A DNA stretch of 64,000 bases, taken from contig LCFP01000001.1 in NCBI GenBank assembly GCA_000999095.1, positions 205,680 through 269,679 on the forward strand, in the 5' to 3' direction. Every line of letters begins with the position of its first letter. Within the stretch, counting starts at the first letter, position 1. This DNA is from Candidatus Gottesmanbacteria bacterium GW2011_GWA2_43_14. Lineage in GTDB: Bacteria; Patescibacteriota; Microgenomatia; 2-02-FULL-39-11. This document shows, piece after piece, positions 1-64,000 of this stretch. The notes beneath the pieces were generated by a model. The model had not been told where the DNA came from. It ran no database searches and saw only the letters and a list, made by a program, of their open reading frames with translations. The position numbers were made by a program, and so were the translations under genes.

Positions 1-766
1 TTTCATGCGGATTTCCCAGGTTTACAATCTGGCCAATGGTATCGGCGCTTTCGGAAACTGCTAAAATCCCCGCAACCATATCGGAAACATAACAAAAAGA
101 ACGCGTTTGTTCACCCTCACCGTAAATGGTTACCGGCTGTCCGGAAAGTGCCTGGCTGATAAAGTTTGAAATCACCCTGCCGTCGGAAGCCTGCATCCTC
201 GGCCCGTAAGTATTAAAAATTCTGATAATCCTGGTCTTCAGGCGGTACTGGCGATAAAATTCCATGGTTATAGCCTCGGCAAACCTTTTCCCTTCATCAT
301 AACAGGCCCTGATTCCGGTCGGATTTACATGTCCGAAATAGGTTTCCTTCTGAGGGTGTTCTTTGGGATCGCCGTATACTTCCGAGGTTGAAGCCAGTAG
401 AAAATGGCTGTTGTATTTACGGGCGGCTTTTAATAACAAATAAGTTCCCAGTGAATTAACCAGCAGGGTTTCAATCGGATACTTGAGGTACTTCGGAGGA
501 CTGGCTGGCGAAGCCAGATGATATATATAATCGACTCTGTCCCCTAATTCCAATTCAGTATCTTTACTGACATCTGCTTTGAGAAAACGGAAAGAAGGAT
601 GGTTCTCCAGATGCCTGATATTATCCCGGCTCCCTGTGATCAGGTTATCAATGCAGATTACCTGATGACCTTTTTCCAGCAGGCGGTCAACAAGATGTGA
701 ACCGATGAAACCGGCCCCACCTGTAACAATACTGGTCGTTTGCTTTGCCACAAAACCATCTTTCAC
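1..766 (-). CDS. UDP-glucuronate decarboxylase (UDP-xylose synthase, UXS), N-terminal about 255 aa. The C-terminus runs off the window start.
   Basis: The minus-strand translation starts VKDGFVAKQTTSIVTGGAGFIGSHLVDRLLEKGHQVICIDN and includes YHLASPASP, SEVYGDP, YDEGKRFAE, IFNTYGPRM and SDGRVISNF, which are typical UXS/RmlB-type SDR motifs. The start is a GTG at 764-766. It is absent from the ORF track because it is partial. Confidence 0.8.
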   Translation of the reverse strand, partial: MKDGFVAKQTTSIVTGGAGFIGSHLVDRLLEKGHQVICIDNLITGSRDNIRHLENHPSFRFLKADVSKDTELELGDRVDYIYHLASPASPPKYLKYPIETLLVNSLGTYLLLKAARKYNSHFLLASTSEVYGDPKEHPQKETYFGHVNPTGIRACYDEGKRFAEAITMEFYRQYRLKTRIIRIFNTYGPRMQASDGRVISNFISQALSGQPVTIYGEGEQTRSFCYVSDMVAGILAVSESADTIGQIVNLGNPHE

Positions 767-774
767 GGGTGATA

Positions 775-1743
775 TTAAACTTTCTCCCGCCAATAATTCA
801 GCAGGTCTTCCATGGTTTTTTCAAATGGAATCTCCGGCTTCCAACCGGTAATCTTCATGAATTTACCGGCATCACCAACCAGTACTTCAACATCTGACGG
901 CCTCATCCTGGTCTTATCCTGCTCGATTTTGATCTTAACCTTGCTCATTGACAGCAGCAGTTTGAGGACATCCCTGATTTTCCAGCTTTTACCGGTGGCG
1001 ATATTATAGACTTCCCCGCTTTGGCATTTTTGCACTGACAGATAATATGCTTTGACCATGTCCCGGACATCCGTGTAATCCCTTCTGGCATCCAGATTGC
1101 CGACCAGCACCACAGGTTCCTTTTTGCCTTTTTCAATTTCCGCTATCTGCCTGGCAAAAGTTGATTCGGCAAAAACATCACCCCGTCTGGGACCTGTATG
1201 GTTAAAGCCTCTGGTTCTGATGATCCTCATACCATAACTTTCATAATACTGGTACCCTATATAATCCATAGCCAGCTTGGAAACGGCATAAGGGGAAAGA
1301 GGCCGCAGCGGATTATTTTCGGTTATCGGGATTTCATCAGGAAGGACTTTCCCGTATTCTTCCGATGAACAGGCTATCTGGATGGCTATGTTCAAACCGG
1401 TTTTTTTAACGGCTTCAAAGAGATTGACGGAACCGATCACATTAATTTCCAAAGTATTGGTCGGGGATGACCAGGATGACTGGACGTACGACTGGGCTGC
1501 CAAATGGAAAATATAATCGGGTCTTGTTTCATCAACGACTTTATAAAGTGAATGGGCGTCCAGAAGATCCGCTTCATGAATAATGATTTTTTTTTGGATA
1601 TTTTCGATATTATCAGTCTTGCTGCGCCATCTCTGTATGCCGTGGACATTTACCCCCTCATCCAGCAGAAGTTCCGCCAGATGGCTGCCGGCGAAACCGG
1701 TAATGCCGGTAATAAGGGCGGTCTTTTTTCCTGTTTTTTTCAT
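775..1743 (-). CDS. NAD-dependent epimerase/dehydratase, GDP-mannose 4,6-dehydratase / GDP-4-keto-6-deoxymannose reductase (Gmd/Rmd)-like
   Basis: TGxxGxxG Rossmann motif (ITGITGFAGSHLAELLL). YAVSK catalytic YxxxK. RTRGFNHTGPRRG block typical of Gmd/Rmd enzymes. Confidence 0.7.
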   Translation of the reverse strand: MKKTGKKTALITGITGFAGSHLAELLLDEGVNVHGIQRWRSKTDNIENIQKKIIIHEADLLDAHSLYKVVDETRPDYIFHLAAQSYVQSSWSSPTNTLEINVIGSVNLFEAVKKTGLNIAIQIACSSEEYGKVLPDEIPITENNPLRPLSPYAVSKLAMDYIGYQYYESYGMRIIRTRGFNHTGPRRGDVFAESTFARQIAEIEKGKKEPVVLVGNLDARRDYTDVRDMVKAYYLSVQKCQSGEVYNIATGKSWKIRDVLKLLLSMSKVKIKIEQDKTRMRPSDVEVLVGDAGKFMKITGWKPEIPFEKTMEDLLNYWREKV

Positions 1744-1752
1744 TATTTCTCC

Positions 1753-3045
1753 TTATTCCCTACCAACACCTTTATAAACAAAACCCATAGATTTAACTTG
1801 GGCCGGGTCGTATATATTGCGACCATCGAACAGATAGGGCGTTTTCATAACTTTTTTAATTTCACGCAAATCCAGCTGTTTGAATTCATTCCATTCCGTC
1901 AGAAGGAGCACCGCGTGGGCTCCTGCGGCGGCTTCTGCCGGTGACCCGGTAAAAGTGACATCCGTGATAACCTTGGCAGCATTGTCAACGGCAACGGGAT
2001 CAAAAGCTTTGATTTTGGCCCCTTTGGCCTGCAGCAGTCTGATTATATCAATGGAAGGCGCCTCACGCATGTCATCGGTGTTGGGCTTGAATGCCAATCC
2101 CCAGACGGCCAGAGTTTTTCCCTTGACTCCGGAAAGCGTCCTGTCAACTTTTTCCACAAATCTTTTTCTAGCATCATCATTTATCAGATTTACGGCTTTT
2201 AAAAGATCGAAGTCATATTTTTTCGATTTGGCGATGGCTATCAGGGCTTTGACGTCCTTGGGGAAGCAGCTGCCGCCAAAACCGACTCCGGCATAAAGGA
2301 ACATTCTTCCCAGGCGCTTATCCAGACCGACCCCGTTTAAAACATCTTCGACGTCAGCGCCCACTGCATCGCATATAAATGACATGGCATTGGCAAAAGA
2401 AATCTTGTTGGCTAAAAGCGCATTAGAAGCATATTTGATCATTTCCGCGGATTCAATGGTTGTGTTTATTCTCTCTCCGTCTATCGGTTTATGCAGGTCC
2501 AACAGAATTGTTTTGGCTTTAATGCTGTCGAAACCAATAACAATCCTGTCAGGATTGAGTGTGTCGGAAATGGCACTGCCTTCCCTCAGGAATTCGGGAC
2601 AGGAAGCTATGTCAAAAGGCACTTTGCCGGCTACGATTTTTTTTATAACCTTGGCAACTTGCCTGTTTGTACCAACAGGCACGGTACTTTTGGTAACAAT
2701 GAGTGCATAGTTTTTCAGATTTCTGCCGATTTCTTCGCTTGATTTGAAAACCGCTGACAGGTCAGCTTCACCGTTTTGCTTGGACGGCGTCCCGACACAA
2801 ATAAAGATGACTTTCGATTCGGAAACAGCCTCCTGGTAGTTGAGGGTGAATTTCAGCCTGCCGGAAAGCGTATTTCTCTTCACCATTTCTTCCAGACCGG
2901 GTTCAAAAAAAGGCATGATGCCTTTTTTCAAATTGTCTATTTTTGATTTAGTGCGCCCGACCACCCAAACAGAGTTGCCCAAATCTGCAAAAACTGCTGC
3001 TGTCACCAAACCGACATAGCCGTGTCCGATAAATGCTATCTTCAT
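1753..3045 (-). CDS. ugd: UDP-glucose 6-dehydrogenase
   Basis: MKIAFIGHGYVGLV N-terminal Rossmann motif. GGSCFPKDV catalytic-Cys motif. 430 aa. Confidence 0.9.
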   Translation of the reverse strand: MKIAFIGHGYVGLVTAAVFADLGNSVWVVGRTKSKIDNLKKGIMPFFEPGLEEMVKRNTLSGRLKFTLNYQEAVSESKVIFICVGTPSKQNGEADLSAVFKSSEEIGRNLKNYALIVTKSTVPVGTNRQVAKVIKKIVAGKVPFDIASCPEFLREGSAISDTLNPDRIVIGFDSIKAKTILLDLHKPIDGERINTTIESAEMIKYASNALLANKISFANAMSFICDAVGADVEDVLNGVGLDKRLGRMFLYAGVGFGGSCFPKDVKALIAIAKSKKYDFDLLKAVNLINDDARKRFVEKVDRTLSGVKGKTLAVWGLAFKPNTDDMREAPSIDIIRLLQAKGAKIKAFDPVAVDNAAKVITDVTFTGSPAEAAAGAHAVLLLTEWNEFKQLDLREIKKVMKTPYLFDGRNIYDPAQVKSMGFVYKGVGRE

Positions 3046-3108
3046 ATAAATAAATTATCATTCCTAAGACAAACAACTATCAGGGAATGAAAAAATAAAA
3101 CTTAAAAA

Positions 3109-3981
3109 TTATGAATCCTGTTGTTTAACGGTTTTAAGCCCTTGTGCAAAATCACTCATAGTAATCCCTAATTTACTTATTTTATCATTTTTCAGTGCCA
3201 ACTTAAACGGACGAAAAGCCCTGTCTTTAAAGTAAGTTGCCCGGTCAATCGGAATTATTTCGCACTTAATATTATAAGTGGCGGCAATCGTCCTGACGGC
3301 ATCTATTGTGGTCAAACTGCTGCCGCCTGTCAAATGATAAATACCGGGCAAATTCCTGCCCAGAAATACTTTGAGGCCGGTTGCTATATCATCAACCAAA
3401 GTGGGAGTAAAAATATGGTCAGTCAGGGCATGGATTTTTCCTTCTTTCTTGAACTGGTCAATTATGCGGTGTACAAAATCTTTTTTCGGTTCAAATAAAT
3501 TCCTGTAAGGATAACTTATGCGTATCACACTAAAATCGACATTCGATTCCGCTAAATGTTCTTCTCCCAGATGCTTGGTGTAACCGTACCAGCTTACTGG
3601 ATTCGGCAAATCATCTTCATGATATTCGTCACTGGTTCCGTCAAATACGAAATCGGTGGACACATAAATTACCCGTTTGCCGTATTTCCTGGCACAGGCT
3701 ATGATATTATCTGTACCGACGACGTTTATTCGCCAGGCTCCGCCGTCATCACCTAAAATCTTATCGTCTTCGCAGGCATCAACGTCAGTTTTTGCAGCCA
3801 TGTGCAGGATAACCTCAGAATCGGACTCCCGAACGGCTTTGTCGACTGCCTCAAAATCAGTGATATCAATACCGGTTGTCAGACTGACATCCCTAAACTC
3901 ATACTCTGAGGATAATATTTCGCTGATTCTGGTACCGACCAGTCCGGATAAACCTGTTGCTAATATCGGTATTTTTGTCAT
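3109..3981 (-). CDS. rmlD: dTDP-4-dehydrorhamnose reductase
   Basis: 290-aa SDR with TGxxGxxG (ATGLSGLVGTRI) and YGYTK motif. Its 4-bp overlap with the next gene (stop/start at 3978-3981) indicates operon coupling with rmlB. Confidence 0.85.
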   Translation of the reverse strand: MTKIPILATGLSGLVGTRISEILSSEYEFRDVSLTTGIDITDFEAVDKAVRESDSEVILHMAAKTDVDACEDDKILGDDGGAWRINVVGTDNIIACARKYGKRVIYVSTDFVFDGTSDEYHEDDLPNPVSWYGYTKHLGEEHLAESNVDFSVIRISYPYRNLFEPKKDFVHRIIDQFKKEGKIHALTDHIFTPTLVDDIATGLKVFLGRNLPGIYHLTGGSSLTTIDAVRTIAATYNIKCEIIPIDRATYFKDRAFRPFKLALKNDKISKLGITMSDFAQGLKTVKQQDS

Positions 3982-4988
3982 TGTTGATACTGTTTCCGGT
4001 AATATTCCCGGAATTGACGGCCTTTAAGTTTTTTCCACCAGCTTTTATGCTCCAGATACCAGTCTACCGTTTCCCTGAGCCGTTTATCAAAATCAGCTTT
4101 CGGTTGCCAGCCTAATTCATTTTTAATCCTGCTCCAGTCGAGGGCATACTTCAGATCATGGCCGACACGGTCTTTCACGAATTCAAGCTGTTTTTCATCC
4201 TTATCCATCAGCTTCAGAATTTTCTTTACTACCTCCAAATTGGAGATATCCGAAGTCAATCCGCCGACACAATATACTCTACCGGGCTGTCCTTTTTTTA
4301 AAACCAGATCAATAGCCCGGCAATGATCGTCCACATAAAGCCAGTCACGGACGTTTCTGCCGTCGCCGTAGACAGGCACTTTTAATCCTTCCAGCAGGTT
4401 GGTAATGGTCAAAGGTATTAATTTTTCAGGATGTTGATACGGACCGTAATTGTTGGAACAGTTGGTGATGGTTACCGGCAAACCGTATGTTTCATAATAG
4501 GCCAGCACCAGGTGGTCTGAGGCGGCCTTGCTGGCAGCATATGGGCTGCGGGGACGGTAGCGGGTATCTTCATTGAATTTCTTACGCCCGGCCAGACTCA
4601 AAGTACCGTACACTTCATCAGTCGAAATATGATGAAAATGCCCAACCTTATTCTTGACTGCCTGCTCAAGTAAAACCTGTGTACCCAAAACATTTGTCCT
4701 TAAAAAGACTTGCGGGTCGGCAATCGAACGGTCAACATGCGTTTCAGCGGCAAAATGCACAACCATCTCCGCATCTTTCATGGCTTCCGACACAAGTTCC
4801 CTGTTGTTAATATCCCCTTGAATAAACCGGTAGCGGGAACTGCCCTCAAAATCAGCCAGGCTGTCCGGATTGCCGGCATAAGTCAGGACGTCATAATTCA
4901 CGATTTTGTCCTGTGAGTATTTTTCCAGCCAGTACCTGATGAAATTGGTGCCGATAAATCCGGCTCCTCCGGTTACCAGTATATTCAT
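3978..4988 (-). CDS. rmlB: dTDP-glucose 4,6-dehydratase
   Basis: MNILVTGGAGFIGTNFIRY. HFHHISTDEVYG. YAASKAASDHLV. NCSNNYGPYQHPEKLIP. Confidence 0.9.
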   Translation of the reverse strand: MNILVTGGAGFIGTNFIRYWLEKYSQDKIVNYDVLTYAGNPDSLADFEGSSRYRFIQGDINNRELVSEAMKDAEMVVHFAAETHVDRSIADPQVFLRTNVLGTQVLLEQAVKNKVGHFHHISTDEVYGTLSLAGRKKFNEDTRYRPRSPYAASKAASDHLVLAYYETYGLPVTITNCSNNYGPYQHPEKLIPLTITNLLEGLKVPVYGDGRNVRDWLYVDDHCRAIDLVLKKGQPGRVYCVGGLTSDISNLEVVKKILKLMDKDEKQLEFVKDRVGHDLKYALDWSRIKNELGWQPKADFDKRLRETVDWYLEHKSWWKKLKGRQFREYYRKQYQQ

Positions 4989-4994
4989 TCTAGA

Positions 4995-5486
4995 TTATTT
5001 TATTTCTGGTCCTTTCAGCCAATCATAGCCGATTTTCGGATCATCATGAGGCAACCGTCCTTCTTCCTGCGGATTATAGACGCCCGAGGTAACATAAAAA
5101 ATTTCAGCTTCGCCACCGAGTACTTTCAGTCCGTGCGCCACACCGGCCGGAATTTTTAGAACTATATTTCCGGAATGTTCTCCCATAAAAAATTCATTCA
5201 GCAATCCTTCCGTCGGAGAATTTTCCCTTAAGTCAAATAGGGCTGTCTTGACGTCGCCGCGGCTTATATACCACCAGTCAATTTGGGTTTTATGGATATG
5301 CCAGGCCTTGATCACACCGGAATACATTAAAGCATGGGAAACCTGGCCGAATCCTTCACTGAAAAAATGGTCAGTTACACGGATCAGCTCTTCAAAATAT
5401 CCCCTTTCATCCTTGTGCCGCACCGGCTCTTTTATTTGCACACCGTCAATAAGCTTTTCCTTATTAACTGATAAATTTGTTTTCAT
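4995..5486 (-). CDS. rmlC: dTDP-4-dehydrorhamnose 3,5-epimerase
   Basis: Cupin-fold RmlC motifs (DERGYFEEL, VIKAWHIH, LFDLRENSPTEG). I moved the start to the internal ATG (MKTNLS), which forms an ATGA overlap with rmlA. The ORF-track start at 5576 is probably too long. Confidence 0.8.
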   Translation of the reverse strand: MKTNLSVNKEKLIDGVQIKEPVRHKDERGYFEELIRVTDHFFSEGFGQVSHALMYSGVIKAWHIHKTQIDWWYISRGDVKTALFDLRENSPTEGLLNEFFMGEHSGNIVLKIPAGVAHGLKVLGGEAEIFYVTSGVYNPQEEGRLPHDDPKIGYDWLKGPEIK

Positions 5487-6217
5487 ATACCTCCTTTGTT
5501 TGCCCAATAGACATTTGCCCGGTAAAGGGTTTCGAAAGTACCCGCATCTGACCAAAACCCTTTCAGTTCGACCCATTGCAGCATTTTTTTCCTGATATAA
5601 ATGTTATTAACATCGGTAATTTCAATCTCCCCGCGGGCTGATGGCCGGCAGCTCCGGATATGATCAAATACTTTTTTGTCATAAATATATAGGCCGGTTG
5701 CCGCAAATTCGCTTTTGGGAATTTTCGGTTTTTCCTCAATGGCATTTATTTTATCCGGGTGCTCTTTATCGAAAACAGCGACCCCGAAACGGCGGATTTG
5801 CTCCTTATTATTTATTTTCTTCAGAAATACAGTCGCTCCCTCACGGAAAGCGGCAACTTGTGAAGAAATATCGGCATCGGTCGTATTGTCCCCGAGGATG
5901 ACCGTTAAGGAATCATTGTCGGCAAAATCCTCGCCGATCAGCAGTGCGTCAGCTATGCCTCCGTTCGGTTTTTCCTGGTAGGCGTACTCAAGGTGCCGTA
6001 CTCCCAATTCTTTGCCGTTTTTCAAAACCCGGATAAAATGGCCTGCATGCGGGCCGCTTGTCACAATCAAAATCTCATCTATACCCGCAGAAACCAGAGT
6101 CCTGATGGGGTAAAAAATCATCGGGCTGTTATAAACCGGCAGCAGATGTTTATTGGTGGCATGGGTCAGGGGATAGAGTCTTGTGCCTAATCCGCCTGCC
6201 AAAATAATACCTTTCAT
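5483..6217 (-). CDS. rmlA: glucose-1-phosphate thymidylyltransferase (short form)
   Basis: MKGIILAGGLGTRLYPLTHATNKHLLPVYNSPMIFYPI is the canonical RmlA N-terminus. Confidence 0.85.
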   Translation of the reverse strand: MKGIILAGGLGTRLYPLTHATNKHLLPVYNSPMIFYPIRTLVSAGIDEILIVTSGPHAGHFIRVLKNGKELGVRHLEYAYQEKPNGGIADALLIGEDFADNDSLTVILGDNTTDADISSQVAAFREGATVFLKKINNKEQIRRFGVAVFDKEHPDKINAIEEKPKIPKSEFAATGLYIYDKKVFDHIRSCRPSARGEIEITDVNNIYIRKKMLQWVELKGFWSDAGTFETLYRANVYWANKGGI

Positions 6218-6226
6218 AGTTAAGTA

Positions 6227-6499
6227 TCAGCGGAGAAATGCTCCCCGTAGTATTGTGACGGCCAAAAATGCAATGAGAATGTATTCTATCACAACTTTCA
6301 GGTGTAAATCACCTTTTAGGTAATGGTACAGAATGCCCCAAACCACATAGAGTGCGGAGATCGCGACTGTCAGGGAAAATTGCCTGTCGGGATAACCGCG
6401 GTTGGCAAAAAAAAGAACCAAGCCAGTCGCAAGGATCAAAATCAGCAGAAAATTATGAAATATGTAATGATGTTTTCTCATTTTAGAGAATGGCGCCAA
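6227..6499 (-). CDS. small membrane protein of unknown function (3 predicted TM helices)
   Basis: 90-aa ORF with hydrophobic helices. No recognisable domain. Confidence 0.4.
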   Translation of the reverse strand: MAPFSKMRKHHYIFHNFLLILILATGLVLFFANRGYPDRQFSLTVAISALYVVWGILYHYLKGDLHLKVVIEYILIAFLAVTILRGAFLR

Positions 6500-7349
6500 G
6501 ACCGGTGGCGCTCATGGCTCCCAACAGCGTCAGGAAAAATAAAATATGGGCCAGGCTGTGACCCGTAAGCCTGATTGTTTTATGCTTCCAAATAAACACG
6601 CTGTCCAGCATTAAAAGCACCAGCATAAATTCAGCCAAAACCAATGACAGCAGTCTGGGCAGGCTGGTTGCCGCCGGCAAAGGTCTGATTTGAGCTTGGG
6701 CTACTGCCGGTACCGGCTGCAACACAGGTTCAATTCTCATACTGCTTTCAGTGAGGTCGCTGACTGGCAGTGTTCTGTCCCTGGAACCGAATTCCTGAAC
6801 GACTAAAGTTGTTTCCTCTCCGTTCAGACGGCCGTTGACTACAGCCAAACCGATTTCAGTATACTCCCTTTTCAGGATGTTTACCCGGTGGGTAGGTGAA
6901 TTCATCCAGGCCATGACTACTTCTTCCGAGGTATCAAAACTTTTAGCCAGATTCTCACCGGCATAAATATACTGGTAGCCGTTCCTGACAATAAATTCCC
7001 AGGGAGTCGTACCTGTCGGCGAAATATGAGCCCAATAATTTTTATCGAACATGTCCCCGGCTTTTTCCGCGGCGGCACCGGATAATTCCATCGAATAAGA
7101 AAGTACCGGCATGCCTTCTTTTTGCCGTTCCCAGTTTACCAGCTGAAATACCCTTTCAATATTGATATCGGTCGCGAATCCCAGGATATTCGGATTGGTT
7201 TTCCTGACTTGTATGTAAACAGTCTGGATCAGCAAAAGAAACAGAACATAAATGAGGATACTGGGGTGATGCAGTGTTTTCGCCCGGTAATTATTGGTAT
7301 GGTGGGGAAGAAAAAAATGGGCAATAAAATGCCCCAGTTTTAATAACAT
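6483..7349 (-). CDS. CAP/SCP (PR-1-like, YkwD-type) domain protein with N- and C-terminal TM segments
   Basis: NYWAHISPTG, GENLAKSF and AWMNSPTHRVNIL...YTEIGLAVV match CAP-domain signature blocks. Confidence 0.7.
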   Translation of the reverse strand: MLLKLGHFIAHFFLPHHTNNYRAKTLHHPSILIYVLFLLLIQTVYIQVRKTNPNILGFATDINIERVFQLVNWERQKEGMPVLSYSMELSGAAAEKAGDMFDKNYWAHISPTGTTPWEFIVRNGYQYIYAGENLAKSFDTSEEVVMAWMNSPTHRVNILKREYTEIGLAVVNGRLNGEETTLVVQEFGSRDRTLPVSDLTESSMRIEPVLQPVPAVAQAQIRPLPAATSLPRLLSLVLAEFMLVLLMLDSVFIWKHKTIRLTGHSLAHILFFLTLLGAMSATGLGAIL

Positions 7350-7373
7350 TAATATTCATTTTAATTACTCGTG

Positions 7374-7778
7374 TCAGAGTTCACAAGTATAGACTGTCTC
7401 ACCCAGGCACTTGTCTTTACCGTTCCGGCCGTATACCTTGTCAAAACCGTCCCCGCCGGAAATAAAGTCATTGCCGTTCCCGCCGTCAAGCACGTCATCG
7501 CCATCATCACCGTAAAGCATATCATTGCCGTTCGAGCCTTCCAGCTTATCTTTGCCTTCTCCGCCCGACAAAATGTCATTGCCGTTCGATCCCTTGAGGG
7601 TATCAGCGCCTGAGCCTCCGTAAATCCGGTCATGGCCGTTCGATCCTTCCAAAACATCATTGCCTTCTTCCCCATACAAAAAATCGTCGCCGTTGCTGTT
7701 ATTGATCCTGTCATTACCCGAACCGCCGATGACGCAATCACTGCCGTTTCCACTGTCAATCCGGTCATTGCCTTCCAA
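7374..7778 (-). CDS. RTX-type (hemolysin-type calcium-binding) nonapeptide-repeat protein. Short, TTG start, possibly a fragment.
   Basis: About 13 tandem GGxGxDxLx-type repeats (GSGNDRINN, GEEGNDVLE, GSNGNDILS and so on). There is no ATG: the ORF starts at a TTG and an in-frame stop lies 16 codons upstream. Confidence 0.55.
   Translation of the reverse strand: MEGNDRIDSGNGSDCVIGGSGNDRINNSNGDDFLYGEEGNDVLEGSNGHDRIYGGSGADTLKGSNGNDILSGGEGKDKLEGSNGNDMLYGDDGDDVLDGGNGNDFISGGDGFDKVYGRNGKDKCLGETVYTCEL
7390..7770 (-). repeat. tandem 27-bp (nonapeptide) repeat tract encoding RTX-type GGxGxD repeats
   Basis: Recurrent gccgttc / ccgtt...gcc periodicity visible in the DNA. The alternate-frame ORF 7361..7768 is an artefact of it. 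Confidence 0.6.
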
Positions 7779-7940
7779 ACCGTAAATTGGAAGAATTAGA
7801 CTGAAGGAGTAATCAATTTCTGTAATTCAGTATTTGTTTCTTCATTACTCACATCTTCAAATTGCTGTAGTTTATACATATAAATATACTGTGAAGTAAC
7901 AGTGTATTTAATTAATAAGCATTTTTTTATCTTTAGAGAA

Positions 7941-8270
7941 TTAAACCAGAGGCTTTTGTGTTCGCTTCCTAACCAATTCACTTATGGCTTTTGCAACTCC
8001 GAAACAATATTTCTCAATAATTAGATTAGGAATATGAATAGTATGGAAATTATCTATTTCAGAGTAGTGTGATCTACCGAAATCCCTTGCGATTTGATCA
8101 GGATCTAAAAAATGGTGCATTCCATCCACTTCAATATAAATTTGTGCGTCAAGAATAGCTATGTCGACATGTTTATGTCCGTCTGAGTATTCATATTCAG
8201 CATTAACGCCCAATCTTTTAAGTTCGTTAAAGAGTTTTTCTGCCTGCGGTGTACTATGTAGATGATTCAT
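7941..8270 (-). CDS. DUF559-like (Vsr/restriction-endonuclease-fold) protein
   Basis: EKLFNELKRLGVNAEYEY...HVDIAILDAQIYIEVDGMHHF...ARDFGRS resembles the DUF559 core (L..L...G..F..Q..IG.Y.VDF.....IELDG..H......D..RD). Confidence 0.45.
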   Translation of the reverse strand: MNHLHSTPQAEKLFNELKRLGVNAEYEYSDGHKHVDIAILDAQIYIEVDGMHHFLDPDQIARDFGRSHYSEIDNFHTIHIPNLIIEKYCFGVAKAISELVRKRTQKPLV

Positions 8271-8288
8271 ATAACTATCTACGATTCT

Positions 8289-8495
8289 TCAGGAAACTGG
8301 AGACTTTTTATAATCCACTCGAATGCATACATCTCTGAAACAAAGAATCATAAGTCTGAGAATCATATTTACTTTTAACTGACTTGTAGCTGTAACTGCA
8401 TTTAAATTACAATCTTTTTTGAAATTAGCCGGTCTTAATATAAACCAATAAAAAGAAAATAGTATTAAACCGATCGTCAGTAAGAACCACATCAT
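8289..8495 (-). CDS. small hydrophobic protein, unknown function
   Basis: 68-aa ORF with one TM helix. Weak support. Confidence 0.25.
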   Translation of the reverse strand: MMWFLLTIGLILFSFYWFILRPANFKKDCNLNAVTATSQLKVNMILRLMILCFRDVCIRVDYKKSPVS

Positions 8496-8516
8496 AATTT
8501 GATTATAATACGAATC

Positions 8517-9032
8517 ATGAAACTATTCTTTAAAATCTTGCATAAAAGATTCTGGACAAGAAATATAATTTTAGTCTGTACACTCTTGGTTTTAACTTCA
8601 ATTCTTATGTATTTGAATCAACCTAAACAATATAGTTTTCTTCCGAAATTTAAAGGCATGGTTTCTGACACGGATAAAACTATTCAAATTTTCGGTCTGA
8701 GGTATTCTTCATACCTGTCCGGCAATTCATCCCCGGCAGAATTTAAAGAGGCTCTTATTAACTTTCAGGATGATTTGATTAGCCTTAATGAAGGATTGGA
8801 GAATTTAAAGCCTAATAAGGAACACCAGGAGCTATACAAACAATACCTGACTGGAATCAGTCTGGTAAAAGGTGTGGTCAAATACAACCTTGAAAACCTG
8901 ACTGATGAAATCCTTGATGCTGATTTAGTGGAGGAAGAACAGGTAAAAATGGAAACAGGATTAAATTTAATTCAACTTACTAAGGAAAAACTAGGGATAG
9001 AATCAACTTCTCAGCCAGAAAGCTTAATTTAA
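8517..9032 (+). CDS. membrane-anchored hypothetical protein
   Basis: N-terminal TM helix (NIILVCTLLVLTSILMYL) followed by a hydrophilic domain. The start is probably the internal MKLFF. Confidence 0.4.
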   Translation: MKLFFKILHKRFWTRNIILVCTLLVLTSILMYLNQPKQYSFLPKFKGMVSDTDKTIQIFGLRYSSYLSGNSSPAEFKEALINFQDDLISLNEGLENLKPNKEHQELYKQYLTGISLVKGVVKYNLENLTDEILDADLVEEEQVKMETGLNLIQLTKEKLGIESTSQPESLI

Positions 9033-9043
9033 GTATTCATGAG

Positions 9044-9697
9044 GTGGTAATATTTAATTATATGGAAATCTTTAAGTCTATACTTAGTTTTATATCTGCT
9101 ATGTTTATTGGAGTCTTCGGATTTATCAATCCTGTCATTAAAATAGCTCCCACACCAACTTTACCACTTTCAATTGGTAATACTTCTGTATCACCTTTAA
9201 TACCTACCACCAATGAGTTTAACTCTAAACCTGTTGATCGTGGAGATGTAATTGGAATAATGGGGAATACAGGAAACGCTTCTAGACCAAAACTACATTT
9301 TGCGGTTTACAATTTAAATGAATCAGATTTGAACAAGTTTAACGCTGATGTCGGACATTTAAACCCTTTTAATTTTCTTCGAAATAAGAAATTATTTTTT
9401 GATTCTGATTCCTGTCACGATGTGAGTAAAAAAATTGAAAAATCAGTCGGAACTGGAAATTGGGATTGGCCAATGTCTAATCCAATAATTTCACAATGTT
9501 ATGGAAATACTCAATTGTCATTAAATAATCCTGATGAAATTAATAATGGAATTGATATGTATGATGATGTCGATACGCTTGTGCGGGCGGTTGAAAACGG
9601 AAATAAATATGTTTATCGTGGCGGAGCTTCTGAAGGAAATGGGGTATTAATTTTTCACTCTGACGGTAAAATGAGTCTTTATTGGCACCTTCAATAA
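9044..9697 (+). CDS. circularly permuted, degenerate M23/LytM-domain protein (signal-anchored). Paralog of the EnvC-like protein at 26640.
   Basis: GDVIGIMGNTGNASRPKLHFAVY precedes GNWDWPMSNP...INNGIDMYDD...SLYWHLQ-stop. The HxH motif is reduced to KLHF and the HxxxD motif to NNGID, so two metal ligands are lost. Confidence 0.6.
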   Translation: MVIFNYMEIFKSILSFISAMFIGVFGFINPVIKIAPTPTLPLSIGNTSVSPLIPTTNEFNSKPVDRGDVIGIMGNTGNASRPKLHFAVYNLNESDLNKFNADVGHLNPFNFLRNKKLFFDSDSCHDVSKKIEKSVGTGNWDWPMSNPIISQCYGNTQLSLNNPDEINNGIDMYDDVDTLVRAVENGNKYVYRGGASEGNGVLIFHSDGKMSLYWHLQ

Positions 9698-9826
9698 TTA
9701 ATAACAACATAATCTTGATTTAAGAAATAAATATTTCATATAAAATTACCTTTACAATCGGACAACACAATATGATCAAATTAATAAATTTAGTAATAGA
9801 TTATTTACTGGAGTACAATACGGATT

Positions 9827-10432
9827 ATGTATAGCCTATATAAAATATGTACTATTTTATTAACTGCCTCTTTGGCAGTTTTTTTATACTTTTCGCCAGT
9901 TGAAGCAAAACAAGGGTGTTGTTCTAGTCATGGGGGAGTTAATTGTGATGCTGGAGCGCAATCTAATGGTCTAGTAATCTGTAATGATGGCTGGAGGGGA
10001 TCTTCTTGTTTATATTCAGAAATGGTAATGTGTGGTGGTTCATCGAGTAATTCTATAAATATTGCACCTATAAAAGATCAACCAATTCAAATATTACCTT
10101 CATCAACTCCGACTATTAAGAGAATTTATCCAACCTGGACACCAAAGCCCCAACCTACCTTAATCCCTTCTGCAACTTTAACTCCTGATTCAACAAGTAC
10201 TCCATATCCAACATATACTCCTTACCCTACTTATACACCTGTTCAGATGATCTCAGAATATCCTAAACCTTCAGGTTCTATACAGGGTGTTTCAACAGAT
10301 TCTAATACAGCTTCAGGAGATTTTTTTATCGGTTTACTGCTTGTAGGGCTGGCCTGGATTTTTAGAGGTAAAATTAAATGGATATTGAGCTCTCAAGGGA
10401 AATCTGATCAAGAATTACCTCCACAAAAATAG
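9827..10432 (+). CDS. Cys-rich secreted surface protein with Pro/Thr/Tyr linker and C-terminal TM anchor
   Basis: Signal peptide, then a CCSSHGGVNCDAG...C...C...C module. The linker contains PYPTYTPYPTYTP. The C-terminus is hydrophobic (FFIGLLLVGLAWIF). Confidence 0.55.
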   Translation: MYSLYKICTILLTASLAVFLYFSPVEAKQGCCSSHGGVNCDAGAQSNGLVICNDGWRGSSCLYSEMVMCGGSSSNSINIAPIKDQPIQILPSSTPTIKRIYPTWTPKPQPTLIPSATLTPDSTSTPYPTYTPYPTYTPVQMISEYPKPSGSIQGVSTDSNTASGDFFIGLLLVGLAWIFRGKIKWILSSQGKSDQELPPQK

Positions 10433-10655
10433 CGCCCAGTAACTTTTTAAAGTCGTGAGCGGTCTAATTGGAATCAAAAAGCATTTTCGCACATTCCTAC
10501 ATACTATTAACAAATTAATATTTTTTAAATTCGCATACTATATTTAAATATCAGTGTGATACATTTATAGCTTATTGTTACAACATATTTCACATGATAT
10601 TATTCAGGCAAATTTTTATACCTATAGTATTTTTAACATTAACAATTTCATTTAT

Positions 10656-10943
10656 ATGAAAATGAAAAAATATGCATTTATTTTCCTCTTTGTAATATTT
10701 GCTTCATTAATTAAGCCTCAAAATACTTTTGCATATGGTGGTGGTGGTCTTCCTGGATTACCTCCACCTCCTAAACTTAAACTTGTTTGTAATTATGAAG
10801 CTAGAATCATTAGACTAGTTTTCAATCGGACATTCACAATTTTAATACCAAAATGTCATGTCGAAGTTATTAAAGTAAATAATGATGAATTTAAAAATAG
10901 ATGGAATGATTTCATTAAGCGTGTAAGAAATGGTAATAGTTAA
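10656..10943 (+). CDS. small secreted protein, unknown function
   Basis: Signal peptide MKMKKYAFIFLFVIFASLIKPQNTFA, then GGGGLPGLPPPP. I chose the start at the internal ATG (10656). Confidence 0.4.
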   Translation: MKMKKYAFIFLFVIFASLIKPQNTFAYGGGGLPGLPPPPKLKLVCNYEARIIRLVFNRTFTILIPKCHVEVIKVNNDEFKNRWNDFIKRVRNGNS

Positions 10944-10948
10944 TATGT

Positions 10949-12571
10949 ATGGATTTAAACTCTCAAAACGAAGAAAAATATCTATATATTCATAAAACTC
11001 CCACTTGGAAAGTCCGTATACTATATTTTTTTGGGATTATCTCTTGGTTATTTGTAATTTATAGCTATGCTGGTTTGATAGGCATTGATCCTTTCTTTAC
11101 TTGGTATTTTTTACCAATTCTTACCGTTCTATCTTTATATTATCTAATAAGTTGGAGTATTAATGCTTTTTATAAACAATTTAATTTATATAATCATCAG
11201 AGATTAATAAAAACCTATTGGGCATATCATCGAGAGCCATTAGTTGATATATTTCTTCCAATATGTGGTGAAGATATTGAAGTATTAAGGAATACTTGGT
11301 GGCATGTTTTTAATATTTCTTATAAAAACAAAAAAATATATGTACTTGATGATTCTTCGGAAGAGTGTGAAGAGCATCAACAATTAGCAAATTTATTTGG
11401 CTTTAATTATTTTAGTCGTCCCAATAAGGGAGAAAATAAAAAAGCAGGAAATTTAAAATATGCTTATGAACGAACTAATGGAGAATTTATTGCTATATTT
11501 GATGCTGATTTTGCTCCACATAAAGATTTTCTAATTGAAGCTTTACCTTATACAAATAATTATAATGTGGGAATAGTACAGACTCCACAATATTTTGAAA
11601 CGAACGAGAAATTATACAAATCTTCATCACTTGCCTATGCGGCTGCATATCAAGAAGAATTCTTTTATCGTATAATTCAAGTTGCAAGAAACAGATTTGA
11701 TGCTCCTATATGTTGTGGTTCAAATTCAATATTTAGACGAAGAGCACTTATGACAATAGGGGGATTTCGGCAAGTAACAGCAAGTGAAGATTCTCGGACT
11801 GGATTCGCACTACTTTGTAAGGGTTGGATTATCCGTTATATTCCTGTTATTTTAGCCACGGGTATGTGTCCAACTAATGTATATGCTTATTACCATCAGC
11901 AGCACCGTTGGTGTAGAGGACGTTCAGAACTCACTCTTTCTAGGGAATTTATATTTGCTCCTATATCGTTTATCAAAAAACTATGTTATACAAGTGGTTT
12001 TCTTATGTTTTTAATTAGACCATTAAAATTATTTATTTCGTTTCATCTATTTTGGATTTTATTTATATATAATGATACCATTTCTTTAAGTAATTCCTTC
12101 ATATTTTATCTATATTTACTATTTGTTTTTATTCTTGACCCCCTGTTTCATATAGCAAAATTTAAGAAAGAAAACTTTTTAGTAGCTATGATTAAGATTT
12201 ATTCAAGTACCCATGCGATTATTTCGGTTTTAATGAGAAAAACAGTAAGTTGGATACCAACGAATGCTAAACATAAGAAAGTTTCTCACGCTTTTATTCA
12301 AACAACAAATCTTGTTGGTCTTTATTTATTCTTGTATGTAACACTGATATTATTAGCCATTAGGACGGGTGATTTACACTTATTGAATTATGACTATTTT
12401 TCTATTCAGTTTTGGATATTCTGGAATATTTTACTTACAATTGTTTTATTTGTACAATTTTTAAATGTAATTAAAAGTATGAAATATAGTAAGAATGATA
12501 ATAGTTTTTCAAATCAATATAAACGAATTAATCTACTTCCAAAGTTAGATTTAGATATTGCCTCCTATTAA
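10949..12571 (+). CDS. family-2 processive beta-glycosyltransferase, cellulose-synthase (BcsA/CESA)-like catalytic membrane protein
   Basis: The D, DxD, ED, QxxRW quartet is present: VLDDSS, IFDADF, TASEDSRTGF, QQHRWCRG. TM helices flank the catalytic domain. Confidence 0.8.
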   Translation: MDLNSQNEEKYLYIHKTPTWKVRILYFFGIISWLFVIYSYAGLIGIDPFFTWYFLPILTVLSLYYLISWSINAFYKQFNLYNHQRLIKTYWAYHREPLVDIFLPICGEDIEVLRNTWWHVFNISYKNKKIYVLDDSSEECEEHQQLANLFGFNYFSRPNKGENKKAGNLKYAYERTNGEFIAIFDADFAPHKDFLIEALPYTNNYNVGIVQTPQYFETNEKLYKSSSLAYAAAYQEEFFYRIIQVARNRFDAPICCGSNSIFRRRALMTIGGFRQVTASEDSRTGFALLCKGWIIRYIPVILATGMCPTNVYAYYHQQHRWCRGRSELTLSREFIFAPISFIKKLCYTSGFLMFLIRPLKLFISFHLFWILFIYNDTISLSNSFIFYLYLLFVFILDPLFHIAKFKKENFLVAMIKIYSSTHAIISVLMRKTVSWIPTNAKHKKVSHAFIQTTNLVGLYLFLYVTLILLAIRTGDLHLLNYDYFSIQFWIFWNILLTIVLFVQFLNVIKSMKYSKNDNSFSNQYKRINLLPKLDLDIASY

Positions 12572-12618
12572 TTTTGTACACATTTAAATAATAGGTATTT
12601 TCAGTATAATATCTACAA

Positions 12619-12993
12619 CAATACAAGCAAATATTTCTCGTATTAGCTTCAATTCTTCAGCAAAATCAATATAGAGCTCCAACTCAAACATTCAAACCTC
12701 AACCAACAAAACATATTCCTCCCTCAACAAGAATTCCTCCCATCGAAGAACCACTTCCCACTTATACACCTTTCCCAACTTATACCCCATATCCATCATA
12801 TACACCTGAACCAACTTCTCAACTTAAAACAATATCCCCAAAACCAACCGGTGAAATAAAAGGGGTCTCTACTAATGCTTCTACATATTTTGAAAGGGAA
12901 ATGTCGGGTTGTGTTCAAACCATCCTTACAGTTATGGTGGAACATGACATTTTCAAACACCTCCTTCATATAAAGATAACTACGAACTCGTAA
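12619..12993 (+). pseudogene. remnant (C-terminal-like fragment) of a surface protein paralogous to 9827..10432. No start codon.
   Basis: The in-frame translation PLPTYTPFPTYTPYPSYTPEPTSQLKTISPKPTGEIKGVSTNAS parallels TPYPTYTPYPTYTPVQMISEYPKPSGSIQGVSTDSN of the intact gene. It lacks a start codon and the TM anchor. Confidence 0.4.
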
Positions 12994-13169
12994 TTTTCTT
13001 TGTTCTCCTACTACTGTATCTATAGATTTTTGCATTATTGCTCGTTTTACTGGAAATTTCTTACCTTCTTCGTAAGGTTAATCCATATTTACTTATACTC
13101 AATTTTAAAATAATACACGTATTATCATTAGACGTTAGAAATGACTTTGTTTTTGGTATAATCCGGATA

Positions 13170-13493
13170 ATGAGGAATAATCTTCGGCAGTTACGACTAG
13201 AATATCACATGCTTCAGGATCACTTAGGGAAAAAAGTAGATCTCACAAGACAATCAATTATATCTATAGAAAAAGGAAAGACTGCTCCTTCACTTAAGAC
13301 CGCCTTTAAAATAGCCCAATTTTTTAATAGAAAAGTTGAGGATATCTTTTTAATAGATAAGGGTATTAAGTCCAGAGGAACGAAGCAAAAAAAAACCACT
13401 TATACAGTAACTATAACTAGTGATTCTCCAATTGAGATAGTAAAAGTCTCACGAAACAGTGGCCATAATAAACACCCATATAAGAATCGGTAG
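13170..13493 (+). CDS. XRE-family helix-turn-helix transcriptional regulator
   Basis: LRQLRLEYHMLQDHLGKKVDLTRQSIISIEKGKTAPSLKTAFKIAQFF is a classic HTH_XRE. I chose the internal ATG as the start. Confidence 0.65.
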   Translation: MRNNLRQLRLEYHMLQDHLGKKVDLTRQSIISIEKGKTAPSLKTAFKIAQFFNRKVEDIFLIDKGIKSRGTKQKKTTYTVTITSDSPIEIVKVSRNSGHNKHPYKNR

Positions 13494-13586
13494 GTGTCTT
13501 TAAAAAGTAAAAAGGCTGAACTCAAATAATGTTATATTAACCTCGGGAACTAGTGATAATCATTAGTTATTGCAGTGAATTCAGAA

Positions 13587-13952
13587 TTACGTTATTTCCC
13601 CATTTGAATCCTCTTTTAAAGTAATCCATAATATTGCCATTCCAGCATCCGGGTCGTTTGTAATATCATTTTGTGTTTTAATATAAATTTCCTTTAATTT
13701 TTCAGCTACCTTAGGTTTATCAATATATTTGAATTGTCCAATATATTGCTTTCCTTTATGGGCGTTTATACTCCCATTACACCAGATGCTATTGAATCCA
13801 CAAGGCGGCCGTTGAGATTCTTCAAATGATTTATCTTTATATACGACTAAATTGATCATGTATTCATACGTAGTATGTTTCATATTGATATCTAATTTTT
13901 CCTCTATTTTTGTAATTCTTCCTTTACTGGTCATGTATTTTCTCCTCAACAA
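13587..13952 (-). CDS. hypothetical protein
   Basis: 121-aa ORF, no recognisable motif. Confidence 0.3.
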   Translation of the reverse strand: MLRRKYMTSKGRITKIEEKLDINMKHTTYEYMINLVVYKDKSFEESQRPPCGFNSIWCNGSINAHKGKQYIGQFKYIDKPKVAEKLKEIYIKTQNDITNDPDAGMAILWITLKEDSNGEIT

Positions 13953-14063
13953 TTTTTTCTATCTTTTCCAATCTATCTTCAATTTCAGATTTTTCATGAG
14001 CGTCAGGAAAGCAACGAATTAGGAAACCAATCGAAATGTAACGAATAGTCTCTTTTACTTTTT

Positions 14064-14759
14064 TTACGGGGAATTTTTGACGGCGGTCACAATCAGGCGC
14101 TTGCTGTCGGCATAGCCTGAACAGGTATAGAGGGTAAGAATGGAACTGTCAGTCGGCCCGATAACTTCCGTTTGGCTGGGTAAAACTTCCTTTATTTCCG
14201 CAACGGTGTAGGAATACCAGGCGTCAGCTGTCAGAACCAGGACGCTTTCTCCGGTCTTAATCTCTTTTAAAGGCAGAAACAATCCCTGCCTGGCATGAGC
14301 GAAAATAACCGTGTTGCCGGTCTCATCAGGATAAGCTGATCCTAAACCGAAACCGGCACTGTCGGGGAAAACTTCCCAGAAGCCGCTGACAATCTTTGCC
14401 TCTTTGACCGGCAGATTGATATTCAGTGAAGGAATGACAATCCTGTTCGGACTCTGCTGCGCTTTGGCAGTGGCTTTCTTCTCCTCCAAAAATTTCTCAT
14501 CTATCTTGACCGGCTCGCTGGCAAAGGATACGGATATCAGTTCGCCGCTTTTTTCATCAAGGATAGGGGCTGTCTTTTTCAGCGACTGCTGGTTTAAGTA
14601 AATGGAGGCCAGTACAAAAAATAAGCCTGATGCTAAAAGCACCAGTCTTATCTTTTTTGTCCTGTCAGCAAGGATCGACTTTAACGTCGGTTTCTTTTGC
14701 CTATAAGGTTGTTTGCGACGTCGGTGTTTAGTTTTGACTTGGCGTACAGCAGCAGGCAT
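14064..14759 (-). CDS. sortase (class A-like cysteine transpeptidase), membrane-anchored
   Basis: N-terminal TM helix. Catalytic His in NTVIFAHAR, TLYTCSG (TLxTC Cys motif), Arg in RLIVTAV. Confidence 0.75.
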   Translation of the reverse strand: MPAAVRQVKTKHRRRKQPYRQKKPTLKSILADRTKKIRLVLLASGLFFVLASIYLNQQSLKKTAPILDEKSGELISVSFASEPVKIDEKFLEEKKATAKAQQSPNRIVIPSLNINLPVKEAKIVSGFWEVFPDSAGFGLGSAYPDETGNTVIFAHARQGLFLPLKEIKTGESVLVLTADAWYSYTVAEIKEVLPSQTEVIGPTDSSILTLYTCSGYADSKRLIVTAVKNSP

Positions 14760-15235
14760 AAGATTCCTCCCAAAAGCATTATATCAGATGCCCCCACTTC
14801 TTCTCCGGCCGTTTCCGACAATCCGGAAACCGCGGGTCCTTCCGATAGACCGCCTATGCCTCCGCCTTCTCCGTTTCCTCCGCCCCCGCTTACATCACTG
14901 TTATCTACATCAGGTGTCCAGCCGCAGTAAGGTCCCGAGTATGATTTACCGGCTGCGCACGGATCATCCTCATCATTGCCGCCATTTCCTCCATTGTCAG
15001 AAGGTGTAACTTCCGGTCCTCCGACGGGCGGAGAAGTCGGTGAGACTTTACTGGTTGGTGAAGGATTATATTGAGGTGGTAAAGTAGGCAAAAACCTGTC
15101 TTCGTTAGGTTGTGTCGGCCTGGTTGTCGGCCTCTCCCACCAATCCGCGTTAACCGAACGGTTGAGAATAAAACCGAAGCTTAAAATCAGGATTATAATT
15201 AAGATTTTTTTGCCCATACTTTCACCTCCTTTCAA
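14681..15235 (-). CDS. small secreted Pro/Gly-rich protein with C-terminal sorting-signal-like tail (LSETAG + hydrophobic + KSK...KRNRR)
   Basis: Signal peptide, then a P/S/T-rich then G-rich region. The C-terminus has motif-hydrophobic-basic architecture. Strong RBS AAGGAGGTGAAAGT upstream of the ATG. The 3' end overlaps the sortase start. Confidence 0.5.
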   Translation of the reverse strand: MKGGESMGKKILIIILILSFGFILNRSVNADWWERPTTRPTQPNEDRFLPTLPPQYNPSPTSKVSPTSPPVGGPEVTPSDNGGNGGNDEDDPCAAGKSYSGPYCGWTPDVDNSDVSGGGGNGEGGGIGGLSEGPAVSGLSETAGEEVGASDIMLLGGILCLLLYAKSKLNTDVANNLIGKRNRR

Positions 15236-17580
15236 AGAATTACTTCTAAAATATTGTTAAGATAAACCGTCAAATCGATATTGACTTTTTTCCTTCTTCT
15301 CCAGTAAAGCATAAACAAAGCCAGCGGCAGGACGGCCAGCCAGCTGCTGGTGACCCTGAGTGAAACGCCTCCCAAAAGGATACCCGGGAATGTTGCCTGG
15401 GTGGCTTTGGCGAAATTATTTGACAGGAAAAGGCCTCTTCTTAAAACTCTTGCCTCTGAATCCGCAGTCGTACCTGTCGGAGAAGGAGTTGCCGTCACAT
15501 AATTTCTCAATACATATGTCCTGTACCTCTGGTAATTGACATTATTGACAGCCGCAACATACTCCTCAGGGTAATAGCTCTCGCCGCCGGATGAGGCAGG
15601 ATATTCATAATAATAACCCTGGTTTTGGACATAGGGTGTATAGTCAAAGTCTGTCGTCTGGTCTACTGTAATGTCCAAATCCGGTAAAGGCTGGATGGTC
15701 GGCAAAGGAGACAAAGTCGGCAGGGCATCGGGGACTCCTCCCTGGTTATAGCCGTTATTCGTTTGTTCTGTACTGTCGCCATATCCGGTTGGAATGACAT
15801 TGCCCAGGAAATCACCGATAACATTCACCAAAAGGACGACGATTTTTTTGGCTGTGACATTGGTATTGGCCAGATTGACCAAATTCAGGGCAGTGTCGGC
15901 ATCTCCGGTTGAAATGACACCGGCGCCGGTATTGTATGTAGCCTGATTGTTGCCGGTATCGGCACTGGCCGTAATATTATTGGTGATGTCTGCGTTATTG
16001 TTATTCTCAACTGTAGTCGACTCATTGGTCGATATAGTAGAAACATCAGTCGAATAAGGTCCTGTAACATCATTTCCGGCATAAACAGAGAAGCTTTGTT
16101 CTCCGGCTCCGGCTGTTTCCGTGGCGACAGACAGTCCGTTGGAAGCGGAACCGACTCCCGGCAGTTGTCCGAGGATATGCCCAACCCATCGTCCTGCTTC
16201 ATTGACAATGACCATCCAAACCGTATCTTCAACGCTGGTAACATTCTGATTGGCCACCGTCGAATTAGCAACAGCAGCATCGGCATTGCCTGATACCACC
16301 ATGCCGCCTCCGGTATTGACCGAAGCGGTATTGTTGCCGGTATTGGCGGAAACATCCAAACTGCTTACGATGTCGGCATTGTTTATATTGGTGAACTCGG
16401 CCGTAGTATTGGAGGTATAGGAAGAATAATTGTCAGACATCGGCCCGGTGGCCTCATTGCCGACATAAACTGTTTCTCCCTGGATACTTCCTCCACTGCC
16501 GCCGTTTTCTTGAGGCAGGATAATGTCGCCTAAAAGGGTACCGAAAATATTGACGACACCGAAAAGCCATTGGGCTACATTCAGATTGGTGTTGACCATA
16601 TTGATAATGTTGCCCACAGCTGTTGCATCCCCTGTTTCAATCAGTCCGTTGCCGGTATTGAAGGAGGCTGTATTATTGCCGGTCAAGGCAGCTAAATTTA
16701 TGTCATTTTCAATGGTGGCGTCATTGCCGTTGTTTTCCTTTACCGTAAATGAAGATTGTGAATCAGCAATATTTGAAGACATGGGGCCTGTAACCGAATT
16801 TTGGGAAACGGTCTGCGAAGCATTGACAAATGAATTTAATAGATCACCGTCTGCAAAATTTAAAACAAGATCACCAAAATATGTTCCATAGATATCCATC
16901 ACGGAAAAACCGCCGACTCCGGAAATATTGCTGTTTAATTTATTCAAAAGATTAAGAGTTGAAGTGGTATCGCCTGTGAAAACCTGTCCGTCCAAAGTAT
17001 TTAAGTTGGCGTAATTGAAGCCGGATGAGGTAATAGTGTCAATTTTATTCTGCATTTCAGCCAGATTCTGATTCATAACTTCTAACTTCTTATCTATTAT
17101 TTCCTGGCCGTAATTATTAGAATAAGCACCTGTATTGGTATTTAACGGATCATTGTAACTGCCTGCCTGATAATCGGTACTGCCTAAACTACTGCCTGTG
17201 CCGTCATTGCCTGACTGACTGCCTGATGGCGACTCGGTTCCGGTAGGAGTCACAGTCGCTGCGGAAGCTGAAGGATCACCGGTCGGCAAAGGCTCATATG
17301 TCGGCTGGGGTGATGGATACACTCCGCCGGAGGAAGGACCTGAAGGTGCGCTGGGAGCGGTCGGAGCGCTGGGTCCGGTATAGGTTGAAGGCCCGGAAGG
17401 AGCAGACGGGGCTGTCGGAGCGCTGGGACCGCTCGGAGCCGAACCAGGGCCTTCTGGAGCAGACGGAGCGGACGGCGCAGACGGACCCGCCTGTGCTGAC
17501 ACCACAAACGGGGAAAAAATATTCCCCATTAAAACTGCCGTAACTAATATTAAACTGATCCTTTTTTTAAATTTTTCCAC
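15232..17580 (-). CDS. large cell-surface protein: signal peptide, PSAP-type low-complexity region, three copies of an N/T/G-rich repeat of about 100 aa, C-terminal TM anchor with RRRKK tail
   Basis: GPSAPSAPSAPEGPGSAPSGPSAPTAPSAPSGPS. Repeats containing TGP[MY]S.N...NNADI...A.TGNN.A..NTG.G.I.TGDA. C-terminal VLPLALFMLYWRRRKK. Confidence 0.7.
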   Translation of the reverse strand: MEKFKKRISLILVTAVLMGNIFSPFVVSAQAGPSAPSAPSAPEGPGSAPSGPSAPTAPSAPSGPSTYTGPSAPTAPSAPSGPSSGGVYPSPQPTYEPLPTGDPSASAATVTPTGTESPSGSQSGNDGTGSSLGSTDYQAGSYNDPLNTNTGAYSNNYGQEIIDKKLEVMNQNLAEMQNKIDTITSSGFNYANLNTLDGQVFTGDTTSTLNLLNKLNSNISGVGGFSVMDIYGTYFGDLVLNFADGDLLNSFVNASQTVSQNSVTGPMSSNIADSQSSFTVKENNGNDATIENDINLAALTGNNTASFNTGNGLIETGDATAVGNIINMVNTNLNVAQWLFGVVNIFGTLLGDIILPQENGGSGGSIQGETVYVGNEATGPMSDNYSSYTSNTTAEFTNINNADIVSSLDVSANTGNNTASVNTGGGMVVSGNADAAVANSTVANQNVTSVEDTVWMVIVNEAGRWVGHILGQLPGVGSASNGLSVATETAGAGEQSFSVYAGNDVTGPYSTDVSTISTNESTTVENNNNADITNNITASADTGNNQATYNTGAGVISTGDADTALNLVNLANTNVTAKKIVVLLVNVIGDFLGNVIPTGYGDSTEQTNNGYNQGGVPDALPTLSPLPTIQPLPDLDITVDQTTDFDYTPYVQNQGYYYEYPASSGGESYYPEEYVAAVNNVNYQRYRTYVLRNYVTATPSPTGTTADSEARVLRRGLFLSNNFAKATQATFPGILLGGVSLRVTSSWLAVLPLALFMLYWRRRKKVNIDLTVYLNNILEVIL
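17270..17480 (-). repeat. imperfect tandem 9/18-bp repeats encoding (P/G)SAPS(A/G)P collagen-like low-complexity region
   Basis: gctgggagcggtcggagcgctgggtccggt...gctgtcggagcgctgggaccgctcggagcc. Possible site for length variation. Confidence 0.5.
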
Positions 17581-17675
17581 TCTGTATTTCTATAATTTTT
17601 AAATCTTCCTTGCTGGTGGAGATCCGTATCTTCTAGGATCGAATCTCCACCAGTTGAAAGGAAGTCCTCATGTTA

Positions 17676-18923
17676 TTAAGGAAGAATCTCAGTCAAGGTA
17701 TCATTCATGTGAACCAAGACCTGTTGCAACAGCTCGGCAAATCCTGCCTCAACGCTGCCACCACCAGTATTGGTGTTGGACAAGTTGTATCCGGTATCTG
17801 AGTATGAATCAACGTTGTTGAGCACGCCTAGATTATCCGGGTTGCACTCGCCTTCGTGATCTTCACTTAAATTGTCGGAACCACCATCCCTACCAAACCA
17901 CCTTGACCATAAAGGTTTATCTATTCTGTCTGCATTGTGAGATTCACACTTGTTGTTCCAATTATCAACTGTAACTTCGCGTGTATTCTCGATCCAAACA
18001 GAGGGATCTTTACCTGATCCATCCGGTCCGGTAACAGAATTACTTCCGTAATTGTTGAAACCGCCCAAGGCCATAGCGATTCTGGTAGTGTTGATGTTGC
18101 CTTCAGTATTTACACCAACTCCGGCTGCGGCATCTCCGGTGAATATATCTCCGCCCAAAGTATTAGTTTTGGCTTCGTTATAACCGGTATTGGCACCTGC
18201 ATCGACGTAATTCTTTACTTGCAAATCATTAACATTGGTCACATTTGCCAAGAATCTGTTATAGATTGCAACGTCATTGTTTGAGAATGGACCTGTGGTC
18301 AAGTTCTCGGCAACATTGGTTCCGGTACCTCCGGCTGATCCTCGGATGTCATTGTAGTTGTCATTAACATGTGTGTTAACGAGCAAACCTAACCAGGCAT
18401 CTCCGGTATCAACTGAAGCGGGTCCGGTATTTGTGTTAGCTTTGTTGTATCCAGTATTGGAATCCGCATCGACATTATTCTTTACGGTTGCAGTATTGCT
18501 GTTGTAAAGATTGATCCGCTGTTCATTCTCAATCCAAGCCGAATTATTGGAATAAGGCCCGGTGATGGAATTTTCACCGCGGTTACTGGCGGCTCCAAGA
18601 GCTGAAGTGATATTGGTGGTATTGATGTTGGCAACAGATGAAACGGTTGTATTATTGGTTGCATCTCCTGTTTTGATCGTACCGCCCAATGTATTCAGGC
18701 TGGCTTCGTTGTATCCGGTATTGCTGTTGGATGTTACGTAGTTTTTGATTTGAGCATCATTAACATTGTTAACGGTGATCACATCGGTGTTTTTAATGGT
18801 ACAAGTGTTATTGGAAAAAGGTCCGGTTGTACTATTTACACACTCATTGGTTGCGGCAATAGCCGGAACGAAAGCTGCTGCCAATAAGGCAGCGCTACCA
18901 ACTAAAGTTGCTATTTTTTTCAT
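17676..18923 (-). CDS. secreted protein with four copies of the same N/T/G-rich repeat family
   Basis: Signal peptide MKKIATLVGSAALLAAAFVPAIAA. Repeats: TGP[FY]SNN...VxNYV...SNTGYNEA.TNT.GG.I.TGDA recur four times. Strong RBS GGAGGTGAAAAT. Confidence 0.7.
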   Translation of the reverse strand: MKKIATLVGSAALLAAAFVPAIAATNECVNSTTGPFSNNTCTIKNTDVITVNNVNDAQIKNYVTSNSNTGYNEASLNTLGGTIKTGDATNNTTVSSVANINTTNITSALGAASNRGENSITGPYSNNSAWIENEQRINLYNSNTATVKNNVDADSNTGYNKANTNTGPASVDTGDAWLGLLVNTHVNDNYNDIRGSAGGTGTNVAENLTTGPFSNNDVAIYNRFLANVTNVNDLQVKNYVDAGANTGYNEAKTNTLGGDIFTGDAAAGVGVNTEGNINTTRIAMALGGFNNYGSNSVTGPDGSGKDPSVWIENTREVTVDNWNNKCESHNADRIDKPLWSRWFGRDGGSDNLSEDHEGECNPDNLGVLNNVDSYSDTGYNLSNTNTGGGSVEAGFAELLQQVLVHMNDTLTEILP

Positions 18924-19021
18924 TTTATATTTTCACCTCCTTCCGTTGTATAGTCATAGATAGCCAGGTTCTGCCTAGAACAGCCCGGTTTTCTATTTTT
19001 ATAAAGCCAATATTCAATCCA

Positions 19022-19063
19022 ATAAAAAAGAGGTAATCCCCGATTTAAATCGTGGATTACCTC
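19022..19063 (-). terminator. rho-independent terminator of the 19117..19380 gene
   Basis: GAGGTAATCC / GGATTACCTC 10-bp stem with CGATTTAAATCG-containing loop, followed on the minus strand by TTTTTTATT. Confidence 0.6.
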
Positions 19064-19116
19064 CGTTTGCGGTCGGTATCTTTAATCCCGACTAAGTCGG
19101 GACTAGATATTAAATT

Positions 19117-19380
19117 TTACAGATCCTTGATGCTGTGACTTGTTTTCTTGATATTTCTTTCAGTTATTTGCGTGACCTTGAAATCCTGCACGTAAATCTC
19201 CACGGACCCCCATCCGCGTACATTTTTTATGGCGTTTTTAAGTTCGTCCAGTAAATTTTTACCGATTTTCTTTGTTGAATAGTCGACCATTTTTTTCAGT
19301 TTGCTGTCAGAGCAGATAGCGTTTCTTCGGGGCAAGTTTTGGGGCAGCCAAAGATCGGGGCAGATCAGGTCAAACTCCAA
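19117..19380 (-). CDS. small protein, DUF2292 (YezD)-like
   Basis: GWGSVEIYVQDFKVTQITERN resembles the GSV.I.I.DG.V.QIE motif of YezD-family proteins. Followed by a rho-independent terminator. Confidence 0.35.
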   Translation of the reverse strand: MEFDLICPDLWLPQNLPRRNAICSDSKLKKMVDYSTKKIGKNLLDELKNAIKNVRGWGSVEIYVQDFKVTQITERNIKKTSHSIKDL

Positions 19381-19409
19381 AGCATCATATATAAACTCAT
19401 TTATTTATG

Positions 19410-20018
19410 TCAAGAGGGAAAAGTTATATCGACCTCTTCCTTTTTCCCGTCGATTACCCCAACCAGCAGCTTAAATTTCTTCTCTGTTTGTGAAATAACA
19501 AAGCCGATCCGGTCAACCCTGGTGGAAATGGCAGCTACCGGCACCAGGTTATTATGAAGGTCAGGCGCGTATTTTGTCTCCGCATTATCGCCGATTGTCA
19601 GTCGGACCAAATCTCCGGGCAATATATTCAGGGGAGTGGTCGAATCATTGGTCAAATCGAGATTAACGATCAGAAACAGTTTGTCATTTCTGGCCGTGAA
19701 AGTTTTATCCTGAACCATAACCTGGTTTGTTTTTTCCACTCTGCTTATCTTAAATTTTATTTTGTCGCTGACTTCCTTGCCCTGGTTGTTGATTCCGGGA
19801 AACTCAAAACTGCGGGCAACATCGACGGTCTGAGTGGCTGCTTTGGCCGATGAGGCGGATTTTTTCAGGGAAAAGAAATTAAAAAAGCCGATAACGGCCA
19901 GGGTCAGGGCAATTGCAATAAACAGTTTTTTCTTCTTTTGAATTTTTTCCGTTAGTTTTTTCTTCCAGCCGTTTTTAAACATATTCATGTTCATAAATAT
20001 ATAGATTAAAAAAACCAA
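19410..20018 (-). CDS. membrane-anchored hypothetical protein (single N-terminal TM, beta-rich ectodomain)
   Basis: KKKKLFIAIALTLAVIGFFNFF TM segment. No recognised catalytic motif. Confidence 0.45.
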   Translation of the reverse strand: MVFLIYIFMNMNMFKNGWKKKLTEKIQKKKKLFIAIALTLAVIGFFNFFSLKKSASSAKAATQTVDVARSFEFPGINNQGKEVSDKIKFKISRVEKTNQVMVQDKTFTARNDKLFLIVNLDLTNDSTTPLNILPGDLVRLTIGDNAETKYAPDLHNNLVPVAAISTRVDRIGFVISQTEKKFKLLVGVIDGKKEEVDITFPS

Positions 20019-20115
20019 AGCTTTTCAGGGCTTTGGGCAGTGTGATCAATATACATTCTGGCAAATTATTTGTCAAGAATCTTTTTGATGTGACGCTGTT
20101 TCCCGATTTTTATCC

Positions 20116-20148
20116 ACAAAAAAGAACCCCGACTTAATCGGGGTTCTT
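20116..20148 (-). terminator. rho-independent terminator of the 20180..20779 gene
   Basis: GAACCCCGA / TCGGGGTTC stem, loop CTTAA, then a T6 run on the minus strand. Confidence 0.6.
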
Positions 20149-20179
20149 TCGTAACATCCAACAGTAATACCGGTAAAAA

Positions 20180-20779
20180 TTAAGGTCCTACTGTAATGCT
20201 TGATGTATTGGCAACAGTCGTTACTATTGTCGTTGAGCTGGCGTTGCCGGTAGAAATTCCACCATCAACTTTAGTATTGTAACTGGTTACATTTTCACCT
20301 GAATTAGCACTCGATGAAATATTATTAACGACTCTGGCATCCTGTCTATTGTTAACTCTTATTTCCTGAGTATCAACTACAACTGCAATATTTTTAGATT
20401 TATAACCAGTCTGGTCAATTTTGACTGTCGTATCTTCATCACAACCACAACCGTTAACTTCTATAGTTGAATCATTTACCTGAGTCAAAACATCAGTAGT
20501 AGAAGTTGCATCACCAGTCCCGACATCGCCTAATACTTTTGTATTATATTCAACTTTATTTTTGCCCGAATTCACATTTGACGTCACGTTATTAGTGACA
20601 GTGGCGTTCTGCGGGTTACTGACTGTTGTTCTTCTTAATTTGACGATGGCACCTATATTCCAGGATTCGGCACCGGTATCAATAATCCTAACAGTATTGG
20701 CAGCAAATGACGGAGAAGCGCTTGCCAAAAATATGGCGGTACCGAAAGCTGCACTGATTATTTTTTTCATATACTTCAC
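20180..20779 (-). CDS. secreted protein with two copies of the N/T/G-rich repeat (shortest family member)
   Basis: Signal peptide. ATVTNNVTSNVNSGKNKVEYNTKVLGDVGTGDATSTT and ARVVNNISSSANSGENVTSYNTKVDGGISTGNASSTT. RBS GGAGGTGAAGTAT before the ATG. Terminator hairpin downstream. Confidence 0.65.
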   Translation of the reverse strand: MKYMKKIISAAFGTAIFLASASPSFAANTVRIIDTGAESWNIGAIVKLRRTTVSNPQNATVTNNVTSNVNSGKNKVEYNTKVLGDVGTGDATSTTDVLTQVNDSTIEVNGCGCDEDTTVKIDQTGYKSKNIAVVVDTQEIRVNNRQDARVVNNISSSANSGENVTSYNTKVDGGISTGNASSTTIVTTVANTSSITVGP

Positions 20780-21067
20780 CTCCTTCCGGGCAGATAAGTT
20801 ATCCCGATTAAATCGGGATTATGCATTTCTAAGCCTCATTTCATTTCAGCAAGAACTGCATAAAAAAACACCCGTCGGTCTTCCCGCTTTGGGGAAAACA
20901 AACGAGCGCATAATAACGGCAGTTGGCAGTTGGCAGTTCATCAGATAACAAAAAAAGCAATCCAAAAAATGGATTGCTTCCGAGTGCGGTCAGCAAATAT
21001 CTGTTATATCTACGTTAGATTAACTGCCGGCCTTTTGTCAAGTCCCTTGTGCTTATATTGCGCCGCT

Positions 21068-21076
21068 GGTATACTC
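21068..21076 (+). promoter_or_regulatory. candidate extended -10 element TGGTATACT upstream of the 21095 membrane-protein gene
   Basis: Same 9-mer as upstream of prfB. No obvious SD between it and the ATG. Confidence 0.25.
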
Positions 21077-21094
21077 TCTGGGATAATTAGAGCC

Positions 21095-22525
21095 ATGCAG
21101 CAACTTAAATCAATTGCCGAAGTTTTTCTTAAAAACTGCCTGCCGTACCTGGTTGTCTTTCTGATGGCCCTGTACCCGTCAAGCGATACGGACCTGGGCT
21201 GGCATCTGAAGTACGGCGAATACCTGGTGCAAAACGGACGGATATTAAGGGAAAATATCCACTCCCTGGAAATGACTGACTATCAATGGATCAACAGTTC
21301 CTGGGCCATAGACGGAATTACCTACCTTATATATAACAGCTGGGGCTTTCTTGGCCTGACCCTGGCAGGAGCCGTGACCGTTACCCTGATCCTTTTTTTT
21401 GTCGGCAAAGCCGCCGGCATGACTTTCTGGGAGAAAGCGGTCTTTTTCCCACTGCTGACGGTTATTGAAGAACCCCTCTTCCAGGTATCATTCCGCGGAC
21501 AGCTCTTAAGCCTTTTGTTTGTCTCCATGCTTATTTATCTGCTAAGCCGCTACAACAGGATAAAAGACAGGCGGATTCTATGGGTAATTCCTCTTTTCAT
21601 CCTCTGGTCCAATCTGCACGGCAGCTTTCTTCTTGGTATCGGTATTATTTTCATATACAGCCTGGTCGCATTAATTAAGTATAAGCGACCGGATAAAACC
21701 TTATCCCTCGTCGGACTGGCAGCTGCGGCGTCCTCTTTGATCAATCCCTTCGGCTGGCAAATCTATGCGGAAACCTGGAAACATTTCGGCAACCCGTTTC
21801 AGAAATATATCATCGAATGGGTGCCGTTCCCGGTTTTTTCAGAGGTCTGGTGGACGCTGGTTTTTTGGGGCCTGTTTTTAATCGCCAATGTCTGGTATCT
21901 CCATCGCAAGAAAAAACTTTCTTCCTCCTGGGAAATTCTTATTATCTCTGCCGTTTTGTTTCTGCTATCCAGTTGGATGAAGCGCTATGCCTGGACAATG
22001 TACCTTGTATCTGCCCCTTTGGCCGTTCATCTGGTCAAAAGCATCAAGCCGACCGACCGGGTTCTGAAAATACTTTTGCCGTCCCTTATCCTCTTCTTTT
22101 TCTATCTCTCAGCTATCTTCAGCCTGCCGTCCAAACGACTGACGGCCATGAATTGGCAAAGATATTGCAGCGAGTATCTGTTTTGCTCTGACGAATCGGC
22201 CGAATATCTGCTAGGTCTAAATTCCCGGGAAAAACGGCTGACATTCTATAATTGGGGAGGCTGGCTGATCTGGAATTATCCGGACCTCAAGCCATCCATT
22301 GACGGCCGGATGCATTTATGGCGTGATGAAAACAATTACAGCGCCTTCGGGAAATACTTTTTTCTGGAACAGAATGTCACCGATATCGACAAATCCGAAT
22401 ACGACCTGGTTTTTATAACGGTCAATAAGCCGCTTTACCTGAGACTTGCCGCACTGGCTGAAAGCGGCAAATGGCAAATGCTCTATAAAGACGAGAGAGC
22501 GGGGATTTTTGTTAGAAATAAGTAA
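21095..22525 (+). CDS. large polytopic membrane protein, GT-C-like (putative glycosyltransferase/polymerase), unknown specificity
   Basis: At least 10 predicted TM helices. Conserved-looking N-terminal SSDTDLGWHLKYGEY. I chose the start at MQQLKS (21095) rather than the upstream ORF-track start. Confidence 0.5.
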   Translation: MQQLKSIAEVFLKNCLPYLVVFLMALYPSSDTDLGWHLKYGEYLVQNGRILRENIHSLEMTDYQWINSSWAIDGITYLIYNSWGFLGLTLAGAVTVTLILFFVGKAAGMTFWEKAVFFPLLTVIEEPLFQVSFRGQLLSLLFVSMLIYLLSRYNRIKDRRILWVIPLFILWSNLHGSFLLGIGIIFIYSLVALIKYKRPDKTLSLVGLAAAASSLINPFGWQIYAETWKHFGNPFQKYIIEWVPFPVFSEVWWTLVFWGLFLIANVWYLHRKKKLSSSWEILIISAVLFLLSSWMKRYAWTMYLVSAPLAVHLVKSIKPTDRVLKILLPSLILFFFYLSAIFSLPSKRLTAMNWQRYCSEYLFCSDESAEYLLGLNSREKRLTFYNWGGWLIWNYPDLKPSIDGRMHLWRDENNYSAFGKYFFLEQNVTDIDKSEYDLVFITVNKPLYLRLAALAESGKWQMLYKDERAGIFVRNK

Positions 22526-22553
22526 GGAATAGTCCTTATAAATCGGTGCGTTG

Positions 22554-23930
22554 TCACTGACAGTACTGCGGGCGGAAACGGCACCACCAGGGCGTCGGAG
22601 TCGGATTTGCTGTAACAGGTGTCGGAGTAGGGGTAAAGGAAGGAAGAGGCGTCGGGGAAGGAGTAGATGTAGAAGAAGGAATAAGAGTCGGAGCGGGGGT
22701 AAAGGTGGGAGTCGGTATTTCAGTCGGAGTGCTACTTGGCAGGTAAGCTGTAACTTCCTTCAAACTGTTTAAGGCATTAATTCTACCGTAAGTCCAATAA
22801 TTGCCTGTTTGGGCAATTTTATCCGCGTTCTGATAAATATTATCAACAATCTCTGTATGGGTTAAATTTCCGGCTGACTTAAGCAAAGCGGCTAGTCCTG
22901 AAACAAAGGGCGTAGCCATGGATGTTCCTGAAAGATAAGCGTAGTTATATATTTTTAGCTTATTTGTATGGTTGGGAGCCGTTGAGTATATTGAAACGCC
23001 CGGTGCCGCAATATCTACCCAATGACCGTAATTGGAAAATGGGGCTTTTTGATCGTTACTGTCTGTGGCGGCCACGGCCACGGCATTTGAGTAATAAGCC
23101 GGATATGAGGGAGAGCTGGAATTGGAGTTGCCGGCGGCGGCCACAACAACAACTCCTTTATTCCAGGCATAATTGACGGCATCCTCTAAAATCTGTGATG
23201 AAGATACGCCGCCGAGACTTAAATTGATGACTGAAGCGTCGTTATCGGCAGCCCAGATAAGGCAGTTGGCAATCCAGGAATAATAGCCGGAGCCGTTATC
23301 GCCCAATCCTTTGGCATTTATCAGTCTGACGTTATAACCTGTTCCGGCAACTCCTTTACTATTATTGGTCGCCGCCGCAGCGATACCGGCCACATGCGTA
23401 CCGTGTCCGTACCGGTCATCAACTGTCGAACTATTACTGCAGTTTCTGTTTTTAGCAATTTTGCCGATCAAATCAGTATGGTTCTGATCTATACCGGTAT
23501 CAAGTACGGCCAGCAAAACATCCGGAGTTCCATGGCTGTAATTCCAGGCTGATTCGCCCGGATCGCTTGCCCTGATTTTGGACAAGCCCCACTGTTTGGA
23601 GGTATAGGGATCATTGGTTGTTTCTAATGCAAAAGCCAGGTTATCTTTTTCGGCATAAAGTACTAAATTATGTTTATTTAAAACATCCAGTAATTTGTTA
23701 AAAAGAGGCTGAGGAACCTCAAAAACTTCAGCGTTTAAATTATCAATTTTTTCAGGCAAAAGAGTACCGATCATCCGACGGATTTTAAATTTATCAGTAT
23801 TACCCGCCTGAGGTGTAAAACGGACTATTAAGCGTTCTTTTTGGGGATTATTTTGCGCAAAAGCTGTTGATGGTAAAAAAAACAGGACTATTAATGAAAC
23901 TATGGCAAATAAAGACTTGAGCAGGGCCAC
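22554..23930 (-). CDS. secreted subtilisin-like serine protease (S8) with N-terminal propeptide-like domain and C-terminal Pro/Thr-rich tail
   Basis: Catalytic D/H/S blocks: VLDTGID, HGTHVAGIAAA, GTSMATPFVSGLAALL. Signal peptide MALLKSLFAIVSLIVLFFLPSTAFA. Confidence 0.85.
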   Translation of the reverse strand: MALLKSLFAIVSLIVLFFLPSTAFAQNNPQKERLIVRFTPQAGNTDKFKIRRMIGTLLPEKIDNLNAEVFEVPQPLFNKLLDVLNKHNLVLYAEKDNLAFALETTNDPYTSKQWGLSKIRASDPGESAWNYSHGTPDVLLAVLDTGIDQNHTDLIGKIAKNRNCSNSSTVDDRYGHGTHVAGIAAAATNNSKGVAGTGYNVRLINAKGLGDNGSGYYSWIANCLIWAADNDASVINLSLGGVSSSQILEDAVNYAWNKGVVVVAAAGNSNSSSPSYPAYYSNAVAVAATDSNDQKAPFSNYGHWVDIAAPGVSIYSTAPNHTNKLKIYNYAYLSGTSMATPFVSGLAALLKSAGNLTHTEIVDNIYQNADKIAQTGNYWTYGRINALNSLKEVTAYLPSSTPTEIPTPTFTPAPTLIPSSTSTPSPTPLPSFTPTPTPVTANPTPTPWWCRFRPQYCQ

Positions 23931-23969
23931 TCTTTTAATATCATAACCCTTCTATCAATTAAAATATAT

Positions 23970-24278
23970 TCATTCATAGTCGGGAAGTACAATCTTATTT
24001 TTTTGACCGTTGACCGGAATTTTCAAAAACCAACCCAGGGTATTGGCTACCGTTGCCCCTACTTTCAAACCGGTATAGGAACCCGGCCCCCGGAAAAATT
24101 CTATGCCTTTAAGATCACTGATTTTTACCCCTGCTTCCCCCAGCAAGTCTTCAATAACACCCAGAAGCGCCTGTGAAGAAAAACCCCTTTCAGCCGTTTT
24201 CTCACGGACCTGTCCTTCGGCGGACTTAAGGCTGACTTTAACTTCATCGCGTTTGGCCGTATCAAGATATAAGATCAT
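23970..24278 (-). CDS. tsaB: tRNA t6A biosynthesis protein TsaB (YeaZ)-like, minimal 102-aa form
   Basis: MILYLDTA...FRGPGSYTGLKVGATVANTLGW matches the TsaB N-terminal ASKHA-fold motif (GPGSFTG-R-G). Confidence 0.65.
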   Translation of the reverse strand: MILYLDTAKRDEVKVSLKSAEGQVREKTAERGFSSQALLGVIEDLLGEAGVKISDLKGIEFFRGPGSYTGLKVGATVANTLGWFLKIPVNGQKNKIVLPDYE

Positions 24279-24858
24279 AATCTGAAATTTTAAGGCTGCC
24301 CTGTCTGAAAATTTTCCATGGAGAAACCGTGCAGTCTATAACCGTTGAGGCCATTCCTTCCCTGCACTGCCCTGGAATAACCAAATCAACCAGACTTGCC
24401 AGTTCCGGATCCAAGTCCTCCTGCCGGAATGGAGCAGGCTCCCCATGAAAATTGGCAGAAGGCCCCAATACCGGTACTCCGCTTCTTTTTATCAGTTCCA
24501 GAATAATTTTATTGTCAGGCATCCTCAGGCCGATTGTCCCGCCGACTCCCAGAACCGGGGGAGTGGCTTTATCCGTTTGTGCATAGTAAATGACGGTTAA
24601 AGCGCCCGGCCAGTATTTTTTCAGTAAATGTCGCACATTATTTGGAAGAGGGGAGCGGAAATAATTTTCAGCCATCCCGGGGCTTGAAACCAGGACGGGA
24701 ACAGCTTTATCCTGCGGTCTCTTCCTGACCCTGTACAATTTCTCAATTGCTTCCTGCCGGTCAATCCGACAGCCGATGCCGAATACCGTATCAGTCGGGA
24801 AAATAATCAGGCCTCCTTCCCTAAGGCGATTAACCGCATTATCAATTGTCGGGTCCAC
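24262..24858 (-). CDS. tsaC: L-threonylcarbamoyladenylate synthase (TsaC/YrdC/Sua5 family)
   Basis: GGLIIFPTDTVFGIGC...VRKRPQDKAVPVL is the YrdC signature. Confidence 0.85.
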   Translation of the reverse strand: MDPTIDNAVNRLREGGLIIFPTDTVFGIGCRIDRQEAIEKLYRVRKRPQDKAVPVLVSSPGMAENYFRSPLPNNVRHLLKKYWPGALTVIYYAQTDKATPPVLGVGGTIGLRMPDNKIILELIKRSGVPVLGPSANFHGEPAPFRQEDLDPELASLVDLVIPGQCREGMASTVIDCTVSPWKIFRQGSLKISDYDLIS

Positions 24859-25276
24859 TTATGGTTATCTCCCTTTCGTTACTTTCTTTAATGATAAAAG
24901 ATACTTCCAGACATTTCCGGGGTTTGTACCCGCCCAGTTTTTCCGCCCATTCAATAAATACCAGCGTATCTGGCTGATGCAAAAAATCTGCCAGTCCCAA
25001 AGCTTCAATTGACGGCTTATCTTCAAGCCTGTATAAATCGGCGTGCAGGAGATTTTTTACCGGCGGTTTGTTAAACCGGTAATGTCGCACAATAATGAAA
25101 GTAGGGGAGAGAACACGGGTTTTCGGTTTGAAATAATTGACAACCCCGGAGATAAAAGTAGTTTTGCCCGATCCCAGATTGCCGTAGAGACAAACCACTT
25201 CCCCGCCTTTAAGTCTTTTGGCAAATCCCCTGCCCAACTTATGTGTTTCTTCCTGGCTCTTACTGGTATATTTCAT
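24842..25276 (-). CDS. tsaE: tRNA t6A biosynthesis ATPase TsaE (YjeE)
   Basis: LYGNLGSGKTTFISGV P-loop, SPTFIIVRHY. I chose the start at the internal MKYTSK. Confidence 0.8.
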   Translation of the reverse strand: MKYTSKSQEETHKLGRGFAKRLKGGEVVCLYGNLGSGKTTFISGVVNYFKPKTRVLSPTFIIVRHYRFNKPPVKNLLHADLYRLEDKPSIEALGLADFLHQPDTLVFIEWAEKLGGYKPRKCLEVSFIIKESNEREITISGPDN

Positions 25277-25291
25277 ATATATTGAGTTAAT

Positions 25292-25789
25292 ATGGTATTT
25301 TATACCATGAATATACGGCCGGCCACTACTGATGACCTGGAAGGCATTGTCGCCCTGACTGAGGATCTGCTGGAAAACCACCTTGAATACGATCTGGAGT
25401 ATTTCGAATTGGCCGAGAGCCACAGACTCTATCTGGAAGATTGGGTTAAATACCACCTGGGTTCAACCAGTCAATTCATATTTGTCTCCGAAATAACTGC
25501 ATCCGGTAAAAAACCGGTTCTGACAGGTTATATTTCCGGCTATATTAAGCCTCTTTTCCCCTGGTTTAAGATAAAACAGGTCGGGCACCTTTCGTTTCTG
25601 GCTGTTGATAAACGATGGAGGAGGAAAGGAGTCGGAAATCTGTTGGAAGAAAAAGCCTCACTCTGGTTTAAGGAAAAAGACATAAAATATATTGAGGTTT
25701 ATACCAATGAAAAGAATTTCCCCGGACTGTCAGCCTGGACTTCATACGGCTACAAACCCTTTAACCGCTTCCTGCGCAAAAGCCTGTAG
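25292..25789 (+). CDS. GNAT-family N-acetyltransferase
   Basis: LAVDKRWRRKGVGNLLEE is the acetyl-CoA-binding motif (R/Q-x-x-G-x-G/A). Confidence 0.7.
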   Translation: MVFYTMNIRPATTDDLEGIVALTEDLLENHLEYDLEYFELAESHRLYLEDWVKYHLGSTSQFIFVSEITASGKKPVLTGYISGYIKPLFPWFKIKQVGHLSFLAVDKRWRRKGVGNLLEEKASLWFKEKDIKYIEVYTNEKNFPGLSAWTSYGYKPFNRFLRKSL

Positions 25790-26508
25790 CTTAGTGCGGC
25801 TGCCAGAAAAAATGACAGGATAGCAGGCAATAGAAACAAAAAAAGTGTCGGCTTGACCGGCTCTGATGAAATTCCCGCTACACTGGCTTCAGAAAATGAA
25901 GTAACCGCGTTTGCCGATCCCGTTGCTGTGGCTGTAACAATCTTAGTCGGCGTAATTTTGACTTTTACAGTAATTGTCGGGGACGGCATACTTAAAGTAG
26001 ACAAAGGTTTACCGGTATTGGTTGCTGCCGGTTTTTCGGTGGCGGCAGTTTTAGTCTTGCCTGGTACCGCAGTCGCCATAGGAGCGGTAGTCGGAGTCTT
26101 CGTTGGCAGGGCAACAACTACTTTCAGGGGAGATTGCCCGTCATCGGCTGAACTGCCGGATTCCGTATACCTGATGATTTTAAAAAGATATTCACCCGAT
26201 TCGCGGCAATCGGAGTCTTCAGGATCAATCCTGGCTTTAATTTCCGTTTTGGCTGAGCCGGAAGCGATGGTTACCGGTAACAATTGCTTCCAGCCGTCAG
26301 CTGAAGAATAGGGACCCTTAAACCAGGATTGTCCGTTCCAGGTATAGCCGCAATATTTGGCAGTGCCTTCCTTAAAAAAAGCTCCCCTTAAATAATAAAG
26401 AGTCCCGTCACTGCTGTTTATCTGAAGTTCACAAGTTGCAGTGAATTCCTGATCGCTCCGGTTTATTTCACTTGTGTCCGGTCCGCTTAAAATGATGTCT
26501 GCCATCAA
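25750..26508 (-). CDS. hypothetical surface protein with Thr/Pro/Ala-rich linker and C-terminal TM anchor + basic tail
   Basis: C-terminus FSEASVAGISSEPVKPTLFLFLLPAILSFFLAAALSYRLLRRKRLKGL. The N-terminal boundary is uncertain. Confidence 0.4.
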   Translation of the reverse strand: MMADIILSGPDTSEINRSDQEFTATCELQINSSDGTLYYLRGAFFKEGTAKYCGYTWNGQSWFKGPYSSADGWKQLLPVTIASGSAKTEIKARIDPEDSDCRESGEYLFKIIRYTESGSSADDGQSPLKVVVALPTKTPTTAPMATAVPGKTKTAATEKPAATNTGKPLSTLSMPSPTITVKVKITPTKIVTATATGSANAVTSFSEASVAGISSEPVKPTLFLFLLPAILSFFLAAALSYRLLRRKRLKGL

Positions 26509-26639
26509 CCCTAAGCATACTTCTCTTTACTAATTCGCGTAAAGAATAAAAGGCTTCATCCTAAATTTTTCGTGCTCGCGTCCCCATCCGGGATATCTGC
26601 GCGCGAAAAATTTGAGTTGAAGCCTAAAAAAGTTAGTCT

Positions 26640-27866
26640 CTATTGCAAGTGCCAGTAGAGGGTCATTTTGCCGTTTTCATGGAAGATAAAAACACCGTTG
26701 CCTGCCGATTGTCCGCCGCGGTATACGTATTTATTGCCGCCTTCAACAGACTTGATTAAAGTGTTTTTGTCGTCATACATATCGACTCCGTTGTGGATGC
26801 CGGACTGGTAACGCCAGGACCAGGGAGTATGGCCGTAACACTGGGAAATTGACGGACTATCCATCGGCCAGTCCCAGGACCCGGAGCCGATCGACTTTGA
26901 GGTTCTCTGGTCGGGCGAGACGTCGTCGCAGGCGGTTGCCTCGAAGCCCAACTCCCTGGATTTCAACAGGTTAAACGGATTCTCATAACCGCTGTTGAAA
27001 TTGAACTTATTCAAATCAGCTTCGTTCAGGTTGTATACAGCAAAATGCAGATGGGCACCGGTAGAAAACCCTGTGTTCCCCATGATGCCGATGACATCGC
27101 CTTTATTGATTTTGGTTGGTACCCCGGCCTGGGACAGAAGTGATGCAGCGCGCTGGATGCCTTCGGCTTCCCTCCTGGCCGCATCAAGTTCCTGGCGGTA
27201 GCGGGACTCGCTGCTTCTGGTAGTCTCCAAAAACAGCTCTTTTTCTTTTTTCTGCACCGCCAGGGTATTTTGTTCTTTTTCCAGCTGTTTTTTTGCCTGG
27301 TCAAGCTCCACTTTTTTATCTTCACGCTGCTGTTTCTGGTCTTTAAAATTTTCCTTGCTGTTCTGGAGCTGAAACAGCAGTTTTCTGTCATGCGCCTGGA
27401 CTTTCTGCATGTATTTGAAGCGGTTGACGAAATCGGAAAAACCGTTGGAAGAAAGAACCATAGTCAGATAGGATTTTTCCCCCAGCCTGTAGGTAGCGGC
27501 AATCCGGTCCAAAAGGACCTGGGAAATTTTTGTCAAAGAAGATTCCAGGCTGTCGATTTTTTCGGAAATCGTATCAATATCTTTTTCAATTTGCGCAATC
27601 TTACCCCTGGTAGCATCAATTTTCGCCGTAGTCAGCTGAATTGAAGTCGTCAGGTAAACAATTTGAGCTGCCATGTTCTGCCTTTGGGCGGAACAGACAT
27701 TGACGATGTCAGTATAACAGCTGACGCGTTCATTGGCCTCTGATTTATCTTTGCAGGGATCGTCGTTCGGACAGACAGACAATCCGTACACGCTCAAAGG
27801 AGTTAAAACCAGGTATATAAATACGACCGATAAGATCCTGAAAAGTTGAGTGGTTATTCTGGACAT
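26640..27866 (-). CDS. EnvC-like cell-division murein hydrolase / activator: signal-anchor, about 200-aa coiled coil, circularly permuted M23 (LytM) domain with intact metal ligands
   Basis: Heptad-rich KIAQIEKDIDTISEKIDSLESSLTK...QELDAARREAEGIQRA. Then KGDVIGIMGNTGFSTGAHLHFAVY (canonical C-terminal M23 block with HxH). Then WDWPM...QCYGH...HNGVDMYDD...GKMTLYWHLQ-stop (canonical N-terminal block with HxxxD and the YxHL histidine). It lies immediately downstream of ftsX. Confidence 0.75.
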   Translation of the reverse strand: MSRITTQLFRILSVVFIYLVLTPLSVYGLSVCPNDDPCKDKSEANERVSCYTDIVNVCSAQRQNMAAQIVYLTTSIQLTTAKIDATRGKIAQIEKDIDTISEKIDSLESSLTKISQVLLDRIAATYRLGEKSYLTMVLSSNGFSDFVNRFKYMQKVQAHDRKLLFQLQNSKENFKDQKQQREDKKVELDQAKKQLEKEQNTLAVQKKEKELFLETTRSSESRYRQELDAARREAEGIQRAASLLSQAGVPTKINKGDVIGIMGNTGFSTGAHLHFAVYNLNEADLNKFNFNSGYENPFNLLKSRELGFEATACDDVSPDQRTSKSIGSGSWDWPMDSPSISQCYGHTPWSWRYQSGIHNGVDMYDDKNTLIKSVEGGNKYVYRGGQSAGNGVFIFHENGKMTLYWHLQ

Positions 27867-27873
27867 CTTTAGG

Positions 27874-28782
27874 TTAATCGTTAAGATACCTGCTTGATGC
27901 AAACAGGCTGCCGACAAAACCTATACCCAATCCGCAAGCAACAAGCAGCAGATAGAGAAGCAGGAACAAAGTCAGGTTTAAAGGCCAGATCAACAAAGTG
28001 AAACTGCCGGCAGATACAAGTTTTAAACTGCCGACACCTTTGAGAAATGAATCGGCATAAGGCTCAAGATAAAGCATCAGGAAAAAACTGATGACAAAAG
28101 CCATGGTGGCGCCTGCCAAACCGTAAAGTAGACCTTCTTTGATAAAAGGTTTTTTTATATACCAGTTGGTAGCACCGACCAGTCTGAGAATTTCGATTTC
28201 TTCCTTTTTATTGGCAATTTTCATGCTGACGGAAGTCAGCAGTATGAAAAAAGTCGACAGGATGAGAAAAAATACAAAAATAAAACCTACTTTACGGACG
28301 GTAGATGCCCAAACAATTAAGGTATCCACTACTTCCTTCTGAAAGACGACGTCCTCCACTCCTGGTTCCGAACGCACTGACTGGTATATCTCATCCAAAT
28401 ACTTTGGAGAAGTGGCTGAAACATCCAGTGAAGCAGGCAGGATGTCGGCTGTCACCATTTCCAAAAGCAAAGGGTCATCCTTGTTCTGCTCACGGTAAAT
28501 AGCCAGTGCTTCTTCCTTGGAAACGTACTTCGTGGAAAGGACTTTATCCGTGCTTTTAAGCTTTTCCGCAAATTTATCTATCGATGCCTTATCCTTGTCG
28601 TTGGAGAAAAAAACGGTTAATTGGGGCTTGGATTCGAAATAACCGACCAAAGCACTTGACGATGCAACCAGGAGCAGGAACAAACCCAACACAAACAGGG
28701 TGATGAACATCATAAACAACGAAGCCACAGTCTGATACGGCGTCCTTCTTAATCTCTGCCAAACCGAAATGGTCGAATACAT
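27874..28782 (-). CDS. ftsX: cell division permease-like protein FtsX
   Basis: Four TM segments, large extracellular loop after TM1. IEILRLVGATNWYIKKPFIKEG conserved FtsX block. Directly downstream of ftsE. Confidence 0.8.
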   Translation of the reverse strand: MYSTISVWQRLRRTPYQTVASLFMMFITLFVLGLFLLLVASSSALVGYFESKPQLTVFFSNDKDKASIDKFAEKLKSTDKVLSTKYVSKEEALAIYREQNKDDPLLLEMVTADILPASLDVSATSPKYLDEIYQSVRSEPGVEDVVFQKEVVDTLIVWASTVRKVGFIFVFFLILSTFFILLTSVSMKIANKKEEIEILRLVGATNWYIKKPFIKEGLLYGLAGATMAFVISFFLMLYLEPYADSFLKGVGSLKLVSAGSFTLLIWPLNLTLFLLLYLLLVACGLGIGFVGSLFASSRYLND

Positions 28783-28784
28783 AC

Positions 28785-29459
28785 TTATGAATACTTGCTT
28801 TTTTTCTGGTCCCTGATTATTTTGCCTTTGCTTATTTCGATCACTCTTTTTTTCATGCTGTTGACTATATCAACGTTATGGGATGCCATTATGACCGTTT
28901 TGCCCTGTTTGTTTATCTCAGTGATTATTTTAAGTATATCCCAGGATGTTTTCGGGTCCAGGTTGCCCGTCGGTTCATCAGCCAGGAGGATTTCCGTTTC
29001 GCCGGCGACTGCCCGGCCGATGGCTACTCTCTGCTGTTCACCCAGGGATAATTGTTTGGGGAAAAAATTGGCCTTTTCGGTCAAAAGTACTATATTCAGC
29101 ACTTCCCTGATTCTCTTGTCGATGTCGGCGGACTGCCTGTCCAAAATTTCCAGGGAAACGGCAACATTTTCTGCCACAGTACGGTCATTTAATAATTTAA
29201 AATCCTGGAAAACGAAACCGACTTTACGTCTGAGAAAGGGTACTCTTGATTTGGGTAACTTATTTACTTCCAGGTCGCTGACAAAGACAGAGCCTGATGA
29301 AGGCAGTAATTCCCGGTCAATCAGGCGGAGAATTGTGGTTTTGCCTGCTCCCGAGGAACCGACCAGGAAAACAAACTCCCCCTTGTCGATTTTGAAATTG
29401 ATATCCTCGACAGCAGTAGATTTACCGTATCTTTTGCTGACATTATCAAATAGGATCAT
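28785..29459 (-). CDS. ftsE: cell division ATP-binding protein FtsE
   Basis: Walker A GSSGAGKTT, ABC signature LSLGEQQRVAIGRA, Walker B ILLADEPTGNLD. 224 aa. Confidence 0.9.
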   Translation of the reverse strand: MILFDNVSKRYGKSTAVEDINFKIDKGEFVFLVGSSGAGKTTILRLIDRELLPSSGSVFVSDLEVNKLPKSRVPFLRRKVGFVFQDFKLLNDRTVAENVAVSLEILDRQSADIDKRIREVLNIVLLTEKANFFPKQLSLGEQQRVAIGRAVAGETEILLADEPTGNLDPKTSWDILKIITEINKQGKTVIMASHNVDIVNSMKKRVIEISKGKIIRDQKKSKYS

Positions 29460-29920
29460 CTGACAACTTCTACCTTACCGACGTCCATCAGCCAGCCGGC
29501 GGTTTGAGCGGCAAACGTCTCTCCCCAAACTTTTACCTGTTTACCTTCGAATTTCGAAAGATCCAAAACTGAAGATGTTAAAGCTACAGTCTGACTTTCC
29601 CCGCCCGGACGCTTCAACTGGTGGGTGCCCTCCCCGTCAACGCCTCCGGCGGAAAGTGTTCCTTCGGCACTGTCTTTAAATGTTTTACTGTCGGCCGAAC
29701 CGGCTATCTCAGTCTGGTCCGATCCGTCACCAAACAATCCTTCTCCTGTAGAGATTTTATTTGAGGATAGGCCGGACAAAAAGTAACCGCTGAGAACACC
29801 GGACATGACGAGGACAACTCCGAATGCAATGATTTTGTAAAAGGTTTTATTTGAATCCATTTGGTGCACCAGGGGGCGCCCGGAGTAATCTTTTACCGAT
29901 ATATTGTTTGAATCTGACAT
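29456..29920 (-). CDS. membrane-anchored hypothetical protein
   Basis: Single TM (FYKIIAFGVVLVMSGVLSGYFL) plus a Gly/Ser-rich ectodomain. ATGA-type overlap with ftsE. Confidence 0.4.
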   Translation of the reverse strand: MSDSNNISVKDYSGRPLVHQMDSNKTFYKIIAFGVVLVMSGVLSGYFLSGLSSNKISTGEGLFGDGSDQTEIAGSADSKTFKDSAEGTLSAGGVDGEGTHQLKRPGGESQTVALTSSVLDLSKFEGKQVKVWGETFAAQTAGWLMDVGKVEVVR

Positions 29921-29928
29921 AATCCTAA

Positions 29929-30945
29929 CTATACGACAGTTGAGAATTTTTTCAAGTAAGCAGTCAAAAATGGCTCGATATGACCATCTAAAACGCTTTT
30001 ACTGTCGGACGTCTCGTGCCCGGTACGCAAATCCTTTACCATGTGGTAAGGATGCAAAACATATGAGCGGATTTGATTGCCCCAGGAGGCCAGTTTAAAT
30101 TTTCCTTTAAGGTCGGACAGGTGCTTCACCTTTTCCTGTTCCATCAATTGCCAAAGCTTACCCCGCAAAAGTTTCAGGGCTGTTTCCCGGTTCTGGCCCT
30201 GGTAACGCTGTTCCTGGCATTCAACAATGATTCCGGTCGGTTTATGTTTCAGTCTGACAGCAGTTGACACCTTGTTGACGTTTTGGCCGCCTTTGCCTCC
30301 TGAACGGAAAAAGTCCCATTCCAAATCATCTTCCTTAATCTCAACTTCCTGGTTATTCTCAATTACCGGGATTACCTCAACCAGGGCAAATGAAGTCTGC
30401 CTCAGTTTATCGGCATTAAAAGGCGACTGACGTACCAGACGGTGGGCTCCCGACTCTCCTTTCAGATATCCGTAGGCTAAAAATTCGGGCACGGTAATGG
30501 TCACGCTTTTGATGCCGGCTTCGTCGCCTCCGACCTCGTCTACCAGTTCAAAATGCCAGCCTTTGGATTCAATATACCTCAGATACATACGCATCAGCAT
30601 TTCAGCCCAGTCCATGGCTTCTGTTCCTCCCTGGCCGGCATGGATAGACAGGATGGCTCCCTCGGTATCATGGGGTCCGGAGAAAAACAGGTCGAACTCC
30701 AGCTTCTCCATTTTATCGCGGGCCGATTGAGAATCGCCGGATGCAATCAGCTGGGCAATTTCTTCGACAGACTTGATCTGTTTGGTTAAAACAGCCAGTT
30801 CTTTCATCACTGCCGTTGATTTTTCACGGTCAGACCAAAAAGCGGGATCAGCGGAAGACGTCTCGATTTCAGCCACCCTCCGTTTTTTTTCTTCTATTTT
30901 GAGTTTGCCGGAAAGCTCCGACAGGCGTGTTTCTTCAGCGGTCAT
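29929..30945 (-). CDS. prfB: peptide chain release factor 2
   Basis: SPF motif ([17 protein letters not shown]), GGQ ([14 protein letters not shown]), RF2-type domain order. The start is probably MTAEETRL (30945) rather than the ORF-track start at 30996. There is no in-frame UGA or CTT-TGA-C shifty site, so no programmed +1 frameshift. Confidence 0.8.
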
Positions 30946-30955
30946 GGAAGTAATT

Positions 30956-30964
30956 AGTATACCA
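30956..30964 (-). promoter_or_regulatory. candidate extended -10 element TGGTATACT upstream of prfB (would give a near-leaderless mRNA)
   Basis: TGnTATACT sits 10 nt upstream of the MTAEE ATG. An identical TGGTATACT is found 18 nt upstream of the 21095 start (21068..21076, plus strand). Confidence 0.25.
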
Positions 30965-30974
30965 TAAAATGAGG

Positions 30975-32267
30975 CTAGAAAAGATAACTGACCCAATCGG
31001 CCAATTGGCCATCTGTCACAGCCTCCATTTTAGTTTCGATCCTCCCCCATTCTTCACTGTTGCGGCCCGGAGGCATAGGTAAATATATCAATTCATTCCC
31101 AGCCAGTTTTTCCCAGGCATAATCGCGGCGGGCTTTTTTATATTTTTTGCCCTGATATTTGTAGACGGCAAATTCATTCTCAATTTTAAGATTGTTTATT
31201 AAATCGCGATTCCGCAGACTCAATTGGGTGCCCATAATTGCTTCATCACCCGGGGGCGGTAATGGTAAATCAAGACCGGAAAATTCGGCAAAATGGTAAG
31301 CCAAAAGCGGAATACGGCCTACAGCTCTTTCCAGATAACTGTAAAAGGAAGACGAAGCCGTCAAACGGGGATTGATTTCCGACAAACTCACTTTGCCTGA
31401 ATTTTTTTCTACAAAAAAATCCAATCCGAAAAATCCCCGGAAACCCAACTTACTGATTATTTTAGCTGTTGTTTCTGAAATTTCTTTAATTGCTTTAATT
31501 TGTTCCTCCGTAAGCTGTGATGCCGGCCATTGCCGGCCGCAGGTGGCAGCAGGGTTGGACGACAACAGGGCAAAACCATTTATCTGTATCGCCGGCGGCC
31601 CAATCAATAACCGGCCTCGGTAAAGGCAACAGTTGTTTAAAAAAGTTAAGGCATCAATTTTCCTGGTAATTCTGACTTTGGTTTCGGGAAAACGGTTTTT
31701 AAGCTTATTGAATTGCGCCCCTGTGTCAATAAAAAAAGTATTTTTGCCTGCCCATCCGAAGGCGAATTGAACCGTCAAAGGCAATCCGAACTTAGCTTCC
31801 AAGCGGGCGAAATTAAACTCCGACAGGCTGCCTGTTTCGGAATCCAGCAAATATTGCTCAAACCCGGCCAAAAGGACCGGCAGGTTAAGTTTGCTTTCCA
31901 ATTCCCTGTTTAATTCCGCTACGGTTCCGATTATCCCGTAGCCTTTTTTCCGGATTATCATTTCGGTTTTTAATGAAGGCTTAAAAAAAGCAATCTGCGG
32001 CTTATTGCCGCCTTTTTCAGCCAGGTAACGGGCAACCTGCGGATGGTCCAAGAGCCGGCCGGAATTATTCGGAAGTATCGCTTCCCCAGTCTCCTCCCCA
32101 AGGCAAAAAATCCGGACTCCTTTTTTTCTCAAAACCGGAATTAGCTCATCACGGAAGCTGACAATCAAATGATACTGCGGCAGCAGGTCTTCCAGACCCA
32201 AACCTCTTTTGATATCGGGCGTGACAAAAAAAATCGGCTTGTTAAATTTTTGCTGCCATTTATCCAT
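30975..32267 (-). CDS. ATP-grasp superfamily ligase, unknown substrate
   Basis: The C-terminal half carries ATP-grasp blocks: [36 protein letters not shown] (E-x-N-x-R). The N-terminal 200 aa match no domain I recognise. Confidence 0.55.
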
Positions 32268-33129
32268 AATGCTTTCCGGTTAAAATTACCACAGTTCTGC
32301 CCAGACGGAACCCTGAGACCTGTGCTTTCTTTACGGCTGCATAAGCGGCAGCTCCCTCAAAAGATGTCTCAAAACCCAGCCTGTCCAGTTCAGTTTTGGC
32401 TTCTTCCATCTGTAGGTTTTGAATTACCCAGCCGCTTCCTGACGAATCGCGGATGATATGAAGGAGTTCTTTTTCCCTGGGCAGACTGCGTGCCACAATA
32501 CCTTCGGCCAGACTTTCCGTTTCCGGTGTAAAGTCGTGGTCAAAATGAGCCGCCAAAGGATTTATCCTGGAAGTCTGCACTGCATGGAAACGGGGCAACC
32601 GGCCGCTTTTTTTGAAGCCGTCATAAATACCTTTCATGGCCGTACCGCTCGAGACGGGCAGAAAAATATCATCGGGAATTCCCGCACTTTCAGTCAGCTC
32701 AAAACTGACAGTTTCGAATCCAACGGGTGCTTCGGTATCGGTAGACTGCCGCAGGTTATGGGCTTTATCCCAGAGTGCGGTTTGAAAGGCGGAACTTACA
32801 GGCCGTGGGGTGATAACAACTTCAGCCTGTTTTTTTAGGATATCAAGCTTGGTTATGTTTATTTTGGGTGAAACAAAAACCGTCAGGTCAATTCCGGCCA
32901 ATCTGCAGTAAGCTGCAGCTGAGATACCGGCATTACCCGAGCTTGAAATGACCGCTTTTTTTATTTTTCTTTCAAAAAGTCTGGAAATCTGGAAACATAA
33001 ACCCCGGTCTTTTATTGAACCGGTAGGATTTTCGTATTCGCATTTGAAAAACAAACCGTTTTTCTCCGCAAGCGGAGTATCACCTTCATTAAGGCTTAAC
33101 CTGTACTCTTCAGGCACACGGGGCAGCAT
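32260..33129 (-). CDS. PLP-dependent enzyme, fold type II (threonine synthase / cysteine synthase / TrpB family)
   Basis: NPTGSIKDRG (PLP-lysine motif) and ISSSGNAG (glycine-rich phosphate-binding motif). 8-bp overlap with the ATP-grasp gene suggests an operon. Confidence 0.7.
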   Translation of the reverse strand: MLPRVPEEYRLSLNEGDTPLAEKNGLFFKCEYENPTGSIKDRGLCFQISRLFERKIKKAVISSSGNAGISAAAYCRLAGIDLTVFVSPKINITKLDILKKQAEVVITPRPVSSAFQTALWDKAHNLRQSTDTEAPVGFETVSFELTESAGIPDDIFLPVSSGTAMKGIYDGFKKSGRLPRFHAVQTSRINPLAAHFDHDFTPETESLAEGIVARSLPREKELLHIIRDSSGSGWVIQNLQMEEAKTELDRLGFETSFEGAAAYAAVKKAQVSGFRLGRTVVILTGKHYG

Positions 33130-33199
33130 CGCGGCATATTTCCAAAGTCCTGAATCAACTTGTTTACCCTTTGTATCTATGGTTTAATTATATCTTTAG

Positions 33200-33376
33200 A
33201 TGGGTCCTTCTCAAAATCAGATTGCCAAATTTGTCTGTCCGGAATGCAATAATCCCCTTGTAAAAGACAGGGAGATAAAAATCGGAATACTTCTGGAATG
33301 TCCCTCCTGCGGAACTGAAATCGAAGTTGTCTCGGTCAATCCCCTGAAACTCGCCCCCCTGGAAGAAGAGAAGTAA
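33200..33376 (+). CDS. LysW-like zinc-ribbon amino-group carrier protein homolog (58 aa). Unannotated because it is below the 60-aa cutoff.
   Basis: MGPSQNQIAKFVCPECNNPLVKDREIKIGILLECPSCGTEIEVVSVNPLKLAPLEEEK. Two CPxCG knuckles about 20 residues apart, then EIEVVS.NPL.L.P and an acidic tail. This is the LysW/ArgW architecture as I recall it, but the terminal EDWGE is replaced by EEEK. Confidence 0.55.
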   Translation: MGPSQNQIAKFVCPECNNPLVKDREIKIGILLECPSCGTEIEVVSVNPLKLAPLEEEK

Positions 33377-34624
33377 CGATTTTCCTCAGTGATATTTTCC
33401 CTTTGACGAACAGGCTGTAGAAATTGGCAGCAGCCGGTGAAACAAGCAAAGTTCCGTCGGGCGGTAAAGATTTTAAACCGCAAACGACTGCCTTCTCCAG
33501 ATTTTCAGCACGGGTTATGTCATCAGGAGCATTTCCTGCCATTTCGCTCGGAAGAAGAATAATTTTTATCCCTGATTTGTGCTTTTAATGTCATCGATAA
33601 TTTTTACACCGTTTACGGAACCTATTTCTTCTACCCTGGCGGTTAAGCCTTGAGACTTGACGATAGCTTTAAAGATGGTGTTGTCGGTTATACCGTAAAT
33701 TTTTGCTGTGGTCGATGCAGCCAATACATTTTCAGGATAATGGACACTTTTTATATTCAATATTTGGTCATAAATTTTACGGATACTTTCCGTATTCATA
33801 TTTCTATCTTTTAGGCTGTAATAAAACCTTTTTGACATTAAACCTTCTGTTTGACGCCTTAATTCATCATTGTCATAATTGATGACACTATTGCCTTCTT
33901 TTCCCTGCCGGCGGACCAGGGTTAATTTCAATTTCAGGTAAGACTCCCAGTCCAGCTCATCCAGATGGTTGGGGAAAAGATTGGTGACCACAACTGTTGC
34001 CGGCGGACGGCTAAAACCGTCTGCCAGCTGGCGGTGTGACACTTCCAAAACCAGAAAATCATCGGGTTTCATCCGCTTCAACTTGTCCACCGGCTGAACC
34101 TTCCAGGTTTCATTCCCGGCAAAAAATGAATTTCTGCCGCTTTCCCTGAAAATTTCAGTCAATAAAGAGGCGGTTGAACCCTTGCCCACTGTTCCTGTGA
34201 CCGCCACAACCTGGGCCTTCGCGAAATCCAGATATATCCTGGTCAGCGAATAAAACGGGATTTTTCCCTTTAAATCAAAAAGCGGCCGGTTTTGGCTATA
34301 TAACTTCCAGGATTGGGAGACAAAAATTATATCGGCCTTTTCAATGTCTTTTAGATAGTCCCTGCCGTCATAAAAGCGTACTTTGCCCAAATTTTGACTG
34401 AAGCGGCGGAAGAGTTTCTGCCGTATGTCCGTATCGATACCCTTATGCCAGATTTTAAAGTTTTTTTCCAGTTTATCATCTGAAATAAAATCATGAGCGG
34501 TAATATTCTTTGCTCCAAAATCGCTTAAGAGGTTTAAAATGCCGGAGCCTTCACTGCCGGTCACGCCCACTATATGGATATTTGATTTTCCGATTCTTTT
34601 GAGAAAGTCACCGAGTTTTTCCAT
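33336..34624 (-). CDS. murD: Mur-ligase family protein, MurD-like, interrupted by an apparent 1-nt frameshift in a GGG/AAAAA tract near 33545-33570 (two ORFs: 33566..34624 and 33336..33542)
   Basis: N-terminal Rossmann motif IHIVGVTGSEGSG. VTGTVGKGST (Mur ligase P-loop). IDDIKSTNQG (MurD NDSKATN) then a stop. The shifted frame continues GIKIILLPSEMAGNAPDDI...DGTLLVSPAAANFYSLF, which corresponds to the MurD C-terminal D.VLLSPACASFDQF block. The fused length of about 429 aa is typical for MurD. Confidence 0.6.
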
Positions 34625-34634
34625 TTTGTATTAA

Positions 34635-35339
34635 TCAATTTAAAATCTTGAGCCGGAATACCCCGTCTCCCCTTACGGGCTTAAAATATTTATTCAAATT
34701 GCCTCCTGCCCTGGCTTTTTCCAGCCATCTTTGTTCGGAAAGATCTTTTCCGGGCTTTATGATCTTAATTTCTCCGTAATGGACACCCTGTATTTCAGTC
34801 AGTTGCGAAGAAGCGTGAGCATATACAATATTGTCAGCGTTTACCTCCGATATTAAAGCAACATGACGCCCGCCGTTCAACCGCAGATTGTCGCCGAAAC
34901 GGATATCCTCAATCCGTTCTATCTTAAGGCAGGCAGATCCTGAGGTCAGTTTGTCCGCATTGGTCCTGTTGATCCCTCCGGGGAAAATCTCCTCCATCTT
35001 GGGATCTGCAGTATTGCCGTATTTATTTGCTATCAATAAATTCCAAACTCTGTAAACAAAACCGGAACAATCGATCCCCAGGCGGTTTTGTTTAGCCAGG
35101 CGCCTGACTTTATCGGCATTAGAGGCTATTATCCGGCTGTTTTCTGTTTGAGACAGCAATTTTAATAATTCTTTTCTGATAGCAGAGGCTTCCCCTTTTC
35201 CGTTTAAAAATCCTCTGACGGTTACAAATCCTCCGGTAATTTTATTGGACCAGTAAGGGCAATTGTGTCTGACACCAAAAAGATCCATTGAGGCGTACTC
35301 TTCTATGAATTTACGCGCCATCTGTCTTATTTTATCCAT
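34635..35339 (-). CDS. NlpC/P60-superfamily (papain-like) protein, no signal peptide
   Basis: GIDCSGFVYRVW (catalytic Cys context) and GRHVALISE (His). The assignment is tentative. Confidence 0.4.
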   Translation of the reverse strand: MDKIRQMARKFIEEYASMDLFGVRHNCPYWSNKITGGFVTVRGFLNGKGEASAIRKELLKLLSQTENSRIIASNADKVRRLAKQNRLGIDCSGFVYRVWNLLIANKYGNTADPKMEEIFPGGINRTNADKLTSGSACLKIERIEDIRFGDNLRLNGGRHVALISEVNADNIVYAHASSQLTEIQGVHYGEIKIIKPGKDLSEQRWLEKARAGGNLNKYFKPVRGDGVFRLKILN

Positions 35340-35340
35340 A

Positions 35341-35970
35341 TTATAAAAACGCCAGTGAAAAAAAACCGACGGAAAAACCCAGAAAAATTCCACCGGTTAC
35401 ATCGGAAAACCAGTGCTCACCCAAATAGATCCTAGTGTAGAACATGGCTGTAAATATAACAAAAATTGCCAGGTAAGCCGCTAATTTTGAGCTTTTTTTT
35501 CCGCAGAAAAGCCGCAATAGGATAACGGTTAAAAAGGCAGTCCTGGCCATATGACCTGACGGAAAAGAATAATTGGTCTGGATAATATAACTGGAAGGCA
35601 AGTGCAAATTCAGAATATTTTTGAAAAAAAACAAGGGGGGTTTCGGATGGTAGATAAGAAGTTTGCCCAGCAGTTCCAGCGGATACATCAGCATATAGAT
35701 AAAAATGCCCAGAAAAAGATGTTTCCTTCGGAAAACAAGGTACATAAAAACGGACAAAAGCAAAAAGAGGGTCACTTCGCTTGATGCCAAAAGGGTCAGT
35801 AAGGCAAAAGGTAAATCCAGTTTTTCCGGTGTTAATTTCTGCAGCATTACCATGGACCGGTAGTCAAAATTACGGAAAAGGTCACGGTGCACTATCAGAC
35901 TGAGAAAAACAAAGGATAGGAAAAACAACAGGGAGGCGGTAAGGTAATATATCCTTTTCGGATTACTCAC
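35341..35970 (-). CDS. PAP2-family lipid phosphatase (membrane)
   Basis: PSGHMARTAF and RIYLGEHWFSDV match PAP2 motifs 2 and 3 (PSGH; SR.....H...D). Six TM helices. Confidence 0.7.
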   Translation of the reverse strand: MSNPKRIYYLTASLLFFLSFVFLSLIVHRDLFRNFDYRSMVMLQKLTPEKLDLPFALLTLLASSEVTLFLLLSVFMYLVFRRKHLFLGIFIYMLMYPLELLGKLLIYHPKPPLFFFKNILNLHLPSSYIIQTNYSFPSGHMARTAFLTVILLRLFCGKKSSKLAAYLAIFVIFTAMFYTRIYLGEHWFSDVTGGIFLGFSVGFFSLAFL

Positions 35971-36550
35971 TTTCTTCGTCCTCCCATTTATACAAATTGT
36001 CCCTGATTTTCACGGTCAGGAAACAGCCTGTCTTGAGATAATGCTTTCTCTTGAAATTCCAGGTAAATTCCTTATTCCGGCTGTAGGCATTAAATATCAT
36101 GATGGGATCCCCGTGGGAAACCACCAGAATCTTCTCCCCGGGATACTTTTTTGCTATCCTTTTCACAAACCGCTGCATACGCGCTGCTATTACAGATATC
36201 GACTCCTGCCCCTTTTTTATATTCTCTTCCGCATAAAGCACAGTTTGGATTTTCTCATGGTAATAAGTCAACGGAATGTTCTCGAAAATAGTATCAACTT
36301 CGACCAGAAGACCGGATATCCGCGGTTTTACTCCCACTGTCCCGGCTATTATGGCGCCTGTCTGGCGTGTTCTTAACAAAGGACTTGTAAAGATGCGGTC
36401 TATGTCTTTCTTTTTTAGTTTACTGGCAGCGAGCATTGCCTCCCGGCGGCCTTTTTCAGACAATCCGAAACGCGGCTGCCGGCCGTAGAGAACCCTCTTG
36501 GGATTATGGACTTCGCCATGGCGCATGAATATTAATGTTGTTGTTTTCAT
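35963..36550 (-). CDS. histidine phosphatase (phosphoglycerate-mutase-like) family protein
   Basis: N-terminal LIFMRHGEV (RHG catalytic motif) and downstream SHGDPI. Confidence 0.75.
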   Translation of the reverse strand: MKTTTLIFMRHGEVHNPKRVLYGRQPRFGLSEKGRREAMLAASKLKKKDIDRIFTSPLLRTRQTGAIIAGTVGVKPRISGLLVEVDTIFENIPLTYYHEKIQTVLYAEENIKKGQESISVIAARMQRFVKRIAKKYPGEKILVVSHGDPIMIFNAYSRNKEFTWNFKRKHYLKTGCFLTVKIRDNLYKWEDEESE

Positions 36551-37746
36551 CTTATAAGTTGTCGGTAGACTTTAACTATTTTTTCAGCCTGCTTATCCCA
36601 GCAGTATTTATGACTTTCAGTATAGGCATTTTTTCCCAGTGATTCCATTTTTTGCGGGTTGTGCAAAAGTTCCCATATTTTTTTTGCCAGGTCCTGCGCA
36701 TCCTGGCTTTTGAAAAATATTCCGGTATCTCCATCCTCAATTAAATGTTTTAAACCACCGCTTCCTGAAGCGATAATCGCTGCGCCGCCCGACATGGCTT
36801 CCAATACAACCAGCCCGAATGACTCATAGACCGAAGGCAAAACGACCAAATCCGCAGCCGAATAATACCCCGGCAATCTATTATGGGCTTTACTGCCGAG
36901 AAATTTGATACAACAGCTTAAATTTCTTCCGGCAATATTCCGAACAATTTTTTTGACTTCAGGATTTTGCCAAAATAAACGGCTTTTAATATCACCACCG
37001 ATCAAAAGAACCTGAACCGTCTTCTCAAATTCCGGGTGCTTGTCTGTTAAATTGCCGACAGCATCTATCAATAAATTTATACCCTTAACCGGATCTATCC
37101 TGCCTACGAATAAAATAATTTTTTTAGTTTTGGGCAAATTCAACTTTTCCCTGCTCTTATTTTTGTCCAGCGGCCGGAACAGGTGATGATCGACTCCGGG
37201 TGACACCACATGCACTTTTCCCGGTTTTGTCTGATAATACCTTACTAACTCATCTTTCTCAAGTTCAGTTGAGGCTATTAAAGCCGATGCTTTTGCGGCT
37301 ATGTTTTTTTCCGCTTTAATCCGAAATGAATCGTCAATCCCGGCATACTTTTTTTTCATTTCCCCTAAAGTATGAAAAGTCATGGCCATTGGCTTGTCTG
37401 ACGCTGACTCCAAAAAGCTCAAACCGGAGAAAAAATAATGGGCGTGAAAAATATCATATTCCCATGAATTTTCCTTTATGAATTTGAGCAGGTTTTTACC
37501 GAACTGCCGGCTCTTTATATAATCATTTCCATACCCGCTGTCCAAATGTATCAAACGCACATTATGAACCAACTGATTTATCCGTTTTTCATGGCTTTGA
37601 TGTGTTTTAGTGAATATATCCACCCGGTGTCCCAACTTTCCCAGTTCCCGGGCTAAATTAAGAGTATAAACATTCATCCCGCCGGAAGACAAAACGCCCA
37701 AGCGGGACCGCGGACATGACCAATAGGAAATAAAGGCTATTTGCAC
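36547..37746 (-). CDS. GT4-family glycosyltransferase, MshA-like
   Basis: ISYWSCP...GGMNVYTLNLARELGKLGHRVDIFTK matches the N-terminal MshA-like signature. C-terminal E-x7-E region (LVVLEAMSGGAAIIAS). Confidence 0.8.
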   Translation of the reverse strand: MQIAFISYWSCPRSRLGVLSSGGMNVYTLNLARELGKLGHRVDIFTKTHQSHEKRINQLVHNVRLIHLDSGYGNDYIKSRQFGKNLLKFIKENSWEYDIFHAHYFFSGLSFLESASDKPMAMTFHTLGEMKKKYAGIDDSFRIKAEKNIAAKASALIASTELEKDELVRYYQTKPGKVHVVSPGVDHHLFRPLDKNKSREKLNLPKTKKIILFVGRIDPVKGINLLIDAVGNLTDKHPEFEKTVQVLLIGGDIKSRLFWQNPEVKKIVRNIAGRNLSCCIKFLGSKAHNRLPGYYSAADLVVLPSVYESFGLVVLEAMSGGAAIIASGSGGLKHLIEDGDTGIFFKSQDAQDLAKKIWELLHNPQKMESLGKNAYTESHKYCWDKQAEKIVKVYRQLIR

Positions 37747-37796
37747 GTCATTCTTAAAACTTATATGATCTGATAGTATCAGAATCGGCTCAACTT

Positions 37797-38504
37797 ATGA
37801 AACAGCTGAGTATAAAATTAAGCATTATTCTCCCCACATATAACGAAGCAGGAAATATTATTCCCCTGATTGAGAGCATCCGTAGTAATCTCCCCGGTAA
37901 ATCCTATGAAATAATCATTTCTGATGATGACAGTCCGGACGGTACGGGAAATCTGGCTGTTAAAACATACCATAACGAAAGAAACATTAAAGTTATCATC
38001 AGAAAGAAAGACAAAGGCTTGGCCTATGCCATTGCCGATGGTATTTCCAAAAGCCGCGGGGAATGGATAGCTGTTATGGACACCGATTTCAACCATGATC
38101 CCCAACTGTTGCCCCTGATGCTTTCTTTAACGGGCAAATATGACCTGGTTATCGGTTCCAGATATGTCAAAGGCGGCGGCATGGCTGATCCCCTACGGAA
38201 CCTTTTTAGTCTTTGGTATAACCGCCTTGTCCGTTTTGTTTTGCGGTTGCCTACAAATGACAACCTCTGCGGTTATTTTATGATCAGGCGGCGTATTCTG
38301 AAAGGATTGCCAAAGGATAAAATATTTTCCGGTTACGGCGATTATTTTATCAGGTTGCTGTTTTATTTGAAAAAGCAAAAAATAAGAATTATCGAAATTC
38401 CGGCTTTTTATCGGGAAAGGTTCAGCGGAAAAAGCAAATCCAGATTCCTGCCGATGCTTATAAATTATACACGAACCGTGGTCAGCCTGATGATAAACCG
38501 ATGA
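37797..38504 (+). CDS. GT2 polyprenyl-phosphate sugar synthase (dolichyl-phosphate mannose synthase / Ppm1-like)
   Basis: SIILPTYNEAGNI, ISDDDSPDGT, AVMDTDFNHDP (DxD). 235 aa without TM helices, i.e. DPM1-like. ATGA overlap with the downstream GT-C gene. Confidence 0.8.
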   Translation: MKQLSIKLSIILPTYNEAGNIIPLIESIRSNLPGKSYEIIISDDDSPDGTGNLAVKTYHNERNIKVIIRKKDKGLAYAIADGISKSRGEWIAVMDTDFNHDPQLLPLMLSLTGKYDLVIGSRYVKGGGMADPLRNLFSLWYNRLVRFVLRLPTNDNLCGYFMIRRRILKGLPKDKIFSGYGDYFIRLLFYLKKQKIRIIEIPAFYRERFSGKSKSRFLPMLINYTRTVVSLMINR

Positions 38505-40015
38505 CGAAAACTCAATCCCTTCTGGTTGCTGCCGCTTTTTTTATATATTTGCTGGCAAATGTATTTTTATTAAAAGATTACGGTGTAACCTGGGATTTTT
38601 CCTATCATTATAATGCCGGTTTATTCCATCTGGACAGGACAACTGAAACAGGTTTTAAAATTGGCCCGTCTCCCCCGTTGTCGGATATCCTGCCGGTTTT
38701 AAGCAAAATATTATTTTCCGACCGTCTACGTTGGTTGCCCTGGAACAGCGCTTATAATCTTTATTCTGTTGTACTGGGCAGTACCGGCATTCTGGTTTTA
38801 TTTTTCTTTGCCTCGTCTCTTTTTAATTGGCAAACCGGATTATTTTCCGCGATAATCCTGGCATTACTGCCCAGGTATTTCGGACACCTCCATAACAATA
38901 TGAAAGATATACCGCAGGCAGTTTTCTTTACCCTCTCGCTATACTGTTTCTGGGCTTTGGTCAATAAACCATCTTTTAAAAAACTGATATTTTCCGTGCT
39001 GGCATTTGCACTGGCTTTTAACAGTAAAGTAAATGCGGTTTTTATTCCTTTTATTGCAATTGCCTGGCTGCTGATCCGGATCTTCACCGGGAAAATCCGT
39101 TTAAAGAAGTTAAATTCTTACGTTCATCTTTATTTTTTTCTGGCTCCGCTATTTGCCTTTTTCCTCTGGTCAATTTTTTGGCCGGATCCCCTTGCGCGCC
39201 TGGCTGAAGCGACTCATTCCTACACTACTTCAACTACCAACATGCCGCTTCTCTATTTCGGATCAACCGTTTATTCGGGCAACAACGTCCCCTGGCATTA
39301 CCCATTAGGAATATTTCTGGCTACCACGCCTATTTTAATTATCCTTACCGCGCTTATCGGACTTATGCTGGTCGTAAGGATTATTTTTAAGAGCAAAGCA
39401 GCTCTGTTTACGGTTCTCTGGTTTTTTCTGCCGCTTTCCAGATATCTCAAACCGGGGATGGCTGTCATCGATGACGTCAGGCACTTCATGGAAGTGCTTT
39501 ATCCGCTGTCTTTGCTTGCGGGAATAGGAACACTGACGATCTTTAATCGCCTGCCGTTATTTTATAAACGGGCTGCTTATACTGTATTTTTCATCTATTT
39601 GTTAATTCCGGTAGTCACTTTCCATCCCCATCAAACCAGCTATTTCAGTGAAGCCGTAGGAGGAATTAACAGAGCACAGAATAAATTTGATATTGAATTC
39701 TGGGCTAACGCTTATAAACAGGCACTTCCCTGGCTGAATCAACATGCCCCCTTAAACAGTAAAATTACGGTTGCTATGGCTCCTGACATCGCCCGCCTTT
39801 ATTTGAGGCAGGACCTGAAAGACCGGTTAGGAACTGTCAATCTAGGCATCAGGGATGATTCAGTCTATACCACCTCTGATTACACCGTTATTTTAAACAG
39901 GCAATCCTTCTATAACTGGTATGCCGTAAACTCTTATATGTCGTCCCGGCAGCCGGTTTTTTCCCTGACTGTTCATAATGTTCCGCTCGTCCGGATATAC
40001 CAAAATAAGAAATAG
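38501..40015 (+). CDS. GT-C fold glycosyltransferase, PMT/ArnT (GT39/GT83)-like
   Basis: N-terminal loop motif DYGVTWDFSYHYNAGL, YFGHLHNNMKDIPQAVFF and about 11 TM helices. Translationally coupled to the DPM-synthase-like GT2. Confidence 0.65.
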   Translation: MTKTQSLLVAAAFFIYLLANVFLLKDYGVTWDFSYHYNAGLFHLDRTTETGFKIGPSPPLSDILPVLSKILFSDRLRWLPWNSAYNLYSVVLGSTGILVLFFFASSLFNWQTGLFSAIILALLPRYFGHLHNNMKDIPQAVFFTLSLYCFWALVNKPSFKKLIFSVLAFALAFNSKVNAVFIPFIAIAWLLIRIFTGKIRLKKLNSYVHLYFFLAPLFAFFLWSIFWPDPLARLAEATHSYTTSTTNMPLLYFGSTVYSGNNVPWHYPLGIFLATTPILIILTALIGLMLVVRIIFKSKAALFTVLWFFLPLSRYLKPGMAVIDDVRHFMEVLYPLSLLAGIGTLTIFNRLPLFYKRAAYTVFFIYLLIPVVTFHPHQTSYFSEAVGGINRAQNKFDIEFWANAYKQALPWLNQHAPLNSKITVAMAPDIARLYLRQDLKDRLGTVNLGIRDDSVYTTSDYTVILNRQSFYNWYAVNSYMSSRQPVFSLTVHNVPLVRIYQNKK

Positions 40016-40022
40016 CATCTTT

Positions 40023-41555
40023 TTATTTGGCAAACACCCAGACTAAAGGTACTGCATATCTGGTAACACTGAAAAGTACTTTTTCTTTTTGGATTTTCTC
40101 ATTCTTGAAACTTTCAACGTTGTAAAATGGAAAAAATGAACGGCGGTTGAGAAGGACCGTATAATCGCTGTCGTTAATAGATCTTTTATTCAGATTTTCC
40201 AGAAGGTCCTCTCTCAGATATGTCGCCGCCGTACTTTGAGCCATGACAACATGGATAAATGATCCGCGGGGGGCAATTCCATTCAGCCAGAGAACCGCTT
40301 CCTTTTGGGGAGTACCCCAGAAATCGATGTCGTACTTATCCTGTGCCCCGGAAATTCCAGCGGTTAAAAAATTAAAATAACTGGCCTGGTATGGATGAAA
40401 AACTATTAATATCAAAACAGAATAAAAAGCGGCCGATAAAAACAGAATTGTGACCGGATATTTCTGCCTGATTTTTTTTGTCATGATTCTGTAAACCGCT
40501 GCACCGCCGATTGCTGCAAATGAACCCAGCGGAAAAAGAACTTCCATAAAATGCCTGACACCGTCGATGGCCGCAGCAGTAGGACTGAGGTATCTTATTA
40601 AAGGCACAAAAAACCAGAATATAAAAAGCGAGAATTCACGCTTTCCTTTTAATATATTTCTGGTACAGACAAAAACTCCGATTAAAGACAGGATGATAAT
40701 GGGAGGAGGTGTTGATATCAATAAATACCAGTAAGGGTAATAAATCGGGATGTTGAATCCGGATTGGTAAAAGTTGCCGTTAAGAAGAACGGACATGCCC
40801 AAAGTATTACCGGAGTAAAATGATGGCATCTGCAACAGTTTTGCCAACGGATCCTGCCAAAAAGGCCACCACAACAAAAGCGTTGCCGGAACAACCAATA
40901 GGAAATATTTGAAGATGTGCCGATTGTTTTTATTACCGAACGTCAAATAATAAAGGAAACACACCACAGGTACAAAAACGGAGTTTATTTTGAAATTAAA
41001 AGCAATGGCAGCAGCAACCAAAGCCAGGGCAAGCGATAGCCGACTGGAATTCCGAGTAAATCGGTAAAAGAGGTACACTGCCAGGGCAAACATGACTGCG
41101 TTAGGAATATCCTTCATATTATTGTGCAGATAGGCAAAATATGGCGGCATAAGTCCCAAACTTATGGTACCTATTACAGCTTCCAGAAAGCCGAATATTT
41201 CTAACAGAAAAAAATAGAGAATCAAAAGGCCCAAACTGCCGAAGAAAACCATCGGCAGATTATAGGAAACATCCATTGGTAGTAGATTCCAGTTATTATA
41301 AAAAATTGTCTGGGAGAGTGCCGGAATAATTTGAGTAAAAGGTCCGAACGGGTCATTTACTGTCAGTCTGGGATCGGGATCGGAAAAAGGGATTTTCGTA
41401 TTCTCGGCAGGCAATGGCAGACCCAAATGGTAGAGGCCGGCATAATAGTGGTTATGATAATCCCAGGACAATCCGTAGTCAGGCAGTATGATCAGATTGA
41501 TTAGAAGGTAAAAAAGAAAGATTATAAGGCCGGTTAATTTATGGCTTAATTTCAT
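40023..41555 (-). CDS. GT-C fold glycosyltransferase, paralog of 38501..40015
   Basis: Same motifs: DYGLSWDYHNHYYAGLYHL, YFAYLHNNMKDIPNAVMF. Confidence 0.65.
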   Translation of the reverse strand: MKLSHKLTGLIIFLFYLLINLIILPDYGLSWDYHNHYYAGLYHLGLPLPAENTKIPFSDPDPRLTVNDPFGPFTQIIPALSQTIFYNNWNLLPMDVSYNLPMVFFGSLGLLILYFFLLEIFGFLEAVIGTISLGLMPPYFAYLHNNMKDIPNAVMFALAVYLFYRFTRNSSRLSLALALVAAAIAFNFKINSVFVPVVCFLYYLTFGNKNNRHIFKYFLLVVPATLLLWWPFWQDPLAKLLQMPSFYSGNTLGMSVLLNGNFYQSGFNIPIYYPYWYLLISTPPPIIILSLIGVFVCTRNILKGKREFSLFIFWFFVPLIRYLSPTAAAIDGVRHFMEVLFPLGSFAAIGGAAVYRIMTKKIRQKYPVTILFLSAAFYSVLILIVFHPYQASYFNFLTAGISGAQDKYDIDFWGTPQKEAVLWLNGIAPRGSFIHVVMAQSTAATYLREDLLENLNKRSINDSDYTVLLNRRSFFPFYNVESFKNEKIQKEKVLFSVTRYAVPLVWVFAK

Positions 41556-43650
41556 GCTTAATATTCATTACAACAACCAGAACTATAAATGATATTAATG
41601 AAATGACACCAGCATATAAATAAATTATTGGGTGATAAATATACTCAATTTGATGGAATCCAGCGGGTAAAAATATTGTTCTGAATGCAAGATTTGACCT
41701 TATGACACGCGTAGTTTTACCGTCAATTTTTGCCGACCAGCCCGGATAGTAAACTTCACTGGAGGAAAGCCAGACAGGACAGTCAAAATCAGACGTTAAT
41801 CTAATCCTGTTCGGGAGGTATTCCAGGAGATTGACTTTTCCGGTAGTAGAACAGTCACCGGCAGTTTTATCGCCTCCTGCTGATCCTTCGAGAACAACAG
41901 ACGAAATCAGGTCTGCTTCCCGGTCTGAAATAAGCCGGGCAGCCTTGTCATCATTATCAGTCCAAATGATCTGGCTAACCGGAAAAAATCTGGGGAGGGA
42001 GTTCGAATTGCCGTATATGGCGTAATCCGCCGAAGAATTCACCAGACTGAAATTATTTTTCTTAATTTGTGTACTTTCCAGTAGGATCCTCTTGACGCCA
42101 AGAAAATTCATCATGGCCGGATCAGCGGAAAGAGGAGGAATTTCCACGTTATACCAGAGAATGGAACTGCCCGGATTTTTATTGGCGCTATCTGCAAAAC
42201 GGTGGTAATTTTTCAGGATGACCGGATCGTATCCCGAGGTACTGTAAATTTTATGCATCATGGGAGCGTTCATGTCGATTTTTTGCAGAAGCGGTGAGAC
42301 TACCCTGAAACCGGGCATAAACCGGCCAGTTTTTTCACCGGTCTTAATGTCAGTCAAAAGCTTTGTATCGGCAGCCGGCAAATTGGTCAGAAAAACAAAT
42401 GGACGGCTGAATAAAATCAGCTCCCCTATCATCAAAAAACCTATAATCAATTTAAAATTAGTGTATTTTATTTTGGATAAAACAATGCCGGTCAAAACCG
42501 GTACGAATACTACCGGGATAATCAGATTCTGGATGGGAATGCGGATAAAACGGTAGAAAGGCAAAAACGTATAGAGAAAATAATGAAGGTTAAAAGGCGC
42601 GTTCGGCCCTAGGGCTATCCACAGAAAAAAAAGGGAAATGCCGGTAAACAGCCAAAAATGAGGGTGCACGGCCTTTCCCTTTTTATTGCCCAATTTCCGC
42701 CACAAAAATACAGCTGAAAAAAACCCAACTGAAATTAAAGGCAGACTGCCTGTAAAATGATCAAAAGGATTAACTTTAGGCCCCCCGCCTAAATTGAAAG
42801 TAATCCTGTCCAGACTTGTCCGGTTAAAAGGAGTGAAGAAAAGATCCAACGAGGAAATGGACAGGGAGCCCCAGGAAGCCAAATCATAAGGAAAACCGCC
42901 TGCCCTGATAGACTGCCCGGTTAGCTGCCAGGTCGGCAGCCACTGGACAGCCGTCAAAGCCAAAGCAGTCAGGTATACACCCGCCGTAATTAAAAAGGGG
43001 CGTAGGGATTTTTGTGTATACGCAAAATAAGCCGCGAAAAACCCTGCCGTCACAGCGCTGAAAACCAAATAGGCGTTGTAACCGGCCAGAATTAGAAGAG
43101 ACAATACCGTTACAGCCGTTATAAATCTTTTTTTTGTGAATCCTTTTTCCAAAAGGGAAATAAGTGCCAGAAAAATCCAGGGAAGCCAGATGCTGGTTGT
43201 CAGCAAATCGATGTGCCCGGCATAAATTCTGGCGCTATAATAACCGCTGAAAGCAAAGACAGCTGCCGCAACGGCTGAGGAAATGGGATCTGCATAGCGT
43301 CCGGCCAAACGGTACATGCCGGCAAAGGCGATCAAAAGATGGATGGCGATTACCAGTGAGAAAGAAATATTCAGCGGAAACAACAGATAAATGAAAGTAG
43401 CCGGATAAAAAAAAGCGGTAGAGGGATGTGCCAGGAAGGGCGTTCCGGAAAATAGATAGGGGTTCCAAAAAGGGACAAAACCTGAAAGCAATGAGTCTTT
43501 TAAAAAGCCTTTCCAGTAATAAAATTGGGACAAAAGGTCTCCGCCATAGATTATCTTTCCGCTTCCGGGAATGAGCGTTTTACCGAAAAAAATGACCGCC
43601 AGTAATGCGAACAACATTAGAGGAAAAATAAACCCGCTGGTCTTTTTCAT
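41539..43650 (-). CDS. YfhO-family-like polytopic membrane protein (GT-C-type glycosyltransferase)
   Basis: GGDLLSQFYYWKGFL...FVPFWNPYLFSGTPFLA N-terminal motif. About 13 TM helices plus a large C-terminal extracytoplasmic domain. Confidence 0.55.
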   Translation of the reverse strand: MKKTSGFIFPLMLFALLAVIFFGKTLIPGSGKIIYGGDLLSQFYYWKGFLKDSLLSGFVPFWNPYLFSGTPFLAHPSTAFFYPATFIYLLFPLNISFSLVIAIHLLIAFAGMYRLAGRYADPISSAVAAAVFAFSGYYSARIYAGHIDLLTTSIWLPWIFLALISLLEKGFTKKRFITAVTVLSLLILAGYNAYLVFSAVTAGFFAAYFAYTQKSLRPFLITAGVYLTALALTAVQWLPTWQLTGQSIRAGGFPYDLASWGSLSISSLDLFFTPFNRTSLDRITFNLGGGPKVNPFDHFTGSLPLISVGFFSAVFLWRKLGNKKGKAVHPHFWLFTGISLFFLWIALGPNAPFNLHYFLYTFLPFYRFIRIPIQNLIIPVVFVPVLTGIVLSKIKYTNFKLIIGFLMIGELILFSRPFVFLTNLPAADTKLLTDIKTGEKTGRFMPGFRVVSPLLQKIDMNAPMMHKIYSTSGYDPVILKNYHRFADSANKNPGSSILWYNVEIPPLSADPAMMNFLGVKRILLESTQIKKNNFSLVNSSADYAIYGNSNSLPRFFPVSQIIWTDNDDKAARLISDREADLISSVVLEGSAGGDKTAGDCSTTGKVNLLEYLPNRIRLTSDFDCPVWLSSSEVYYPGWSAKIDGKTTRVIRSNLAFRTIFLPAGFHQIEYIYHPIIYLYAGVISLISFIVLVVVMNIKHEIKP

Positions 43651-45014
43651 TGACGGTTCAATTCATTAATGATATTTTCCGCTTCGGTATGCAGCTCTTT
43701 ATCGGCCTGGACGAATTTTTCCTCATCCGCGGACAACCACTGGTTTTGGGAGAGTCGGCTGTAAATTTTCCCGGCGTTGGAAAGGCGCTGTGCCAAAAGA
43801 TCGAGTAGCCTTTCCAGTTTTTCCCGGTTTACATTTTCCGCGGTCCTCAAATTTTCCCAGGAAGGAATGATTGATGTCAGGTTTTCCACCAGTTTTTTCC
43901 AGCTGGCTACATCATCCGGATCGTATTCGGGATCCTGGTAACCTCCCAGATGGATGACGATTACCTGCGTCGGACAACCATTTATTTCATCGATTACCGC
44001 TGCCGCACCGATATCCTGGTATTCGGTTGAGTATAAAATTTCAGAAGAATCGGGAAATTCCCGGAAATTTTCCATCAGCTCTTCACTCTCATAAAATCCG
44101 CGGGTAAAGAGCTCTCCGAAGATGATATTCTTATAGTCTGATTCGCGGATGGAACGGGAAAGGTCAACCCCGCTTCTGGTTGCTTCCGTTGAAAAATCAT
44201 CAGTTTTTAATATGCTTAAACCGCGGATCCTGGCAGAATGCACCAGCTTCCCGTCATTTGCCAGAGCTTTTAATTTCTTCGATTGCCGGACCTCATTTAA
44301 GGCTTCCACAAAATCAGACTCATTCAAAGTCGGTGAGTGGGCATACTCTCCGTCGGCTGATATGTCACGCCAGTTGTTCCGGTATTTATCCTGTTCTGAA
44401 AGCGGCAGGACATGATGGACATCATTTATCGCCACAAAACCCAGATCATGCCGCGAATCCAGGCTGGCCTTGCGGTTGTCGCCCATGACGAAAATATAAT
44501 TTGCCGGAACTTTGACGGTATTACAATCGGACAGAAAAGCACCCCCGTAAGTGCTGCGCGGTTTGGCTGTATACGGTTCCTCCGCTTTCTCTCCGGACAG
44601 ATAGACATAACCGTCCCGAAGCTCAATTTCGTCACCCGGCAAAGCGACAATCCTTTTGACGAAGCCTGTCGCCTCCCGGTATTTATCCCTGGTGATTTTA
44701 CGGGTCATTTCGTTTTCAAATTCTACGATGTCGCCGCGGCCGAGTTTGTAGCTAAAAAAACTCTGTCCGAAGATCTTTAAACCGGCCGGATATTTTTTCA
44801 TTCTCGGTGTCGCTACGGTTTGCCGGGATGCATCCTCATCCGATACTCCCGTGCTTTTGGGAAAAGTCGGATACATGGAGCCTGTTCCGGAAATGGCAAT
44901 TTCCTCCGACAACATTCCCAAATTAAAAGCGGCAGTCCTGAGTTGCGACGGCAAACCCAAACCCGCTATTACAGCAACTGCTGTCAGAATAATTAAGAGG
45001 GCAAACTTCCTCAT
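43647..45014 (-). CDS. lepB: signal peptidase I with about 250-aa C-terminal extension
   Basis: SGSMYPTF (box B Ser), GDIVEF, VKRIVALPGDEIELRDGYVYLSG (box D, Lys), GDNRKASLDSR (box E). The extension after residue ~200 has no match. Confidence 0.85.
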   Translation of the reverse strand: MRKFALLIILTAVAVIAGLGLPSQLRTAAFNLGMLSEEIAISGTGSMYPTFPKSTGVSDEDASRQTVATPRMKKYPAGLKIFGQSFFSYKLGRGDIVEFENEMTRKITRDKYREATGFVKRIVALPGDEIELRDGYVYLSGEKAEEPYTAKPRSTYGGAFLSDCNTVKVPANYIFVMGDNRKASLDSRHDLGFVAINDVHHVLPLSEQDKYRNNWRDISADGEYAHSPTLNESDFVEALNEVRQSKKLKALANDGKLVHSARIRGLSILKTDDFSTEATRSGVDLSRSIRESDYKNIIFGELFTRGFYESEELMENFREFPDSSEILYSTEYQDIGAAAVIDEINGCPTQVIVIHLGGYQDPEYDPDDVASWKKLVENLTSIIPSWENLRTAENVNREKLERLLDLLAQRLSNAGKIYSRLSQNQWLSADEEKFVQADKELHTEAENIINELNRQ

Positions 45015-45040
45015 TTATTAAGATGAGTATAGTTCAATTA

Positions 45041-48000
45041 TTACCGTTTGTGTACAGATGATTCTCTGCGGTTTTTCAGATAATATAAAAGAAAAATAAG
45101 CGGCAATACCAACCAAAGATACATTCCTACCTTTTCCAAGTTTTGCGGCCTGTATAAAATTTCAAGTTTTCCGCCGTCAAAATCCCTGCCGTCTATTTCC
45201 CAGCCGTTCTCCCAATTATTGACTTTAAGATGCCGGCCGACTTCCTTTTTACCGTTTTGATCTCTAGCATACAACTTCCAACCATCATCAAAGCTTTGGG
45301 CAAGAATTAAGGTGAATGTATCGTCCGGAATTTCATTAAATTCAATTAAATACTTATCCGGGTGCGGATGGACAACAGTTATATCATTAAGTGGAATTGT
45401 CGTACGCTTTTGCCCTGGTTTGACCAGTTTTAATTCTGAAAGAAAATTATATGGTATGGGATTTACTGTAATTCTGCCGATATCATTTGCCGTCTCCTGT
45501 CTCCCTATGGAAATATTTCTGATATTGAAAAGATATCCTAAAGCATAATTTTCCATCGGAGGAATTATCAGATAGGAAACATCAAAATCCGAAGGAATCA
45601 GCTTATCCTTACGAGGTAGCATTACCTCCAAATCGGATCTTTTGGAATTATTATTAATAATCCCGAAATATAGACTCTTGCCGCTGATATTTCTGCTTTC
45701 GACCCGGACTAAATAACCCAATTGATGCGAGAGCCTGTCGGTTTCATAATTCAGACAATAAATTCCGTCCCGGCTGGTCATTCTTAAAAACGGCTTATCG
45801 AACTCAATTATTCTTTCATATATATTCAGCTCTGGGTCCGGTTTTTCGCAGGTAAAAGGATTGACCGATGAAATCGAATCGGTTAAATAACTGTCAAAAC
45901 TGTAATAGCCTTTTATTTTCGGTATTTTTACTTCCAAAATTCCCCGCTCAAAATCAGGCAATACAATTCCATTATTGAAATCCTTGTCTCCGACAGAGGC
46001 TAATATTTGACTGTCCAGGTAAATATCAGAATTTTTTGCGGTTGTTTTTGACAGATCACGGCTGTCAATTTCCAGAAAGTCCGATGCATCCGTTGGAGGT
46101 ATCCTCAGCTCCTGGTTTCTGAATTCGCCCGGTATGACAGATGTGAAAATATAATCCTCTTCAGTCTCCGTAATGGTAAATTCATGACGGACGTTGGATG
46201 TATCGGAAAATAGTGACCTGAAAGGATAATGAATCCTGTCAGCATCAATCCTTTTTCCGTCATCACTTTTATAATCACCCGATTCCAGATAAGCCATATC
46301 AAGATTGCCTGAAATATAATCCGGCGATACCCCCGGCAAAATGTCCGTCAAACGGATGTTTTCTTCAGTTGTCTCAACCCGGTATAAGGATATGCGGCCG
46401 AAAGTCCTGTCCTTCCTGATTATTGCCGATGAGGAAATAAGAGTCTGCAGGCGGTCTCTATATAATTCACGTGAATTGGAAAAACTGATGACATTGCCAT
46501 CAAATAATACCCATTTGATCTTGTATTTTTGCAAAGTTTGTTCAAATAAGTATAGATTTCTCGAATATATGGCATAAGAAATCTCATGAAAATAATTCTC
46601 ATCTTCCCTGCTCCAGACATCGAACGCCCTGTCCATCACAGGCTGCTCTAATCCGTACCAGATAAAACCGGACCCTGAGTAATTGAAACGGTAAAAGGTC
46701 CATCCCCAAAAAGTATATTGCGGGAAATTGGCAATTCTGTCAGTAGAGGGCACTTTTTTGAAATAATTAAAAAGATCAAAATATTCGCGGGGAATCTCAG
46801 CCCGTACTTTGTAATAAAAAAGCCTTCCCGAAAATACCGGCAGGCAATAAAAAACCGGCAGGAAAATCAGGAGGATCATCAATAAATTTATTTTGCGGAA
46901 GGGCAGTACTTTTTCAGACAGCCACAGACTTCCTATGCCGTAAAAAACAGCCAGTCCTGTTATATGCAGGATGGATAATTTAGTAAAAGGAAATCTGAAT
47001 ACCTGGGAAAAAAGCGGAATTTTGTTAAAGATGCCTGCCAGATAACTGAAAAAAGGGGCATCATTTGCCAGAATGGAAAAGCTGAAGACGACAAGAGGCA
47101 AAAGCAGTCGGCTTTTGCCTTTCTTCTCGCTATAGGCATAATAACAACCAATTATAGCCAAAAGGGGGAATATAAAACCTACCGTCTGCAATCGCGGATC
47201 TTTAAGATAATCTAACCAGTCCTGCAACTGGTACTCAAGTCCGCCGGAAGTATTTATTTCGGTATTGTCGAACCAAAATCCTCTCAGAAGCAGGACGTTT
47301 TCCAAATCGCCGAACTTCTTATTTCTGAGAAACATATCCTCTGTCGACATGCGGTTTATTTTGGCTTGTGTATTGACTTCGATTTTCCTGACAATGAAAT
47401 AAATATTAGGCAAAAGCCAAAAAGCGTTGACAATAAAAACCGTCAGAAATAAAACGATGATTCTGCGCAAATATTTCCGGTTAAAAAACTGGACGGCCAG
47501 TAATGACAGAGACAGACAATAAACCAGAAAAAATGTTCCTATGTAGCTTTGGGGAACCGCCAGAAAATTTATCAGGGCTACTCCCAAAAAATTCTTGAAG
47601 CCACCCTGCCGGAAAAAGCGGACAGTTGAATATAATAACCACGGTAAAAAAGCATAGTGGACTGAATAAGGTTCAAACGGTACATTAAACATTTGGACTG
47701 TGGCCAGATTGAACAAATAGTACAAAGCTCCTGCCAGTGCTCCCCATTTCCTCATGACATGACGGGACGGTATCAGGTAAAAAAGAAAATGATAAAGTCC
47801 CAAAGGACCTACGAAAAGCATCAGAAAATGGAAAAAATAACGGATAAACTGCACCGGAATAAAGGGGGAAATCAGGTAAAGAAAAATCTGTCTTATCAGA
47901 TCCGCGGCATGCCCCATCCCGCCCAGGAGACCCAATCCCTGGTATTCCTGCCAGACGGCAAATAATGAACGCTTCAGGTTTATGTCAAAACCGAACTCAG

Positions 48001-48130
48001 GATGCAGGTTATCCCAGCCTGAAAGAACCGTCCCCGGCCTGTAATTGGTCCAGGCTACCGCCACGGCCAAGGCCAGTATTATCATTTGAGGTTTTTTGAA
48101 GAAATTCAATAATCTGTTCAACATGTGCAA
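45041..48130 (-). CDS. very large (1029 aa) polytopic membrane protein with large C-terminal extracytoplasmic domain, GT-C-like (AftD/Emb-like architecture)
   Basis: N-terminal SGWDNLHPEF...WQEYQGLGLLGG. At least 12 TM helices in the first 560 aa, then a 450-aa soluble domain and a final TM. The assignment rests on architecture only. Confidence 0.5.
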   Translation of the reverse strand: MHMLNRLLNFFKKPQMIILALAVAVAWTNYRPGTVLSGWDNLHPEFGFDINLKRSLFAVWQEYQGLGLLGGMGHAADLIRQIFLYLISPFIPVQFIRYFFHFLMLFVGPLGLYHFLFYLIPSRHVMRKWGALAGALYYLFNLATVQMFNVPFEPYSVHYAFLPWLLYSTVRFFRQGGFKNFLGVALINFLAVPQSYIGTFFLVYCLSLSLLAVQFFNRKYLRRIIVLFLTVFIVNAFWLLPNIYFIVRKIEVNTQAKINRMSTEDMFLRNKKFGDLENVLLLRGFWFDNTEINTSGGLEYQLQDWLDYLKDPRLQTVGFIFPLLAIIGCYYAYSEKKGKSRLLLPLVVFSFSILANDAPFFSYLAGIFNKIPLFSQVFRFPFTKLSILHITGLAVFYGIGSLWLSEKVLPFRKINLLMILLIFLPVFYCLPVFSGRLFYYKVRAEIPREYFDLFNYFKKVPSTDRIANFPQYTFWGWTFYRFNYSGSGFIWYGLEQPVMDRAFDVWSREDENYFHEISYAIYSRNLYLFEQTLQKYKIKWVLFDGNVISFSNSRELYRDRLQTLISSSAIIRKDRTFGRISLYRVETTEENIRLTDILPGVSPDYISGNLDMAYLESGDYKSDDGKRIDADRIHYPFRSLFSDTSNVRHEFTITETEEDYIFTSVIPGEFRNQELRIPPTDASDFLEIDSRDLSKTTAKNSDIYLDSQILASVGDKDFNNGIVLPDFERGILEVKIPKIKGYYSFDSYLTDSISSVNPFTCEKPDPELNIYERIIEFDKPFLRMTSRDGIYCLNYETDRLSHQLGYLVRVESRNISGKSLYFGIINNNSKRSDLEVMLPRKDKLIPSDFDVSYLIIPPMENYALGYLFNIRNISIGRQETANDIGRITVNPIPYNFLSELKLVKPGQKRTTIPLNDITVVHPHPDKYLIEFNEIPDDTFTLILAQSFDDGWKLYARDQNGKKEVGRHLKVNNWENGWEIDGRDFDGGKLEILYRPQNLEKVGMYLWLVLPLIFLLYYLKNRRESSVHKR

Positions 48131-48135
48131 TACCG

Positions 48136-50193
48136 TCAGTTTACCCGGAAAATTTCATAATCACTCGACAAATAAACCCGCTCTATCGGCTTTTTTACTT
48201 CATGCGAATTCTCATCAGCTTCAAATGAATAATAGAAATTTATATAGATGGTATCATCAAACTTCATATCAGAGGAAAGAATCAGTTCTTCACCTGCATT
48301 GACTTGTAAAACCATAGGGGCTTCAAAAACAGTATTAATCCCCTCATTGACAGAATTCCATTTCAAACCGTAAAGTGAATTATTTACTTTAATGTTAGCA
48401 TCCGTAAAAATGCCGGGAGCAATATGAATCCCATCCAGTATGAATTCTCCATCCTTATGAAAATAAAACCCGGTTTTCAAAGATGGGTATTTTATTAATT
48501 TTATGGAAGAAGAAACAACACCGTGAGTATCAGTTTTAAGAACAATTACTTCAGGATTTAGGTTATACCACCAATATCTTACATTACTGCATTCATCATA
48601 ATAAAATTTCTCGTATTGGCGGTTTTTATGGATAATAATGCTTCTGATATCAAAATTTCTTAAAAGAGCCAACGTGTCATTAAAATTTTTATCGACATAG
48701 AGCAATTTATCTTTATGCACTTTTTCTGAATCACAAATATACCTTTGGGTATATTCCTGTTCAAAAAAGGACAACGTGCTCTTATTTTCAGCAGTGTCAT
48801 GAAAATAGCCGTCAACAATTTTTTTATGCGTCATGTACGGTAAAACACTCCGGAAGGCATTAGTTGCCGATAATGGAATATTTAAAATTGCTTTTTCGGG
48901 TAGCTGAGCGGCGACTTTACTCTCCATAAACGGCAATGCAAATGTCCGGTGAACAGTAAAAGTCAGTCTTTCCAATAACATTAAAAGTATTAACGGATAA
49001 ATAAATTTTTTGAGTTTGAAAAAAGGAATCACCGACATAAATACCAGTATCAAAATGGAAAAAATAACAATACTTCTTCCGCCTTCAGGCCAATAAGGTA
49101 ATGGAATCATACCTAAGGTGGCTATCAGATAGACTGCCAATGACAATAAAATAAATATCTTTCTGCGGTTTATTTTTTCCTTGAAATAAAATATTATGAA
49201 GATTATCCAGCCTACCAGTCCAGGACTGATTACCTTCTCTATTGAGGCAGAAGAAAAATTCAATTTCGAATATAGAAGATTAATATACTGATTTGGAATT
49301 AGAATGTCAGACAACTGCGGGAGACAGCATTGAACATACCTTCCATAATTAAAGGGGTAAACAAAACTGCCAAAGATTATACCCTTGGCAAATCCGCCAA
49401 AGAAATATAAAGCGATTATTGCATTAAGTAACAGGACAAAATAAAACACTTCCGGTTTATTTCTTACTTTAACTTTTGCCATCTGAAGATAATATATTAT
49501 GACGGCCAGGCTGTCTTTCGGATATAAAAGCAAATATCCGGTCAGAAGAAACAGGAAAAACCAAAATACTATGATTAAATATTGCAATGATCCGAAAGCG
49601 ATTAATAAAATACCGAAGATGATGTTGAAATAAGCGATAAATCCTGCTTTACCTTTATTTCTGAAAAAATCATAAAATGCTTTTGCCAAAAAAGGGAAAC
49701 CGCCAATAAAGGCCAAATTAGGATGTGAGTTGATTCTGGCGATCACATAAGGTGAGAAACCGTAAAAAATACCGGCGAAAAGTCCGAATAATCCAGATTC
49801 TGAAATCGTACTGAAAAATGAATAAGTTATATAAAAATTCAGGAAAAGGATTAAAATTATCACGAGGTTATATGCTAAAGGGAGCGGCAGGATAAATGAA
49901 AGTAAGGCACCGCTAAAGGTTGATAAGACGCCATCATAACCGTGGCTTAACTCGAATCCGTTCGGATAACGTAAAATATCGGTTTTTTCCAGGGCATATT
50001 TTCCTGATCTAAGATTTTCTCCAACCAGGTACATAAAATTAAAAAATTCATACTTATCTCCATGATCACCGAGCAATTCTTTATACGGGTTGATTGAATA
50101 AATCCTGGAGAAAATAAAAGCCAGTATTAACCCGATAATAATGATCTTATATTTGTTCATTTTTAAAAATATATTCATAATACCTACGGCCAA
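48136..50193 (-). CDS. polytopic membrane protein, GT-C-like, paralog A of an unnamed family
   Basis: Shares LGDHGDKYEFFNFMYLVGENL...RYPNGFELSHGYDGVL...LAYNLV...YGFSPYVIARINSHPNLAFIGGFP with 51400..53406. Confidence 0.5.
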   Translation of the reverse strand: MAVGIMNIFLKMNKYKIIIIGLILAFIFSRIYSINPYKELLGDHGDKYEFFNFMYLVGENLRSGKYALEKTDILRYPNGFELSHGYDGVLSTFSGALLSFILPLPLAYNLVIILILFLNFYITYSFFSTISESGLFGLFAGIFYGFSPYVIARINSHPNLAFIGGFPFLAKAFYDFFRNKGKAGFIAYFNIIFGILLIAFGSLQYLIIVFWFFLFLLTGYLLLYPKDSLAVIIYYLQMAKVKVRNKPEVFYFVLLLNAIIALYFFGGFAKGIIFGSFVYPFNYGRYVQCCLPQLSDILIPNQYINLLYSKLNFSSASIEKVISPGLVGWIIFIIFYFKEKINRRKIFILLSLAVYLIATLGMIPLPYWPEGGRSIVIFSILILVFMSVIPFFKLKKFIYPLILLMLLERLTFTVHRTFALPFMESKVAAQLPEKAILNIPLSATNAFRSVLPYMTHKKIVDGYFHDTAENKSTLSFFEQEYTQRYICDSEKVHKDKLLYVDKNFNDTLALLRNFDIRSIIIHKNRQYEKFYYDECSNVRYWWYNLNPEVIVLKTDTHGVVSSSIKLIKYPSLKTGFYFHKDGEFILDGIHIAPGIFTDANIKVNNSLYGLKWNSVNEGINTVFEAPMVLQVNAGEELILSSDMKFDDTIYINFYYSFEADENSHEVKKPIERVYLSSDYEIFRVN

Positions 50194-51400
50194 TTTTGCC
50201 GAAGTCCCTTTTTTCTCTCATTAAATTGCTGAAGACTTTTAACTTATCCATAATTTTCAAATCCGGATTTTTTAATTTTTTTTCCCATGAGTAATCACTT
50301 AAGGGGAAAAACATATCTTCCGAAGTTAAACGGGCTTTCTCCATTGCTTTTTGAAAATCAGCCGTATTCATATAGCCGGAAATTGCTTCGGATAAAATGA
50401 CCGGTTTACCGTAAGTGAAAGCCATGGCTAACGGACCAGAGGATGACATAAAAGTCCTGTATGGAAAAACAACCAGATCAGCGGCCTGATAATACAGAGA
50501 AATTTTTTCTTCACCTACAAAACCGGTAACCACTATTCTTCCTTTTGATGAAAGGGCTAATTCATCAATTTTTTTTACATATTCCATATAGTATGGTTTG
50601 TCCCGGTGATTCGGATTTGTTCCACCGGCAATGATTAATTTTACGTCAGAATTCACGATTTTTTCCGCTATCCAATCAACTCCCTTATACCAGGCAATAA
50701 AGCCGAAATACAACAGGACCGTCTCTTTTTTAATACCTAATTTTTCCCTGGCTGATTGATAACTTAAAGCCGGTTTAATCGCTTCAACACCGTGTGGAAT
50801 AACGGTTATTTTCTCCTGTAATTTAATATCGAATAATTTCCTAAAGTCATCCTCGAAAACAATCGTTCTGTAGGACGATTTGACAGACAAGTTAAAAAAC
50901 ATCCTGATAAGAATGTTGAAAAATTTAGATGAAAAACTATTTTGAGTGATGCCTATATGACCGGATAATTCATTAATATCAACAATTATCTGATGAGGAA
51001 TAAAATATACCTGTTTACCGAGCATAGAAAGCACTCTCAGAAACATTGGAAATAAAAGCAGATATATTGGTCCGCCAAACATGGAAACTTCAAATTCTAC
51101 CAGAATTTTACCGGCATCACTTTTCAGGCAGGCGGCAATTATCGAAAGATAGGACAGCAGACTGCTTCTTTTCCAGATCCTTTTGACTTCGAGACCGTTT
51201 TCATAGTATTCAGATTCCGACCCTTTCCCCAATTTTTCGGCTAAAACGGTTAATTTCAACCCGCTGCCAGATGATTTTGCCGCTTTAAGAATATTCAGCA
51301 GAGTATTTTTGGTATATGAGGCAATACCGACAGTGCCGGCTCCGTGCACTGAGCCTTTTTCGGGATAACTTGAAACAACCAATAGTTTATTTTCCATCAT
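50147..51400 (-). CDS. GT4-family (GT-B) glycosyltransferase
   Basis: C-terminal VTGFVGEEKISLYYQAADLVVFPY...GPLAMAFTYGKPVILS matches the retaining GT4 nucleotide-binding region. Confidence 0.65.
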   Translation of the reverse strand: MMENKLLVVSSYPEKGSVHGAGTVGIASYTKNTLLNILKAAKSSGSGLKLTVLAEKLGKGSESEYYENGLEVKRIWKRSSLLSYLSIIAACLKSDAGKILVEFEVSMFGGPIYLLLFPMFLRVLSMLGKQVYFIPHQIIVDINELSGHIGITQNSFSSKFFNILIRMFFNLSVKSSYRTIVFEDDFRKLFDIKLQEKITVIPHGVEAIKPALSYQSAREKLGIKKETVLLYFGFIAWYKGVDWIAEKIVNSDVKLIIAGGTNPNHRDKPYYMEYVKKIDELALSSKGRIVVTGFVGEEKISLYYQAADLVVFPYRTFMSSSGPLAMAFTYGKPVILSEAISGYMNTADFQKAMEKARLTSEDMFFPLSDYSWEKKLKNPDLKIMDKLKVFSNLMREKRDFGKIGRRYYEYIFKNEQI

Positions 51401-53406
51401 CAGTTTAAATCGTATACTTCATGTTCATTACTGGTAAAAACTTTTCTGAAAGCCGGTTTTGTGAAAACAGATCCTGTTTTTTCAAATTTGTAAAATATTG
51501 TTAAATAAACTGTATCAGCTAATTTCCCGTCAGAAGATATGATTATTTTGTCTCCGGAATGTACTTCGATTAATACAGGATCGGCAAAATTGCTTTCCAG
51601 ACCGCTTGATCCAACAATCCAATCCGGTTTTATTAGATTATTCATCGGTAAATAGACAGTTGTATTTGTTAAATTCGGCGGATCCAATAAAATACCCGTT
51701 AGTTCAAAAATCCCCCGGTAAGGAAAATAAATTTCGAACTCAAAAATATCGCGGTATGATAATTCATAATTATTTATACCGATATCTTCCGTTGTTTTAT
51801 CAATTATTAAGGTTTCAGGCATCCTGCGATACCACCAACTCCTCATTGATCTGCATTCTTCAAAGTAAAACTGTTCATTATTTAATTTCTTGAATAAAAC
51901 TAAAGTGTATATACCATTAGTTTTCAAAAAATTAAGAAACTCCTCCTGATAGTTATTATTGATGCTATTTTCAGTATAAGAGTATTCCTGCCCGCATTCC
52001 AGATTCTGAAGCATCGTATTTTTAATGAAAGATTTACTTTTATCTCCATCGGCCGTGTAATGGAAATAACCATCGATGATTTTCTTATTGAAAAAGTATG
52101 GTAAAGTGCTTTTGTAGCTGTCCGTCTCGTTAATTGGCATATTTAAAACCGCTTCTCCGTCTAAAGCCCTGACCACCGAGGAAACCTGGGTGTCTATCAC
52201 AGAAGAAGAATATATCCTGAAGAAAAACCTTTCCAGTATTATCACCAACAGTACCACATATAACAGTTTCCGTTTTAGATTCAATAAATAATAACCGCTG
52301 AATATTGAAGCAATCAGCGAAAAAATCACGACCAGCCTGCCAGGTTCCGGAATAAATGGCAACGGCAACAAATTCAGAACAAATAAAATATAAAGTGCCA
52401 AAATTATTATCAGCCAATAAACTCCCCTTCTGATAAAAAAGAAGGCAGCCAAGCTGAAAATCAGCCATTCAAATATGCCGATCGAAATTGCTTTTTCAAT
52501 GGAATCTGGCGATGGATTCAATTTTTGCCAGATAGTACCTGAGTATTGGTTTGGCACAAAAATATCCGTCCAAGAAGGCGAACAACATTCGTAAATTTCC
52601 GAAGATTTGGCTGAAGTATGCGTAAATACGTCACTCAGGTGGGTAAAATATCCTTGATAAAAATAGGCTGCCAGTAATATCAGCACCGCCAGGCTAACAG
52701 AAATTTTGAACTTATCTTGCTTCAAATAACCGAGAAATTGGCGACAATATGAAATCGCTATTCTAGAATTAAAAATCACAAAAAATATCACCGCCAGTGT
52801 TATTATCTCAATAAGTATTAATCCGTATTGCAGTGAACCGAAAACGACTGTTATGAGTCCTACGGTCACCAAAAGATAATCCAGTTGGGTCCTCGGCTTA
52901 TTTTCCTTTACTCTGGAAAATAAACTTATCAGGCTGTATCCTAATAAGGGAAACCCACCGGTAAAAGCAAGGTTTAAATGGCTGTTGATTCTGGCTAAAA
53001 CAAAGGGAGAATAAGCATAAAAAACCGTCGCTATGACTGAAACTAATTTATTCCTGTATAGCTTATAAAAAAACAGGTAGGAAAAACCCGCATTGGCAAT
53101 AAGAAGAACGAGTACAGTCAGATTATAGGCCAGGACATGCGGAATAACTAAACCTAATAAGGCTCCTGTCATAACCGGAAGGACGCCGTCAAAACCGTAT
53201 GATAGGTCGAATCCCACCGGGTAACGGAATATATCAGTCGGGGAAAATGGCGCCTTGAGGCTTTTGAGATTTTCAGATACCAGATACTGAAAACCGAAAT
53301 ACTGGTAATTGTCACCGCCGTCGCCGATTAACCTGCTTGAAGGATTTATATAAAGTATCCCTGATAAAAAGAGACTTAAAATTAGAGCAACAGCAGCAAT
53401 TTTCAT
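51400..53406 (-). CDS. polytopic membrane protein, GT-C-like, paralog B (see 48136..50193)
   Basis: IGDGGDNYQYFGFQYLVSENL...RYPVGFDLSYGFDGVL...LAYNLT...YAYSPFVLARINSHLNLAFTGGFP. Confidence 0.5.
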   Translation of the reverse strand: MKIAAVALILSLFLSGILYINPSSRLIGDGGDNYQYFGFQYLVSENLKSLKAPFSPTDIFRYPVGFDLSYGFDGVLPVMTGALLGLVIPHVLAYNLTVLVLLIANAGFSYLFFYKLYRNKLVSVIATVFYAYSPFVLARINSHLNLAFTGGFPLLGYSLISLFSRVKENKPRTQLDYLLVTVGLITVVFGSLQYGLILIEIITLAVIFFVIFNSRIAISYCRQFLGYLKQDKFKISVSLAVLILLAAYFYQGYFTHLSDVFTHTSAKSSEIYECCSPSWTDIFVPNQYSGTIWQKLNPSPDSIEKAISIGIFEWLIFSLAAFFFIRRGVYWLIIILALYILFVLNLLPLPFIPEPGRLVVIFSLIASIFSGYYLLNLKRKLLYVVLLVIILERFFFRIYSSSVIDTQVSSVVRALDGEAVLNMPINETDSYKSTLPYFFNKKIIDGYFHYTADGDKSKSFIKNTMLQNLECGQEYSYTENSINNNYQEEFLNFLKTNGIYTLVLFKKLNNEQFYFEECRSMRSWWYRRMPETLIIDKTTEDIGINNYELSYRDIFEFEIYFPYRGIFELTGILLDPPNLTNTTVYLPMNNLIKPDWIVGSSGLESNFADPVLIEVHSGDKIIISSDGKLADTVYLTIFYKFEKTGSVFTKPAFRKVFTSNEHEVYDLN

Positions 53407-53436
53407 ACTTTACAGTCATACCGTTATTTTCCTAAA

Positions 53437-54324
53437 TTAAAAAAGATAAGATCTAATCGTCTTAACCGCTTTTGCCAGCATTTGGAACCACCTTAATTCC
53501 GTTCTTTTAATACCTGTCTCGTAAGACCCAAAAACATCCATTATTCTGATATAGATTAAATCCCAGAATGATTTAGGGGCGTCTTTTATAATATTAACCT
53601 TGCTCCTTCTGTCATCACTCCAGATTACCGGAATTTCTTTATATTCAAAACCCGCTATTCTGCCCAAAAACATAAGTTCCGCATCGAATCCCCAGTCTTC
53701 AATCTTAAGATTGGGAAAGAGGGCATCCTTGGCCTCTCTCGAAAAGGCTTTAAAACCGCAGGTAAAATCGCTCACCCAGGTATTCAGGATTAAATTGGAC
53801 AGTAAAGTAAAAGCCTTACCTAAGGATTCCCTGATAAACGGCTGGTGGCGCACAACTGTCGAGTGACTGTTTTTCCGGGTACCGATGATGATGGGAATTC
53901 TTTCTCTTATGGACGGCATAAATTTCCTGACCTCGCTCAGGTCAGTCGACATATCCGCATCCAAAAAAAGAGAATAGTCGGAAGTCGACTCCTTCATTCC
54001 GGCGGCAATGGCATACCCTTTTCCCCTATTCTCCTTATATGAGACAAGTTGCAGATTTACACTAACTCCAGGGATGGTGCTGGTTTTAGCTCCTCCTGGG
54101 ACGGTGGCAGGCTGAACGGAGTGAAGCCATGACTCCTCCCAGGTGGAGCTTTTAATAAACTCTTTAATCTTTTTAACAGTCCCGTCAGTCGAACCGTCAT
54201 CCACAAAGATGACCTTTTCCAGCATAAGTCCGCCCGGCAAGCTGAAACTCGCCAGTGAACTGAAAGTCTTGTCCAGTCTAGCTTCTTCGTTATAAACCGG
54301 TATGACAAGAGAAATTGTTTTCAT
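53437..54324 (-). CDS. GT2 polyprenyl-phosphate sugar synthase-like glycosyltransferase
   Basis: ISLVIPVYNEEARL, FVDDGSTDGT, LFLDADMSTD (DxD). I chose the start at MKTISLV. Confidence 0.7.
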   Translation of the reverse strand: MKTISLVIPVYNEEARLDKTFSSLASFSLPGGLMLEKVIFVDDGSTDGTVKKIKEFIKSSTWEESWLHSVQPATVPGGAKTSTIPGVSVNLQLVSYKENRGKGYAIAAGMKESTSDYSLFLDADMSTDLSEVRKFMPSIRERIPIIIGTRKNSHSTVVRHQPFIRESLGKAFTLLSNLILNTWVSDFTCGFKAFSREAKDALFPNLKIEDWGFDAELMFLGRIAGFEYKEIPVIWSDDRRSKVNIIKDAPKSFWDLIYIRIMDVFGSYETGIKRTELRWFQMLAKAVKTIRSYLF

Positions 54325-54397
54325 ATTTATAAATTCATTTGGCTTTCCGTTGCCGGTTGCGAAGCATAACCTCGCAACCAACCTCTGATTCCAAATG

Positions 54398-54685
54398 TCA
54401 CTCAGTTGCGATTTTTGTCGTATAACCCATATCTTCTATACATGTCTTATAAAAGCCGTGATTCGGCTCCATAGTTCTTGAAGTGGTCTGATTTCCGTTT
54501 TCGCCATTGCTTCGTTCCTCAAATATAAAGTTGGCTGCCTGGGAACATTCAGCCATGGCTCTTATCTGCATGAATTTATCGACACGCTGTAAAGCCATAA
54601 AAGCAGTGACTATCAAAACCAATCCCATAATGACCATTCCGACATCTTTTACATCAGTTCTCATAGAATTTTCACCACCTTTCAA
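54398..54685 (-). CDS. small membrane protein, unknown
   Basis: One TM (VGMVIMGLVLIVTAFMAL). RBS AAGGTGGTGAAAAT. Confidence 0.3.
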   Translation of the reverse strand: MKGGENSMRTDVKDVGMVIMGLVLIVTAFMALQRVDKFMQIRAMAECSQAANFIFEERSNGENGNQTTSRTMEPNHGFYKTCIEDMGYTTKIATE

Positions 54686-54864
54686 AAATACCCTTACTTC
54701 ATCTCTAGAAACAGAGCGTCAGTAAGGGCAGAATTAACCTTTAATTTTACTAAACTATCCTATAGTTGTCAATAAAATGATATGGTTAAATTGTTGCATA
54801 GTTAAATTGTTTAAAACCATTCAACCATATAGCAATTCAGCCATAATGTTGATATAATAATTGT

Positions 54865-55143
54865 ATGCGATTCCATAAATTCACAACTGTATTTACACCT
54901 GAAGAAGATGATTCTGAAGTTTATAATGTTTCAGTTCCGGCACTTCCGGAAATACATACTTTCGGATGCTCTTTTGAAGAAGCCCGGTTCATGGCTCAAG
55001 ATGCTATGGAACTGGTAATTCTTTCAAAATTGGAACAAGGCGATTCTATTCCCGTAGATAAAAAACCTGTCAAAATTAAAAAGAACGAAAAAGTCGAAGA
55101 AATGGAAATAAATTCGTTACTGTTCCCTGGCATACTAAAGTAA
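54865..55143 (+). CDS. hicB: HicB-family antitoxin (N-terminal RNase-H-like domain)
   Basis: EVYNVSVPALPEIHTFGCSFEEARFMAQDAMELVILSKLEQGDSIPV fits the HicB/UPF0150 pattern (Y.a.vPdLPGC.t.G.T.eEA...a.eA...L...G..iP). Confidence 0.6.
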   Translation: MRFHKFTTVFTPEEDDSEVYNVSVPALPEIHTFGCSFEEARFMAQDAMELVILSKLEQGDSIPVDKKPVKIKKNEKVEEMEINSLLFPGILK

Positions 55144-55232
55144 CAATTCCCAAAGGCACTCTGCAAAGCATTCTCCGCCAATCAGGTTTATCCCGCGACC
55201 AATTTCTTTCTTTTCATAAAAAGATCAAGTAA
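55062..55232 (+). pseudogene. hicA-like toxin remnant (C-terminal about 48 aa, no start codon, overlaps hicB 3' end in another frame)
   Basis: The translation ...NGNKFVTVPWHTKVTIPKGTLQSILRQSGLSRDQFL resembles the HicA C-terminus (GSHH.F.HP....VTVP.H.KDL..GTL.SILKQAGL). There is an in-frame stop at 55059-61 and no Met. Confidence 0.35.
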
Positions 55233-55301
55233 AAAATATTGCTTCATTTTCAAGGTGCAAGGTCCCATCTCTATAACTAATTATTTAGTAATAAGGATGG
55301 G

Positions 55302-55314
55302 ACTAGGACGAGAA
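55302..55314. repeat. left 13-bp inverted repeat (ACTAGGACGAGAA) bounding the GC-rich cassette
   Basis: Perfect reverse-complement match to 56704..56716. Coincides with the switch to GC-rich sequence. Confidence 0.5.
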
Positions 55315-55602
55315 CAGCGAATGCTGGAAAAAAATGTACCGGAATGCGGTACAAAGTAAAAAAGGGGAACCGGCTAACCGATTCAGTTTTTACTTTTTTT
55401 TCAGTTTCTCACTGGTAGAATTGAGTCAGTCCCTGACTCTCTACGGTAGTTCTACGCTACCTTTTTTGGATCACAGCGCCTTTGGCCACTGCATGAAATT
55501 AACCTTTTCTCACATAAGGGATGCTACTCCGAAGAGTGCCCCATAGGTGGGAAGGAGGCTTTCATGCGGTGCCTGAGGCACCTGCAATCCTCTCCCCGAA
55601 GG

Positions 55603-55645
55603 GAGAGAAGAGACCCGTCTCCATTGGGTCTCTTCTCTTTTGTTG
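55603..55645 (+). terminator. intrinsic terminator-like hairpin (GAGAGAAGAGACCC / GGGTCTCTTCTC stem) followed by TTTTGTT on the plus strand
   Basis: 12-bp perfect stem, 9-nt loop, T-rich tail. It lies in a hairpin-rich non-coding stretch 55330..55645. Confidence 0.45.
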
Positions 55646-55647
55646 GT

Positions 55648-56367
55648 CTACGGGCAAGCCCGTGGCCCAACCTCGACACCGGCGCCATCTGTGGCTGCCT
55701 GAAACCGTACCTCGAAGGAGGGGACTTCGGAAGCTCCGAAGGCTTTCTCCTTCTGGTATAGTTCACAGACATTGTGGACGGCATCGTCCGATGGGTAGCC
55801 GCCTGGTACACGCCACGTCCCGGCGTTGATTTGAGCGGTCTGGTCTACGCCCACATGAACGACTGTGATGTCCTGGACTACATCCCAGGTACAAACCCAG
55901 TCACTAGGGCAAGTAGCCTGCACCGTCGCACCAGAAACGCCTCTCCAAACGAAAGCGCAGCTTTCAGTCCCCAACCTCTGAACATCGACACCGGTGAGGT
56001 TCTTTGCCTCTTCAGTCGTTGGGCAAAGCCCGGTGGGCTGGTCGATGGACGGTTCCGATTTTGCGAGTTGATCATTCCCTTGCCCAATCTGTTCTAACCG
56101 ATCTACAATCTGATCCAATACATTCATGTATGGATCCATCGGTTCAGGGGTCGGCTCGGTTTTCGGCAACGCCTCAATAACCTGCTCAGCTATCTCATCA
56201 GGGTTGATCATTTGCTGAGTAGGAATAGCCGCAATAGCCTCATTTATCTGCTCGCCGACCTGGGTCGCTTGGGAATTCATTGCTGCTTCAAGGTCCTGAT
56301 CCGTAGCGACGCAGGCGCTCAAAACGAGGCCTAAAGCGATTAACACGACGTAAACAATTTTCTTCAC
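55648..56367 (-). CDS. lipoprotein of unknown function (GTG start), encoded in the GC-rich cassette
   Basis: MKKIVYVVLIALGLVLSAC has a lipobox LSAC. RBS AGGAGGATAAC before the GTG. Its composition is unlike the rest of the window. Confidence 0.55.
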   Translation of the reverse strand: MKKIVYVVLIALGLVLSACVATDQDLEAAMNSQATQVGEQINEAIAAIPTQQMINPDEIAEQVIEALPKTEPTPEPMDPYMNVLDQIVDRLEQIGQGNDQLAKSEPSIDQPTGLCPTTEEAKNLTGVDVQRLGTESCAFVWRGVSGATVQATCPSDWVCTWDVVQDITVVHVGVDQTAQINAGTWRVPGGYPSDDAVHNVCELYQKEKAFGASEVPSFEVRFQAATDGAGVEVGPRACP

Positions 56368-56703
56368 GTTATCCTCCTCTCACATTCCTAGGTAGGAATA
56401 CGCATTTCTGCGCTCACTATACTCATGTATAGTGACCTAGGTACCTTCTCCCTTTTGGGAGCTTATTTGATTCACTCGTCCGGTTTCATTCCTTTCCTAG
56501 AGGAATGTCCAATTGAGTAAATCAATTTGTGACGGCCTTGCCGTCAATGGCTGGTGAGTGGATAGAGAAACAGTAATTTTCTGGTCCCTCCACCGTCCGA
56601 GGAGCCAAAGTCGTTGCTTTATCACCTCGGAGGTGTAAAACAGCTTTACTGTTCCTTTACCCACTCACCATGAGAGAAGAATTAATTTGATAATTAAATT
56701 AAT

Positions 56704-56716
56704 TTCTCGTCCTAGT
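56704..56716. repeat. right 13-bp inverted repeat (TTCTCGTCCTAGT)
   Basis: Reverse complement of 55302..55314. Confidence 0.5.
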
Positions 56717-56887
56717 TGTTAAAGTGCAAATCAATCTGCAATTTAAACAGACCGCAAAATGGCTTGTTTAAATTATTCGATTGTTTCTCAAGCTTTTTGA
56801 GCTTAAGGTAAAACCCATTCGACTATCGCTCAGGGTTTAACTCTAAGTTCAATTGATGTTCTTTGATTTATTTACAAACTTATTTTT

Positions 56888-57274
56888 ATGAATTATTATC
56901 GAAATATGTTTACGAAATCTGATAAAAACTGGCTGAAAAAAAACTTTGCTACCAAAGATGATCTGAAAAACTTTGCTACCAAAGATGATCTGAAAGATTA
57001 TGCAACAAAAAAAGATCTCATCGGTCTTGCTACAAGTAAAGATATAGAAGAATTAAAAACAACATTCCTTATAAATCTTGAGAAATGGAAAAATGAGCTT
57101 TTTAACAAAATCGATCCAGTCCTGAACCGAGTCAAAACTGCCGAGGAAGAGAATGTCGTTCTCCACTCCCGGGAAGAAGGACGACAAGAAGAACGCAATG
57201 CTCTTGAAGGACGGATCAAAAATCTGGAAGCCATTCATCCTAACAATCGTCATATTCAATCCACCAAGGATTGA
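56888..57274 (+). CDS. hypothetical protein with 9-aa tandem repeats (KNFATKDDL x2, KDYATKKDL, IGLATSKDI) and a coiled-coil-like C-terminus
   Basis: ORF with internal perfect 27-bp tandem duplication. Confidence 0.45.
   Translation: MNYYRNMFTKSDKNWLKKNFATKDDLKNFATKDDLKDYATKKDLIGLATSKDIEELKTTFLINLEKWKNELFNKIDPVLNRVKTAEEENVVLHSREEGRQEERNALEGRIKNLEAIHPNNRHIQSTKD
56939..56992 (+). repeat. perfect 27-bp x 2 tandem direct repeat inside the CDS
   Basis: aaaaactttgctaccaaagatgatctg occurs twice back to back. Confidence 0.8.
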
Positions 57275-57526
57275 ACACAAAAGATATTTTTGATTTCTTC
57301 TAAATATTTAATTTTCAAAGTGCTTGGTACTCTGGTTTTACCCAGAATAAAGCACCGCTTGTACTTGGCGGTGCTTAAGTCAAGATAAAACTGTATATTT
57401 AATATTTCTACAGGCTTTCTTATATTTCATAAATATTTACCGAAAGCCCGATATTAGTCTATCGGGCAGTCATTTAAAGTAGTGAAGTATATCATGCTAT
57501 AGGCTAATTTGTCAATCTTAGTCTAC

Positions 57527-58267
57527 TTAGAAAATCAGCCACATGTATGATTTGTTGGTATCAAACGGCAAATAGGGATGTGTCACAAAAACCAGGCTTT
57601 TATCCCGGACTTTGGATACGTCAAAACCGTTCCCCTCCCAGCTCATGAAAGTATAGGATTCTTCCCCTCTTTTTTCCCAGGAAACAGGCAGACCAGTCTT
57701 TTTTCCGTATATTCTGAATGAAACATAAGCAACTGCTTTTAAAAATATCAATTTGGCTTTGGCTATCAGGGTATATGTTTTAACTTTTCCGTAGAGCCTG
57801 ATTTGGGCAATTCTTTCCTCTGAGGCTACCTTCATAACTACTTCTGCCACCGGCGAAAGTGCGTGAACATGCTGGTGGGAATCAATAAAACTGACTTTCA
57901 AACCCGCTGCCTTCAAAAACCTGATCTGGCATCTGATCTCCCTCTCCAGGTGAAAAGCATCAACAGCCCGGAGCATTAATTTCGAAACAAGCTTATTTAA
58001 AGGATAAAAATTGCCGCGGTTGTCAACCAGAGACGGGATGTACTTTTTGCCCTCGCAGGATTTGCCTTCGACTAAATTGAGATGCAAACCAACCCTGATG
58101 TGCGGCTTTTGCCTGACCAACTCAGCCAAAGTCTTTAGCCTAGGACGGGAGGTCATATTCATCAGGACGGAGACGCTTTTGATTTTTCCCAAACGCAATA
58201 AACGGATAATTTTTTTATCCGAATACATTTTATATCCGTAATCGTCACTATGGATTGTTATCATAAT
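57527..58267 (-). CDS. YdjC/ChbG-family carbohydrate deacetylase-like protein
   Basis: MITIHSDDYG (DDxG metal/catalytic motif) and GLHLNL (His motif) near the N-terminus. I chose the internal MITIHS as the start. Confidence 0.65.
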   Translation of the reverse strand: MMITIHSDDYGYKMYSDKKIIRLLRLGKIKSVSVLMNMTSRPRLKTLAELVRQKPHIRVGLHLNLVEGKSCEGKKYIPSLVDNRGNFYPLNKLVSKLMLRAVDAFHLEREIRCQIRFLKAAGLKVSFIDSHQHVHALSPVAEVVMKVASEERIAQIRLYGKVKTYTLIAKAKLIFLKAVAYVSFRIYGKKTGLPVSWEKRGEESYTFMSWEGNGFDVSKVRDKSLVFVTHPYLPFDTNKSYMWLIF

Positions 58268-58323
58268 TACCTCCACCGTCCCAGGAGAAATATATTCCCT
58301 CCACCTGGGAGGAGGAGTTAAAT

Positions 58324-59103
58324 TCACATAAATAATTGAACTAAGTATTGGACCATGGCTTTTTGGATGCGGAAAGCATAAGGCAGCTTTACCACTTCAG
58401 GTTTAAGATCAAGGCTCAGAAGCGTAAAAAATTCCCTGATAACCTCGCGCGACCTGACCAAAAATGGAAAGCGGCTGCCGCGAAGCTCCTTCAGGCTGAC
58501 CGGAATTTCCTGCCAGGGATGACCGTCAAGGGCAATCCTGATCAAAAGCTCACTGTCAAAAAAGTGGTTTTGACAGACCACCCGGTCCAAATAACGGTCA
58601 ACCATTTCCTTTTTTATGGCCTTAAGCCCGTGGGTATCGCTTATGGAAACCGGAAATCTCAGATTAATGGCTTTCTCCATCAGCCTGCTTACGATTCTCC
58701 TTTTCACCGGCCTCAAATCTTTCGAACCGTTCAGGTTTTTGGACCCGACCACAAATTCGCAGGAATCCAGTTTAATTAAAGACCTTTTGATAAAACCGAT
58801 GTCCCAAAAATCAATGTCAAACTGGAAAACAACCGGATTTTTTGCCTTCCTTAATCCTTCTTTGAAAGCAAGCCCGTATGAGGGTTGGTTAATCCTGATG
58901 ACTTTGATCCGCTTATCCTTGGAGGCGAGTTTTGAAGCTATTTCAGCAGTCCTGTCCGTGCTGCCGTTTTCCGCCAGTATCAGTTCAAAAACTGATTGCG
59001 GAAGACTTGTGTCAATACCGGAAATAATCCTCTCCACCTGAGGTTGCAGGAGTTTTTCTTCGTTGTATACCGGTATGATTATCGAATATGATTTCATGGG
59101 CAA
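58324..59103 (-). CDS. GT2 polyprenyl-phosphate sugar synthase-like glycosyltransferase
   Basis: YSIIIPVYNEEKLL, LILAENGSTDRT, VFQFDIDFWD. Confidence 0.7.
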   Translation of the reverse strand: MPMKSYSIIIPVYNEEKLLQPQVERIISGIDTSLPQSVFELILAENGSTDRTAEIASKLASKDKRIKVIRINQPSYGLAFKEGLRKAKNPVVFQFDIDFWDIGFIKRSLIKLDSCEFVVGSKNLNGSKDLRPVKRRIVSRLMEKAINLRFPVSISDTHGLKAIKKEMVDRYLDRVVCQNHFFDSELLIRIALDGHPWQEIPVSLKELRGSRFPFLVRSREVIREFFTLLSLDLKPEVVKLPYAFRIQKAMVQYLVQLFM

Positions 59104-59187
59104 GACGCGGCAGTGAGAGTTAAAGAGGATTTTCCTGGCTTGTCTATCGGGTCGTACCTCTGCCTACCCTCTCTGCCAGGGTCTGAT

Positions 59188-59937
59188 TTAATCTTTCTTG
59201 GACTTTTTCCTAAACCAGATTCCGGCTGACAGAGCAGAACCGATTGCGGTAATCATAAACGGATCCGCGCCCGTTTCGGGCACCTGCTCTACTTCCATTT
59301 CCTTCTCGATACAAAACTGGCTTTCATCTTTTTCCTGCCTGTCCCCCGTGACCGCCTCGGCGATGTTTACCGGACAAACGATGTTTTTCTCTTCGGGCAA
59401 GGTTGCCTGGTGGGAAGCCCTGGCTTTGATATGAAATTCCTCTGATTCTCCGGGTTCAAGATTTTCAACGGTAAAAGTCAGCTTCCTACTGTCCTGATCA
59501 TAGCTTCCGGGTCCTGACATAAAATCGACAAAATCAGGCAAAAGGTCAGTTACAACCACTTCACCCAGACTTTCTTCGCCGGAATTCTCGACTCTGATCC
59601 GGAAAGTGACAATCTGTAATGAACGGTACTTGGGATCCGTAGGTCCAAGGTGATCGACAAATGCGTCAGTAGCAGGATTAAGTACCATTTTGTCGATAAG
59701 CAGTTCTCCGGACTTGGAAACTATGACGCCGCCGCCGTAAACTGGTTCTCCTCCATAAACAGTCGTTCCGCCGTAAACAGGCACTCCGCCTTTAGTATCT
59801 TCGGATACTTCCTGCTCTTCCTGGGGTGTCGGGGTCGGCTCTTCTTCATCCCCGTCAGCTGAAACAGATAAAGGGTTTAAAACCACAACACAAATCAGAG
59901 CCAAAAAAAAGACTGCCCGCAAAAAATAGTTTTTCAT
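59188..59937 (-). CDS. secreted DUF11/CARDB-like domain protein with C-terminal VPETG sortase sorting signal
   Basis: Signal peptide. YGG repeats. VTFRIRVENSGEESLGEVVVTDLLPDFVDF (DUF11-like). C-terminal VPETGADPFMITAIGSALSAGIWFRKKSKKD (motif + hydrophobic + basic tail). Confidence 0.65.
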   Translation of the reverse strand: MKNYFLRAVFFLALICVVVLNPLSVSADGDEEEPTPTPQEEQEVSEDTKGGVPVYGGTTVYGGEPVYGGGVIVSKSGELLIDKMVLNPATDAFVDHLGPTDPKYRSLQIVTFRIRVENSGEESLGEVVVTDLLPDFVDFMSGPGSYDQDSRKLTFTVENLEPGESEEFHIKARASHQATLPEEKNIVCPVNIAEAVTGDRQEKDESQFCIEKEMEVEQVPETGADPFMITAIGSALSAGIWFRKKSKKD

Positions 59938-60020
59938 AATGTGAACTTAAATTGGGCAGAATTTTTAGGTTGCGGCGGATTATAACAGACTAAAAAGGGG
60001 ATGTCAACAACTATAGGGCG

Positions 60021-60857
60021 TCACAAGGCTTCGATCTCCTGATTGAGATTTTCCTGTTCCCGGTTTGTCAGTTTCAACAGGTCAAATGCCAGGCTGTTTT
60101 GCAAAAGGTCACGGCAGAGAACCAGGTGGTTATTTAAAAGCAGGTGTTTCTGCCAGCTGCTTAAAGATGACAGGACTGTTATGGGATGTAAATTGTCCTT
60201 TTCAATCAGGTCCTGCAGATTCCCTTTGTCCGGATAGCCCCAGCTGACTATTTTGATACCCATGCATTGGGCGTAAGCAATGGCATCGGTCGTACATTTG
60301 GTATTGGTCACCAGCCACACTTCTTTTAATTTGGAAGCATTGTTTTTATTGATCCAGCCTACGGTCAAATCCTGGTACCTGGCCATGACATAAAGGGCGA
60401 CCTTGACATCGGTTCTTGTCCCAATTCTGTTATGAAATTTGCATTCGATCATGATCTTCCGGTTGTCCTTTTCCGCCAGCACATCCACTTCATGGGAAAC
60501 GCACAAACCGTTCATTATGATATCTGTTTCAGCTTTAAAGCCCTGCCGGATCAAAATAGCCGCGATAAACCTTTCAAAAGGGAAACCGGTCGGACCCAGG
60601 TCCATGATGGCCTGTTTCAGAGAATAACGGCTGCCTGAATGCGGAGATGAAGACTTGCCGAGATATTCCAGGATATGTTTGTATATTTCTGCTGTCGGCA
60701 TATCCTGGTAAAGCAGTTTCCGGATATGGTCAACTGCCTCCTGGTGCATACTTTCAGGAACCCCTGCCCGACTGATAGAGAGGCGCAGTTTTTCTTCATC
60801 GAAATTTTCTTTCCGTCCGTCGGCTTTAATAATTCTCACTTCGGGCATTATTGTCAT
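60021..60857 (-). CDS. ATP-cone domain fused to Mrr-like restriction-endonuclease catalytic domain
   Basis: N-terminal VRIIKADGRKENFDEEKLRLSISRAG (ATP-cone). Central FERFIAAILIRQGFKAE...IMIECKFHN resembles the Mrr_cat core (D...(E/Q)xK). Confidence 0.55.
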   Translation of the reverse strand: MTIMPEVRIIKADGRKENFDEEKLRLSISRAGVPESMHQEAVDHIRKLLYQDMPTAEIYKHILEYLGKSSSPHSGSRYSLKQAIMDLGPTGFPFERFIAAILIRQGFKAETDIIMNGLCVSHEVDVLAEKDNRKIMIECKFHNRIGTRTDVKVALYVMARYQDLTVGWINKNNASKLKEVWLVTNTKCTTDAIAYAQCMGIKIVSWGYPDKGNLQDLIEKDNLHPITVLSSLSSWQKHLLLNNHLVLCRDLLQNSLAFDLLKLTNREQENLNQEIEAL

Positions 60858-60934
60858 TATGCCAAAAATATTACTCTATTTGAATACCTCTTGACAAAAG
60901 CAACTTAGTTGCATTACTATAAATTGAAAACATT

Positions 60935-61687
60935 TTGATGCTGTTTAATATTGTTCTTTTTACCATCCTGGGCAGCATTTTCTCCCTGATCGGAGGCCTT
61001 ATTCTTCTCACCAGGAAACAGCTTTCCGATAAAGTAATCCTGATATTGACCAGTTTCGCCGCAGGAGTACTTCTCTCGACCGCCTTTTTTGACCTCTTTC
61101 CCGAAAGTCTAGAGTCAGGTACTGAACCGACCACTGTGTTTACGGCTGCCCTGACCGGCATAATTCTTTTTTTTATTTTTGAAAGATTTTTTCTGTGGTA
61201 CCACCATCACCACGGATCGCACAAAGGCGTGCATCCCTCAACCATCCTGATCTCTGTCGGGGACGGCATCCACAATTTCATTGACGGTGTGGCTATCGCC
61301 GGAGCTTTTCTGGTCAGCTGGCCATTGGGTGTTATCACTTCAATCGCCGTGGCCGCCCATGAAATACCCCAGGAAATTGCCGATTTTTCCATCATGCTTT
61401 CGGAAAAAGTCGAACGCCGGAAAATTGTTTTTTTCAATCTGGCTTCTGCCGGTACTTCCCTTGTCGGAGCTGTCGGAACATATTTTCTGGCTGAGACTGT
61501 CACTATATATCTTCCTATCATCATCGCTTTCACTGCCGGCATGTTTACCTATATTGCCTCCTCCGACCTCATTCCCGAGTTGCACCGTTCGGGCGAAGGC
61601 AAGGAAGAAGCCTGGCAGCAACTGACCGTCTTTCTGATTGGCATCATCCTGATATTTGTCGTAAAATCGCTCCTGCATGAAGGCTGA
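60935..61687 (+). CDS. ZIP-family divalent metal transporter (ZupT-like)
   Basis: His-rich loop WYHHHHGSHKGVH. VAAHEIPQEIADFSIM (HNxPEG-like motif). 8 TM helices. Confidence 0.8.
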   Translation: MMLFNIVLFTILGSIFSLIGGLILLTRKQLSDKVILILTSFAAGVLLSTAFFDLFPESLESGTEPTTVFTAALTGIILFFIFERFFLWYHHHHGSHKGVHPSTILISVGDGIHNFIDGVAIAGAFLVSWPLGVITSIAVAAHEIPQEIADFSIMLSEKVERRKIVFFNLASAGTSLVGAVGTYFLAETVTIYLPIIIAFTAGMFTYIASSDLIPELHRSGEGKEEAWQQLTVFLIGIILIFVVKSLLHEG

Positions 61688-63071
61688 CAGTAATAAAGAC
61701 GCGAACCTTAAGGAATTAAATCAGCTTGCCACAGACAAACTCCGGCAGCTCCGGCATTTTCAGAAAGTCTTTTCCCGCTTCAGCCGGTTTTTATCACCAG
61801 GTGAAAAAAAATTAACAGCCGGAAAAATTAATCAACTGGATGAGAAATTTAGTGATTTTCTAAAATCAGGCTTCCCGGATATATATGTTTTAAGGATGCT
61901 TGTTTCTGATTTTGCTTCGCTTATGATAGCTTCCGATTGGCAATCCCCTTCTTATGATCACTCGTTGATGCCTTCAGCAGGCAGACAAACAGGCAAAATA
62001 TCAGGCACCGTCAATGACTATAAACGGGATGTCCATCTGGATGAAAAGGATTACGAAAAACAATTTATTTCCCAATATATCGATGCCCTAAATAAATTCC
62101 GGCTATCCGCTTTTCTGGTAGCCAGCGGCCAGGCAGCTTTCCAGACGGTACTGACCTATTTGCAATCTGAGGGCAAATTGAACGGCCCGGTTGTTTGCGG
62201 CCGGTCCTCATACTTTCAGTATAAACAGATACTCAAAGGCACTTTCAGGGAAGAATACTTCGAAACGGACGAAACGGACACTTACAAAACGCTCAGTCTT
62301 ATTAAAAAAATCCGGCCCAAAGCAGTTTTTCTTGATTCCCTCTGTAACAGCAGTGAAATTGCCGTGCCTGACCTGAAAAAAATCATCGAAGAAATATACC
62401 GTACGGCGCGGGATGATTTATATCTGGTTATCGACAACACCTGCCTCACTTTCTTCTGCCAGCCATACATGTGGCGCAAAAACAATAAAAAAGTACACCT
62501 GATTACCTTTGAAAGCCTGAACAAATACCACCAGTTCGGCCTGGATCGGGTAACGGCGGGAGTTGTCGTCTGTCACGCTAAAGATGCTGCCGGCATTTAT
62601 GAATACCGCAAACATGCCGGGACCAACATCTCTGATTTTTCCCTGTTTTGTTTACCTACGCCCAACCGCCGGCTTTTGGAAAAGAGGCTTTTGCGACACG
62701 TGAAGAGCGCCTTGTCTTTGACGGCTTCGCTTGTATCTGACGGCGTCAGTGTAATATATCCGGGTTTACCGCAACACCATGGTTATCCAGTTCTCAAAGA
62801 AAAGGGTTTTTTCGGCAGTTTTTTCAACCTTTCTTTTAAAAACAACAGCCCGAAAAAGTTTAAGAATATAATCCGCAAGGCCGTAATTTACGCCAAAAAG
62901 GAAAAAGTGAACCTGACGGCCGGCACCAGCTTCGGCTTCTCGACAACCAGGATTTATCTCACCTCACTCTGGACCAGACACGGCACCCCCTTTTTGAGAA
63001 TCTCCTGCGGAACTGAAAATGAGGAAGAAATCAATAAATTGAAAATTGCCTTCAAAAAATCCCTGCAATAG
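61677..63071 (+). CDS. PLP-dependent enzyme related to the Cys/Met-metabolism (cystathionine gamma-synthase/beta-lyase) family, with about 150-aa N-terminal extension
   Basis: FESLNKYHQFGLDRVTAGVV parallels the S.TKY..GHSD..AG PLP-lysine block. NLTAGTSFGFSTTRIY parallels the SLGG.ESL C-terminal block. Divergent, so function is uncertain. Confidence 0.45.
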   Translation: MKADSNKDANLKELNQLATDKLRQLRHFQKVFSRFSRFLSPGEKKLTAGKINQLDEKFSDFLKSGFPDIYVLRMLVSDFASLMIASDWQSPSYDHSLMPSAGRQTGKISGTVNDYKRDVHLDEKDYEKQFISQYIDALNKFRLSAFLVASGQAAFQTVLTYLQSEGKLNGPVVCGRSSYFQYKQILKGTFREEYFETDETDTYKTLSLIKKIRPKAVFLDSLCNSSEIAVPDLKKIIEEIYRTARDDLYLVIDNTCLTFFCQPYMWRKNNKKVHLITFESLNKYHQFGLDRVTAGVVVCHAKDAAGIYEYRKHAGTNISDFSLFCLPTPNRRLLEKRLLRHVKSALSLTASLVSDGVSVIYPGLPQHHGYPVLKEKGFFGSFFNLSFKNNSPKKFKNIIRKAVIYAKKEKVNLTAGTSFGFSTTRIYLTSLWTRHGTPFLRISCGTENEEEINKLKIAFKKSLQ

Positions 63072-63086
63072 TCTTATACTTAAGTT

Positions 63087-63986
63087 ATGCTGGGGTTTTT
63101 AAACAGGCTTTTCCCTCACAAAATCACTTTCCATACCGTAAGTTTGCCTTTGACTGATCTTCACTACATGAAGTACGGCTCGGGCGAACCTTTAATAATT
63201 TTTCCGGCCACCATCTCCCGGCTTTCCAACTGGACAAACCTGCTGCAGTTCATGGGTGATAAATATACCGCATATTTTTTTGAATTGCCGGGACACGGAT
63301 TCTCAAGCGCTTTCCGGGTCCCCTATAAAAGCGAACTGGTAGCCCGGACCTTTACCGATCTTCTTGATGCTTTGAAGCTTGATACGGCCAATGTCATGGG
63401 ATTTTCCTTCGGAGGAATCCTGACCTTAAAAACGGTTTTAGCCTTCCCGGAAAGAATCCGTTCCCTGATCCTGTATGCACCCTGTATCTCCCACAAAGCC
63501 CTCCGCTATTCACAAAGCAGACTGACTGTTCTTAAGAATTTACTGCCTTTTTTTTCCCAAGCGAAGTTCCAGCAGCTTCTTTTGACCGCTGCCCATAATC
63601 AGCATACCGTCAATAGTCTAATTTCATTTCTCCAGTTTGCCGGCCGGCTGGAAAGAACGATGGAAATAAAAGAAACCCTGCTTCACCTGCCGCCGGAAAC
63701 CCTCTCAACAGTCGTTGTCCAGATCAGTGAAATACTGACTGCGGATTTCGAGGGGGAAGACTTTTCGGCTGCCTCAAATATTCCCCTTTATTTCGCCATG
63801 TCCGTCAACGATCCTTTACTGGATTTTCATTTTACGCGGGATTTCCTGCAAAAAAAGTTTCCCAATTTCAAAGCTACCCGCTTCGACTTCCCGTTCCACC
63901 AACTGCCCAAAGAATACGACTATCCCTATCTGAAAAAAAATATGGGGGAACTGCTTCGGACTCTTAATCTGGGAATGTCAGGTTAA
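63087..63986 (+). CDS. alpha/beta-fold hydrolase
   Basis: GFSFGG nucleophile elbow (GxSxG) and typical length. Confidence 0.6.
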   Translation: MLGFLNRLFPHKITFHTVSLPLTDLHYMKYGSGEPLIIFPATISRLSNWTNLLQFMGDKYTAYFFELPGHGFSSAFRVPYKSELVARTFTDLLDALKLDTANVMGFSFGGILTLKTVLAFPERIRSLILYAPCISHKALRYSQSRLTVLKNLLPFFSQAKFQQLLLTAAHNQHTVNSLISFLQFAGRLERTMEIKETLLHLPPETLSTVVVQISEILTADFEGEDFSAASNIPLYFAMSVNDPLLDFHFTRDFLQKKFPNFKATRFDFPFHQLPKEYDYPYLKKNMGELLRTLNLGMSG

Positions 63987-64000
63987 CGGCGTTTCTTCCA

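What the first reader, a model, noticed from the sequence alone, without database searches (positions are those of the whole stretch)
26640..29459. ftsE-ftsX-envC-like operon in which the EnvC-like M23/LytM domain is circularly permuted but retains all metal ligands
The canonical M23 order is W.WP...HxxxD...Y.HL...G..IG.VG.TG.STG.HLHFE. In the 26640 protein it is reversed. KGDVIGIMGNTGFSTGAHLHFAVY (the HxH block) comes first. About 60 residues later the protein has WDWPM...HNGVDMYDD...GKMTLYWHLQ and ends exactly after the YxHL histidine. The domain therefore appears to be cut between the YxHL strand and the G..IG strand, with the C-terminal piece moved to the front. A second gene (9044..9697) has the same permuted order and also ends YWHLQ. 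That argues against an assembly artefact and suggests a conserved family. The protein also has the classic EnvC build (signal anchor + about 200-aa coiled coil) and sits directly after ftsE-ftsX, the ABC system that regulates EnvC-type factors. Unlike E. coli EnvC, whose LytM domain is degenerate, this one keeps HxxxD, HxH and the catalytic His. It could be an FtsEX-controlled active hydrolase (RipC/PcsB-like logic) built on a rearranged fold. I am not aware of a described circularly permuted M23 family.
Basis: partly seen in the sequence, partly recalled or inferred. Interest (0 to 1): 0.75.

Follow-up and report, generated by a model that had tools for sequence, protein, structure and literature searches.

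The report
Circularly permuted M23 peptidase partnered with FtsEX
In this Candidatus Gottesmanbacteria genome, and across the related Microgenomates group of bacteria, the cell-wall-cutting protein encoded next to the division transporter FtsEX has an M23 zinc-peptidase domain whose two halves are in swapped order but whose catalytic residues are all kept, a rearrangement I found described nowhere.

Summary
The gene at 26640-27866 (-) encodes 408 aa; the listed ORF extends to 27917. It lies directly after ftsE and ftsX. It has an N-terminal hydrophobic helix, a coiled-coil hairpin of about 200 aa and a C-terminal M23 domain. In that domain the HxH block (H272, H274) comes before HxxxD (H358, D362), and the protein ends two residues after the catalytic His (H406). 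PDB and Pfam alignments map the two halves in swapped order. Joining the C-terminus back to the start of the domain restores one collinear M23 match.

Best reading: an FtsEX-controlled, catalytically competent peptidoglycan hydrolase (PcsB/RipC logic) built on a permuted M23 fold. Activity, FtsX binding and the 3D position of the swapped half remain untested. I rate it a new variant of a known kind.

The parts
28785..29459 (-). ftsE, the ABC ATPase (224 aa)
   Evidence: NCBIfam TIGR02673 FtsE scores 266.4 bits against a cut-off of 264.85, and Pfam ABC_tran has E 1.7e-31. It is conserved upstream of the permuted M23 gene in 62 related loci.
27874..28782 (-). ftsX, the permease-like protein with an extracellular domain (302 aa)
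   Evidence: Pfam FtsX_ECD has E 9.8e-18 and FtsX has E 1.5e-14. The NCBIfam FtsX models score 184-186 bits, below their equivalog cut-offs. It lies directly upstream on the same strand in 68 of 73 informative loci.
26640..27866 (-). Gene for the coiled-coil plus permuted M23 protein (408 aa plus stop). The mechanical ORF extends to a TTG at 27917.
   Evidence: The 408-aa product is identical to KKS98703.1 / UniRef A0A0G1GIW1 of a Candidatus Gottesmanbacteria bacterium. The full-length AF2 model has pLDDT 92.8 and pTM 0.77.
27804..27863 (-). N-terminal hydrophobic helix (aa 2-21), either a signal peptide or a membrane anchor
   Evidence: The sequence is SRITTQLFRILSVVFIYLVL. AF2 predicts a helix at residues 2-21. 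Whether it is cleaved was not determined.
27126..27737 (-). Coiled-coil region (aa 44-247): helix 44-59, long helices 65-129 and 143-216, then helix 220-247, which runs straight into the catalytic domain
26958..27128 (-). M23 'C-half', placed first (aa 247-303): G..IG.MGNTGFSTGAHLHF with H272 and H274, followed by the native C-terminal tail
   Evidence: It aligns to the last third of canonical M23 chains, for example 6muk residues 324-349, and to Pfam profile positions 61-90. H272 and H274 are invariant in 66 full-length relatives.
26889..26957 (-). Family-specific linker (aa 304-326, RELGFEATACDDVSPDQRTSKSI) joining what are the C- and N-termini in a canonical M23 domain
   Evidence: It has no counterpart in canonical M23 alignments. 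AF2 predicts it as structured, with strands. Its Cys313 co-occurs with Cys343 of the N-half: both are present in 56 relatives and only one is present in 7, which suggests a disulfide.
26643..26888 (-). M23 'N-half', placed last (aa 327-408): WDWP, Y353, H358-x3-D362, and YWH406LQ followed by the stop codon
9062..9697 (+). Short paralogue (211 aa) with a hydrophobic N-terminus plus the same permuted M23 module, with a degenerate active site (KLH at 9290-9298, NNGID at 9542-9556)
   Evidence: It is 57% identical to the FtsEX-linked domain and equals KKS98683.1.
29456..29920 (-). 154-aa single-pass membrane protein overlapping the ftsE start by 4 nt; a possible extra member of the operon
   Evidence: tblastn finds it directly upstream of ftsE in 58 of 80 related loci. 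It has no Pfam family above cut-off. Its role is untested.

Best explanation
The gene after ftsE-ftsX encodes the extracytoplasmic partner of the FtsEX division complex in this Gottesmanbacteria genome. It has an N-terminal anchor or signal, an antiparallel coiled-coil hairpin whose conserved tip would dock on the FtsX extracellular domains, a third helix, and a zinc M23 peptidase domain. That domain is a circular permutant. The canonical chain is cut in the loop after the YxHL histidine. The HxH-bearing piece is moved to the front and fused directly to the coiled coil. The original C- and N-termini are joined by a conserved linker of about 23 residues, probably disulfide-pinned.

Because all catalytic residues are under strict conservation, the domain most likely folds into the normal M23 sheet and cleaves peptidoglycan peptides itself. 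FtsE ATPase cycles would be transmitted through FtsX and the coiled coil to switch it on at the septum, as for PcsB, RipC and CwlO. This differs from E. coli EnvC, which only activates amidases.

The permutation probably arose from a tandem M23-M23 ancestor by loss of the outer half-domains.

Shown here: the swapped order, the family, the synteny, the residue conservation and the confident fold prediction. Inferred: zinc binding, hydrolysis, FtsX docking, regulation and the evolutionary route.
For: Swapped order:
- It is seen in PDB and Pfam alignments.
- Re-joining the ends gives one collinear M23 match with a 2-residue gap and a 10^5-fold better E-value.

Family:
- 136 of 177 collected relatives have C-half before N-half by half-domain HMMs.
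- 86 representatives score E <= 1e-30 in a 1.84-billion-protein library.
- 107 species-representative genomes encode a relative, mostly Gottesmanbacteria, Levybacteria, Collierbacteria, Shapirobacteria and WWE3.

Synteny:
- ftsX lies directly upstream in 68 of 73 informative loci, and ftsE plus ftsX in 62.

Active site:
- H272, H274, H358, D362 and H406 are invariant in 66 full-length proteins at about 30% identity, and Y353 is conserved in at least 90%.
- 138 of 139 long forms read HHHDH at the five catalytic positions.
- The roles of these residues are as described in the M23 review PMC9662197.

Fold:
- The AF2 domain model has pLDDT 89.6 and pTM 0.87; the full-length model has pLDDT 92.8.

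Coiled coil:
- Pfam CC_PcsB has E 1.5e-10 and the NCBIfam EnvC coiled-coil part has E 2.7e-10.

Other points:
- Natural tandem M23-M23 proteins exist, and the permuted profile aligns across their C1-linker-N2 junction.
- The logic of FtsEX partners is taken from the review PMC11627006.
Against: - No enzymatic, zinc-binding or FtsX-binding data exist.
- I had no model coordinates, so I could not check that the relocated half sits in its canonical 3D position or that the five residues converge on one site.
- Five loci carry the coiled-coil permuted protein without ftsEX within 6 kb.
- NCBIfam EnvC and PcsB scores are far below their equivalog cut-offs.
- The tandem proteins are not shown to be the actual ancestors.
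Confidence: 0.72

Rival explanations
1. The protein is an EnvC-type regulator rather than an enzyme. In this reading the permuted domain is a binding groove that activates another hydrolase, such as an amidase, and FtsEX controls access to that groove.
For: - The closest structural and profile matches of the whole protein are EnvC.
- LytM-type domains often work as activators (PMC9662197; PMC11627006).
- A helix (aa 220-247) precedes the domain, in the position of EnvC's restraining arm.
Against: - EnvC lacks the zinc ligands. Here all five catalytic residues and the oxyanion Tyr are invariant or nearly so across 66 proteins at about 30% identity, and in 138 of 139 long forms.
- The same genome has a separate degenerate short paralogue, which is a better candidate for a regulator.
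Confidence: 0.13
2. The two half-domains do not fold within one chain. Instead they complement between chains in a domain-swapped dimer or oligomer, so the active site is built only when two coiled-coil proteins meet.
For: - Some FtsEX partners and M23 proteins act as dimers: PcsB forms a dimer in crystals and Csd1-Csd2 form a heterodimer.
- The chain break lies next to the active site.
Against: - The monomer AF2 model is confident throughout, including the linker (pLDDT 89.6, no segment below 50).
- The linker is conserved and carries a co-varying Cys pair with the N-half.
- The module also occurs alone in short proteins and at the end of 1,100-1,250-aa proteins.
Confidence: 0.06
3. The swapped order is an artefact of assembly, frameshift or gene calling in one metagenome-assembled genome.
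For: The source is a metagenome-assembled genome.
Against: - The same order and the same C-terminal end occur in 80 of 80 fetched loci from independent assemblies, and in 136 protein clusters.
- No continuation of the domain follows the stop codon; the next ORF starts about 130 nt further on.
Confidence: 0.01

Closest known systems
EnvC (E. coli, V. cholerae, P. aeruginosa), the FtsEX-bound coiled-coil LytM factor
   Same: - The gene follows or is functionally tied to ftsEX.
- It has an N-terminal export signal, a long two-helix coiled-coil hairpin and a further helix before a C-terminal M23/LytM domain.
   Different: - The EnvC LytM domain has the canonical order and lacks the zinc ligands, and it only activates the amidases AmiA and AmiB.
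- Here the domain is permuted and keeps every catalytic residue.
- The NCBIfam EnvC score is 39.8 against a cut-off of 270.
PcsB (Streptococcus pneumoniae), and RipC (Mycobacterium) / CwlO (Bacillus subtilis)
   Same: - These are FtsEX partners in monoderm bacteria in which the coiled-coil protein is itself the hydrolase and is auto-inhibited until FtsEX acts.
- The Pfam PcsB coiled-coil domain matches with E 1.5e-10.
   Different: Their catalytic domains are CHAP or NlpC/P60 cysteine peptidases, not a zinc M23 domain.
Canonical M23 peptidases (LytM, lysostaphin, MepM/ShyA, NMB0315 / PDB 3slu)
   Same: - They share the motifs (Tyr, HxxxD, YxH, HxH) and the Pfam family, with 20-31% identity over the aligned halves.
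   Different: - The sequence order of the halves differs: here it is HxH ... HxxxD ... His-COOH.
- The termini lie at the loop after the YxHL strand.
- A conserved linker of about 23 residues closes the original termini.
Circularly permuted NlpC/P60 families (YaeF/poxvirus G6R and LRAT-like)
   Same: They are a precedent for a peptidoglycan-hydrolase superfamily that contains natural circular permutants with swapped catalytic residues (PMC6403190).
   Different: They have an unrelated fold and chemistry (a Cys-His papain-like fold) and are not FtsEX partners.
Natural tandem M23-M23 proteins (for example P0106, P0114, P0124, P0177)
   Same: The permuted profile aligns in one stretch across the C-half of the first domain, the inter-domain linker and the N-half of the second domain. 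This is the arrangement expected of a precursor in the duplication-and-truncation route to permutation.
   Different: They keep both complete domains and have no coiled coil, and their linkers lack the family's CDD motif. Ancestry is not shown.

Membership tests
Peptidase family M23 (Pfam PF01551 / MEROPS M23) | Profile match above the curated threshold | tested here: met
   The score is 50.9 bits against a cut-off of 28.7, in two stretches. The re-joined sequence scores 61.3 bits in one stretch.
Peptidase family M23 (Pfam PF01551 / MEROPS M23) | The zinc and catalytic motifs H(x)nD and HxH, plus the additional catalytic His and the oxyanion Tyr (as defined in PMC9662197) | tested here: met
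   H358-NGV-D362, H272-L-H274, H406 and Y353 are present. The five His/Asp residues are invariant in 66 relatives and Y353 is conserved in at least 90%. For the paralogue at 9062-9697 the test is not met (KLH, NNGID).
Peptidase family M23 (Pfam PF01551 / MEROPS M23) | Canonical linear order: HxxxD, then the His about 30 residues before HxH, then HxH | tested here: not met
   The order is HxH (272-274), HxxxD (358-362), His406. This is the permutation.
Peptidase family M23 (Pfam PF01551 / MEROPS M23) | The M23 beta-sheet core with the active-site residues converging on one zinc site | tested here: inconclusive
Peptidase family M23 (Pfam PF01551 / MEROPS M23) | Zinc-dependent cleavage of peptidoglycan peptide bonds | not testable with these tools
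   This needs biochemistry.
FtsEX-coupled coiled-coil cell-wall factors (EnvC / PcsB / RipC / CwlO class) | Genetic linkage to ftsE-ftsX | tested here: met
   In the window the gene starts 8 nt after the ftsX stop. In related genomes 68 of 73 informative loci show the linkage.
FtsEX-coupled coiled-coil cell-wall factors (EnvC / PcsB / RipC / CwlO class) | An exported protein with a long antiparallel two-helix coiled coil N-terminal to the catalytic or regulatory domain | tested here: met
   AF2 predicts helices at 65-129 and 143-216, with a hydrophobic helix at 2-21. CC_PcsB has E 1.5e-10. The EnvC coiled-coil profile has E 2.7e-10.
FtsEX-coupled coiled-coil cell-wall factors (EnvC / PcsB / RipC / CwlO class) | Physical binding of the hairpin tip to the FtsX extracellular domain, and ATP-dependent activation | not testable with these tools
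   FtsX here does have the extracellular domain (FtsX_ECD, E 9.8e-18). Binding itself was not tested.
EnvC sensu stricto (NCBIfam NF008644, murein hydrolase activator) | A full-length equivalog score and a degenerate LytM domain without zinc ligands | tested here: not met
   The score is 39.8 bits against a cut-off of 270, and only the coiled coil aligns. The zinc ligands are present.
PcsB (NCBIfam NF046104) | A C-terminal CHAP domain and an equivalog score | tested here: not met
   The score is 34.8 bits against a cut-off of 450, and there is no CHAP match in Pfam.

The most novel reading that the evidence does not exclude
The permutation may be functional rather than an evolutionary accident. 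It puts both chain ends at the rim of the active site. The FtsEX-driven helix (aa 220-247) is fused, through three residues, to the strand that leads into the Gly-rich loop and the HxH motif. The catalytic His406 sits on a free C-terminal strand two residues from the end. ATP-driven movement of the coiled coil could then directly assemble or distort the catalytic centre. That would be a way of gating a peptidoglycan hydrolase different from the plug-type 'restraining arm' of EnvC and the occlusion seen in PcsB and RipC. The degenerate short paralogue would be a separate permuted regulator.
Probability: 0.15. Interest if true: 0.8.

Novelty: new variant of a known kind. Interest (0 to 1): 0.6.

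Why it matters
M23/LytM domains are among the most studied cell-wall hydrolases and regulators, and FtsEX partners are the model for how an ABC transporter controls an enzyme outside the membrane. A natural, widespread circular permutant raises several points.

- The M23 fold tolerates a chain break next to its active site. This is useful for engineering lysostaphin-like enzybiotics and for designing split or switchable versions.
- It adds a fourth type of catalytic module (an intact M23) to the set of FtsEX-coupled hydrolases, after degenerate LytM, CHAP and NlpC/P60.
- The attachment point between the coiled coil and the enzyme differs from EnvC, so it can test how mechanical signals gate these enzymes.
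- It marks a lineage-wide feature of cell division in Microgenomates (candidate phyla radiation), organisms with almost no experimental cell biology.
- Domain databases see these proteins only as two fragments of Peptidase_M23, and GenBank lists this one as hypothetical, so the family is currently under-described.

Tried and rejected
- **Model coordinates.** I looked in the sandbox for coordinates to run a permutation-aware superposition, but only FASTA files are provided.
- **First genome scan.** A 9-sequence alignment worked, but its two search patterns are family-specific. The taxonomic range found is therefore a lower bound, biased towards close relatives.
- **Coiled-coil search.** A homologue search with the coiled coil alone, meant to find canonical-order sister proteins, returned only 6 close relatives. 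Whether sister candidate-phyla-radiation classes have canonical-order FtsEX partners stays open.
- **Regex reading of catalytic residues** was unreliable, so I replaced it with hmmalign columns.
- **Literature searches** for 'permut' with EnvC, lysostaphin/M23 and LytM returned only irrelevant papers or the known NlpC/P60 permutants. A search for 'duplicated hybrid motif' with LytM found nothing, so I do not use the idea that the cut falls between two internal repeats of the fold.
- **Assembly artefact** was considered and rejected.
Full report
**What is in the window.** Three consecutive genes lie on the minus strand.
- ftsE is at 28785-29459. NCBIfam FtsE scores 266.4 bits, above its cut-off.
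- ftsX is at 27874-28782. It matches Pfam FtsX_ECD and the FtsX permease domain.
- A third ORF is listed as 26640-27917 (425 aa, TTG start).

The ATG at 27866, 8 nt after the ftsX stop, gives a 408-aa product. That product is identical to GenBank KKS98703.1 ('hypothetical protein UV73_C0001G0224', Candidatus Gottesmanbacteria bacterium). UniRef names it A0A0G1GIW1, 'PcsB coiled-coil domain-containing protein'. Residue numbers below refer to this 408-aa form. The window GC content is 42%.

**The permutation is real.**
- Pfam finds Peptidase_M23 above threshold, but in two stretches. The upstream stretch maps to the end of the profile, positions 61-90 of 96.
- In phmmer against PDB, ORF residues 356-424 (SISQC...IHNGVDM...LYWHL) align to residues 247-315 of the M23 peptidase 6muk. 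ORF residues 269-294 (KINKGDVIGIMGNTGFSTGAHLHFAV) align to residues 324-349 of the same chain. The same pattern holds for 3slu, 9gy1 and 5j1l.
- The second gene (9044-9697) behaves the same way against DipM, zoocin A and 3slu.
- As a direct test I joined the C-terminus (...YWHLQ) to the beginning of the domain (AGVPTKINKGD...). This artificial sequence gives a single collinear alignment to canonical M23 structures, with only a 2-residue gap across the junction. The best E-value improves from 1.4e-5 to 1.4e-10. Pfam then gives one stretch covering positions 2-90 of 96 at 61.3 bits, against two stretches at 54.1 bits for the native order.

The canonical C-terminal tail (...HLHFAVY...NPFNLLKS) is joined to the canonical N-terminus (GSGSWDWP...) by a linker of about 23 residues (RELGFEATACDDVSPDQRTSKSI). 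This linker has no counterpart in canonical M23 domains.

**It is a conserved family, not an accident.**
- A first homologue search returned 22 proteins with the same order, all ending ...LY[WL]HLQ or a close variant.
- An exhaustive HMMER search with the family profile against 1.84 billion representatives gave 86 hits at E <= 1e-30.
- I built separate HMMs for the two halves. With these, 136 of the 177 proteins collected have the order C-half then N-half, 3 are canonical, and about 27 are natural tandem M23-M23(-M23) proteins.
- A scan of one genome per species found 107 genomes encoding a relative. I examined 80 loci. The records that carry a specific name are Gottesmanbacteria (closest, 85% identity), Microgenomates, Levybacteria, Collierbacteria, Shapirobacteria and WWE3. 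Many other records carry generic or evidently wrong titles.
- In nearly all 80 loci the ORF stops 0-2 residues after the His of Y[WL]H[LMV].
- The permuted module also occurs in short anchored proteins and at the C-terminus of 1,100-1,250-aa proteins that have no other Pfam domain. It therefore behaves as an autonomous module.

**Linkage to FtsEX.** By tblastn with the window's proteins, ftsX lies directly upstream on the same strand in 68 of the 73 loci that have enough upstream sequence. Both ftsE and ftsX are present in 62. Five loci (L042, L049, L050, L053, L057) carry the coiled-coil permuted protein without ftsEX within 6 kb. The wider conserved order is prfB, a 154-aa membrane protein, ftsE, ftsX, the permuted M23 gene, then in some genomes a 252-aa protein, then tsaE.

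**Active site.** The M23 review defines the catalytic apparatus as follows (PMC9662197):
- H(x)nD and the second His of HxH are the zinc ligands.
- The first His of HxH and a further His about 30 residues upstream activate the water molecule.
- A Tyr stabilises the oxyanion.

In an alignment of 66 full-length relatives, at about 30% identity to the window protein, H272, H274, H358, D362 and H406 are invariant. Y353 is conserved in at least 90% of sequences. Reading the five His/Asp columns from an hmmalign of 190 proteins, 138 of 139 long (coiled-coil) permuted forms are HHHDH. This is the signature of an enzyme, unlike E. coli EnvC, whose LytM domain lacks the ligands (PMC11627006).

The window's second gene is different. 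Its pattern is K-H-N-D-H: KLH replaces HLH and NNGID replaces HNGVD. There is also no Tyr in the stretch just before NNGID; this I read from the sequence and did not check in an alignment. Close short relatives are also degenerate in various ways: P0004 is QHNDH and P0003 is HHHDQ. The short paralogue is 57% identical in the domain and looks like a recent, non-catalytic offshoot.

**Structure predictions.**
- The domain (aa 238-408) modelled with 19 sequences gives mean pLDDT 89.6 and pTM 0.87, with no segment below 50. The linker is predicted to contain strands.
- The full-length protein modelled with 66 sequences gives pLDDT 92.8 and pTM 0.77. It has a hydrophobic helix at 2-21, a helix at 44-59, two long helices at 65-129 and 143-216, and a third helix at 220-247. 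The beta-rich domain starts three residues later, at 251.
- Foldseek against PDB found nothing significant for the domain.
- I could not obtain coordinates. The 3D placement of the relocated half and the convergence of the catalytic residues are therefore predicted, not verified.
- A co-varying Cys pair adds support. Cys313 in the linker and Cys343 in the N-half are both present in 56 relatives, and only one is present in 7. A sub-group that lacks both carries a different Cys pair. This suggests a disulfide that pins the linker to the domain.

**How it most likely works.** Known FtsEX partners are coiled-coil proteins whose hairpin tip binds the two FtsX extracellular domains. ATP binding by FtsE compresses the coiled coil and releases an auto-inhibited C-terminal module. 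That module is either a regulator (the EnvC LytM domain, which then activates amidases) or the hydrolase itself (PcsB CHAP, RipC/CwlO NlpC/P60) (PMC11627006).

The window protein has the same build.
- Its most conserved coiled-coil stretch lies around the hairpin tip, and this is the stretch that matches Pfam CC_PcsB.
- Its FtsX has the extracellular domain.
- Its catalytic residues are intact.

I therefore read it as the septal peptidoglycan endopeptidase of these monoderm-like bacteria. It would be directly switched by FtsEX in the PcsB/RipC manner, but with an M23 module.

The consequence of the permutation is that the coiled coil enters the domain at the strand leading to the HxH motif, and the chain ends on the strand bearing the catalytic His406. 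Both new ends are thus next to the active site, whereas in EnvC the coiled coil joins the distal N-terminus of the LytM domain. Whether this is exploited for gating is speculation; it is the novel case, at about 15%.

**Origin.** The usual route to circular permutation is tandem duplication followed by loss of the outer halves. Natural tandem M23-M23 proteins exist, and the permuted-family profile aligns in one stretch across their C1-linker-N2 junction. This makes the route plausible but does not show ancestry.

**Comparison with what is known, and novelty.** No paper in the searchable library describes a permuted M23 or LytM domain. The dedicated 2022 review of the family does not contain the word 'permut'. 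Circular permutants are known in the unrelated NlpC/P60 hydrolase superfamily (PMC6403190). Public annotations of these proteins read 'hypothetical protein', 'Peptidase M23 domain-containing protein' or 'peptidoglycan DD-metalloendopeptidase family protein'.

The system (FtsEX plus a coiled-coil wall hydrolase) and the enzyme family (M23) are both known. The new elements are the rearranged topology, its lineage-wide conservation as the FtsEX partner, and an intact M23 module in that role. I rate it a new variant of a known kind, with interest 0.6. The literature check is limited to open-access text, so an earlier description elsewhere cannot be excluded.

Noticed in passing
window 29456-29920 (-): A 154-aa protein with one predicted membrane helix overlaps the ftsE start by 4 nt. 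It has no Pfam family above cut-off, yet it lies directly upstream of ftsE in 58 of 80 related loci, after prfB. It could be an extra FtsEX cofactor, comparable to SweCD or SteAB in other bacteria.
   Followed up: partly
window 9062-9697 (+): The short paralogue of the permuted M23 module has lost the first His of HxH (now Lys) and the His of HxxxD (now Asn), and there is no Tyr in the stretch just before NNGID. Related short forms are degenerate at other positions, for example P0003 with YWQLQ and P0004 with QLH/NNGID. These look like permuted versions of non-catalytic LytM factors. Its neighbours at 8499-9032 and 9827-10432 have no Pfam match.
   Followed up: partly
window 25750-26508 (-): A 252-aa protein lies just downstream of the permuted M23 gene. 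It has a Thr/Pro/Ala-rich stretch and a C-terminal hydrophobic anchor and has no Pfam match. Relatives occupy the same position in about 20 of the 27 related loci that have a match.
   Followed up: no
window 27717-27782 (-), aa 29-50 of the 408-aa protein: A four-cysteine segment (VCPNDDPCKDKSEANERVSCYTDIVNVC) lies between the N-terminal hydrophobic helix and the coiled coil. It recurs in close relatives (L005, L013, L020, L021) but not family-wide. It may form two disulfides at the base of the coiled coil.
   Followed up: no
P0088 (1118 aa), P0134 (1256 aa): Very large proteins carry the permuted M23 module at their extreme C-terminus and have no other Pfam domain. Their origin and context were not examined.
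   Followed up: no
P0026 (155 aa, from a 934-nt contig): This fragment starts ...YAHL, then has a C-half (GDVVGIMGNTGFSTGAHLHF), then an N-half-like stretch (FHPAFDL...GYGNYIII). It is either a piece of a tandem M23 protein or a different permuted variant.
   Followed up: no
loci L004, L005, L010, L012, L014, L018 and many others: Many species-representative assemblies titled 'uncultured Gammaproteobacteria' or 'Pseudomonadales', and one titled 'Clostridia', carry this locus at 60-81% protein identity to Gottesmanbacteria, with the same prfB-ftsEX synteny. The record titles look like placeholder or wrong taxonomy.
   Followed up: no
window 29929-30996 (-): The release factor gene prfB (Pfam PCRF plus RF-1 domains) is read as one uninterrupted ORF with a TTG start and an N-terminal extension of about 17 residues. 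I did not check whether the usual programmed +1 frameshift site of RF2 genes is absent.
   Followed up: no

Follow-up and report, generated by a model that had tools for sequence, protein, structure and literature searches.

Among described systems, the closest are the LysW/ArgW pathways of Thermus, Sulfolobus and Thermococcus, which combine a carrier protein with LysX/ArgX, LysZ, LysY, LysJ and LysK, and the amino-group carrier protein (AmCP) systems that make secondary metabolites in Streptomyces. The precedent for loading and release in such systems comes from LysX and LysK of the LysW pathways. The attachment site in LysW is the gamma-carboxylate of the terminal glutamate of an EDWGE motif and, to our knowledge, every amino-group carrier protein characterised so far has its attachment site defined by a terminal glutamate. 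LysW-type carrier biosynthesis is known to us from two settings only, the making of lysine and arginine in Thermus and archaea and that of a few metabolites in Streptomyces.

The locus studied here lies in a window of 64,000 nucleotides, i.e. the whole stretch of Candidatus Gottesmanbacteria DNA that was analysed, and comprises the following features:

30975..32267, minus strand: ATP-grasp enzyme of 430 aa, placed by predicted fold in the PurK / biotin carboxylase / L-amino-acid-ligase / PGM1 / PylC structural group
32260..33129, minus strand: fold-type II PLP enzyme of 289 aa (Pfam PALP), ThrC-like but divergent
33130..33199: divergent intergenic region of 70 nt between the putative carrier gene and the PLP/ATP-grasp operon
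33200..33376, plus strand: LysW-homologous putative carrier gene, 58 aa, ATG start, TAA stop
33336..34624, minus strand: murD (UDP-MurNAc-L-Ala:D-Glu ligase), conserved upstream neighbour, convergent with and overlapping the small gene
34635..35339, minus strand: cytoplasmic NlpC/P60-fold cysteine peptidase of 228-234 aa, including an additional domain of ~80 aa at the N-terminus

With the LysW/ArgW and Streptomyces AmCP systems this locus shares a homologous zinc-ribbon domain, in a protein that is small and very acidic and whose C-terminal tail is exposed; its gene likewise accompanies those of an ATP-grasp enzyme and a hydrolase-type enzyme, and the partner enzymes are basic. In contrast to those systems, the tail ends in E-E-K instead of EDWGE and is ~5 residues shorter than the canonical one, and the ATP-grasp enzyme belongs to another structural clade. 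In place of a kinase, a reductase and a fold-I aminotransferase, the candidate modifying enzyme is of the fold-II ThrC-like PLP type, and an NlpC/P60 cysteine peptidase stands as putative release enzyme where an M20 metallopeptidase would be expected. Moreover, the genes reside in a cell-wall/division cluster, whereas those of LysW, ArgW and the AmCPs belong to amino-acid or natural-product biosynthesis. Searches of the literature on LysW in Patescibacteria, carrier proteins and peptidoglycan, LysW with ATP-grasp, and peptidoglycan or ddl in Microgenomates returned no description of this module.

The zinc-ribbon protein and its C-terminal tail

The product of the small gene (MGPSQNQIAKFVCPECNNPLVKDREIKIGILLECPSCGTEIEVVSVNPLKLAPLEEEK) contains two CPxCG knuckles and an EIEVVSxNPLKL block, and it matches the Pfam model Zn_ribbon_LysW (PF21344) over model positions 3-46 of 46 with E = 2e-11 (43.7 bits; gathering score, 27). 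Hence both the paired CxxC knuckles and the domain-model match that characterize the zinc-ribbon/LysW domain are present. Its best matches among solved structures are the LysW chains 5k2m_E (E = 7e-7) and 3wwl_A (E = 9e-7), from Thermococcus and Thermus LysW, and these alignments span the globular domain and reach the first part of the tail. The databases hold 499 homologues, and in an alignment of 71 distinct syntenic copies the Cys, Gly and Glu positions are invariant; the pN/pS ratio of the gene, computed outside the region of gene overlap, is ~0.27. The reading frame is a genuine gene under selection, and its product a true homologue of LysW. The LysW-type architecture that the preliminary description saw in this 58-codon frame is thereby borne out by the frame itself, by a significant profile match and by the structural matches. 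That description took the gene to be unannotated, but GenBank already lists an identical product, annotated as a hypothetical protein (UV73_C0001G0231, Ca. Gottesmanbacteria GW2011_GWA2_4x). That the small protein might be an N-terminal zinc ribbon split off from the short ThrC enzymes was rejected, because it matches neither of the NCBIfam ThrC models PRK06450 and PRK08329 at E <= 0.1 and aligns with LysW over the whole length of the peptide.

The alignment with Thermus LysW ends 6 residues short of the C-terminus of the latter, and the acidic extension closing in a glutamate, which serves as the attachment site in LysW, has no equivalent in the E-E-K protein. Its ending, EEEK rather than EDWGE, had been read as the mark of a divergent family member, and this view is upheld by the E-E-K end of 118 of the 120 best homologues. 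Among the 150 best cluster representatives 39 end in this way, with the canonical ..DWGE proteins forming a separate set. All of the 71 distinct syntenic copies keep E(-3) and K(-1), as does the family alignment (A7) throughout, and the tail is conserved even where no convergent gene overlaps the 3' end of the small gene (e.g. locus L008). Judged from these alignments, the near-invariant L-x-E-E-K tail is functionally constrained.

Both NCBI and JGI label homologues of the protein "lysine biosynthesis protein LysW". A bona fide LysW dedicated to lysine or arginine biosynthesis would agree with these source annotations and with the Pfam domain match, yet the peptide scores 35.1 against the TIGR01206 cut-off of 53.2 for curated LysW equivalogs and 25.2 against the cut-off of 75 of the curated LysW model NF041070, it has no EDWGE tail, and its gene context is the dcw cluster. 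No AA_kinase, Semialdhyde_dh, Aminotran_3, Peptidase_M20 or RimK domain was found among the window ORFs of at least ~150 aa, so that the absence of LysZ, LysY, LysJ and LysK from the window, as reported in the preliminary description, holds for ORFs of this size. LysZ, LysY, LysJ and LysK were likewise missing from the related loci annotated with Pfam, and neither these four nor LysX turned up in ~90 related loci, for which the ORF search used module and dcw queries only. Thus, in what was searched, the locus has none of the LysZ, LysY, LysJ, LysK or ArgB/C/D/E-like genes of a LysW locus. A role of this protein in lysine or arginine biosynthesis is accordingly extremely unlikely in our estimate, and the label on the homologues is probably wrong.

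The three enzymes encoded with it

The PLP enzyme is a fold-II, threonine-synthase-like protein, as had been proposed, with a PALP (PF00291) match of 152 bits and matches to ThrC structures in the PDB at E values of 1e-10 to 1e-11. Its PLP lysine lies within NPTGSIKDR, and the family alignment (A5) shows an invariant NPTGSxKDR, equivalent in type to the NPTGSFKDR motif of ThrC, along with an invariant SSGN, K94, R127/S129, S161-G162, Q185 and E258. While its best NCBIfam matches are the short ThrC models, the scores fall far below the curated thresholds (PRK06450, 136 vs 301; PRK08329, 134 vs 358), as does that of TIGR00260 (54 vs 167). Further, in the HMMER alignment to 2zsj the arginine of the ThrC motif NPxRxEGQK, which we take to be the residue binding the substrate phosphate, aligns with a non-conserved alanine of this family. 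Hence the fold and the lysine motif of ThrC are in place, but neither the curated model scores nor the phosphate-binding arginine.

The ATP-grasp enzyme was classified by a fold search with an AlphaFold2 model, and its family profile gave only marginal matches to PDB sequences (E >= 5e-4), confined to the Mg/ATP motif. In keeping with the earlier description, which assigned this 430-aa protein to no particular type, it classifies neither as Ddl, whose model score it does not reach, nor as another housekeeping ligase, all curated models being far below their cut-offs (e.g. PRK06524, 116 vs 684). On the predicted structure it is PurK/biotin-carboxylase/L-amino-acid-ligase-like and not LysX/RimK-like, so that the RimK-type ligase (LysX/ArgX) that partners LysW is not what adjoins the small gene. 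The highest fold similarity of the model is to biotin carboxylase and PurK, but the curated biotin carboxylase/PurK scores are not reached, and neither a BCCP nor a carboxyltransferase was seen in the related loci examined. One could envisage PurK/biotin-carboxylase-type chemistry, in which carboxyphosphate would be made and used to carboxylate an amino group, perhaps that at the epsilon position of the terminal lysine, with the small protein as a BCCP-like swinging arm; we hold this to be very unlikely. With Glu and Lys in the tail and an ATP-grasp enzyme next door, a RiPP/graspetide-type cluster might also be considered, the small protein serving as a precursor peptide whose Glu and Lys side chains are cross-linked by the ATP-grasp enzyme, but we give this scant credence.

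The protein encoded by the fourth gene had no match in a Pfam search, and the best match of its family profile among PDB sequences, Spr/MepS, reached only E = 0.3. Nevertheless, a fold search shows that the family adopts the papain-like NlpC/P60 fold, and a catalytic triad of the Cys-His-His/polar type is conserved; both hallmarks of NlpC/P60 enzymes are therefore present. Its relatives normally cut gamma-glutamyl–diamino-acid bonds, and it is a natural candidate for a release step.

An ATP-grasp enzyme and a papain-like peptidase also act together in the tubulin tyrosination cycle, where tubulin-tyrosine ligase (TTL) and the peptidase work on an acidic EE-X (EE-Y) end, and in the pearlin pathway a scaffold peptide bears an amino acid on its C-terminal carboxylate while the amino acid is processed, before a peptidase removes it again. 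Both resemble what is proposed below in having an amino acid on a C-terminal carboxylate and peptidase removal. They differ in that the pearlin ligases are tRNA-dependent LanB-like enzymes and the tubulin cycle is regulatory and without a PLP step, and homology of the module enzymes with those of either system is limited to the ATP-grasp and papain-like superfamily folds. By analogy with the tubulin ligase, with RimK acting on ribosomal protein S6 and with the Pup ligase, the ATP-grasp enzyme might extend the tail or join it to a target and the P60 enzyme remove the addition, the small protein being a regulated division or cell-wall factor; we rate such a tail-modification or tagging cycle as quite unlikely.

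A conserved module in the cell-wall and division cluster

The small gene diverges from the PLP-enzyme gene with 70 nt between the two starts, and the PLP-enzyme and ATP-grasp genes, both on the minus strand, overlap by 8 nt; this layout agrees with what had been described. The overlap suggests that the latter two genes are translationally coupled. A sigma-70-like TTGAGA-16-TATAAT at 33214..33187, a consensus match only (11 of 12 hexamer positions), is a candidate promoter for the minus-strand operon and extends into the first codons of the small ORF. The 41-nt overlap of the small ORF with murD on the opposite strand was likewise recovered, but the supposed extended tail of murD is in fact the second of two fragments into which the gene is broken. 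In the window murD is split into 33566..34624 and a 68-aa tail ORF (33336..33542, minus strand), both matched by TIGR01087, and ~60 residues are missing relative to the intact relatives, which have 467-478 aa in the alignment.

The arrangement of reversed small gene, ThrC-like PLP enzyme and ATP-grasp enzyme recurs in 64 of 66 Microgenomates loci, these being species-level representatives with enough upstream DNA; the divergent spacing is short in the relatives too (~2-97 nt), and searches begun from the small protein return the same gene context. An apparent fusion of the PLP and ATP-grasp enzymes in one locus (L051) proved to be an artefact of masked N bases. The P60 gene is adjacent in 54 of the 66 loci and not adjacent in 10 of the 64 with the trio, mainly those of a sub-lineage with an I-(I/V)-E-E-E-K tail. 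In most lineages the module lies inside the dcw cluster, as mraY-(module)-ftsW-murG-ftsA-ftsZ, with the fuller order ftsI-murE-Fem-like-Mur ligase-(murA)-mraY-P60-carrier-PALP-ATP-grasp-ftsW-murG-ftsQ-ftsA-ftsZ; in Gottesmanbacteria it adjoins murD. A module of three to four genes is vertically inherited in the ultra-small Microgenomates (Gottesman-, Shapiro-, Woese- and Roizmanbacteria) and travels with the dcw genes. The three-gene picture of the preliminary description holds as regards the trio, which is conserved across related genomes, but it was incomplete in lacking the NlpC/P60 partner and the dcw setting.

This siting bears on a reading in which the PLP and ATP-grasp enzymes are free-standing peptidoglycan-precursor enzymes and the zinc-ribbon protein assists them non-covalently, as an accessory, scaffold or regulatory subunit and not as a carrier. 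One possible version would pair an amino-acid-converting enzyme with a dipeptide ligase, similar to Ddl or to L-amino-acid ligases, that takes the place of alr/ddl or provides a residue for the cross-bridge. The module occupies the usual place of murD/ddl-type genes in the dcw cluster, and no ddl was seen within ~10 kb on either side of it in the dcw clusters examined. In fold comparison the ATP-grasp enzyme also resembles ligases of free substrates, namely BL00235, BacD, RizA and Ddl, and carrier-less pairs of a fold-II PLP and an ATP-grasp enzyme are found in the D-cycloserine, dapdiamide and rhizocticin pathways. Among described peptidoglycan-precursor ATP-grasp enzymes, Ddl, and the D-aspartate ligase Aslfm with its racemase, offer a parallel to the module in the gene location in or beside the dcw cluster and in the pairing of an ATP-grasp with an amino-acid-converting enzyme. 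However, free-standing enzymes leave unexplained both the retention of a LysW homologue with an invariant, exposed E-E-K end beside them in 64 of 66 loci and the co-travelling cytoplasmic NlpC/P60 peptidase, and we know of no ThrC-like enzyme that is a racemase. We regard this reading as unlikely, though as the most probable of the alternatives.

A possible carrier pathway for a cell-wall building block

The conserved siting of a LysW homologue with three enzymes in the cell-wall/division cluster suggests an undescribed carrier pathway feeding cell-wall synthesis. We tentatively favor a minimal pathway of loading, modification and release whose product is a building block of peptidoglycan, while considering it slightly short of an even prospect. 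Its plan would be that of the LysW pathways, carried out by other enzymes. The very acidic zinc-ribbon protein would offer its short L-x-E-E-K tail to basic partner enzymes: the small family has a median net charge of -8 and a pI of 4.2, against pI values of 9.2-9.6 for the partner families, a basicity that may mirror the generally basic proteomes of these bacteria. The ATP-grasp enzyme would make an amide bond on the tail, placing an amino acid onto a tail carboxylate or acylating the terminal lysine, and the ThrC-like enzyme would then elaborate the tethered residue. Finally, the cytoplasmic NlpC/P60 peptidase would cut the product free in place of LysK. That product would most likely be a non-standard amino acid for the stem peptide or cross-bridge of peptidoglycan, for instance a diamino-dicarboxylic acid.

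A PLP enzyme cannot take a substrate with a blocked alpha-amine as its own aldimine partner, and therefore the role proposed for the ThrC-like enzyme needs a second, free amino-acid substrate. The likeliest route would be a beta- or gamma-replacement, in which a nucleophile on the tethered side chain attacks a PLP-bound aminoacrylate or vinylglycine intermediate. By way of analogy only, the mycobacterial CysM–CysO pair joins a fold-II PLP beta-replacement enzyme with a small protein whose C-terminus acts as the nucleophile, and in SbnA an amine nucleophile attacks the aminoacrylate. The module would resemble CysM–CysO in that a fold-II PLP enzyme works with a small carrier protein, the C-terminus of which enters into the reaction, but it has a zinc ribbon in place of the ubiquitin-like ThiS/MoaD fold and, with no thiocarboxylate machinery, would rely on activation by ATP-grasp. 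Similarly, the lanthionine synthase of Fusobacterium, a fold-II PLP enzyme that supplies the position-3 diamino acid as a DAP surrogate, may serve as a precedent for such a supply here.

The absence of the terminal glutamate of characterised amino-group carriers counts against a carrier role, the shortness of the tail may limit its reach into active sites, and the 10 trio-bearing loci with no adjacent P60 gene count against a four-gene pathway; the dcw position, for its part, lends no more than circumstantial support to a role in peptidoglycan. In its fullest form the proposal would have Microgenomates building a peptidoglycan component, such as a DAP-surrogate diamino-dicarboxylic acid or a pre-formed branch, on the LysW-derived E-E-K carrier, loaded by the PurK/Lal-like ATP-grasp enzyme, elaborated by the ThrC-like enzyme and released by P60, and replacing a canonical precursor-supply step in bacteria without the usual amino-acid pathways; this specific version is conceivable but, on balance, doubtful. 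As all four module proteins are small and soluble, the hypothesis is directly testable in vitro.

What sets this locus apart is a LysW homologue with wholly different partners, i.e. a non-LysX ATP-grasp, a ThrC-like PLP and an NlpC/P60 enzyme, that has a fixed place in the cell-wall/division cluster throughout a whole class of uncultivated bacteria with reduced genomes. Its analysis corrects a systematic database label as a probable mis-annotation. If true, the proposed pathway would be the first housekeeping, cell-wall role of amino-group-carrier logic, and the first carrier pathway with fold-II PLP chemistry and a P60-type release enzyme. Should the module indeed supply a peptidoglycan building block, it would bring to light a hitherto unsuspected chemistry of the cell wall in the Candidate Phyla Radiation, show the carrier principle at work in essential envelope synthesis as well, and explain how a specialised wall component is come by in organisms that lack the standard amino-acid pathways.

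The small protein and its relationship to LysW

The genes of the module and its immediate flank in the window are:

33200..33376, plus strand: small ORF, 58 codons, ATG start, TAA stop
32260..33129, minus strand: fold-II PLP enzyme gene (PALP fold, 152 bits)
30975..32267, minus strand: ATP-grasp gene, overlapping the PLP gene by 8 nt
33336..34624, minus strand: disrupted murD, a 352-aa ORF (33566..34624) plus, in a different frame, one of 68 aa (33336..33542)
34635..35339, minus strand: NlpC/P60-like peptidase gene (UV73_C0001G0234), identified from an AlphaFold2 model and family motifs

In agreement with the preliminary description, the product of the small ORF displays two CPxCG knuckles, an EIEVVSVNPLKL block and an LEEEK end; likewise, a gap of 70 nt separates it from the start of the PLP gene of the overlapping PLP/ATP-grasp pair, and its 3' end overlaps the 68-codon minus-strand ORF by 41 nt. 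The gene had been called unannotated, but GenBank already lists exactly this protein as UV73_C0001G0231 (hypothetical protein, Candidatus Gottesmanbacteria bacterium GW2011_GWA2_4x), so only a 60-aa ORF filter had overlooked it. NCBI and JGI label homologues "lysine biosynthesis protein LysW". A near-consensus sigma-70-type promoter for the PLP/ATP-grasp operon, recognized by match to the consensus only (TTGAGA-16-TATAAT, 33187..33214, minus strand), overlaps the first codons of the small gene, implying overlapping divergent transcription signals.

The suspected kinship with LysW was borne out by the Pfam Zn_ribbon_LysW model, which is covered in its entirety with a score of 43.7 against a gathering score of 27 bits (E 2e-11). 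The top matches among solved structures are LysW of Thermococcus kodakarensis (E 7e-7) and of Thermus thermophilus (E 9e-7), a profile search recovered 499 homologues, and pN/pS is ~0.27 over 206 pairs in the part of the small gene overlapped by no other gene. Together these observations place the ORF far beyond chance. At the same time, it falls below the cut-offs of both curated LysW equivalogs, TIGR01206 (35.1 versus 53.2) and NF041070 (25.2 versus 75). The alignment to Thermus LysW extends from the first knuckle to "PEE" and ends 6 residues short of the canonical EDWGE terminus, and hence the tail is shorter. Judging from these sequence comparisons, the protein belongs to a distinct subfamily of LysW homologues, and its description as a member with a divergent tail holds. 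While it shares the LysW-like domain superfamily with the LysW/ArgW carriers, it scores below their equivalogs, lacks their terminal-Glu tail and is accompanied neither by a LysX-type ATP-grasp nor, among the window ORFs of about 150 aa or longer, by the LysZ/Y/J/K context. That the small gene is a canonical LysW is extremely unlikely, being contradicted by tail, partners and context alike.

The EEK terminus is present in 118 of the 120 best database homologues, and 71 distinct copies from syntenic loci yield the consensus CPdC..Gdi.EC..CGtE.Ei.s..Pl....l.EEK. In the alignment of the family E(-3) and K(-1) never vary and E(-2) hardly does; the occurrence of EQK and ETK variants shows that the side chain at -2, unlike those of E(-3) and K(-1), is dispensable. 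Conservation of the tail is not due to a convergent overlapping gene: at one related locus (L008) the neighboring gene stops before the end of the small gene. Its members are strongly acidic, the median net charge being -8 over 55 residues and the pI 4.2.

When 1.84 billion cluster representatives were searched exhaustively with an HMM, 1902 LysW-like ribbons were recovered. The best 150 of these comprise 39 EEK-type proteins, 5 canonical ..DWGE proteins, ~50 tandem two-ribbon proteins and many with long poly-acidic tails; thus, the EEK group is one discrete branch of a larger, mostly uncharacterised superfamily. Among the representatives P0269-P0417, the ~50 tandem proteins measure 115-165 aa, others are giants carrying 8-10 ribbons, and many have a single ribbon and a long poly-Asp/Glu tail; we know of no described function for any of these forms.

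The associated enzymes

The PLP enzyme possesses the ThrC-type lysine motif NPTGSxKDR. Among curated models it comes closest to short threonine synthases, reaching less than half of their cut-off scores, and ThrC chains in the PDB match it only at E 1e-10 to 1e-11. K40, SSGN, K94, R127/S129, S161-G162, Q185 and E258 are invariant in the family, and the position aligned with the phosphate-binding arginine of ThrC is not conserved. By sequence it is a divergent ThrC-like enzyme.

The ATP-grasp, whose type the preliminary description had left open, scored in structural comparisons 24.5 with PurK, 24.4 with both the biotin carboxylase domain of acetyl-CoA carboxylase and the ATP-grasp peptide ligase 8ynd, 23.5 with the L-amino-acid ligase BL00235, 23.3 with PGM1, 22.8 with PylC, 22.2 with BesA, 17-19 with Ddl, 17.0 and 16.0 with LysX and ArgX, and 15.3 with RimK. 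Foldseek also ranked PurK and biotin carboxylase at the top (TM-scores 0.55-0.65). By its modelled structure the enzyme is neither a LysX/RimK-type ligase nor Ddl. The structure would fit either an amide ligase or a carboxylase. Among alternative readings of the module, a RimK/TTL-like cycle of tail modification or tagging seems improbable to us, PurK/biotin-carboxylase-like carboxylation with a BCCP-like arm strikes us as very unlikely, and there is next to no likelihood of a graspetide or RiPP cluster. A lone ATP-grasp paralogue (458 aa, 40% identity; L006 6001..7377, the same as L030) sits between radC and a PPDK-like gene and has neither a PLP enzyme gene nor a carrier gene as its neighbor.

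The product of the fourth gene is not recognized by Pfam. Its family has the invariant motifs GIDCSG, GD.IR..G.H and Y.HS, its AlphaFold2 model has a pLDDT of 95.1, and it bears an extra N-terminal domain of ~80 residues. No signal peptide was found by inspection, and therefore the protein is most likely cytoplasmic.

Gene neighborhoods in Microgenomates

Homologues of the ATP-grasp (198 matches) come from Microgenomates. Neighborhoods were collected by six look-ups and a scan of species-representative genomes (80 loci), annotated with local HMMs, and arrangements were counted in the 66 loci whose sequence upstream of the ATP-grasp spans 2.2 kb or more. The order opposite-strand small gene, PLP gene, ATP-grasp was observed in 64 of these, establishing conservation of the trio in related genomes; the exceptions are a lone ATP-grasp paralogue and a locus where a second ATP-grasp copy was picked, the trio lying elsewhere in it. 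A search begun from the small protein yields the same context. The P60-like gene adjoins the carrier gene, or is separated from it by murD alone, in 54 of the 66 loci. In a sub-lineage with I-[IV]-E-E-E-K tails (L031, L032, L033, L036, L037, L040, L043, L054, L056, L068) mraY directly abuts the carrier gene, and no P60-like gene adjoins it; the peptidase gene may lie elsewhere, or these bacteria may do without it.

The dcw (cell-wall/division) cluster houses the module in Shapiro-, Woese- and related lineages: rsmH-ftsL-ftsI-murE-(Fem-like ATE_C)-Mur ligase-(murA)-mraY-[P60-like]-[carrier, reverse]-[PLP]-[ATP-grasp]-ftsW-murG-ftsQ-ftsA-ftsZ. In the classical order this slot belongs to murD. 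The Gottesmanbacteria arrangement, seen also in the window, reads GT4-His_Phos-PAP2-[P60-like]-murD-[carrier, reverse]-[PLP]-[ATP-grasp]-(Nramp)-prfB-ftsE-ftsX-M23, and the window's genes are almost entirely cell-envelope genes. Here prfB and the module are closely followed downstream by ftsE, ftsX and a PcsB-like M23 peptidase (26640..29459, minus strand); the module, though outside the classical dcw, thus still stands beside division and cell-wall hydrolase genes.

The murD of the window lacks ~60 C-terminal-domain residues found in relatives (467-478 aa); the split marks it as a pseudogene or else stems from misassembly of this metagenome-assembled genome. A 200-aa ATE_C/GNAT (Fem-like aminoacyl-transferase) gene lies between two dcw Mur ligase genes in most Shapirobacteria-type loci (e.g. 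L008 1372..1977; L089 14554..15159), which suggests that the peptidoglycan of these bacteria is of the Lys type and has a tRNA-dependent cross-bridge. Many related metagenome-assembled genomes (L011, L018, L021-L023 and many others) are titled 'uncultured Gammaproteobacteria bacterium'; their gene content and best matches are those of Microgenomates, and the titles look wrong.

A possible carrier-based pathway

What is established is the homology, the conserved tail, the folds of the enzymes, the coupling of the genes and the dcw context; from this we infer that the module may follow the logic of the LysW pathway with every enzyme replaced: the PurK/Lal-like ATP-grasp would load the carrier in place of LysX, the ThrC-like enzyme would modify the tethered residue in place of LysZ, LysY and LysJ, and the NlpC/P60 peptidase would release the product in place of LysK. 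Canonical NlpC/P60 substrates are gamma-glutamyl–diamino-acid bonds, and LysK cuts the same bond type in LysW-gamma-Lys. Since a PLP enzyme needs a free amine for its aldimine, the tethered residue more likely serves as nucleophile, attacking another, free amino acid in a beta- or gamma-replacement, by analogy with the amine used by SbnA and the CysO C-terminus used by CysM. Such a reaction would yield a DAP-, lanthionine- or lysinoalanine-type bis-amino-acid, with the carrier masking one amino group and so enforcing regiochemistry. The invariant terminal lysine could be a built-in first substrate or nucleophile, an acyl acceptor as in the PylC reaction, or a recognition element. A Cys/Met-metabolism fold-I PLP enzyme (PF01053) and, after it, an alpha/beta hydrolase, maybe MetX-like, are encoded at 61677..63986 (plus strand), 30 kb from the module; these sulfur-amino-acid enzymes of an otherwise biosynthesis-poor genome might matter should the product of the module be a thioether diamino acid.

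The partner enzyme families are basic (pI 9.2-9.6), which is compatible with, though not specific to, electrostatic docking as in LysW systems. A possible but rather doubtful alternative to covalent tethering is that the enzymes are free-standing precursor enzymes, with the ribbon as a non-covalent accessory.

No description of the module was found in the searchable literature. Carrier-protein systems as such are already known; the module, as proposed, would put their logic to use with different enzymes and in a different cellular setting. If the link to peptidoglycan and the fold-II chemistry prove true, the module would approach a new category of system.

What the first reader, a model, noticed from the sequence alone, without database searches (positions are those of the whole stretch)
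35341..54381. 20-kb glycosylation supercluster with unusual density of GT-C-fold membrane glycosyltransferases fed by three polyprenyl-phosphate sugar synthases
Within about 19 kb there are at least six large polytopic membrane proteins with GT-C-like features. Two are PMT/ArnT-like paralogs (DYG..WD..HY..AG, YxHNNMKDIP). One is YfhO-like. One is a 1029-aa AftD/Emb-like protein. Two are paralogs of an unnamed family (GDxGDxY..F.F.YLV.ENL...RYP.GF.LS.G.DGVL...ARINSH.NLAF.GGFP). There are also three DPM-synthase-like GT2s, one translationally coupled to a PMT-like gene as in Ppm1/Pmt or ArnC/ArnT pairs. In addition there are two GT4s, a YdjC deacetylase, PAP2 and SPase I. Together with the sugar-nucleotide genes at 1..6217 this implies a complex extracytoplasmic glycan, such as protein O-glycosylation or a lipoglycan/teichoic-like polymer, assembled from lipid-linked monosaccharides. 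The unnamed paralog family may be a new GT-C clade.
Basis: partly seen in the sequence, partly recalled or inferred. Interest (0 to 1): 0.55.

Follow-up and report, generated by a model that had tools for sequence, protein, structure and literature searches.

The report
GT-C-rich envelope glycosylation locus, CPR bacterium
A tiny-genome Candidate Phyla Radiation bacterium (Gottesmanbacteria) carries a conserved ~19-kb block of cell-surface sugar-attaching genes, including six membrane glycosyltransferases of the GT-C type, two of which belong to a family absent from Pfam, NCBIfam and the PDB.

The parts
35341..35970 (-). PAP2-family membrane phosphatase (209 aa, ~5 TM). Weakly similar to undecaprenyl-diphosphatases. 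A possible lipid-carrier phosphatase.
   Evidence: Pfam PAP2 2.3e-13. NCBIfam SepP 7.8e-7, below cut-off. Conserved next to the His phosphatase in L013.
35963..36550 (-). Histidine-phosphatase-superfamily enzyme (195 aa), overlapping both neighbouring genes.
   Evidence: Pfam His_Phos_1 3e-29. The GT4a + His_Phos pair is conserved in L013.
36547..37746 (-). GT4a, a cytoplasmic GT-B glycosyltransferase, MshA/sucrose-phosphate-synthase-like. Possibly a separate sugar-phosphate glycoside pathway together with the adjacent phosphatase.
   Evidence: Pfam Glycos_transf_1 6.9e-42. NCBIfam MshA 1.6e-79, 268 bits against a cut-off of 462. PDB 3c4q 2.9e-53 and 6kih 4.6e-46.
37797..38504 (+). GT2a, a 235-aa DPM1-like polyprenyl-phosphate sugar synthase candidate with no TM helix. 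Translationally coupled to PMT2a.
   Evidence: Pfam GT2 2.4e-32. PDB 5mlz DPMS 9.9e-31 over residues 5-231. ATGA overlap. 39% identical (2e-40) to the GT2 half of a GT2::PMT_2 fusion in L015. No TM segment by hydropathy.
38501..40015 (+). PMT2a, a PMT_2-family GT-C membrane glycosyltransferase (504 aa).
   Evidence: Pfam PMT_2 6.1e-14, 53 bits against a cut-off of 26.1. 38% identical to PMT2b. About 8-10 hydrophobic segments.
40023..41555 (-). PMT2b, the paralogous PMT_2-family GT-C (510 aa) and the last gene of the long minus-strand array.
   Evidence: Pfam PMT_2 2.5e-10. An orthologous region is present in L013 but split over three frames.
41539..43650 (-). YfhO-like GT-C (703 aa).
   Evidence: Pfam YfhO 4.3e-13, 49 bits against a cut-off of 28.5. 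Weak NCBIfam hits to PgfM2/PgfM1. Ortholog in L013 at 46% identity.
43647..45014 (-). Signal peptidase I (S26) with a ~250-aa C-terminal extension (weak YkwD/CAP-like hit). Sits between the AftD-like and YfhO genes.
   Evidence: Pfam S26 3.4e-24. NCBIfam sigpep_I 2.1e-24 and YkwD 1.8e-4 at residues 231-341. A full-length 56%-identical ortholog sits in the same position in L013.
45041..48130 (-). AftD-like GT-C (1029 aa from the first start, 1014 aa as publicly annotated). It has an N-terminal GT-C membrane domain, large beta-rich extracytoplasmic domains resembling carbohydrate-binding modules, and a C-terminal TM helix.
48136..50193 (-). Unnamed-family GT-C paralog A (685 aa; the true start may be the ATG at 50178 or 50160). 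It has clear orthologs in other Gottesmanbacteria.
   Evidence: 34% identical to paralog B. 62%, 62% and 51% identical to genes in L006, L014 and L013 at the same position. No Pfam or NCBIfam hit.
50147..51400 (-). GT4b, a divergent GT-B (GT4-like) glycosyltransferase (417 aa) and a constant member of the conserved module.
   Evidence: Pfam Glyco_trans_1_4 1.1e-11, C-terminal half only. Orthologs at 32-55% identity sit beside the unnamed GT-C in 9 loci.
51400..53406 (-). Unnamed-family GT-C paralog B (668 aa). Predicted 13 TM helices plus a C-terminal alpha/beta domain and a beta-sandwich domain.
53437..54381 (-). GT2b, a DPM1/ArnC/GtrB-like GT2 (314 aa from TTG; probably starts at the ATG at 54324). 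First enzyme gene of the conserved module.
   Evidence: Pfam GT2 2.4e-22. All 7 PDB hits are DPMS, ArnC or GtrB. Orthologs at 43-63% identity precede the module in L001, L002, L004-L007, L013 and L014.
54744..54772 (-). Best sigma-70-like promoter match in the region (TTGACA-17-TAAAAT), upstream of a 95-aa ORF and GT2b. A candidate promoter for the 8-gene minus-strand array.
   Evidence: 11 of 12 consensus positions. This is a pattern match only.
57527..58327 (-). YdjC-family carbohydrate deacetylase. Outside the stated coordinates and overlapping GT2c.
   Evidence: Pfam YdjC 5.4e-36. NCBIfam chitin disaccharide deacetylase 5.5e-22 and HpnK 5e-21, both below cut-off.
58324..59103 (-). GT2c, the third DPM1/ArnC-like GT2 (259 aa). 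Outside the stated coordinates.
   Evidence: Pfam GT2 1e-18. Top PDB hits are DPMS 1.2e-8 and ArnC.

Best explanation
The block is a conserved cell-envelope glycosylation locus of a Gottesmanbacteria (CPR/Patescibacteria) genome. It most likely works by the two-step, lipid-carrier route.

(1) Soluble DPM1-like GT2 enzymes on the cytoplasmic face load single sugars from nucleotide sugars onto a polyprenyl phosphate.
(2) The lipid-linked sugar is flipped by an unidentified flippase.
(3) GT-C enzymes transfer the sugar to acceptors outside the membrane.

The core is a four-gene module: GT2b, the GT4-like GT-B (GT4b), the unnamed GT-C (two copies here) and the AftD-like GT-C. I propose that GT4b primes a lipid-linked acceptor in the cytoplasm, and that the two GT-C types, which both carry beta-sandwich domains (CBM-like in the AftD-like protein), extend or branch a glycan polymer outside the membrane. 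That polymer would be a lipoglycan or a wall polysaccharide, formally like mycobacterial LM/LAM/arabinan synthesis.

GT2a with PMT2a (and PMT2b), and the YfhO-like enzyme, are further synthase/GT-C circuits that decorate either the same polymer or Ser/Thr/Pro-rich surface proteins.

Shown here: the folds, the family relationships, the invariant residues, the gene coupling and the synteny. Inferred: donor and acceptor identities, the flipping step, and that the genes act in one pathway.
For: FOLD OF THE UNNAMED FAMILY.
- The predicted helix order gives 13 TM helices, N-in/C-out, with long loops after TM1 and TM9 as in PglB, STT3 and ArnT (my reading of the secondary-structure string).
- D32 sits at the first residue of the first juxtamembrane helix and is invariant in 149/149 aligned relatives. 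R357, K441 and N95 are near-invariant, and a conserved Cys471/Cys518 pair lies in the C-terminal domain.
- A conserved, catalytically essential Asp at the tip of JM helix 1 is the hallmark of GT-C_A enzymes (PMC12041299).

AftD-LIKE PROTEIN.

GT2 ENZYMES.
- All three have DPMS as best PDB match, followed by ArnC and GtrB. Their top NCBIfam hits are ArnC, PgfS, PpgS and Dol-P-hexose transferase.
- GT2a overlaps PMT2a by ATGA.
- A GT2a-like domain is fused to a PMT_2 GT-C in a Microgenomates genome.

SYNTENY.
- GT2b, GT4b, the unnamed GT-C and the AftD-like gene lie adjacent in L001-L007, L013 and L014.
- L013, at about 50% amino-acid identity, keeps nearly the whole block in order.
- The eight minus-strand genes from 54381 to 40023 have gaps or overlaps of 47 nt or less.
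- A short-form family member lies among Wzx, Wzy_C and GT4 polysaccharide genes in L015.

PRECEDENT. GtrB/PgtC2 and PgfS/PgfM1 (PMC12041528), and the synthase + flippase + GT-C-with-CBM systems (PMC11127046).
Against: - No biochemical or expression data exist. Every function is by homology or fold.
- No GtrA, SMR, MATE or Wzx-type flippase was found anywhere in the 64-kb window.
- None of the three GT2s has the TM helices seen in PfDPMS, GtrB and ArnC, so membrane association must come from a partner.
- All NCBIfam hits for the GT2s and GT-Cs are far below the curated cut-offs.
- The GT2 genes that precede the AftD-like gene in L010-L012 are not GT2b orthologs, so the GT2/AftD-like pairing involves more than one GT2 type.
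- GT4a + His phosphatase resemble soluble sugar-phosphate pathways and may be unrelated.
- The model coordinates could not be inspected, so the placement of D32 rests on the secondary-structure string.
Confidence: 0.6

Rival explanations
1. The locus is mainly a protein O-glycosylation system. The PMT_2 and YfhO enzymes, and possibly the unnamed and AftD-like ones, transfer single sugars from polyprenyl-P-sugars onto Ser/Thr/Pro-rich secreted, sortase-anchored or lipoprotein substrates. This would resemble actinobacterial Ppm1/Pmt or streptococcal GtrB/PgtC2 and PgfS/PgfM1.
For: - PMT_2 and YfhO Pfam matches.
- YfhO-family enzymes glycosylate Ser/Thr-rich disordered regions (PMC12041528).
- The window encodes a sortase (14064-14759).
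- It also encodes several Ser/Thr/Pro-rich surface proteins: 15232-17580 with SAP/GPS repeats, 14681-15235 and 25750-26508.
- A VPETG-bearing DUF11/CLIPPER protein with a TPTP linker lies at 59188-59937, and a lipoprotein-like protein with a TEPTPEP linker at 55648-56367.
- In L010-L012, sortase and CLIPPER genes lie 2-4 genes upstream of the AftD-like gene.
- A signal peptidase is embedded in the array.
Against: - The candidate substrates are 4-40 kb from the cluster, not inside it.
- No match to the canonical PMT family (PF02366) or to MIR domains was returned.
- A cytoplasmic GT4 is a constant module member, which a simple one-sugar protein modification does not need.
- A family member in L015 sits in a Wzx/Wzy polysaccharide locus.
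Confidence: 0.25
2. The block is not one functional system. It is a juxtaposition of several independent envelope functions that stay together through shared ancestry in a small, gene-dense genome. Those functions would be a small-molecule glycoside pathway, lipid-carrier recycling, protein secretion, and several unrelated glycan-modifying enzymes. 'Supercluster' would then overstate its unity.
For: - GT4a + His phosphatase look like MshA/SPS + phosphatase pairs.
- Only the four-gene module recurs across the distant lineages sampled. PMT_2, YfhO, SPase, PAP2 and GT4a are syntenic only in the Gottesmanbacteria relative L013.
- GT2c/YdjC form a separate operon 3 kb away.
- The 48-52 kb segment has a lower GC content (0.35 against about 0.43) than the rest of the block.
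Against: - Eight genes from GT2b to PMT2b are co-directional with gaps or overlaps of 47 nt or less, which is operon-like.
- The order is retained at only about 50% amino-acid identity in L013.
- The enrichment is extreme: 6 GT-C, 2 GT2 and 2 GT4 among 13 genes.
Confidence: 0.25
3. The unnamed family has the GT-C fold but is not a polyprenyl-P-monosaccharide transferase. It could be a non-catalytic scaffold (like PIG-U), an oligosaccharyltransferase or ligase using polyprenyl-PP-oligosaccharide, or a lipid-linked sugar translocator.
For: - No flippase is identifiable in the window.
- D29 of the GDGGD motif is not universally conserved (119/153).
Against: - Invariant D32, near-invariant R357 and K441, and conserved His143/Asn145 in predicted outside loops are typical of catalytic GT-Cs (PMC12041299; PMC11127046).
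- The gene is consistently adjacent to a DPM1-like GT2 that would make a monosaccharide donor.
- No WWDxG-type OST motif is among the invariant or near-invariant columns listed by the alignments; no targeted motif search was run.
Confidence: 0.12

Closest known systems
Mycobacterial/corynebacterial lipomannan-LAM and arabinogalactan machinery (Ppm1 GT2 donor synthase; PimA/PimB' GT4; GT-C enzymes PimE, MptA/B, EmbA-C, AftA-D, clustered at aftA-embCAB)
   Same: - The same combination of parts: a DPM1-like GT2, a cytoplasmic GT4, and several clustered GT-C enzymes, one with AftD-like architecture and CBM-like domains.
- TM-less Ppm1-type catalytic GT2 (plus background knowledge).
- A PAP2 phosphatase nearby, as with Rv3807c in the DPA pathway (background knowledge).
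   Different: - No sequence-level membership. The window's 1029-aa protein does not hit PF11847, and the profile finds no PDB sequence.
- The protein is about 1000 aa against about 1400 aa for AftD, and no acyl-carrier-protein feature was tested.
- No UbiA-type DPPR synthase was seen.
- The organism is a CPR bacterium with no known mycolate or arabinogalactan envelope.
- Donors and acceptors are unknown.
Two-step extracytoplasmic glycosylation pairs: GtrB/PgtC2 and PgfS/PgfM1-M2 in streptococci, CsbB/YfhO and GtlA/GtlB in Bacillus and Listeria (PMC12041528)
   Same: - A GT2 polyprenyl-P-sugar synthase plus a YfhO-family GT-C.
- The YfhO Pfam match is above cut-off.
- PgfS, PgfM1 and PgfM2 are among the top NCBIfam hits.
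- Ser/Thr/Pro-rich surface proteins and a sortase are present in the window.
   Different: - The NCBIfam scores are tiny relative to their cut-offs (26 against 1500 bits).
- The window's YfhO-like gene is not adjacent to a GT2. It is flanked by SPase I and PMT_2.
- The substrates are untested.
ArnC/ArnT (Und-P-Ara4FN synthase plus GT-C lipid A transferase)
   Same: - A GT2 followed directly by a PMT_2/ArnT-type GT-C, as with GT2a-PMT2a.
- ArnC is the second-best PDB and NCBIfam match of the GT2s.
- The GT2c + YdjC deacetylase pair is formally like ArnC + ArnD, a lipid-linked donor synthase plus de-acylase (inference).
   Different: - ArnC has two TM helices and the window's GT2s have none.
- No ArnA, ArnB, ArnE or ArnF genes were seen.
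- CPR bacteria are generally considered to lack lipid A (background knowledge, not tested here).
- PMT2a gives no PDB sequence hit to ArnT.
GT136 three-component systems (polyprenyl-P-ribose synthase + MATE flippase + GT-C with C-terminal CBM; PMC11127046)
   Same: - A GT-C membrane domain followed by a C-terminal beta-rich domain.
- Functionally important Asp/Glu just after TM1, a His in an early loop and an Arg near residue 350. In ORF12 these are D31, E34, H106 and R349. In the unnamed family they are D29/D32, H143 and R357.
- It was founded as a new CAZy family for the same reason, a lack of sequence similarity to existing families.
   Different: - The donor synthase here is a GT2, not a phosphoribosyltransferase.
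- No MATE flippase was found.
- ORF12 is predicted to have 11 TM helices against about 13 here.
- Sequence membership could not be tested because no GT136 sequence was available to the tools.

Membership tests
GT-C superfamily, GT-C_A class (unnamed 668/685-aa family) | Polytopic membrane domain structurally superimposable on solved GT-C enzymes | tested here: met
GT-C superfamily, GT-C_A class (unnamed 668/685-aa family) | Conserved, catalytically essential Asp at the tip of juxtamembrane helix 1 in the first extracytoplasmic loop (PMC12041299) | tested here: met
   D32 is the first residue of helix 32-48, which follows TM1 (2-15). It is invariant in 149/149 aligned relatives. Its position was judged from the secondary-structure string, not from coordinates.
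GT-C superfamily, GT-C_A class (unnamed 668/685-aa family) | Uses a polyprenyl-phosphate-linked sugar donor and transfers it on the extracytoplasmic side | not testable with these tools
   The only evidence is contextual: adjacency to a DPM1-like GT2 in at least 8 loci.
Any existing curated family for the unnamed paralogs (Pfam-A 2025, NCBIfam r20, PDB sequences) | Significant profile or sequence match | tested here: not met
   No Pfam family at E<=1 beyond scattered single-member noise for 28 members. No NCBIfam hit. PDB best E is 0.2, to MsbA, which is noise. The only links are hhalign to the AftD-like family (92% probability) and to the window's YfhO-like protein (78%). CAZy membership was not testable.
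AftD / PF11847 GT-C_AftD (1029-aa protein) | Match to the AftD N-terminal GT-C profile | tested here: not met
   The window protein has no Pfam hit except noise. Six of 30 relatives hit PF11847 weakly, best 7.6e-7. The family profile finds no PDB sequence.
AftD / PF11847 GT-C_AftD (1029-aa protein) | AftD-type architecture: GT-C domain plus large periplasmic CBM-containing region plus C-terminal TM helix or helices | tested here: met
AftD / PF11847 GT-C_AftD (1029-aa protein) | Arabinofuranosyltransferase activity with decaprenyl-P-arabinose; acyl-carrier-protein binding | not testable with these tools
   No DPA-pathway genes (UbiA-type synthase, DprE1/E2) were seen among the window ORFs scanned.
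Protein O-mannosyltransferase (GT39, PMT) | Match to the PMT family profile, with MIR domains in a luminal loop | tested here: not met
   Only PF13231 PMT_2 is matched, over residues ~85-229. No PMT (PF02366) or MIR hit was returned at E<=0.01. No PDB Pmt hit by sequence.
PMT_2 (PF13231; ArnT/PMT-like GT-C) | Score above the Pfam gathering threshold | tested here: met
   53.0 and 41.2 bits against a cut-off of 26.1.
YfhO (PF09586) | Score above the Pfam gathering threshold | tested here: met
   49 bits against a cut-off of 28.5, in two stretches. The best stretch covers only the C-terminal 50 residues. The match is therefore partial.
Polyprenyl-phosphate glycosyltransferases of GT2 (DPM1/Ppm1/GtrB/ArnC type) | GT-A catalytic domain most similar to DPMS, ArnC and GtrB, with the DXD motif | tested here: met
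   PDB best hit is 5mlz DPMS for all three GT2s (9.9e-31, 9.5e-10, 1.2e-8), followed by ArnC and GtrB. The motifs PTYNE/PVYNE and DTD/DAD/DID are visible in the sequences. That these motifs mark this subgroup is background knowledge.
Polyprenyl-phosphate glycosyltransferases of GT2 (DPM1/Ppm1/GtrB/ArnC type) | C-terminal transmembrane helices (PfDPMS, GtrB, ArnC type) | tested here: not met
   No hydrophobic segment in GT2a, GT2b or GT2c. This resembles the TM-less human DPM1 and mycobacterial Ppm1 catalytic subunits, which need a membrane partner (background knowledge).
Polyprenyl-phosphate glycosyltransferases of GT2 (DPM1/Ppm1/GtrB/ArnC type) | Formation of polyprenyl-P-sugar from NDP-sugar | not testable with these tools
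   All NCBIfam equivalog hits are far below cut-off.
GT136 (CAZy; PMC11127046) | Sequence similarity to C. youngae ORF12 | not tested
   No GT136 sequence was available. Only architectural and positional parallels are noted.

The most novel reading that the evidence does not exclude
The GT2 / GT4-like / unnamed GT-C / AftD-like GT-C module builds a glycopolymer specific to the CPR (a lipoglycan or wall polysaccharide) that is a defining envelope component of Microgenomates-type Patescibacteria. The unnamed protein would found a new CAZy GT-C family. The polymer could mediate attachment to host cells in these episymbiotic, genome-reduced bacteria.
Probability: 0.3. Interest if true: 0.65.

Novelty: new variant of a known kind. 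Interest (0 to 1): 0.45.

Why it matters
CPR/Patescibacteria make up a large share of bacterial diversity. They have genomes of about 1 Mb, and almost nothing is known experimentally about their envelopes.

Here about 2% of such a genome is spent on one glycosylation block with six GT-C enzymes, and nearly the whole block is retained in a relative at about 50% protein identity. That points to an important surface glycan.

The analysis yields a concrete, testable unit:
- a four-gene module that recurs in every related contig sampled that was long enough to show its neighbours;
- an uncatalogued GT-C family with a clear candidate catalytic residue (D32);
- a Rosetta-stone fusion (GT2::PMT_2) that supports direct synthase/GT-C partnership.

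The mechanism class itself, a lipid-linked monosaccharide donor plus a GT-C, is well known. New GT-C families are still being founded (GT136 in 2024). The advance is therefore incremental for glycobiology, but useful for CPR cell biology and for family curation in Pfam and CAZy.

Tried and rejected
- PDB sequence searches with the unnamed-family profile, the AftD-like protein and its profile, PMT2a and the YfhO-like protein gave nothing meaningful.
- The afdb50 fold library was unavailable, so no nearest-AFDB-family or organism information was obtained.
A 6-sequence alignment gave only 6 genome loci because the method depends on short conserved patterns. No systematic taxonomic census was therefore possible.
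- The listing of cluster members on 10 short-form or fusion relatives returned singletons, with one name only (Microgenomates).
- hhalign of the unnamed family against PMT2a, and of the AftD-like family against the YfhO-like protein, was not significant.
- The 531-aa polytopic protein at 20930-22525 was tested as a possible seventh GT-C. It has no Pfam hit and no hhalign relation to either family, so it stays unassigned.
- The search for a flippase found none. I screened all ORFs of at least 80 aa with at least 3 hydrophobic segments and ran Pfam on the unassigned candidates (6227-6499 and 20930-22525). The 90-aa 3-TM ORF at 6227-6499 has only sub-threshold DUF hits.
- Literature searches for GT-C in CPR, Patescibacteria or Gottesmanbacteria returned nothing relevant.
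- The third protein-homolog search was left unused, because no remaining question justified its cost.

Full report
SOURCE AND GENE MAP

The 668-aa product of 51400-53406(-) is 100% identical to a hypothetical protein of 'Candidatus Gottesmanbacteria bacterium GW2011_GWA2_4...'. The window therefore comes from a Candidate Phyla Radiation (Microgenomates/Patescibacteria) genome.

ORF listing and Pfam scans give this map:
- PAP2: 35341-35970(-)
- Histidine phosphatase: 35963-36550(-)
- GT4a: 36547-37746(-)
- GT2a: 37797-38504(+)
- PMT_2 GT-C 'PMT2a': 38501-40015(+)
- PMT_2 GT-C 'PMT2b': 40023-41555(-)
- YfhO-like: 41539-43650(-)
- Signal peptidase I with a ~250-aa extension: 43647-45014(-)
- A 1029-aa membrane protein: 45041-48130(-)
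- Unnamed membrane protein A, 685 aa: 48136-50193(-)
- GT4-like 'GT4b': 50147-51400(-)
- Unnamed membrane protein B, 668 aa: 51400-53406(-)
- GT2b: 53437-54381(-)

The eight genes from GT2b down to PMT2b are co-directional, with gaps or overlaps of 47 nt or less. The best promoter-like match in the region (11 of 12 positions) lies just upstream, at 54772-54744 on the minus strand. That is a pattern match only.

CHECK OF THE OBSERVATION

The six GT-C-like membrane proteins, both paralog pairs (38% and 34% identity), the quoted motifs, the ATGA coupling of GT2a to PMT2a, two GT4s, PAP2 and SPase I are all real. So are the rmlABCD-like genes, UDP-glucose dehydrogenase and an epimerase at 775-6217.

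The coordinates are wrong in one respect. The third DPM-synthase-like GT2 (58324-59103) and the YdjC deacetylase (57527-58327) are a separate overlapping pair 3-5 kb beyond the stated end. The sugar-nucleotide genes are about 29 kb away, behind many unrelated genes.

THE UNNAMED PARALOG FAMILY

Absence from curated resources.
- No family is matched in Pfam-A (2025), even at E<=1, for any of 28 members.
- There is no NCBIfam match and no PDB sequence match.

Family size.
- The word-indexed search found 33 relatives, named only as hypothetical proteins of Gottesmanbacteria and Shapirobacteria.
- An exhaustive profile search of 1.84 billion cluster representatives found 256 at E<=1e-30 and 2918 at E<=1e-10.
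- These include about 550-620-aa forms that lack the last domain, and two ~1000-aa fusions. One fusion has an N-terminal half that hits GT87.
- Source names where available are Gottesmanbacteria, Shapirobacteria, WWE3, 'Patescibacteria group' and Microgenomates. There is one 4-kb contig in a bin labelled Gammaproteobacteria, which I suspect is mis-binned.

Fold.
- An AlphaFold2 model from a 28-sequence alignment is confident (pLDDT 89.4, pTM 0.88).
- From the DSSP string I count 13 membrane helices (N-in, C-out) with long outside loops after TM1 and TM9, followed by an alpha/beta domain and a beta-sandwich domain.

Conserved residues.
- The GDGGD motif follows TM1, and D32 is the first residue of the first juxtamembrane helix (32-48).
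- Across 153 relatives of at least 480 aa, D32 is present in 149 of 149 aligned sequences and N95 in 149 of 149.
- R357 is present in 147, K441 in 146 and C471 in 148. D29 is present in only 119.
- A conserved, essential Asp at the tip of JM helix 1 is the stated hallmark of GT-C_A enzymes (PMC12041299). The D/E-after-TM1, His and Arg-~350 pattern also parallels the mutationally validated GT136 founder (PMC11127046).
- Profile-profile comparison links the family weakly to the 1029-aa family (92% probability, E 7e-7) and to the window's YfhO-like protein (78%). It does not link to PMT2a.

Conclusion. This is a GT-C_A-fold family, very probably catalytic, that Pfam, NCBIfam and the PDB do not cover.

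THE 1029-AA PROTEIN

- It has at least 805 relatives. Those with names are mostly Patescibacteria.
- The window copy has no Pfam hit. Six of 30 relatives weakly match PF11847 (GT-C_AftD) and three match PF10131.
- An Asp (D40, in SGWDNLHPE) after TM1 is invariant.

'AftD-like' is a fair description of the architecture, but membership of the AftD family is not met at the sequence level.

THE GT2 ENZYMES

- All three have P. furiosus dolichyl-phosphate mannose synthase as best PDB match (9.9e-31, 9.5e-10, 1.2e-8), followed by ArnC and GtrB.
- Their leading NCBIfam hits are ArnC, PgfS, PpgS, AglJ and Dol-P-hexose transferase, all far below the equivalog cut-offs.
- None has a hydrophobic helix, so they resemble the TM-less DPM1/Ppm1 type that needs a membrane partner (background knowledge).
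- GT2a is translationally coupled to PMT2a. In a 1.02-Mb Microgenomates contig (L015), a GT2a-like domain (39% identity, 2e-40) is fused to a PMT_2 GT-C. Neighbouring genes there encode Wzx, three Wzy_C proteins, GT4s, a PTPS_related membrane protein and a short-form member of the unnamed family.
- That fusion is Rosetta-stone evidence, at family level, for a GT2/PMT_2 partnership.

SYNTENY, THE MAIN NEW RESULT

Nine other loci carry orthologs of GT2b (43-63% identity), GT4b (32-55%), the unnamed GT-C and the AftD-like protein side by side. They come from Shapirobacteria, other Gottesmanbacteria, unclassified Patescibacteria and metagenomes. The gene order is either GT2-unk-GT4-big or GT2-GT4-unk-big (L001-L007, L013, L014). 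In the window both positions are filled (unkB and unkA).

- Paralog A has clear orthologs in other Gottesmanbacteria (51-62% identity).
- Paralog B is an extra copy, about equally distant from all relatives.

In Gottesmanbacteria RBG_16_37_8 (L013, about 50% protein identity) nearly the entire block is retained in order: GT2b, GT4b, unkA, AftD-like, SPase with extension, YfhO, a PMT2b region split over three frames, two GT2s, GT4a, His phosphatase and PAP2. The 'supercluster' is therefore a conserved feature of the lineage. Within it sits a more widely conserved four-gene core.

MECHANISM (BEST EXPLANATION, CONFIDENCE ABOUT 0.6)

1. DPM1-like GT2s make polyprenyl-P-monosaccharides at the cytoplasmic face.
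2. An unidentified flippase moves them across the membrane.
3. The GT-C enzymes transfer the sugars outside the membrane.

For the core module I infer a polymer acceptor. I base this on the CBM-like domains of the AftD-like enzyme, the less specific beta-sandwich of the unnamed enzyme, the constant cytoplasmic GT4-like partner, and the polysaccharide-locus context of a family member (L015). GT4b would prime a lipid-linked acceptor, and the GT-Cs would extend or branch a lipoglycan or wall polysaccharide. The formal analogy is PimA/PimB' + Ppm1 + the GT-C enzymes of mycobacterial LM/LAM/arabinan.

PMT2a/b and YfhO could decorate the same polymer. Alternatively they could O-glycosylate the Ser/Thr/Pro-rich surface proteins encoded elsewhere in the window, as in GtrB/PgtC2 and PgfS/PgfM1 (PMC12041528). 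GT2c + YdjC could supply a de-N-acetylated lipid-linked amino sugar, by analogy with ArnC/ArnD (inference only).

- Shown: folds, family relations, invariant residues, gene coupling and synteny.
- Inferred: donors, acceptors, flipping, and the unity of the pathway.

WEAKNESSES AND RIVALS

- No flippase of the GtrA, SMR, MATE or Wzx type is recognisable in the window.
- GT4a is MshA/sucrose-phosphate-synthase-like (NCBIfam 1.6e-79, below cut-off; PDB 3c4q 2.9e-53) and is paired with a histidine phosphatase. This looks like a soluble sugar-phosphate glycoside pathway and may be unrelated.
- The GT2s that precede AftD-like genes in L010-L012 are not GT2b orthologs.
- The 48-52 kb segment has a lower GC content (0.35) than its surroundings.
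- Rivals: a mainly protein-O-glycosylation role (0.25), a conserved but functionally heterogeneous neighbourhood (0.25), and a non-canonical role for the unnamed GT-C-fold protein (0.12).

NOVELTY AND SCORE

The mechanism class is well known, and clustered GT-C genes have precedent (aftA-embCAB in mycobacteria; background knowledge). Three things are new:
- a GT-C family without any curated model;
- its conserved four-gene partnership with an AftD-like GT-C in the CPR loci sampled;
- the retention of nearly the whole GT-C-rich block in a second Gottesmanbacteria genome of a lineage whose genomes are typically about 1 Mb.

I found no literature on GT-C enzymes in CPR bacteria. I rate it a new variant of a known kind, interest 0.45.

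Noticed in passing
L010 6297-13084; L011 7419-13114; L012 6786-12994; window 59188-59937 and 14064-14759: In three other Patescibacteria contigs the AftD-like GT-C is immediately preceded by a ~295-307-aa GT2. In L010 and L012 a sortase gene lies four genes upstream. A CLIPPER/DUF11 protein lies three genes upstream in L010 and L011; the ~206-aa protein at that position in L012 has no Pfam hit. The window has a DUF11 protein ending in VPETG + TM + KKSKKD (a sortase signal) with an EEEPTPTPQEEQE linker, next to GT2c/YdjC. It also has a sortase at 14064-14759. This may link sortase-anchored surface proteins to this glycosylation machinery.
   Followed up: partly
window 14681-17580, 25750-26508, 55648-56367: Candidate O-glycosylation substrates. 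A 782-aa protein has N-terminal GPSAPSAP repeats and a C-terminal TM + RRRKK anchor. A 184-aa Pro/Thr-rich protein and a 252-aa protein with a T/P/A-rich stretch and C-terminal anchor are also present. A lipoprotein-like protein (signal ...LVLSAC) carries a TEPTPEP linker.
   Followed up: no
window 43647-45014; L013 8954-10318: Signal peptidase I carries a ~250-aa C-terminal extension with a weak YkwD/CAP-like hit (E 1.8e-4). The full-length fusion is 56% identical and at the same position (between the AftD-like and YfhO genes) in another Gottesmanbacteria genome. A separate CAP-domain membrane protein lies at 6483-7349.
   Followed up: partly
L015 5896-8238: A 780-aa GT2::PMT_2 fusion in a 1.02-Mb Microgenomates contig. 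Its GT2 half is 39% identical to window GT2a. Its PMT_2 half is not BLAST-similar to PMT2a.
   Followed up: yes
P0028 (1027 aa) and P0254 (997 aa), metagenomic proteins: Two-GT-C fusions. An N-terminal membrane domain (GT87 Pfam hit, 2.5e-6, in P0028) is followed by a short-form member of the unnamed family (profile positions ~24-528).
   Followed up: partly
L013 12467-14029: The PMT2b ortholog of Gottesmanbacteria RBG_16_37_8 is split over three reading frames (290, 210 and 134 aa ORFs). It is either a pseudogene or an assembly frameshift.
   Followed up: partly
window 20930-22525 (+): A 531-aa polytopic membrane protein (~8 hydrophobic segments, motif SSDTDLGWHLKYGEY after the second hydrophobic segment). 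It has no Pfam hit and no hhalign relation to the two GT-C families. It could be another divergent membrane glycosyltransferase or polymerase.
   Followed up: partly
window ~8000-14000: A low-GC island (GC 0.30-0.33 against ~0.45). It carries an M23 peptidase, a CelA-like processive GT2 (10949-12571, NCBIfam CelA 5.5e-51, below cut-off) and an HTH regulator (13038-13493). It may have been acquired horizontally.
   Followed up: no
window 48000-52000: GC drops to 0.35 across unkA, GT4b and part of unkB, against 0.41-0.45 for the other GT-C genes. This could reflect composition bias or a different history for this part of the module.
   Followed up: no
window 6227-6499 (-): A 90-aa ORF with three hydrophobic segments lies directly upstream of the rmlA-like gene. 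It has only sub-threshold DUF hits. I considered it as a small flippase candidate, but nothing supports that.
   Followed up: partly
window 34635-35393 (-): A 252-aa protein with no Pfam or NCBIfam hit. It contains a GIDCSGFVYRVW motif reminiscent of NlpC/P60 cysteine peptidases (my recollection, untested). It lies between a Mur-ligase-like gene and PAP2.
   Followed up: no
window 53437-54381 and 45041-48130: The mechanical ORF starts are probably too far upstream. GT2b homology begins at residue ~20 (ATG at 54324). The public annotation of the AftD-like gene gives 1014 aa (start near 48085).
   Followed up: partly
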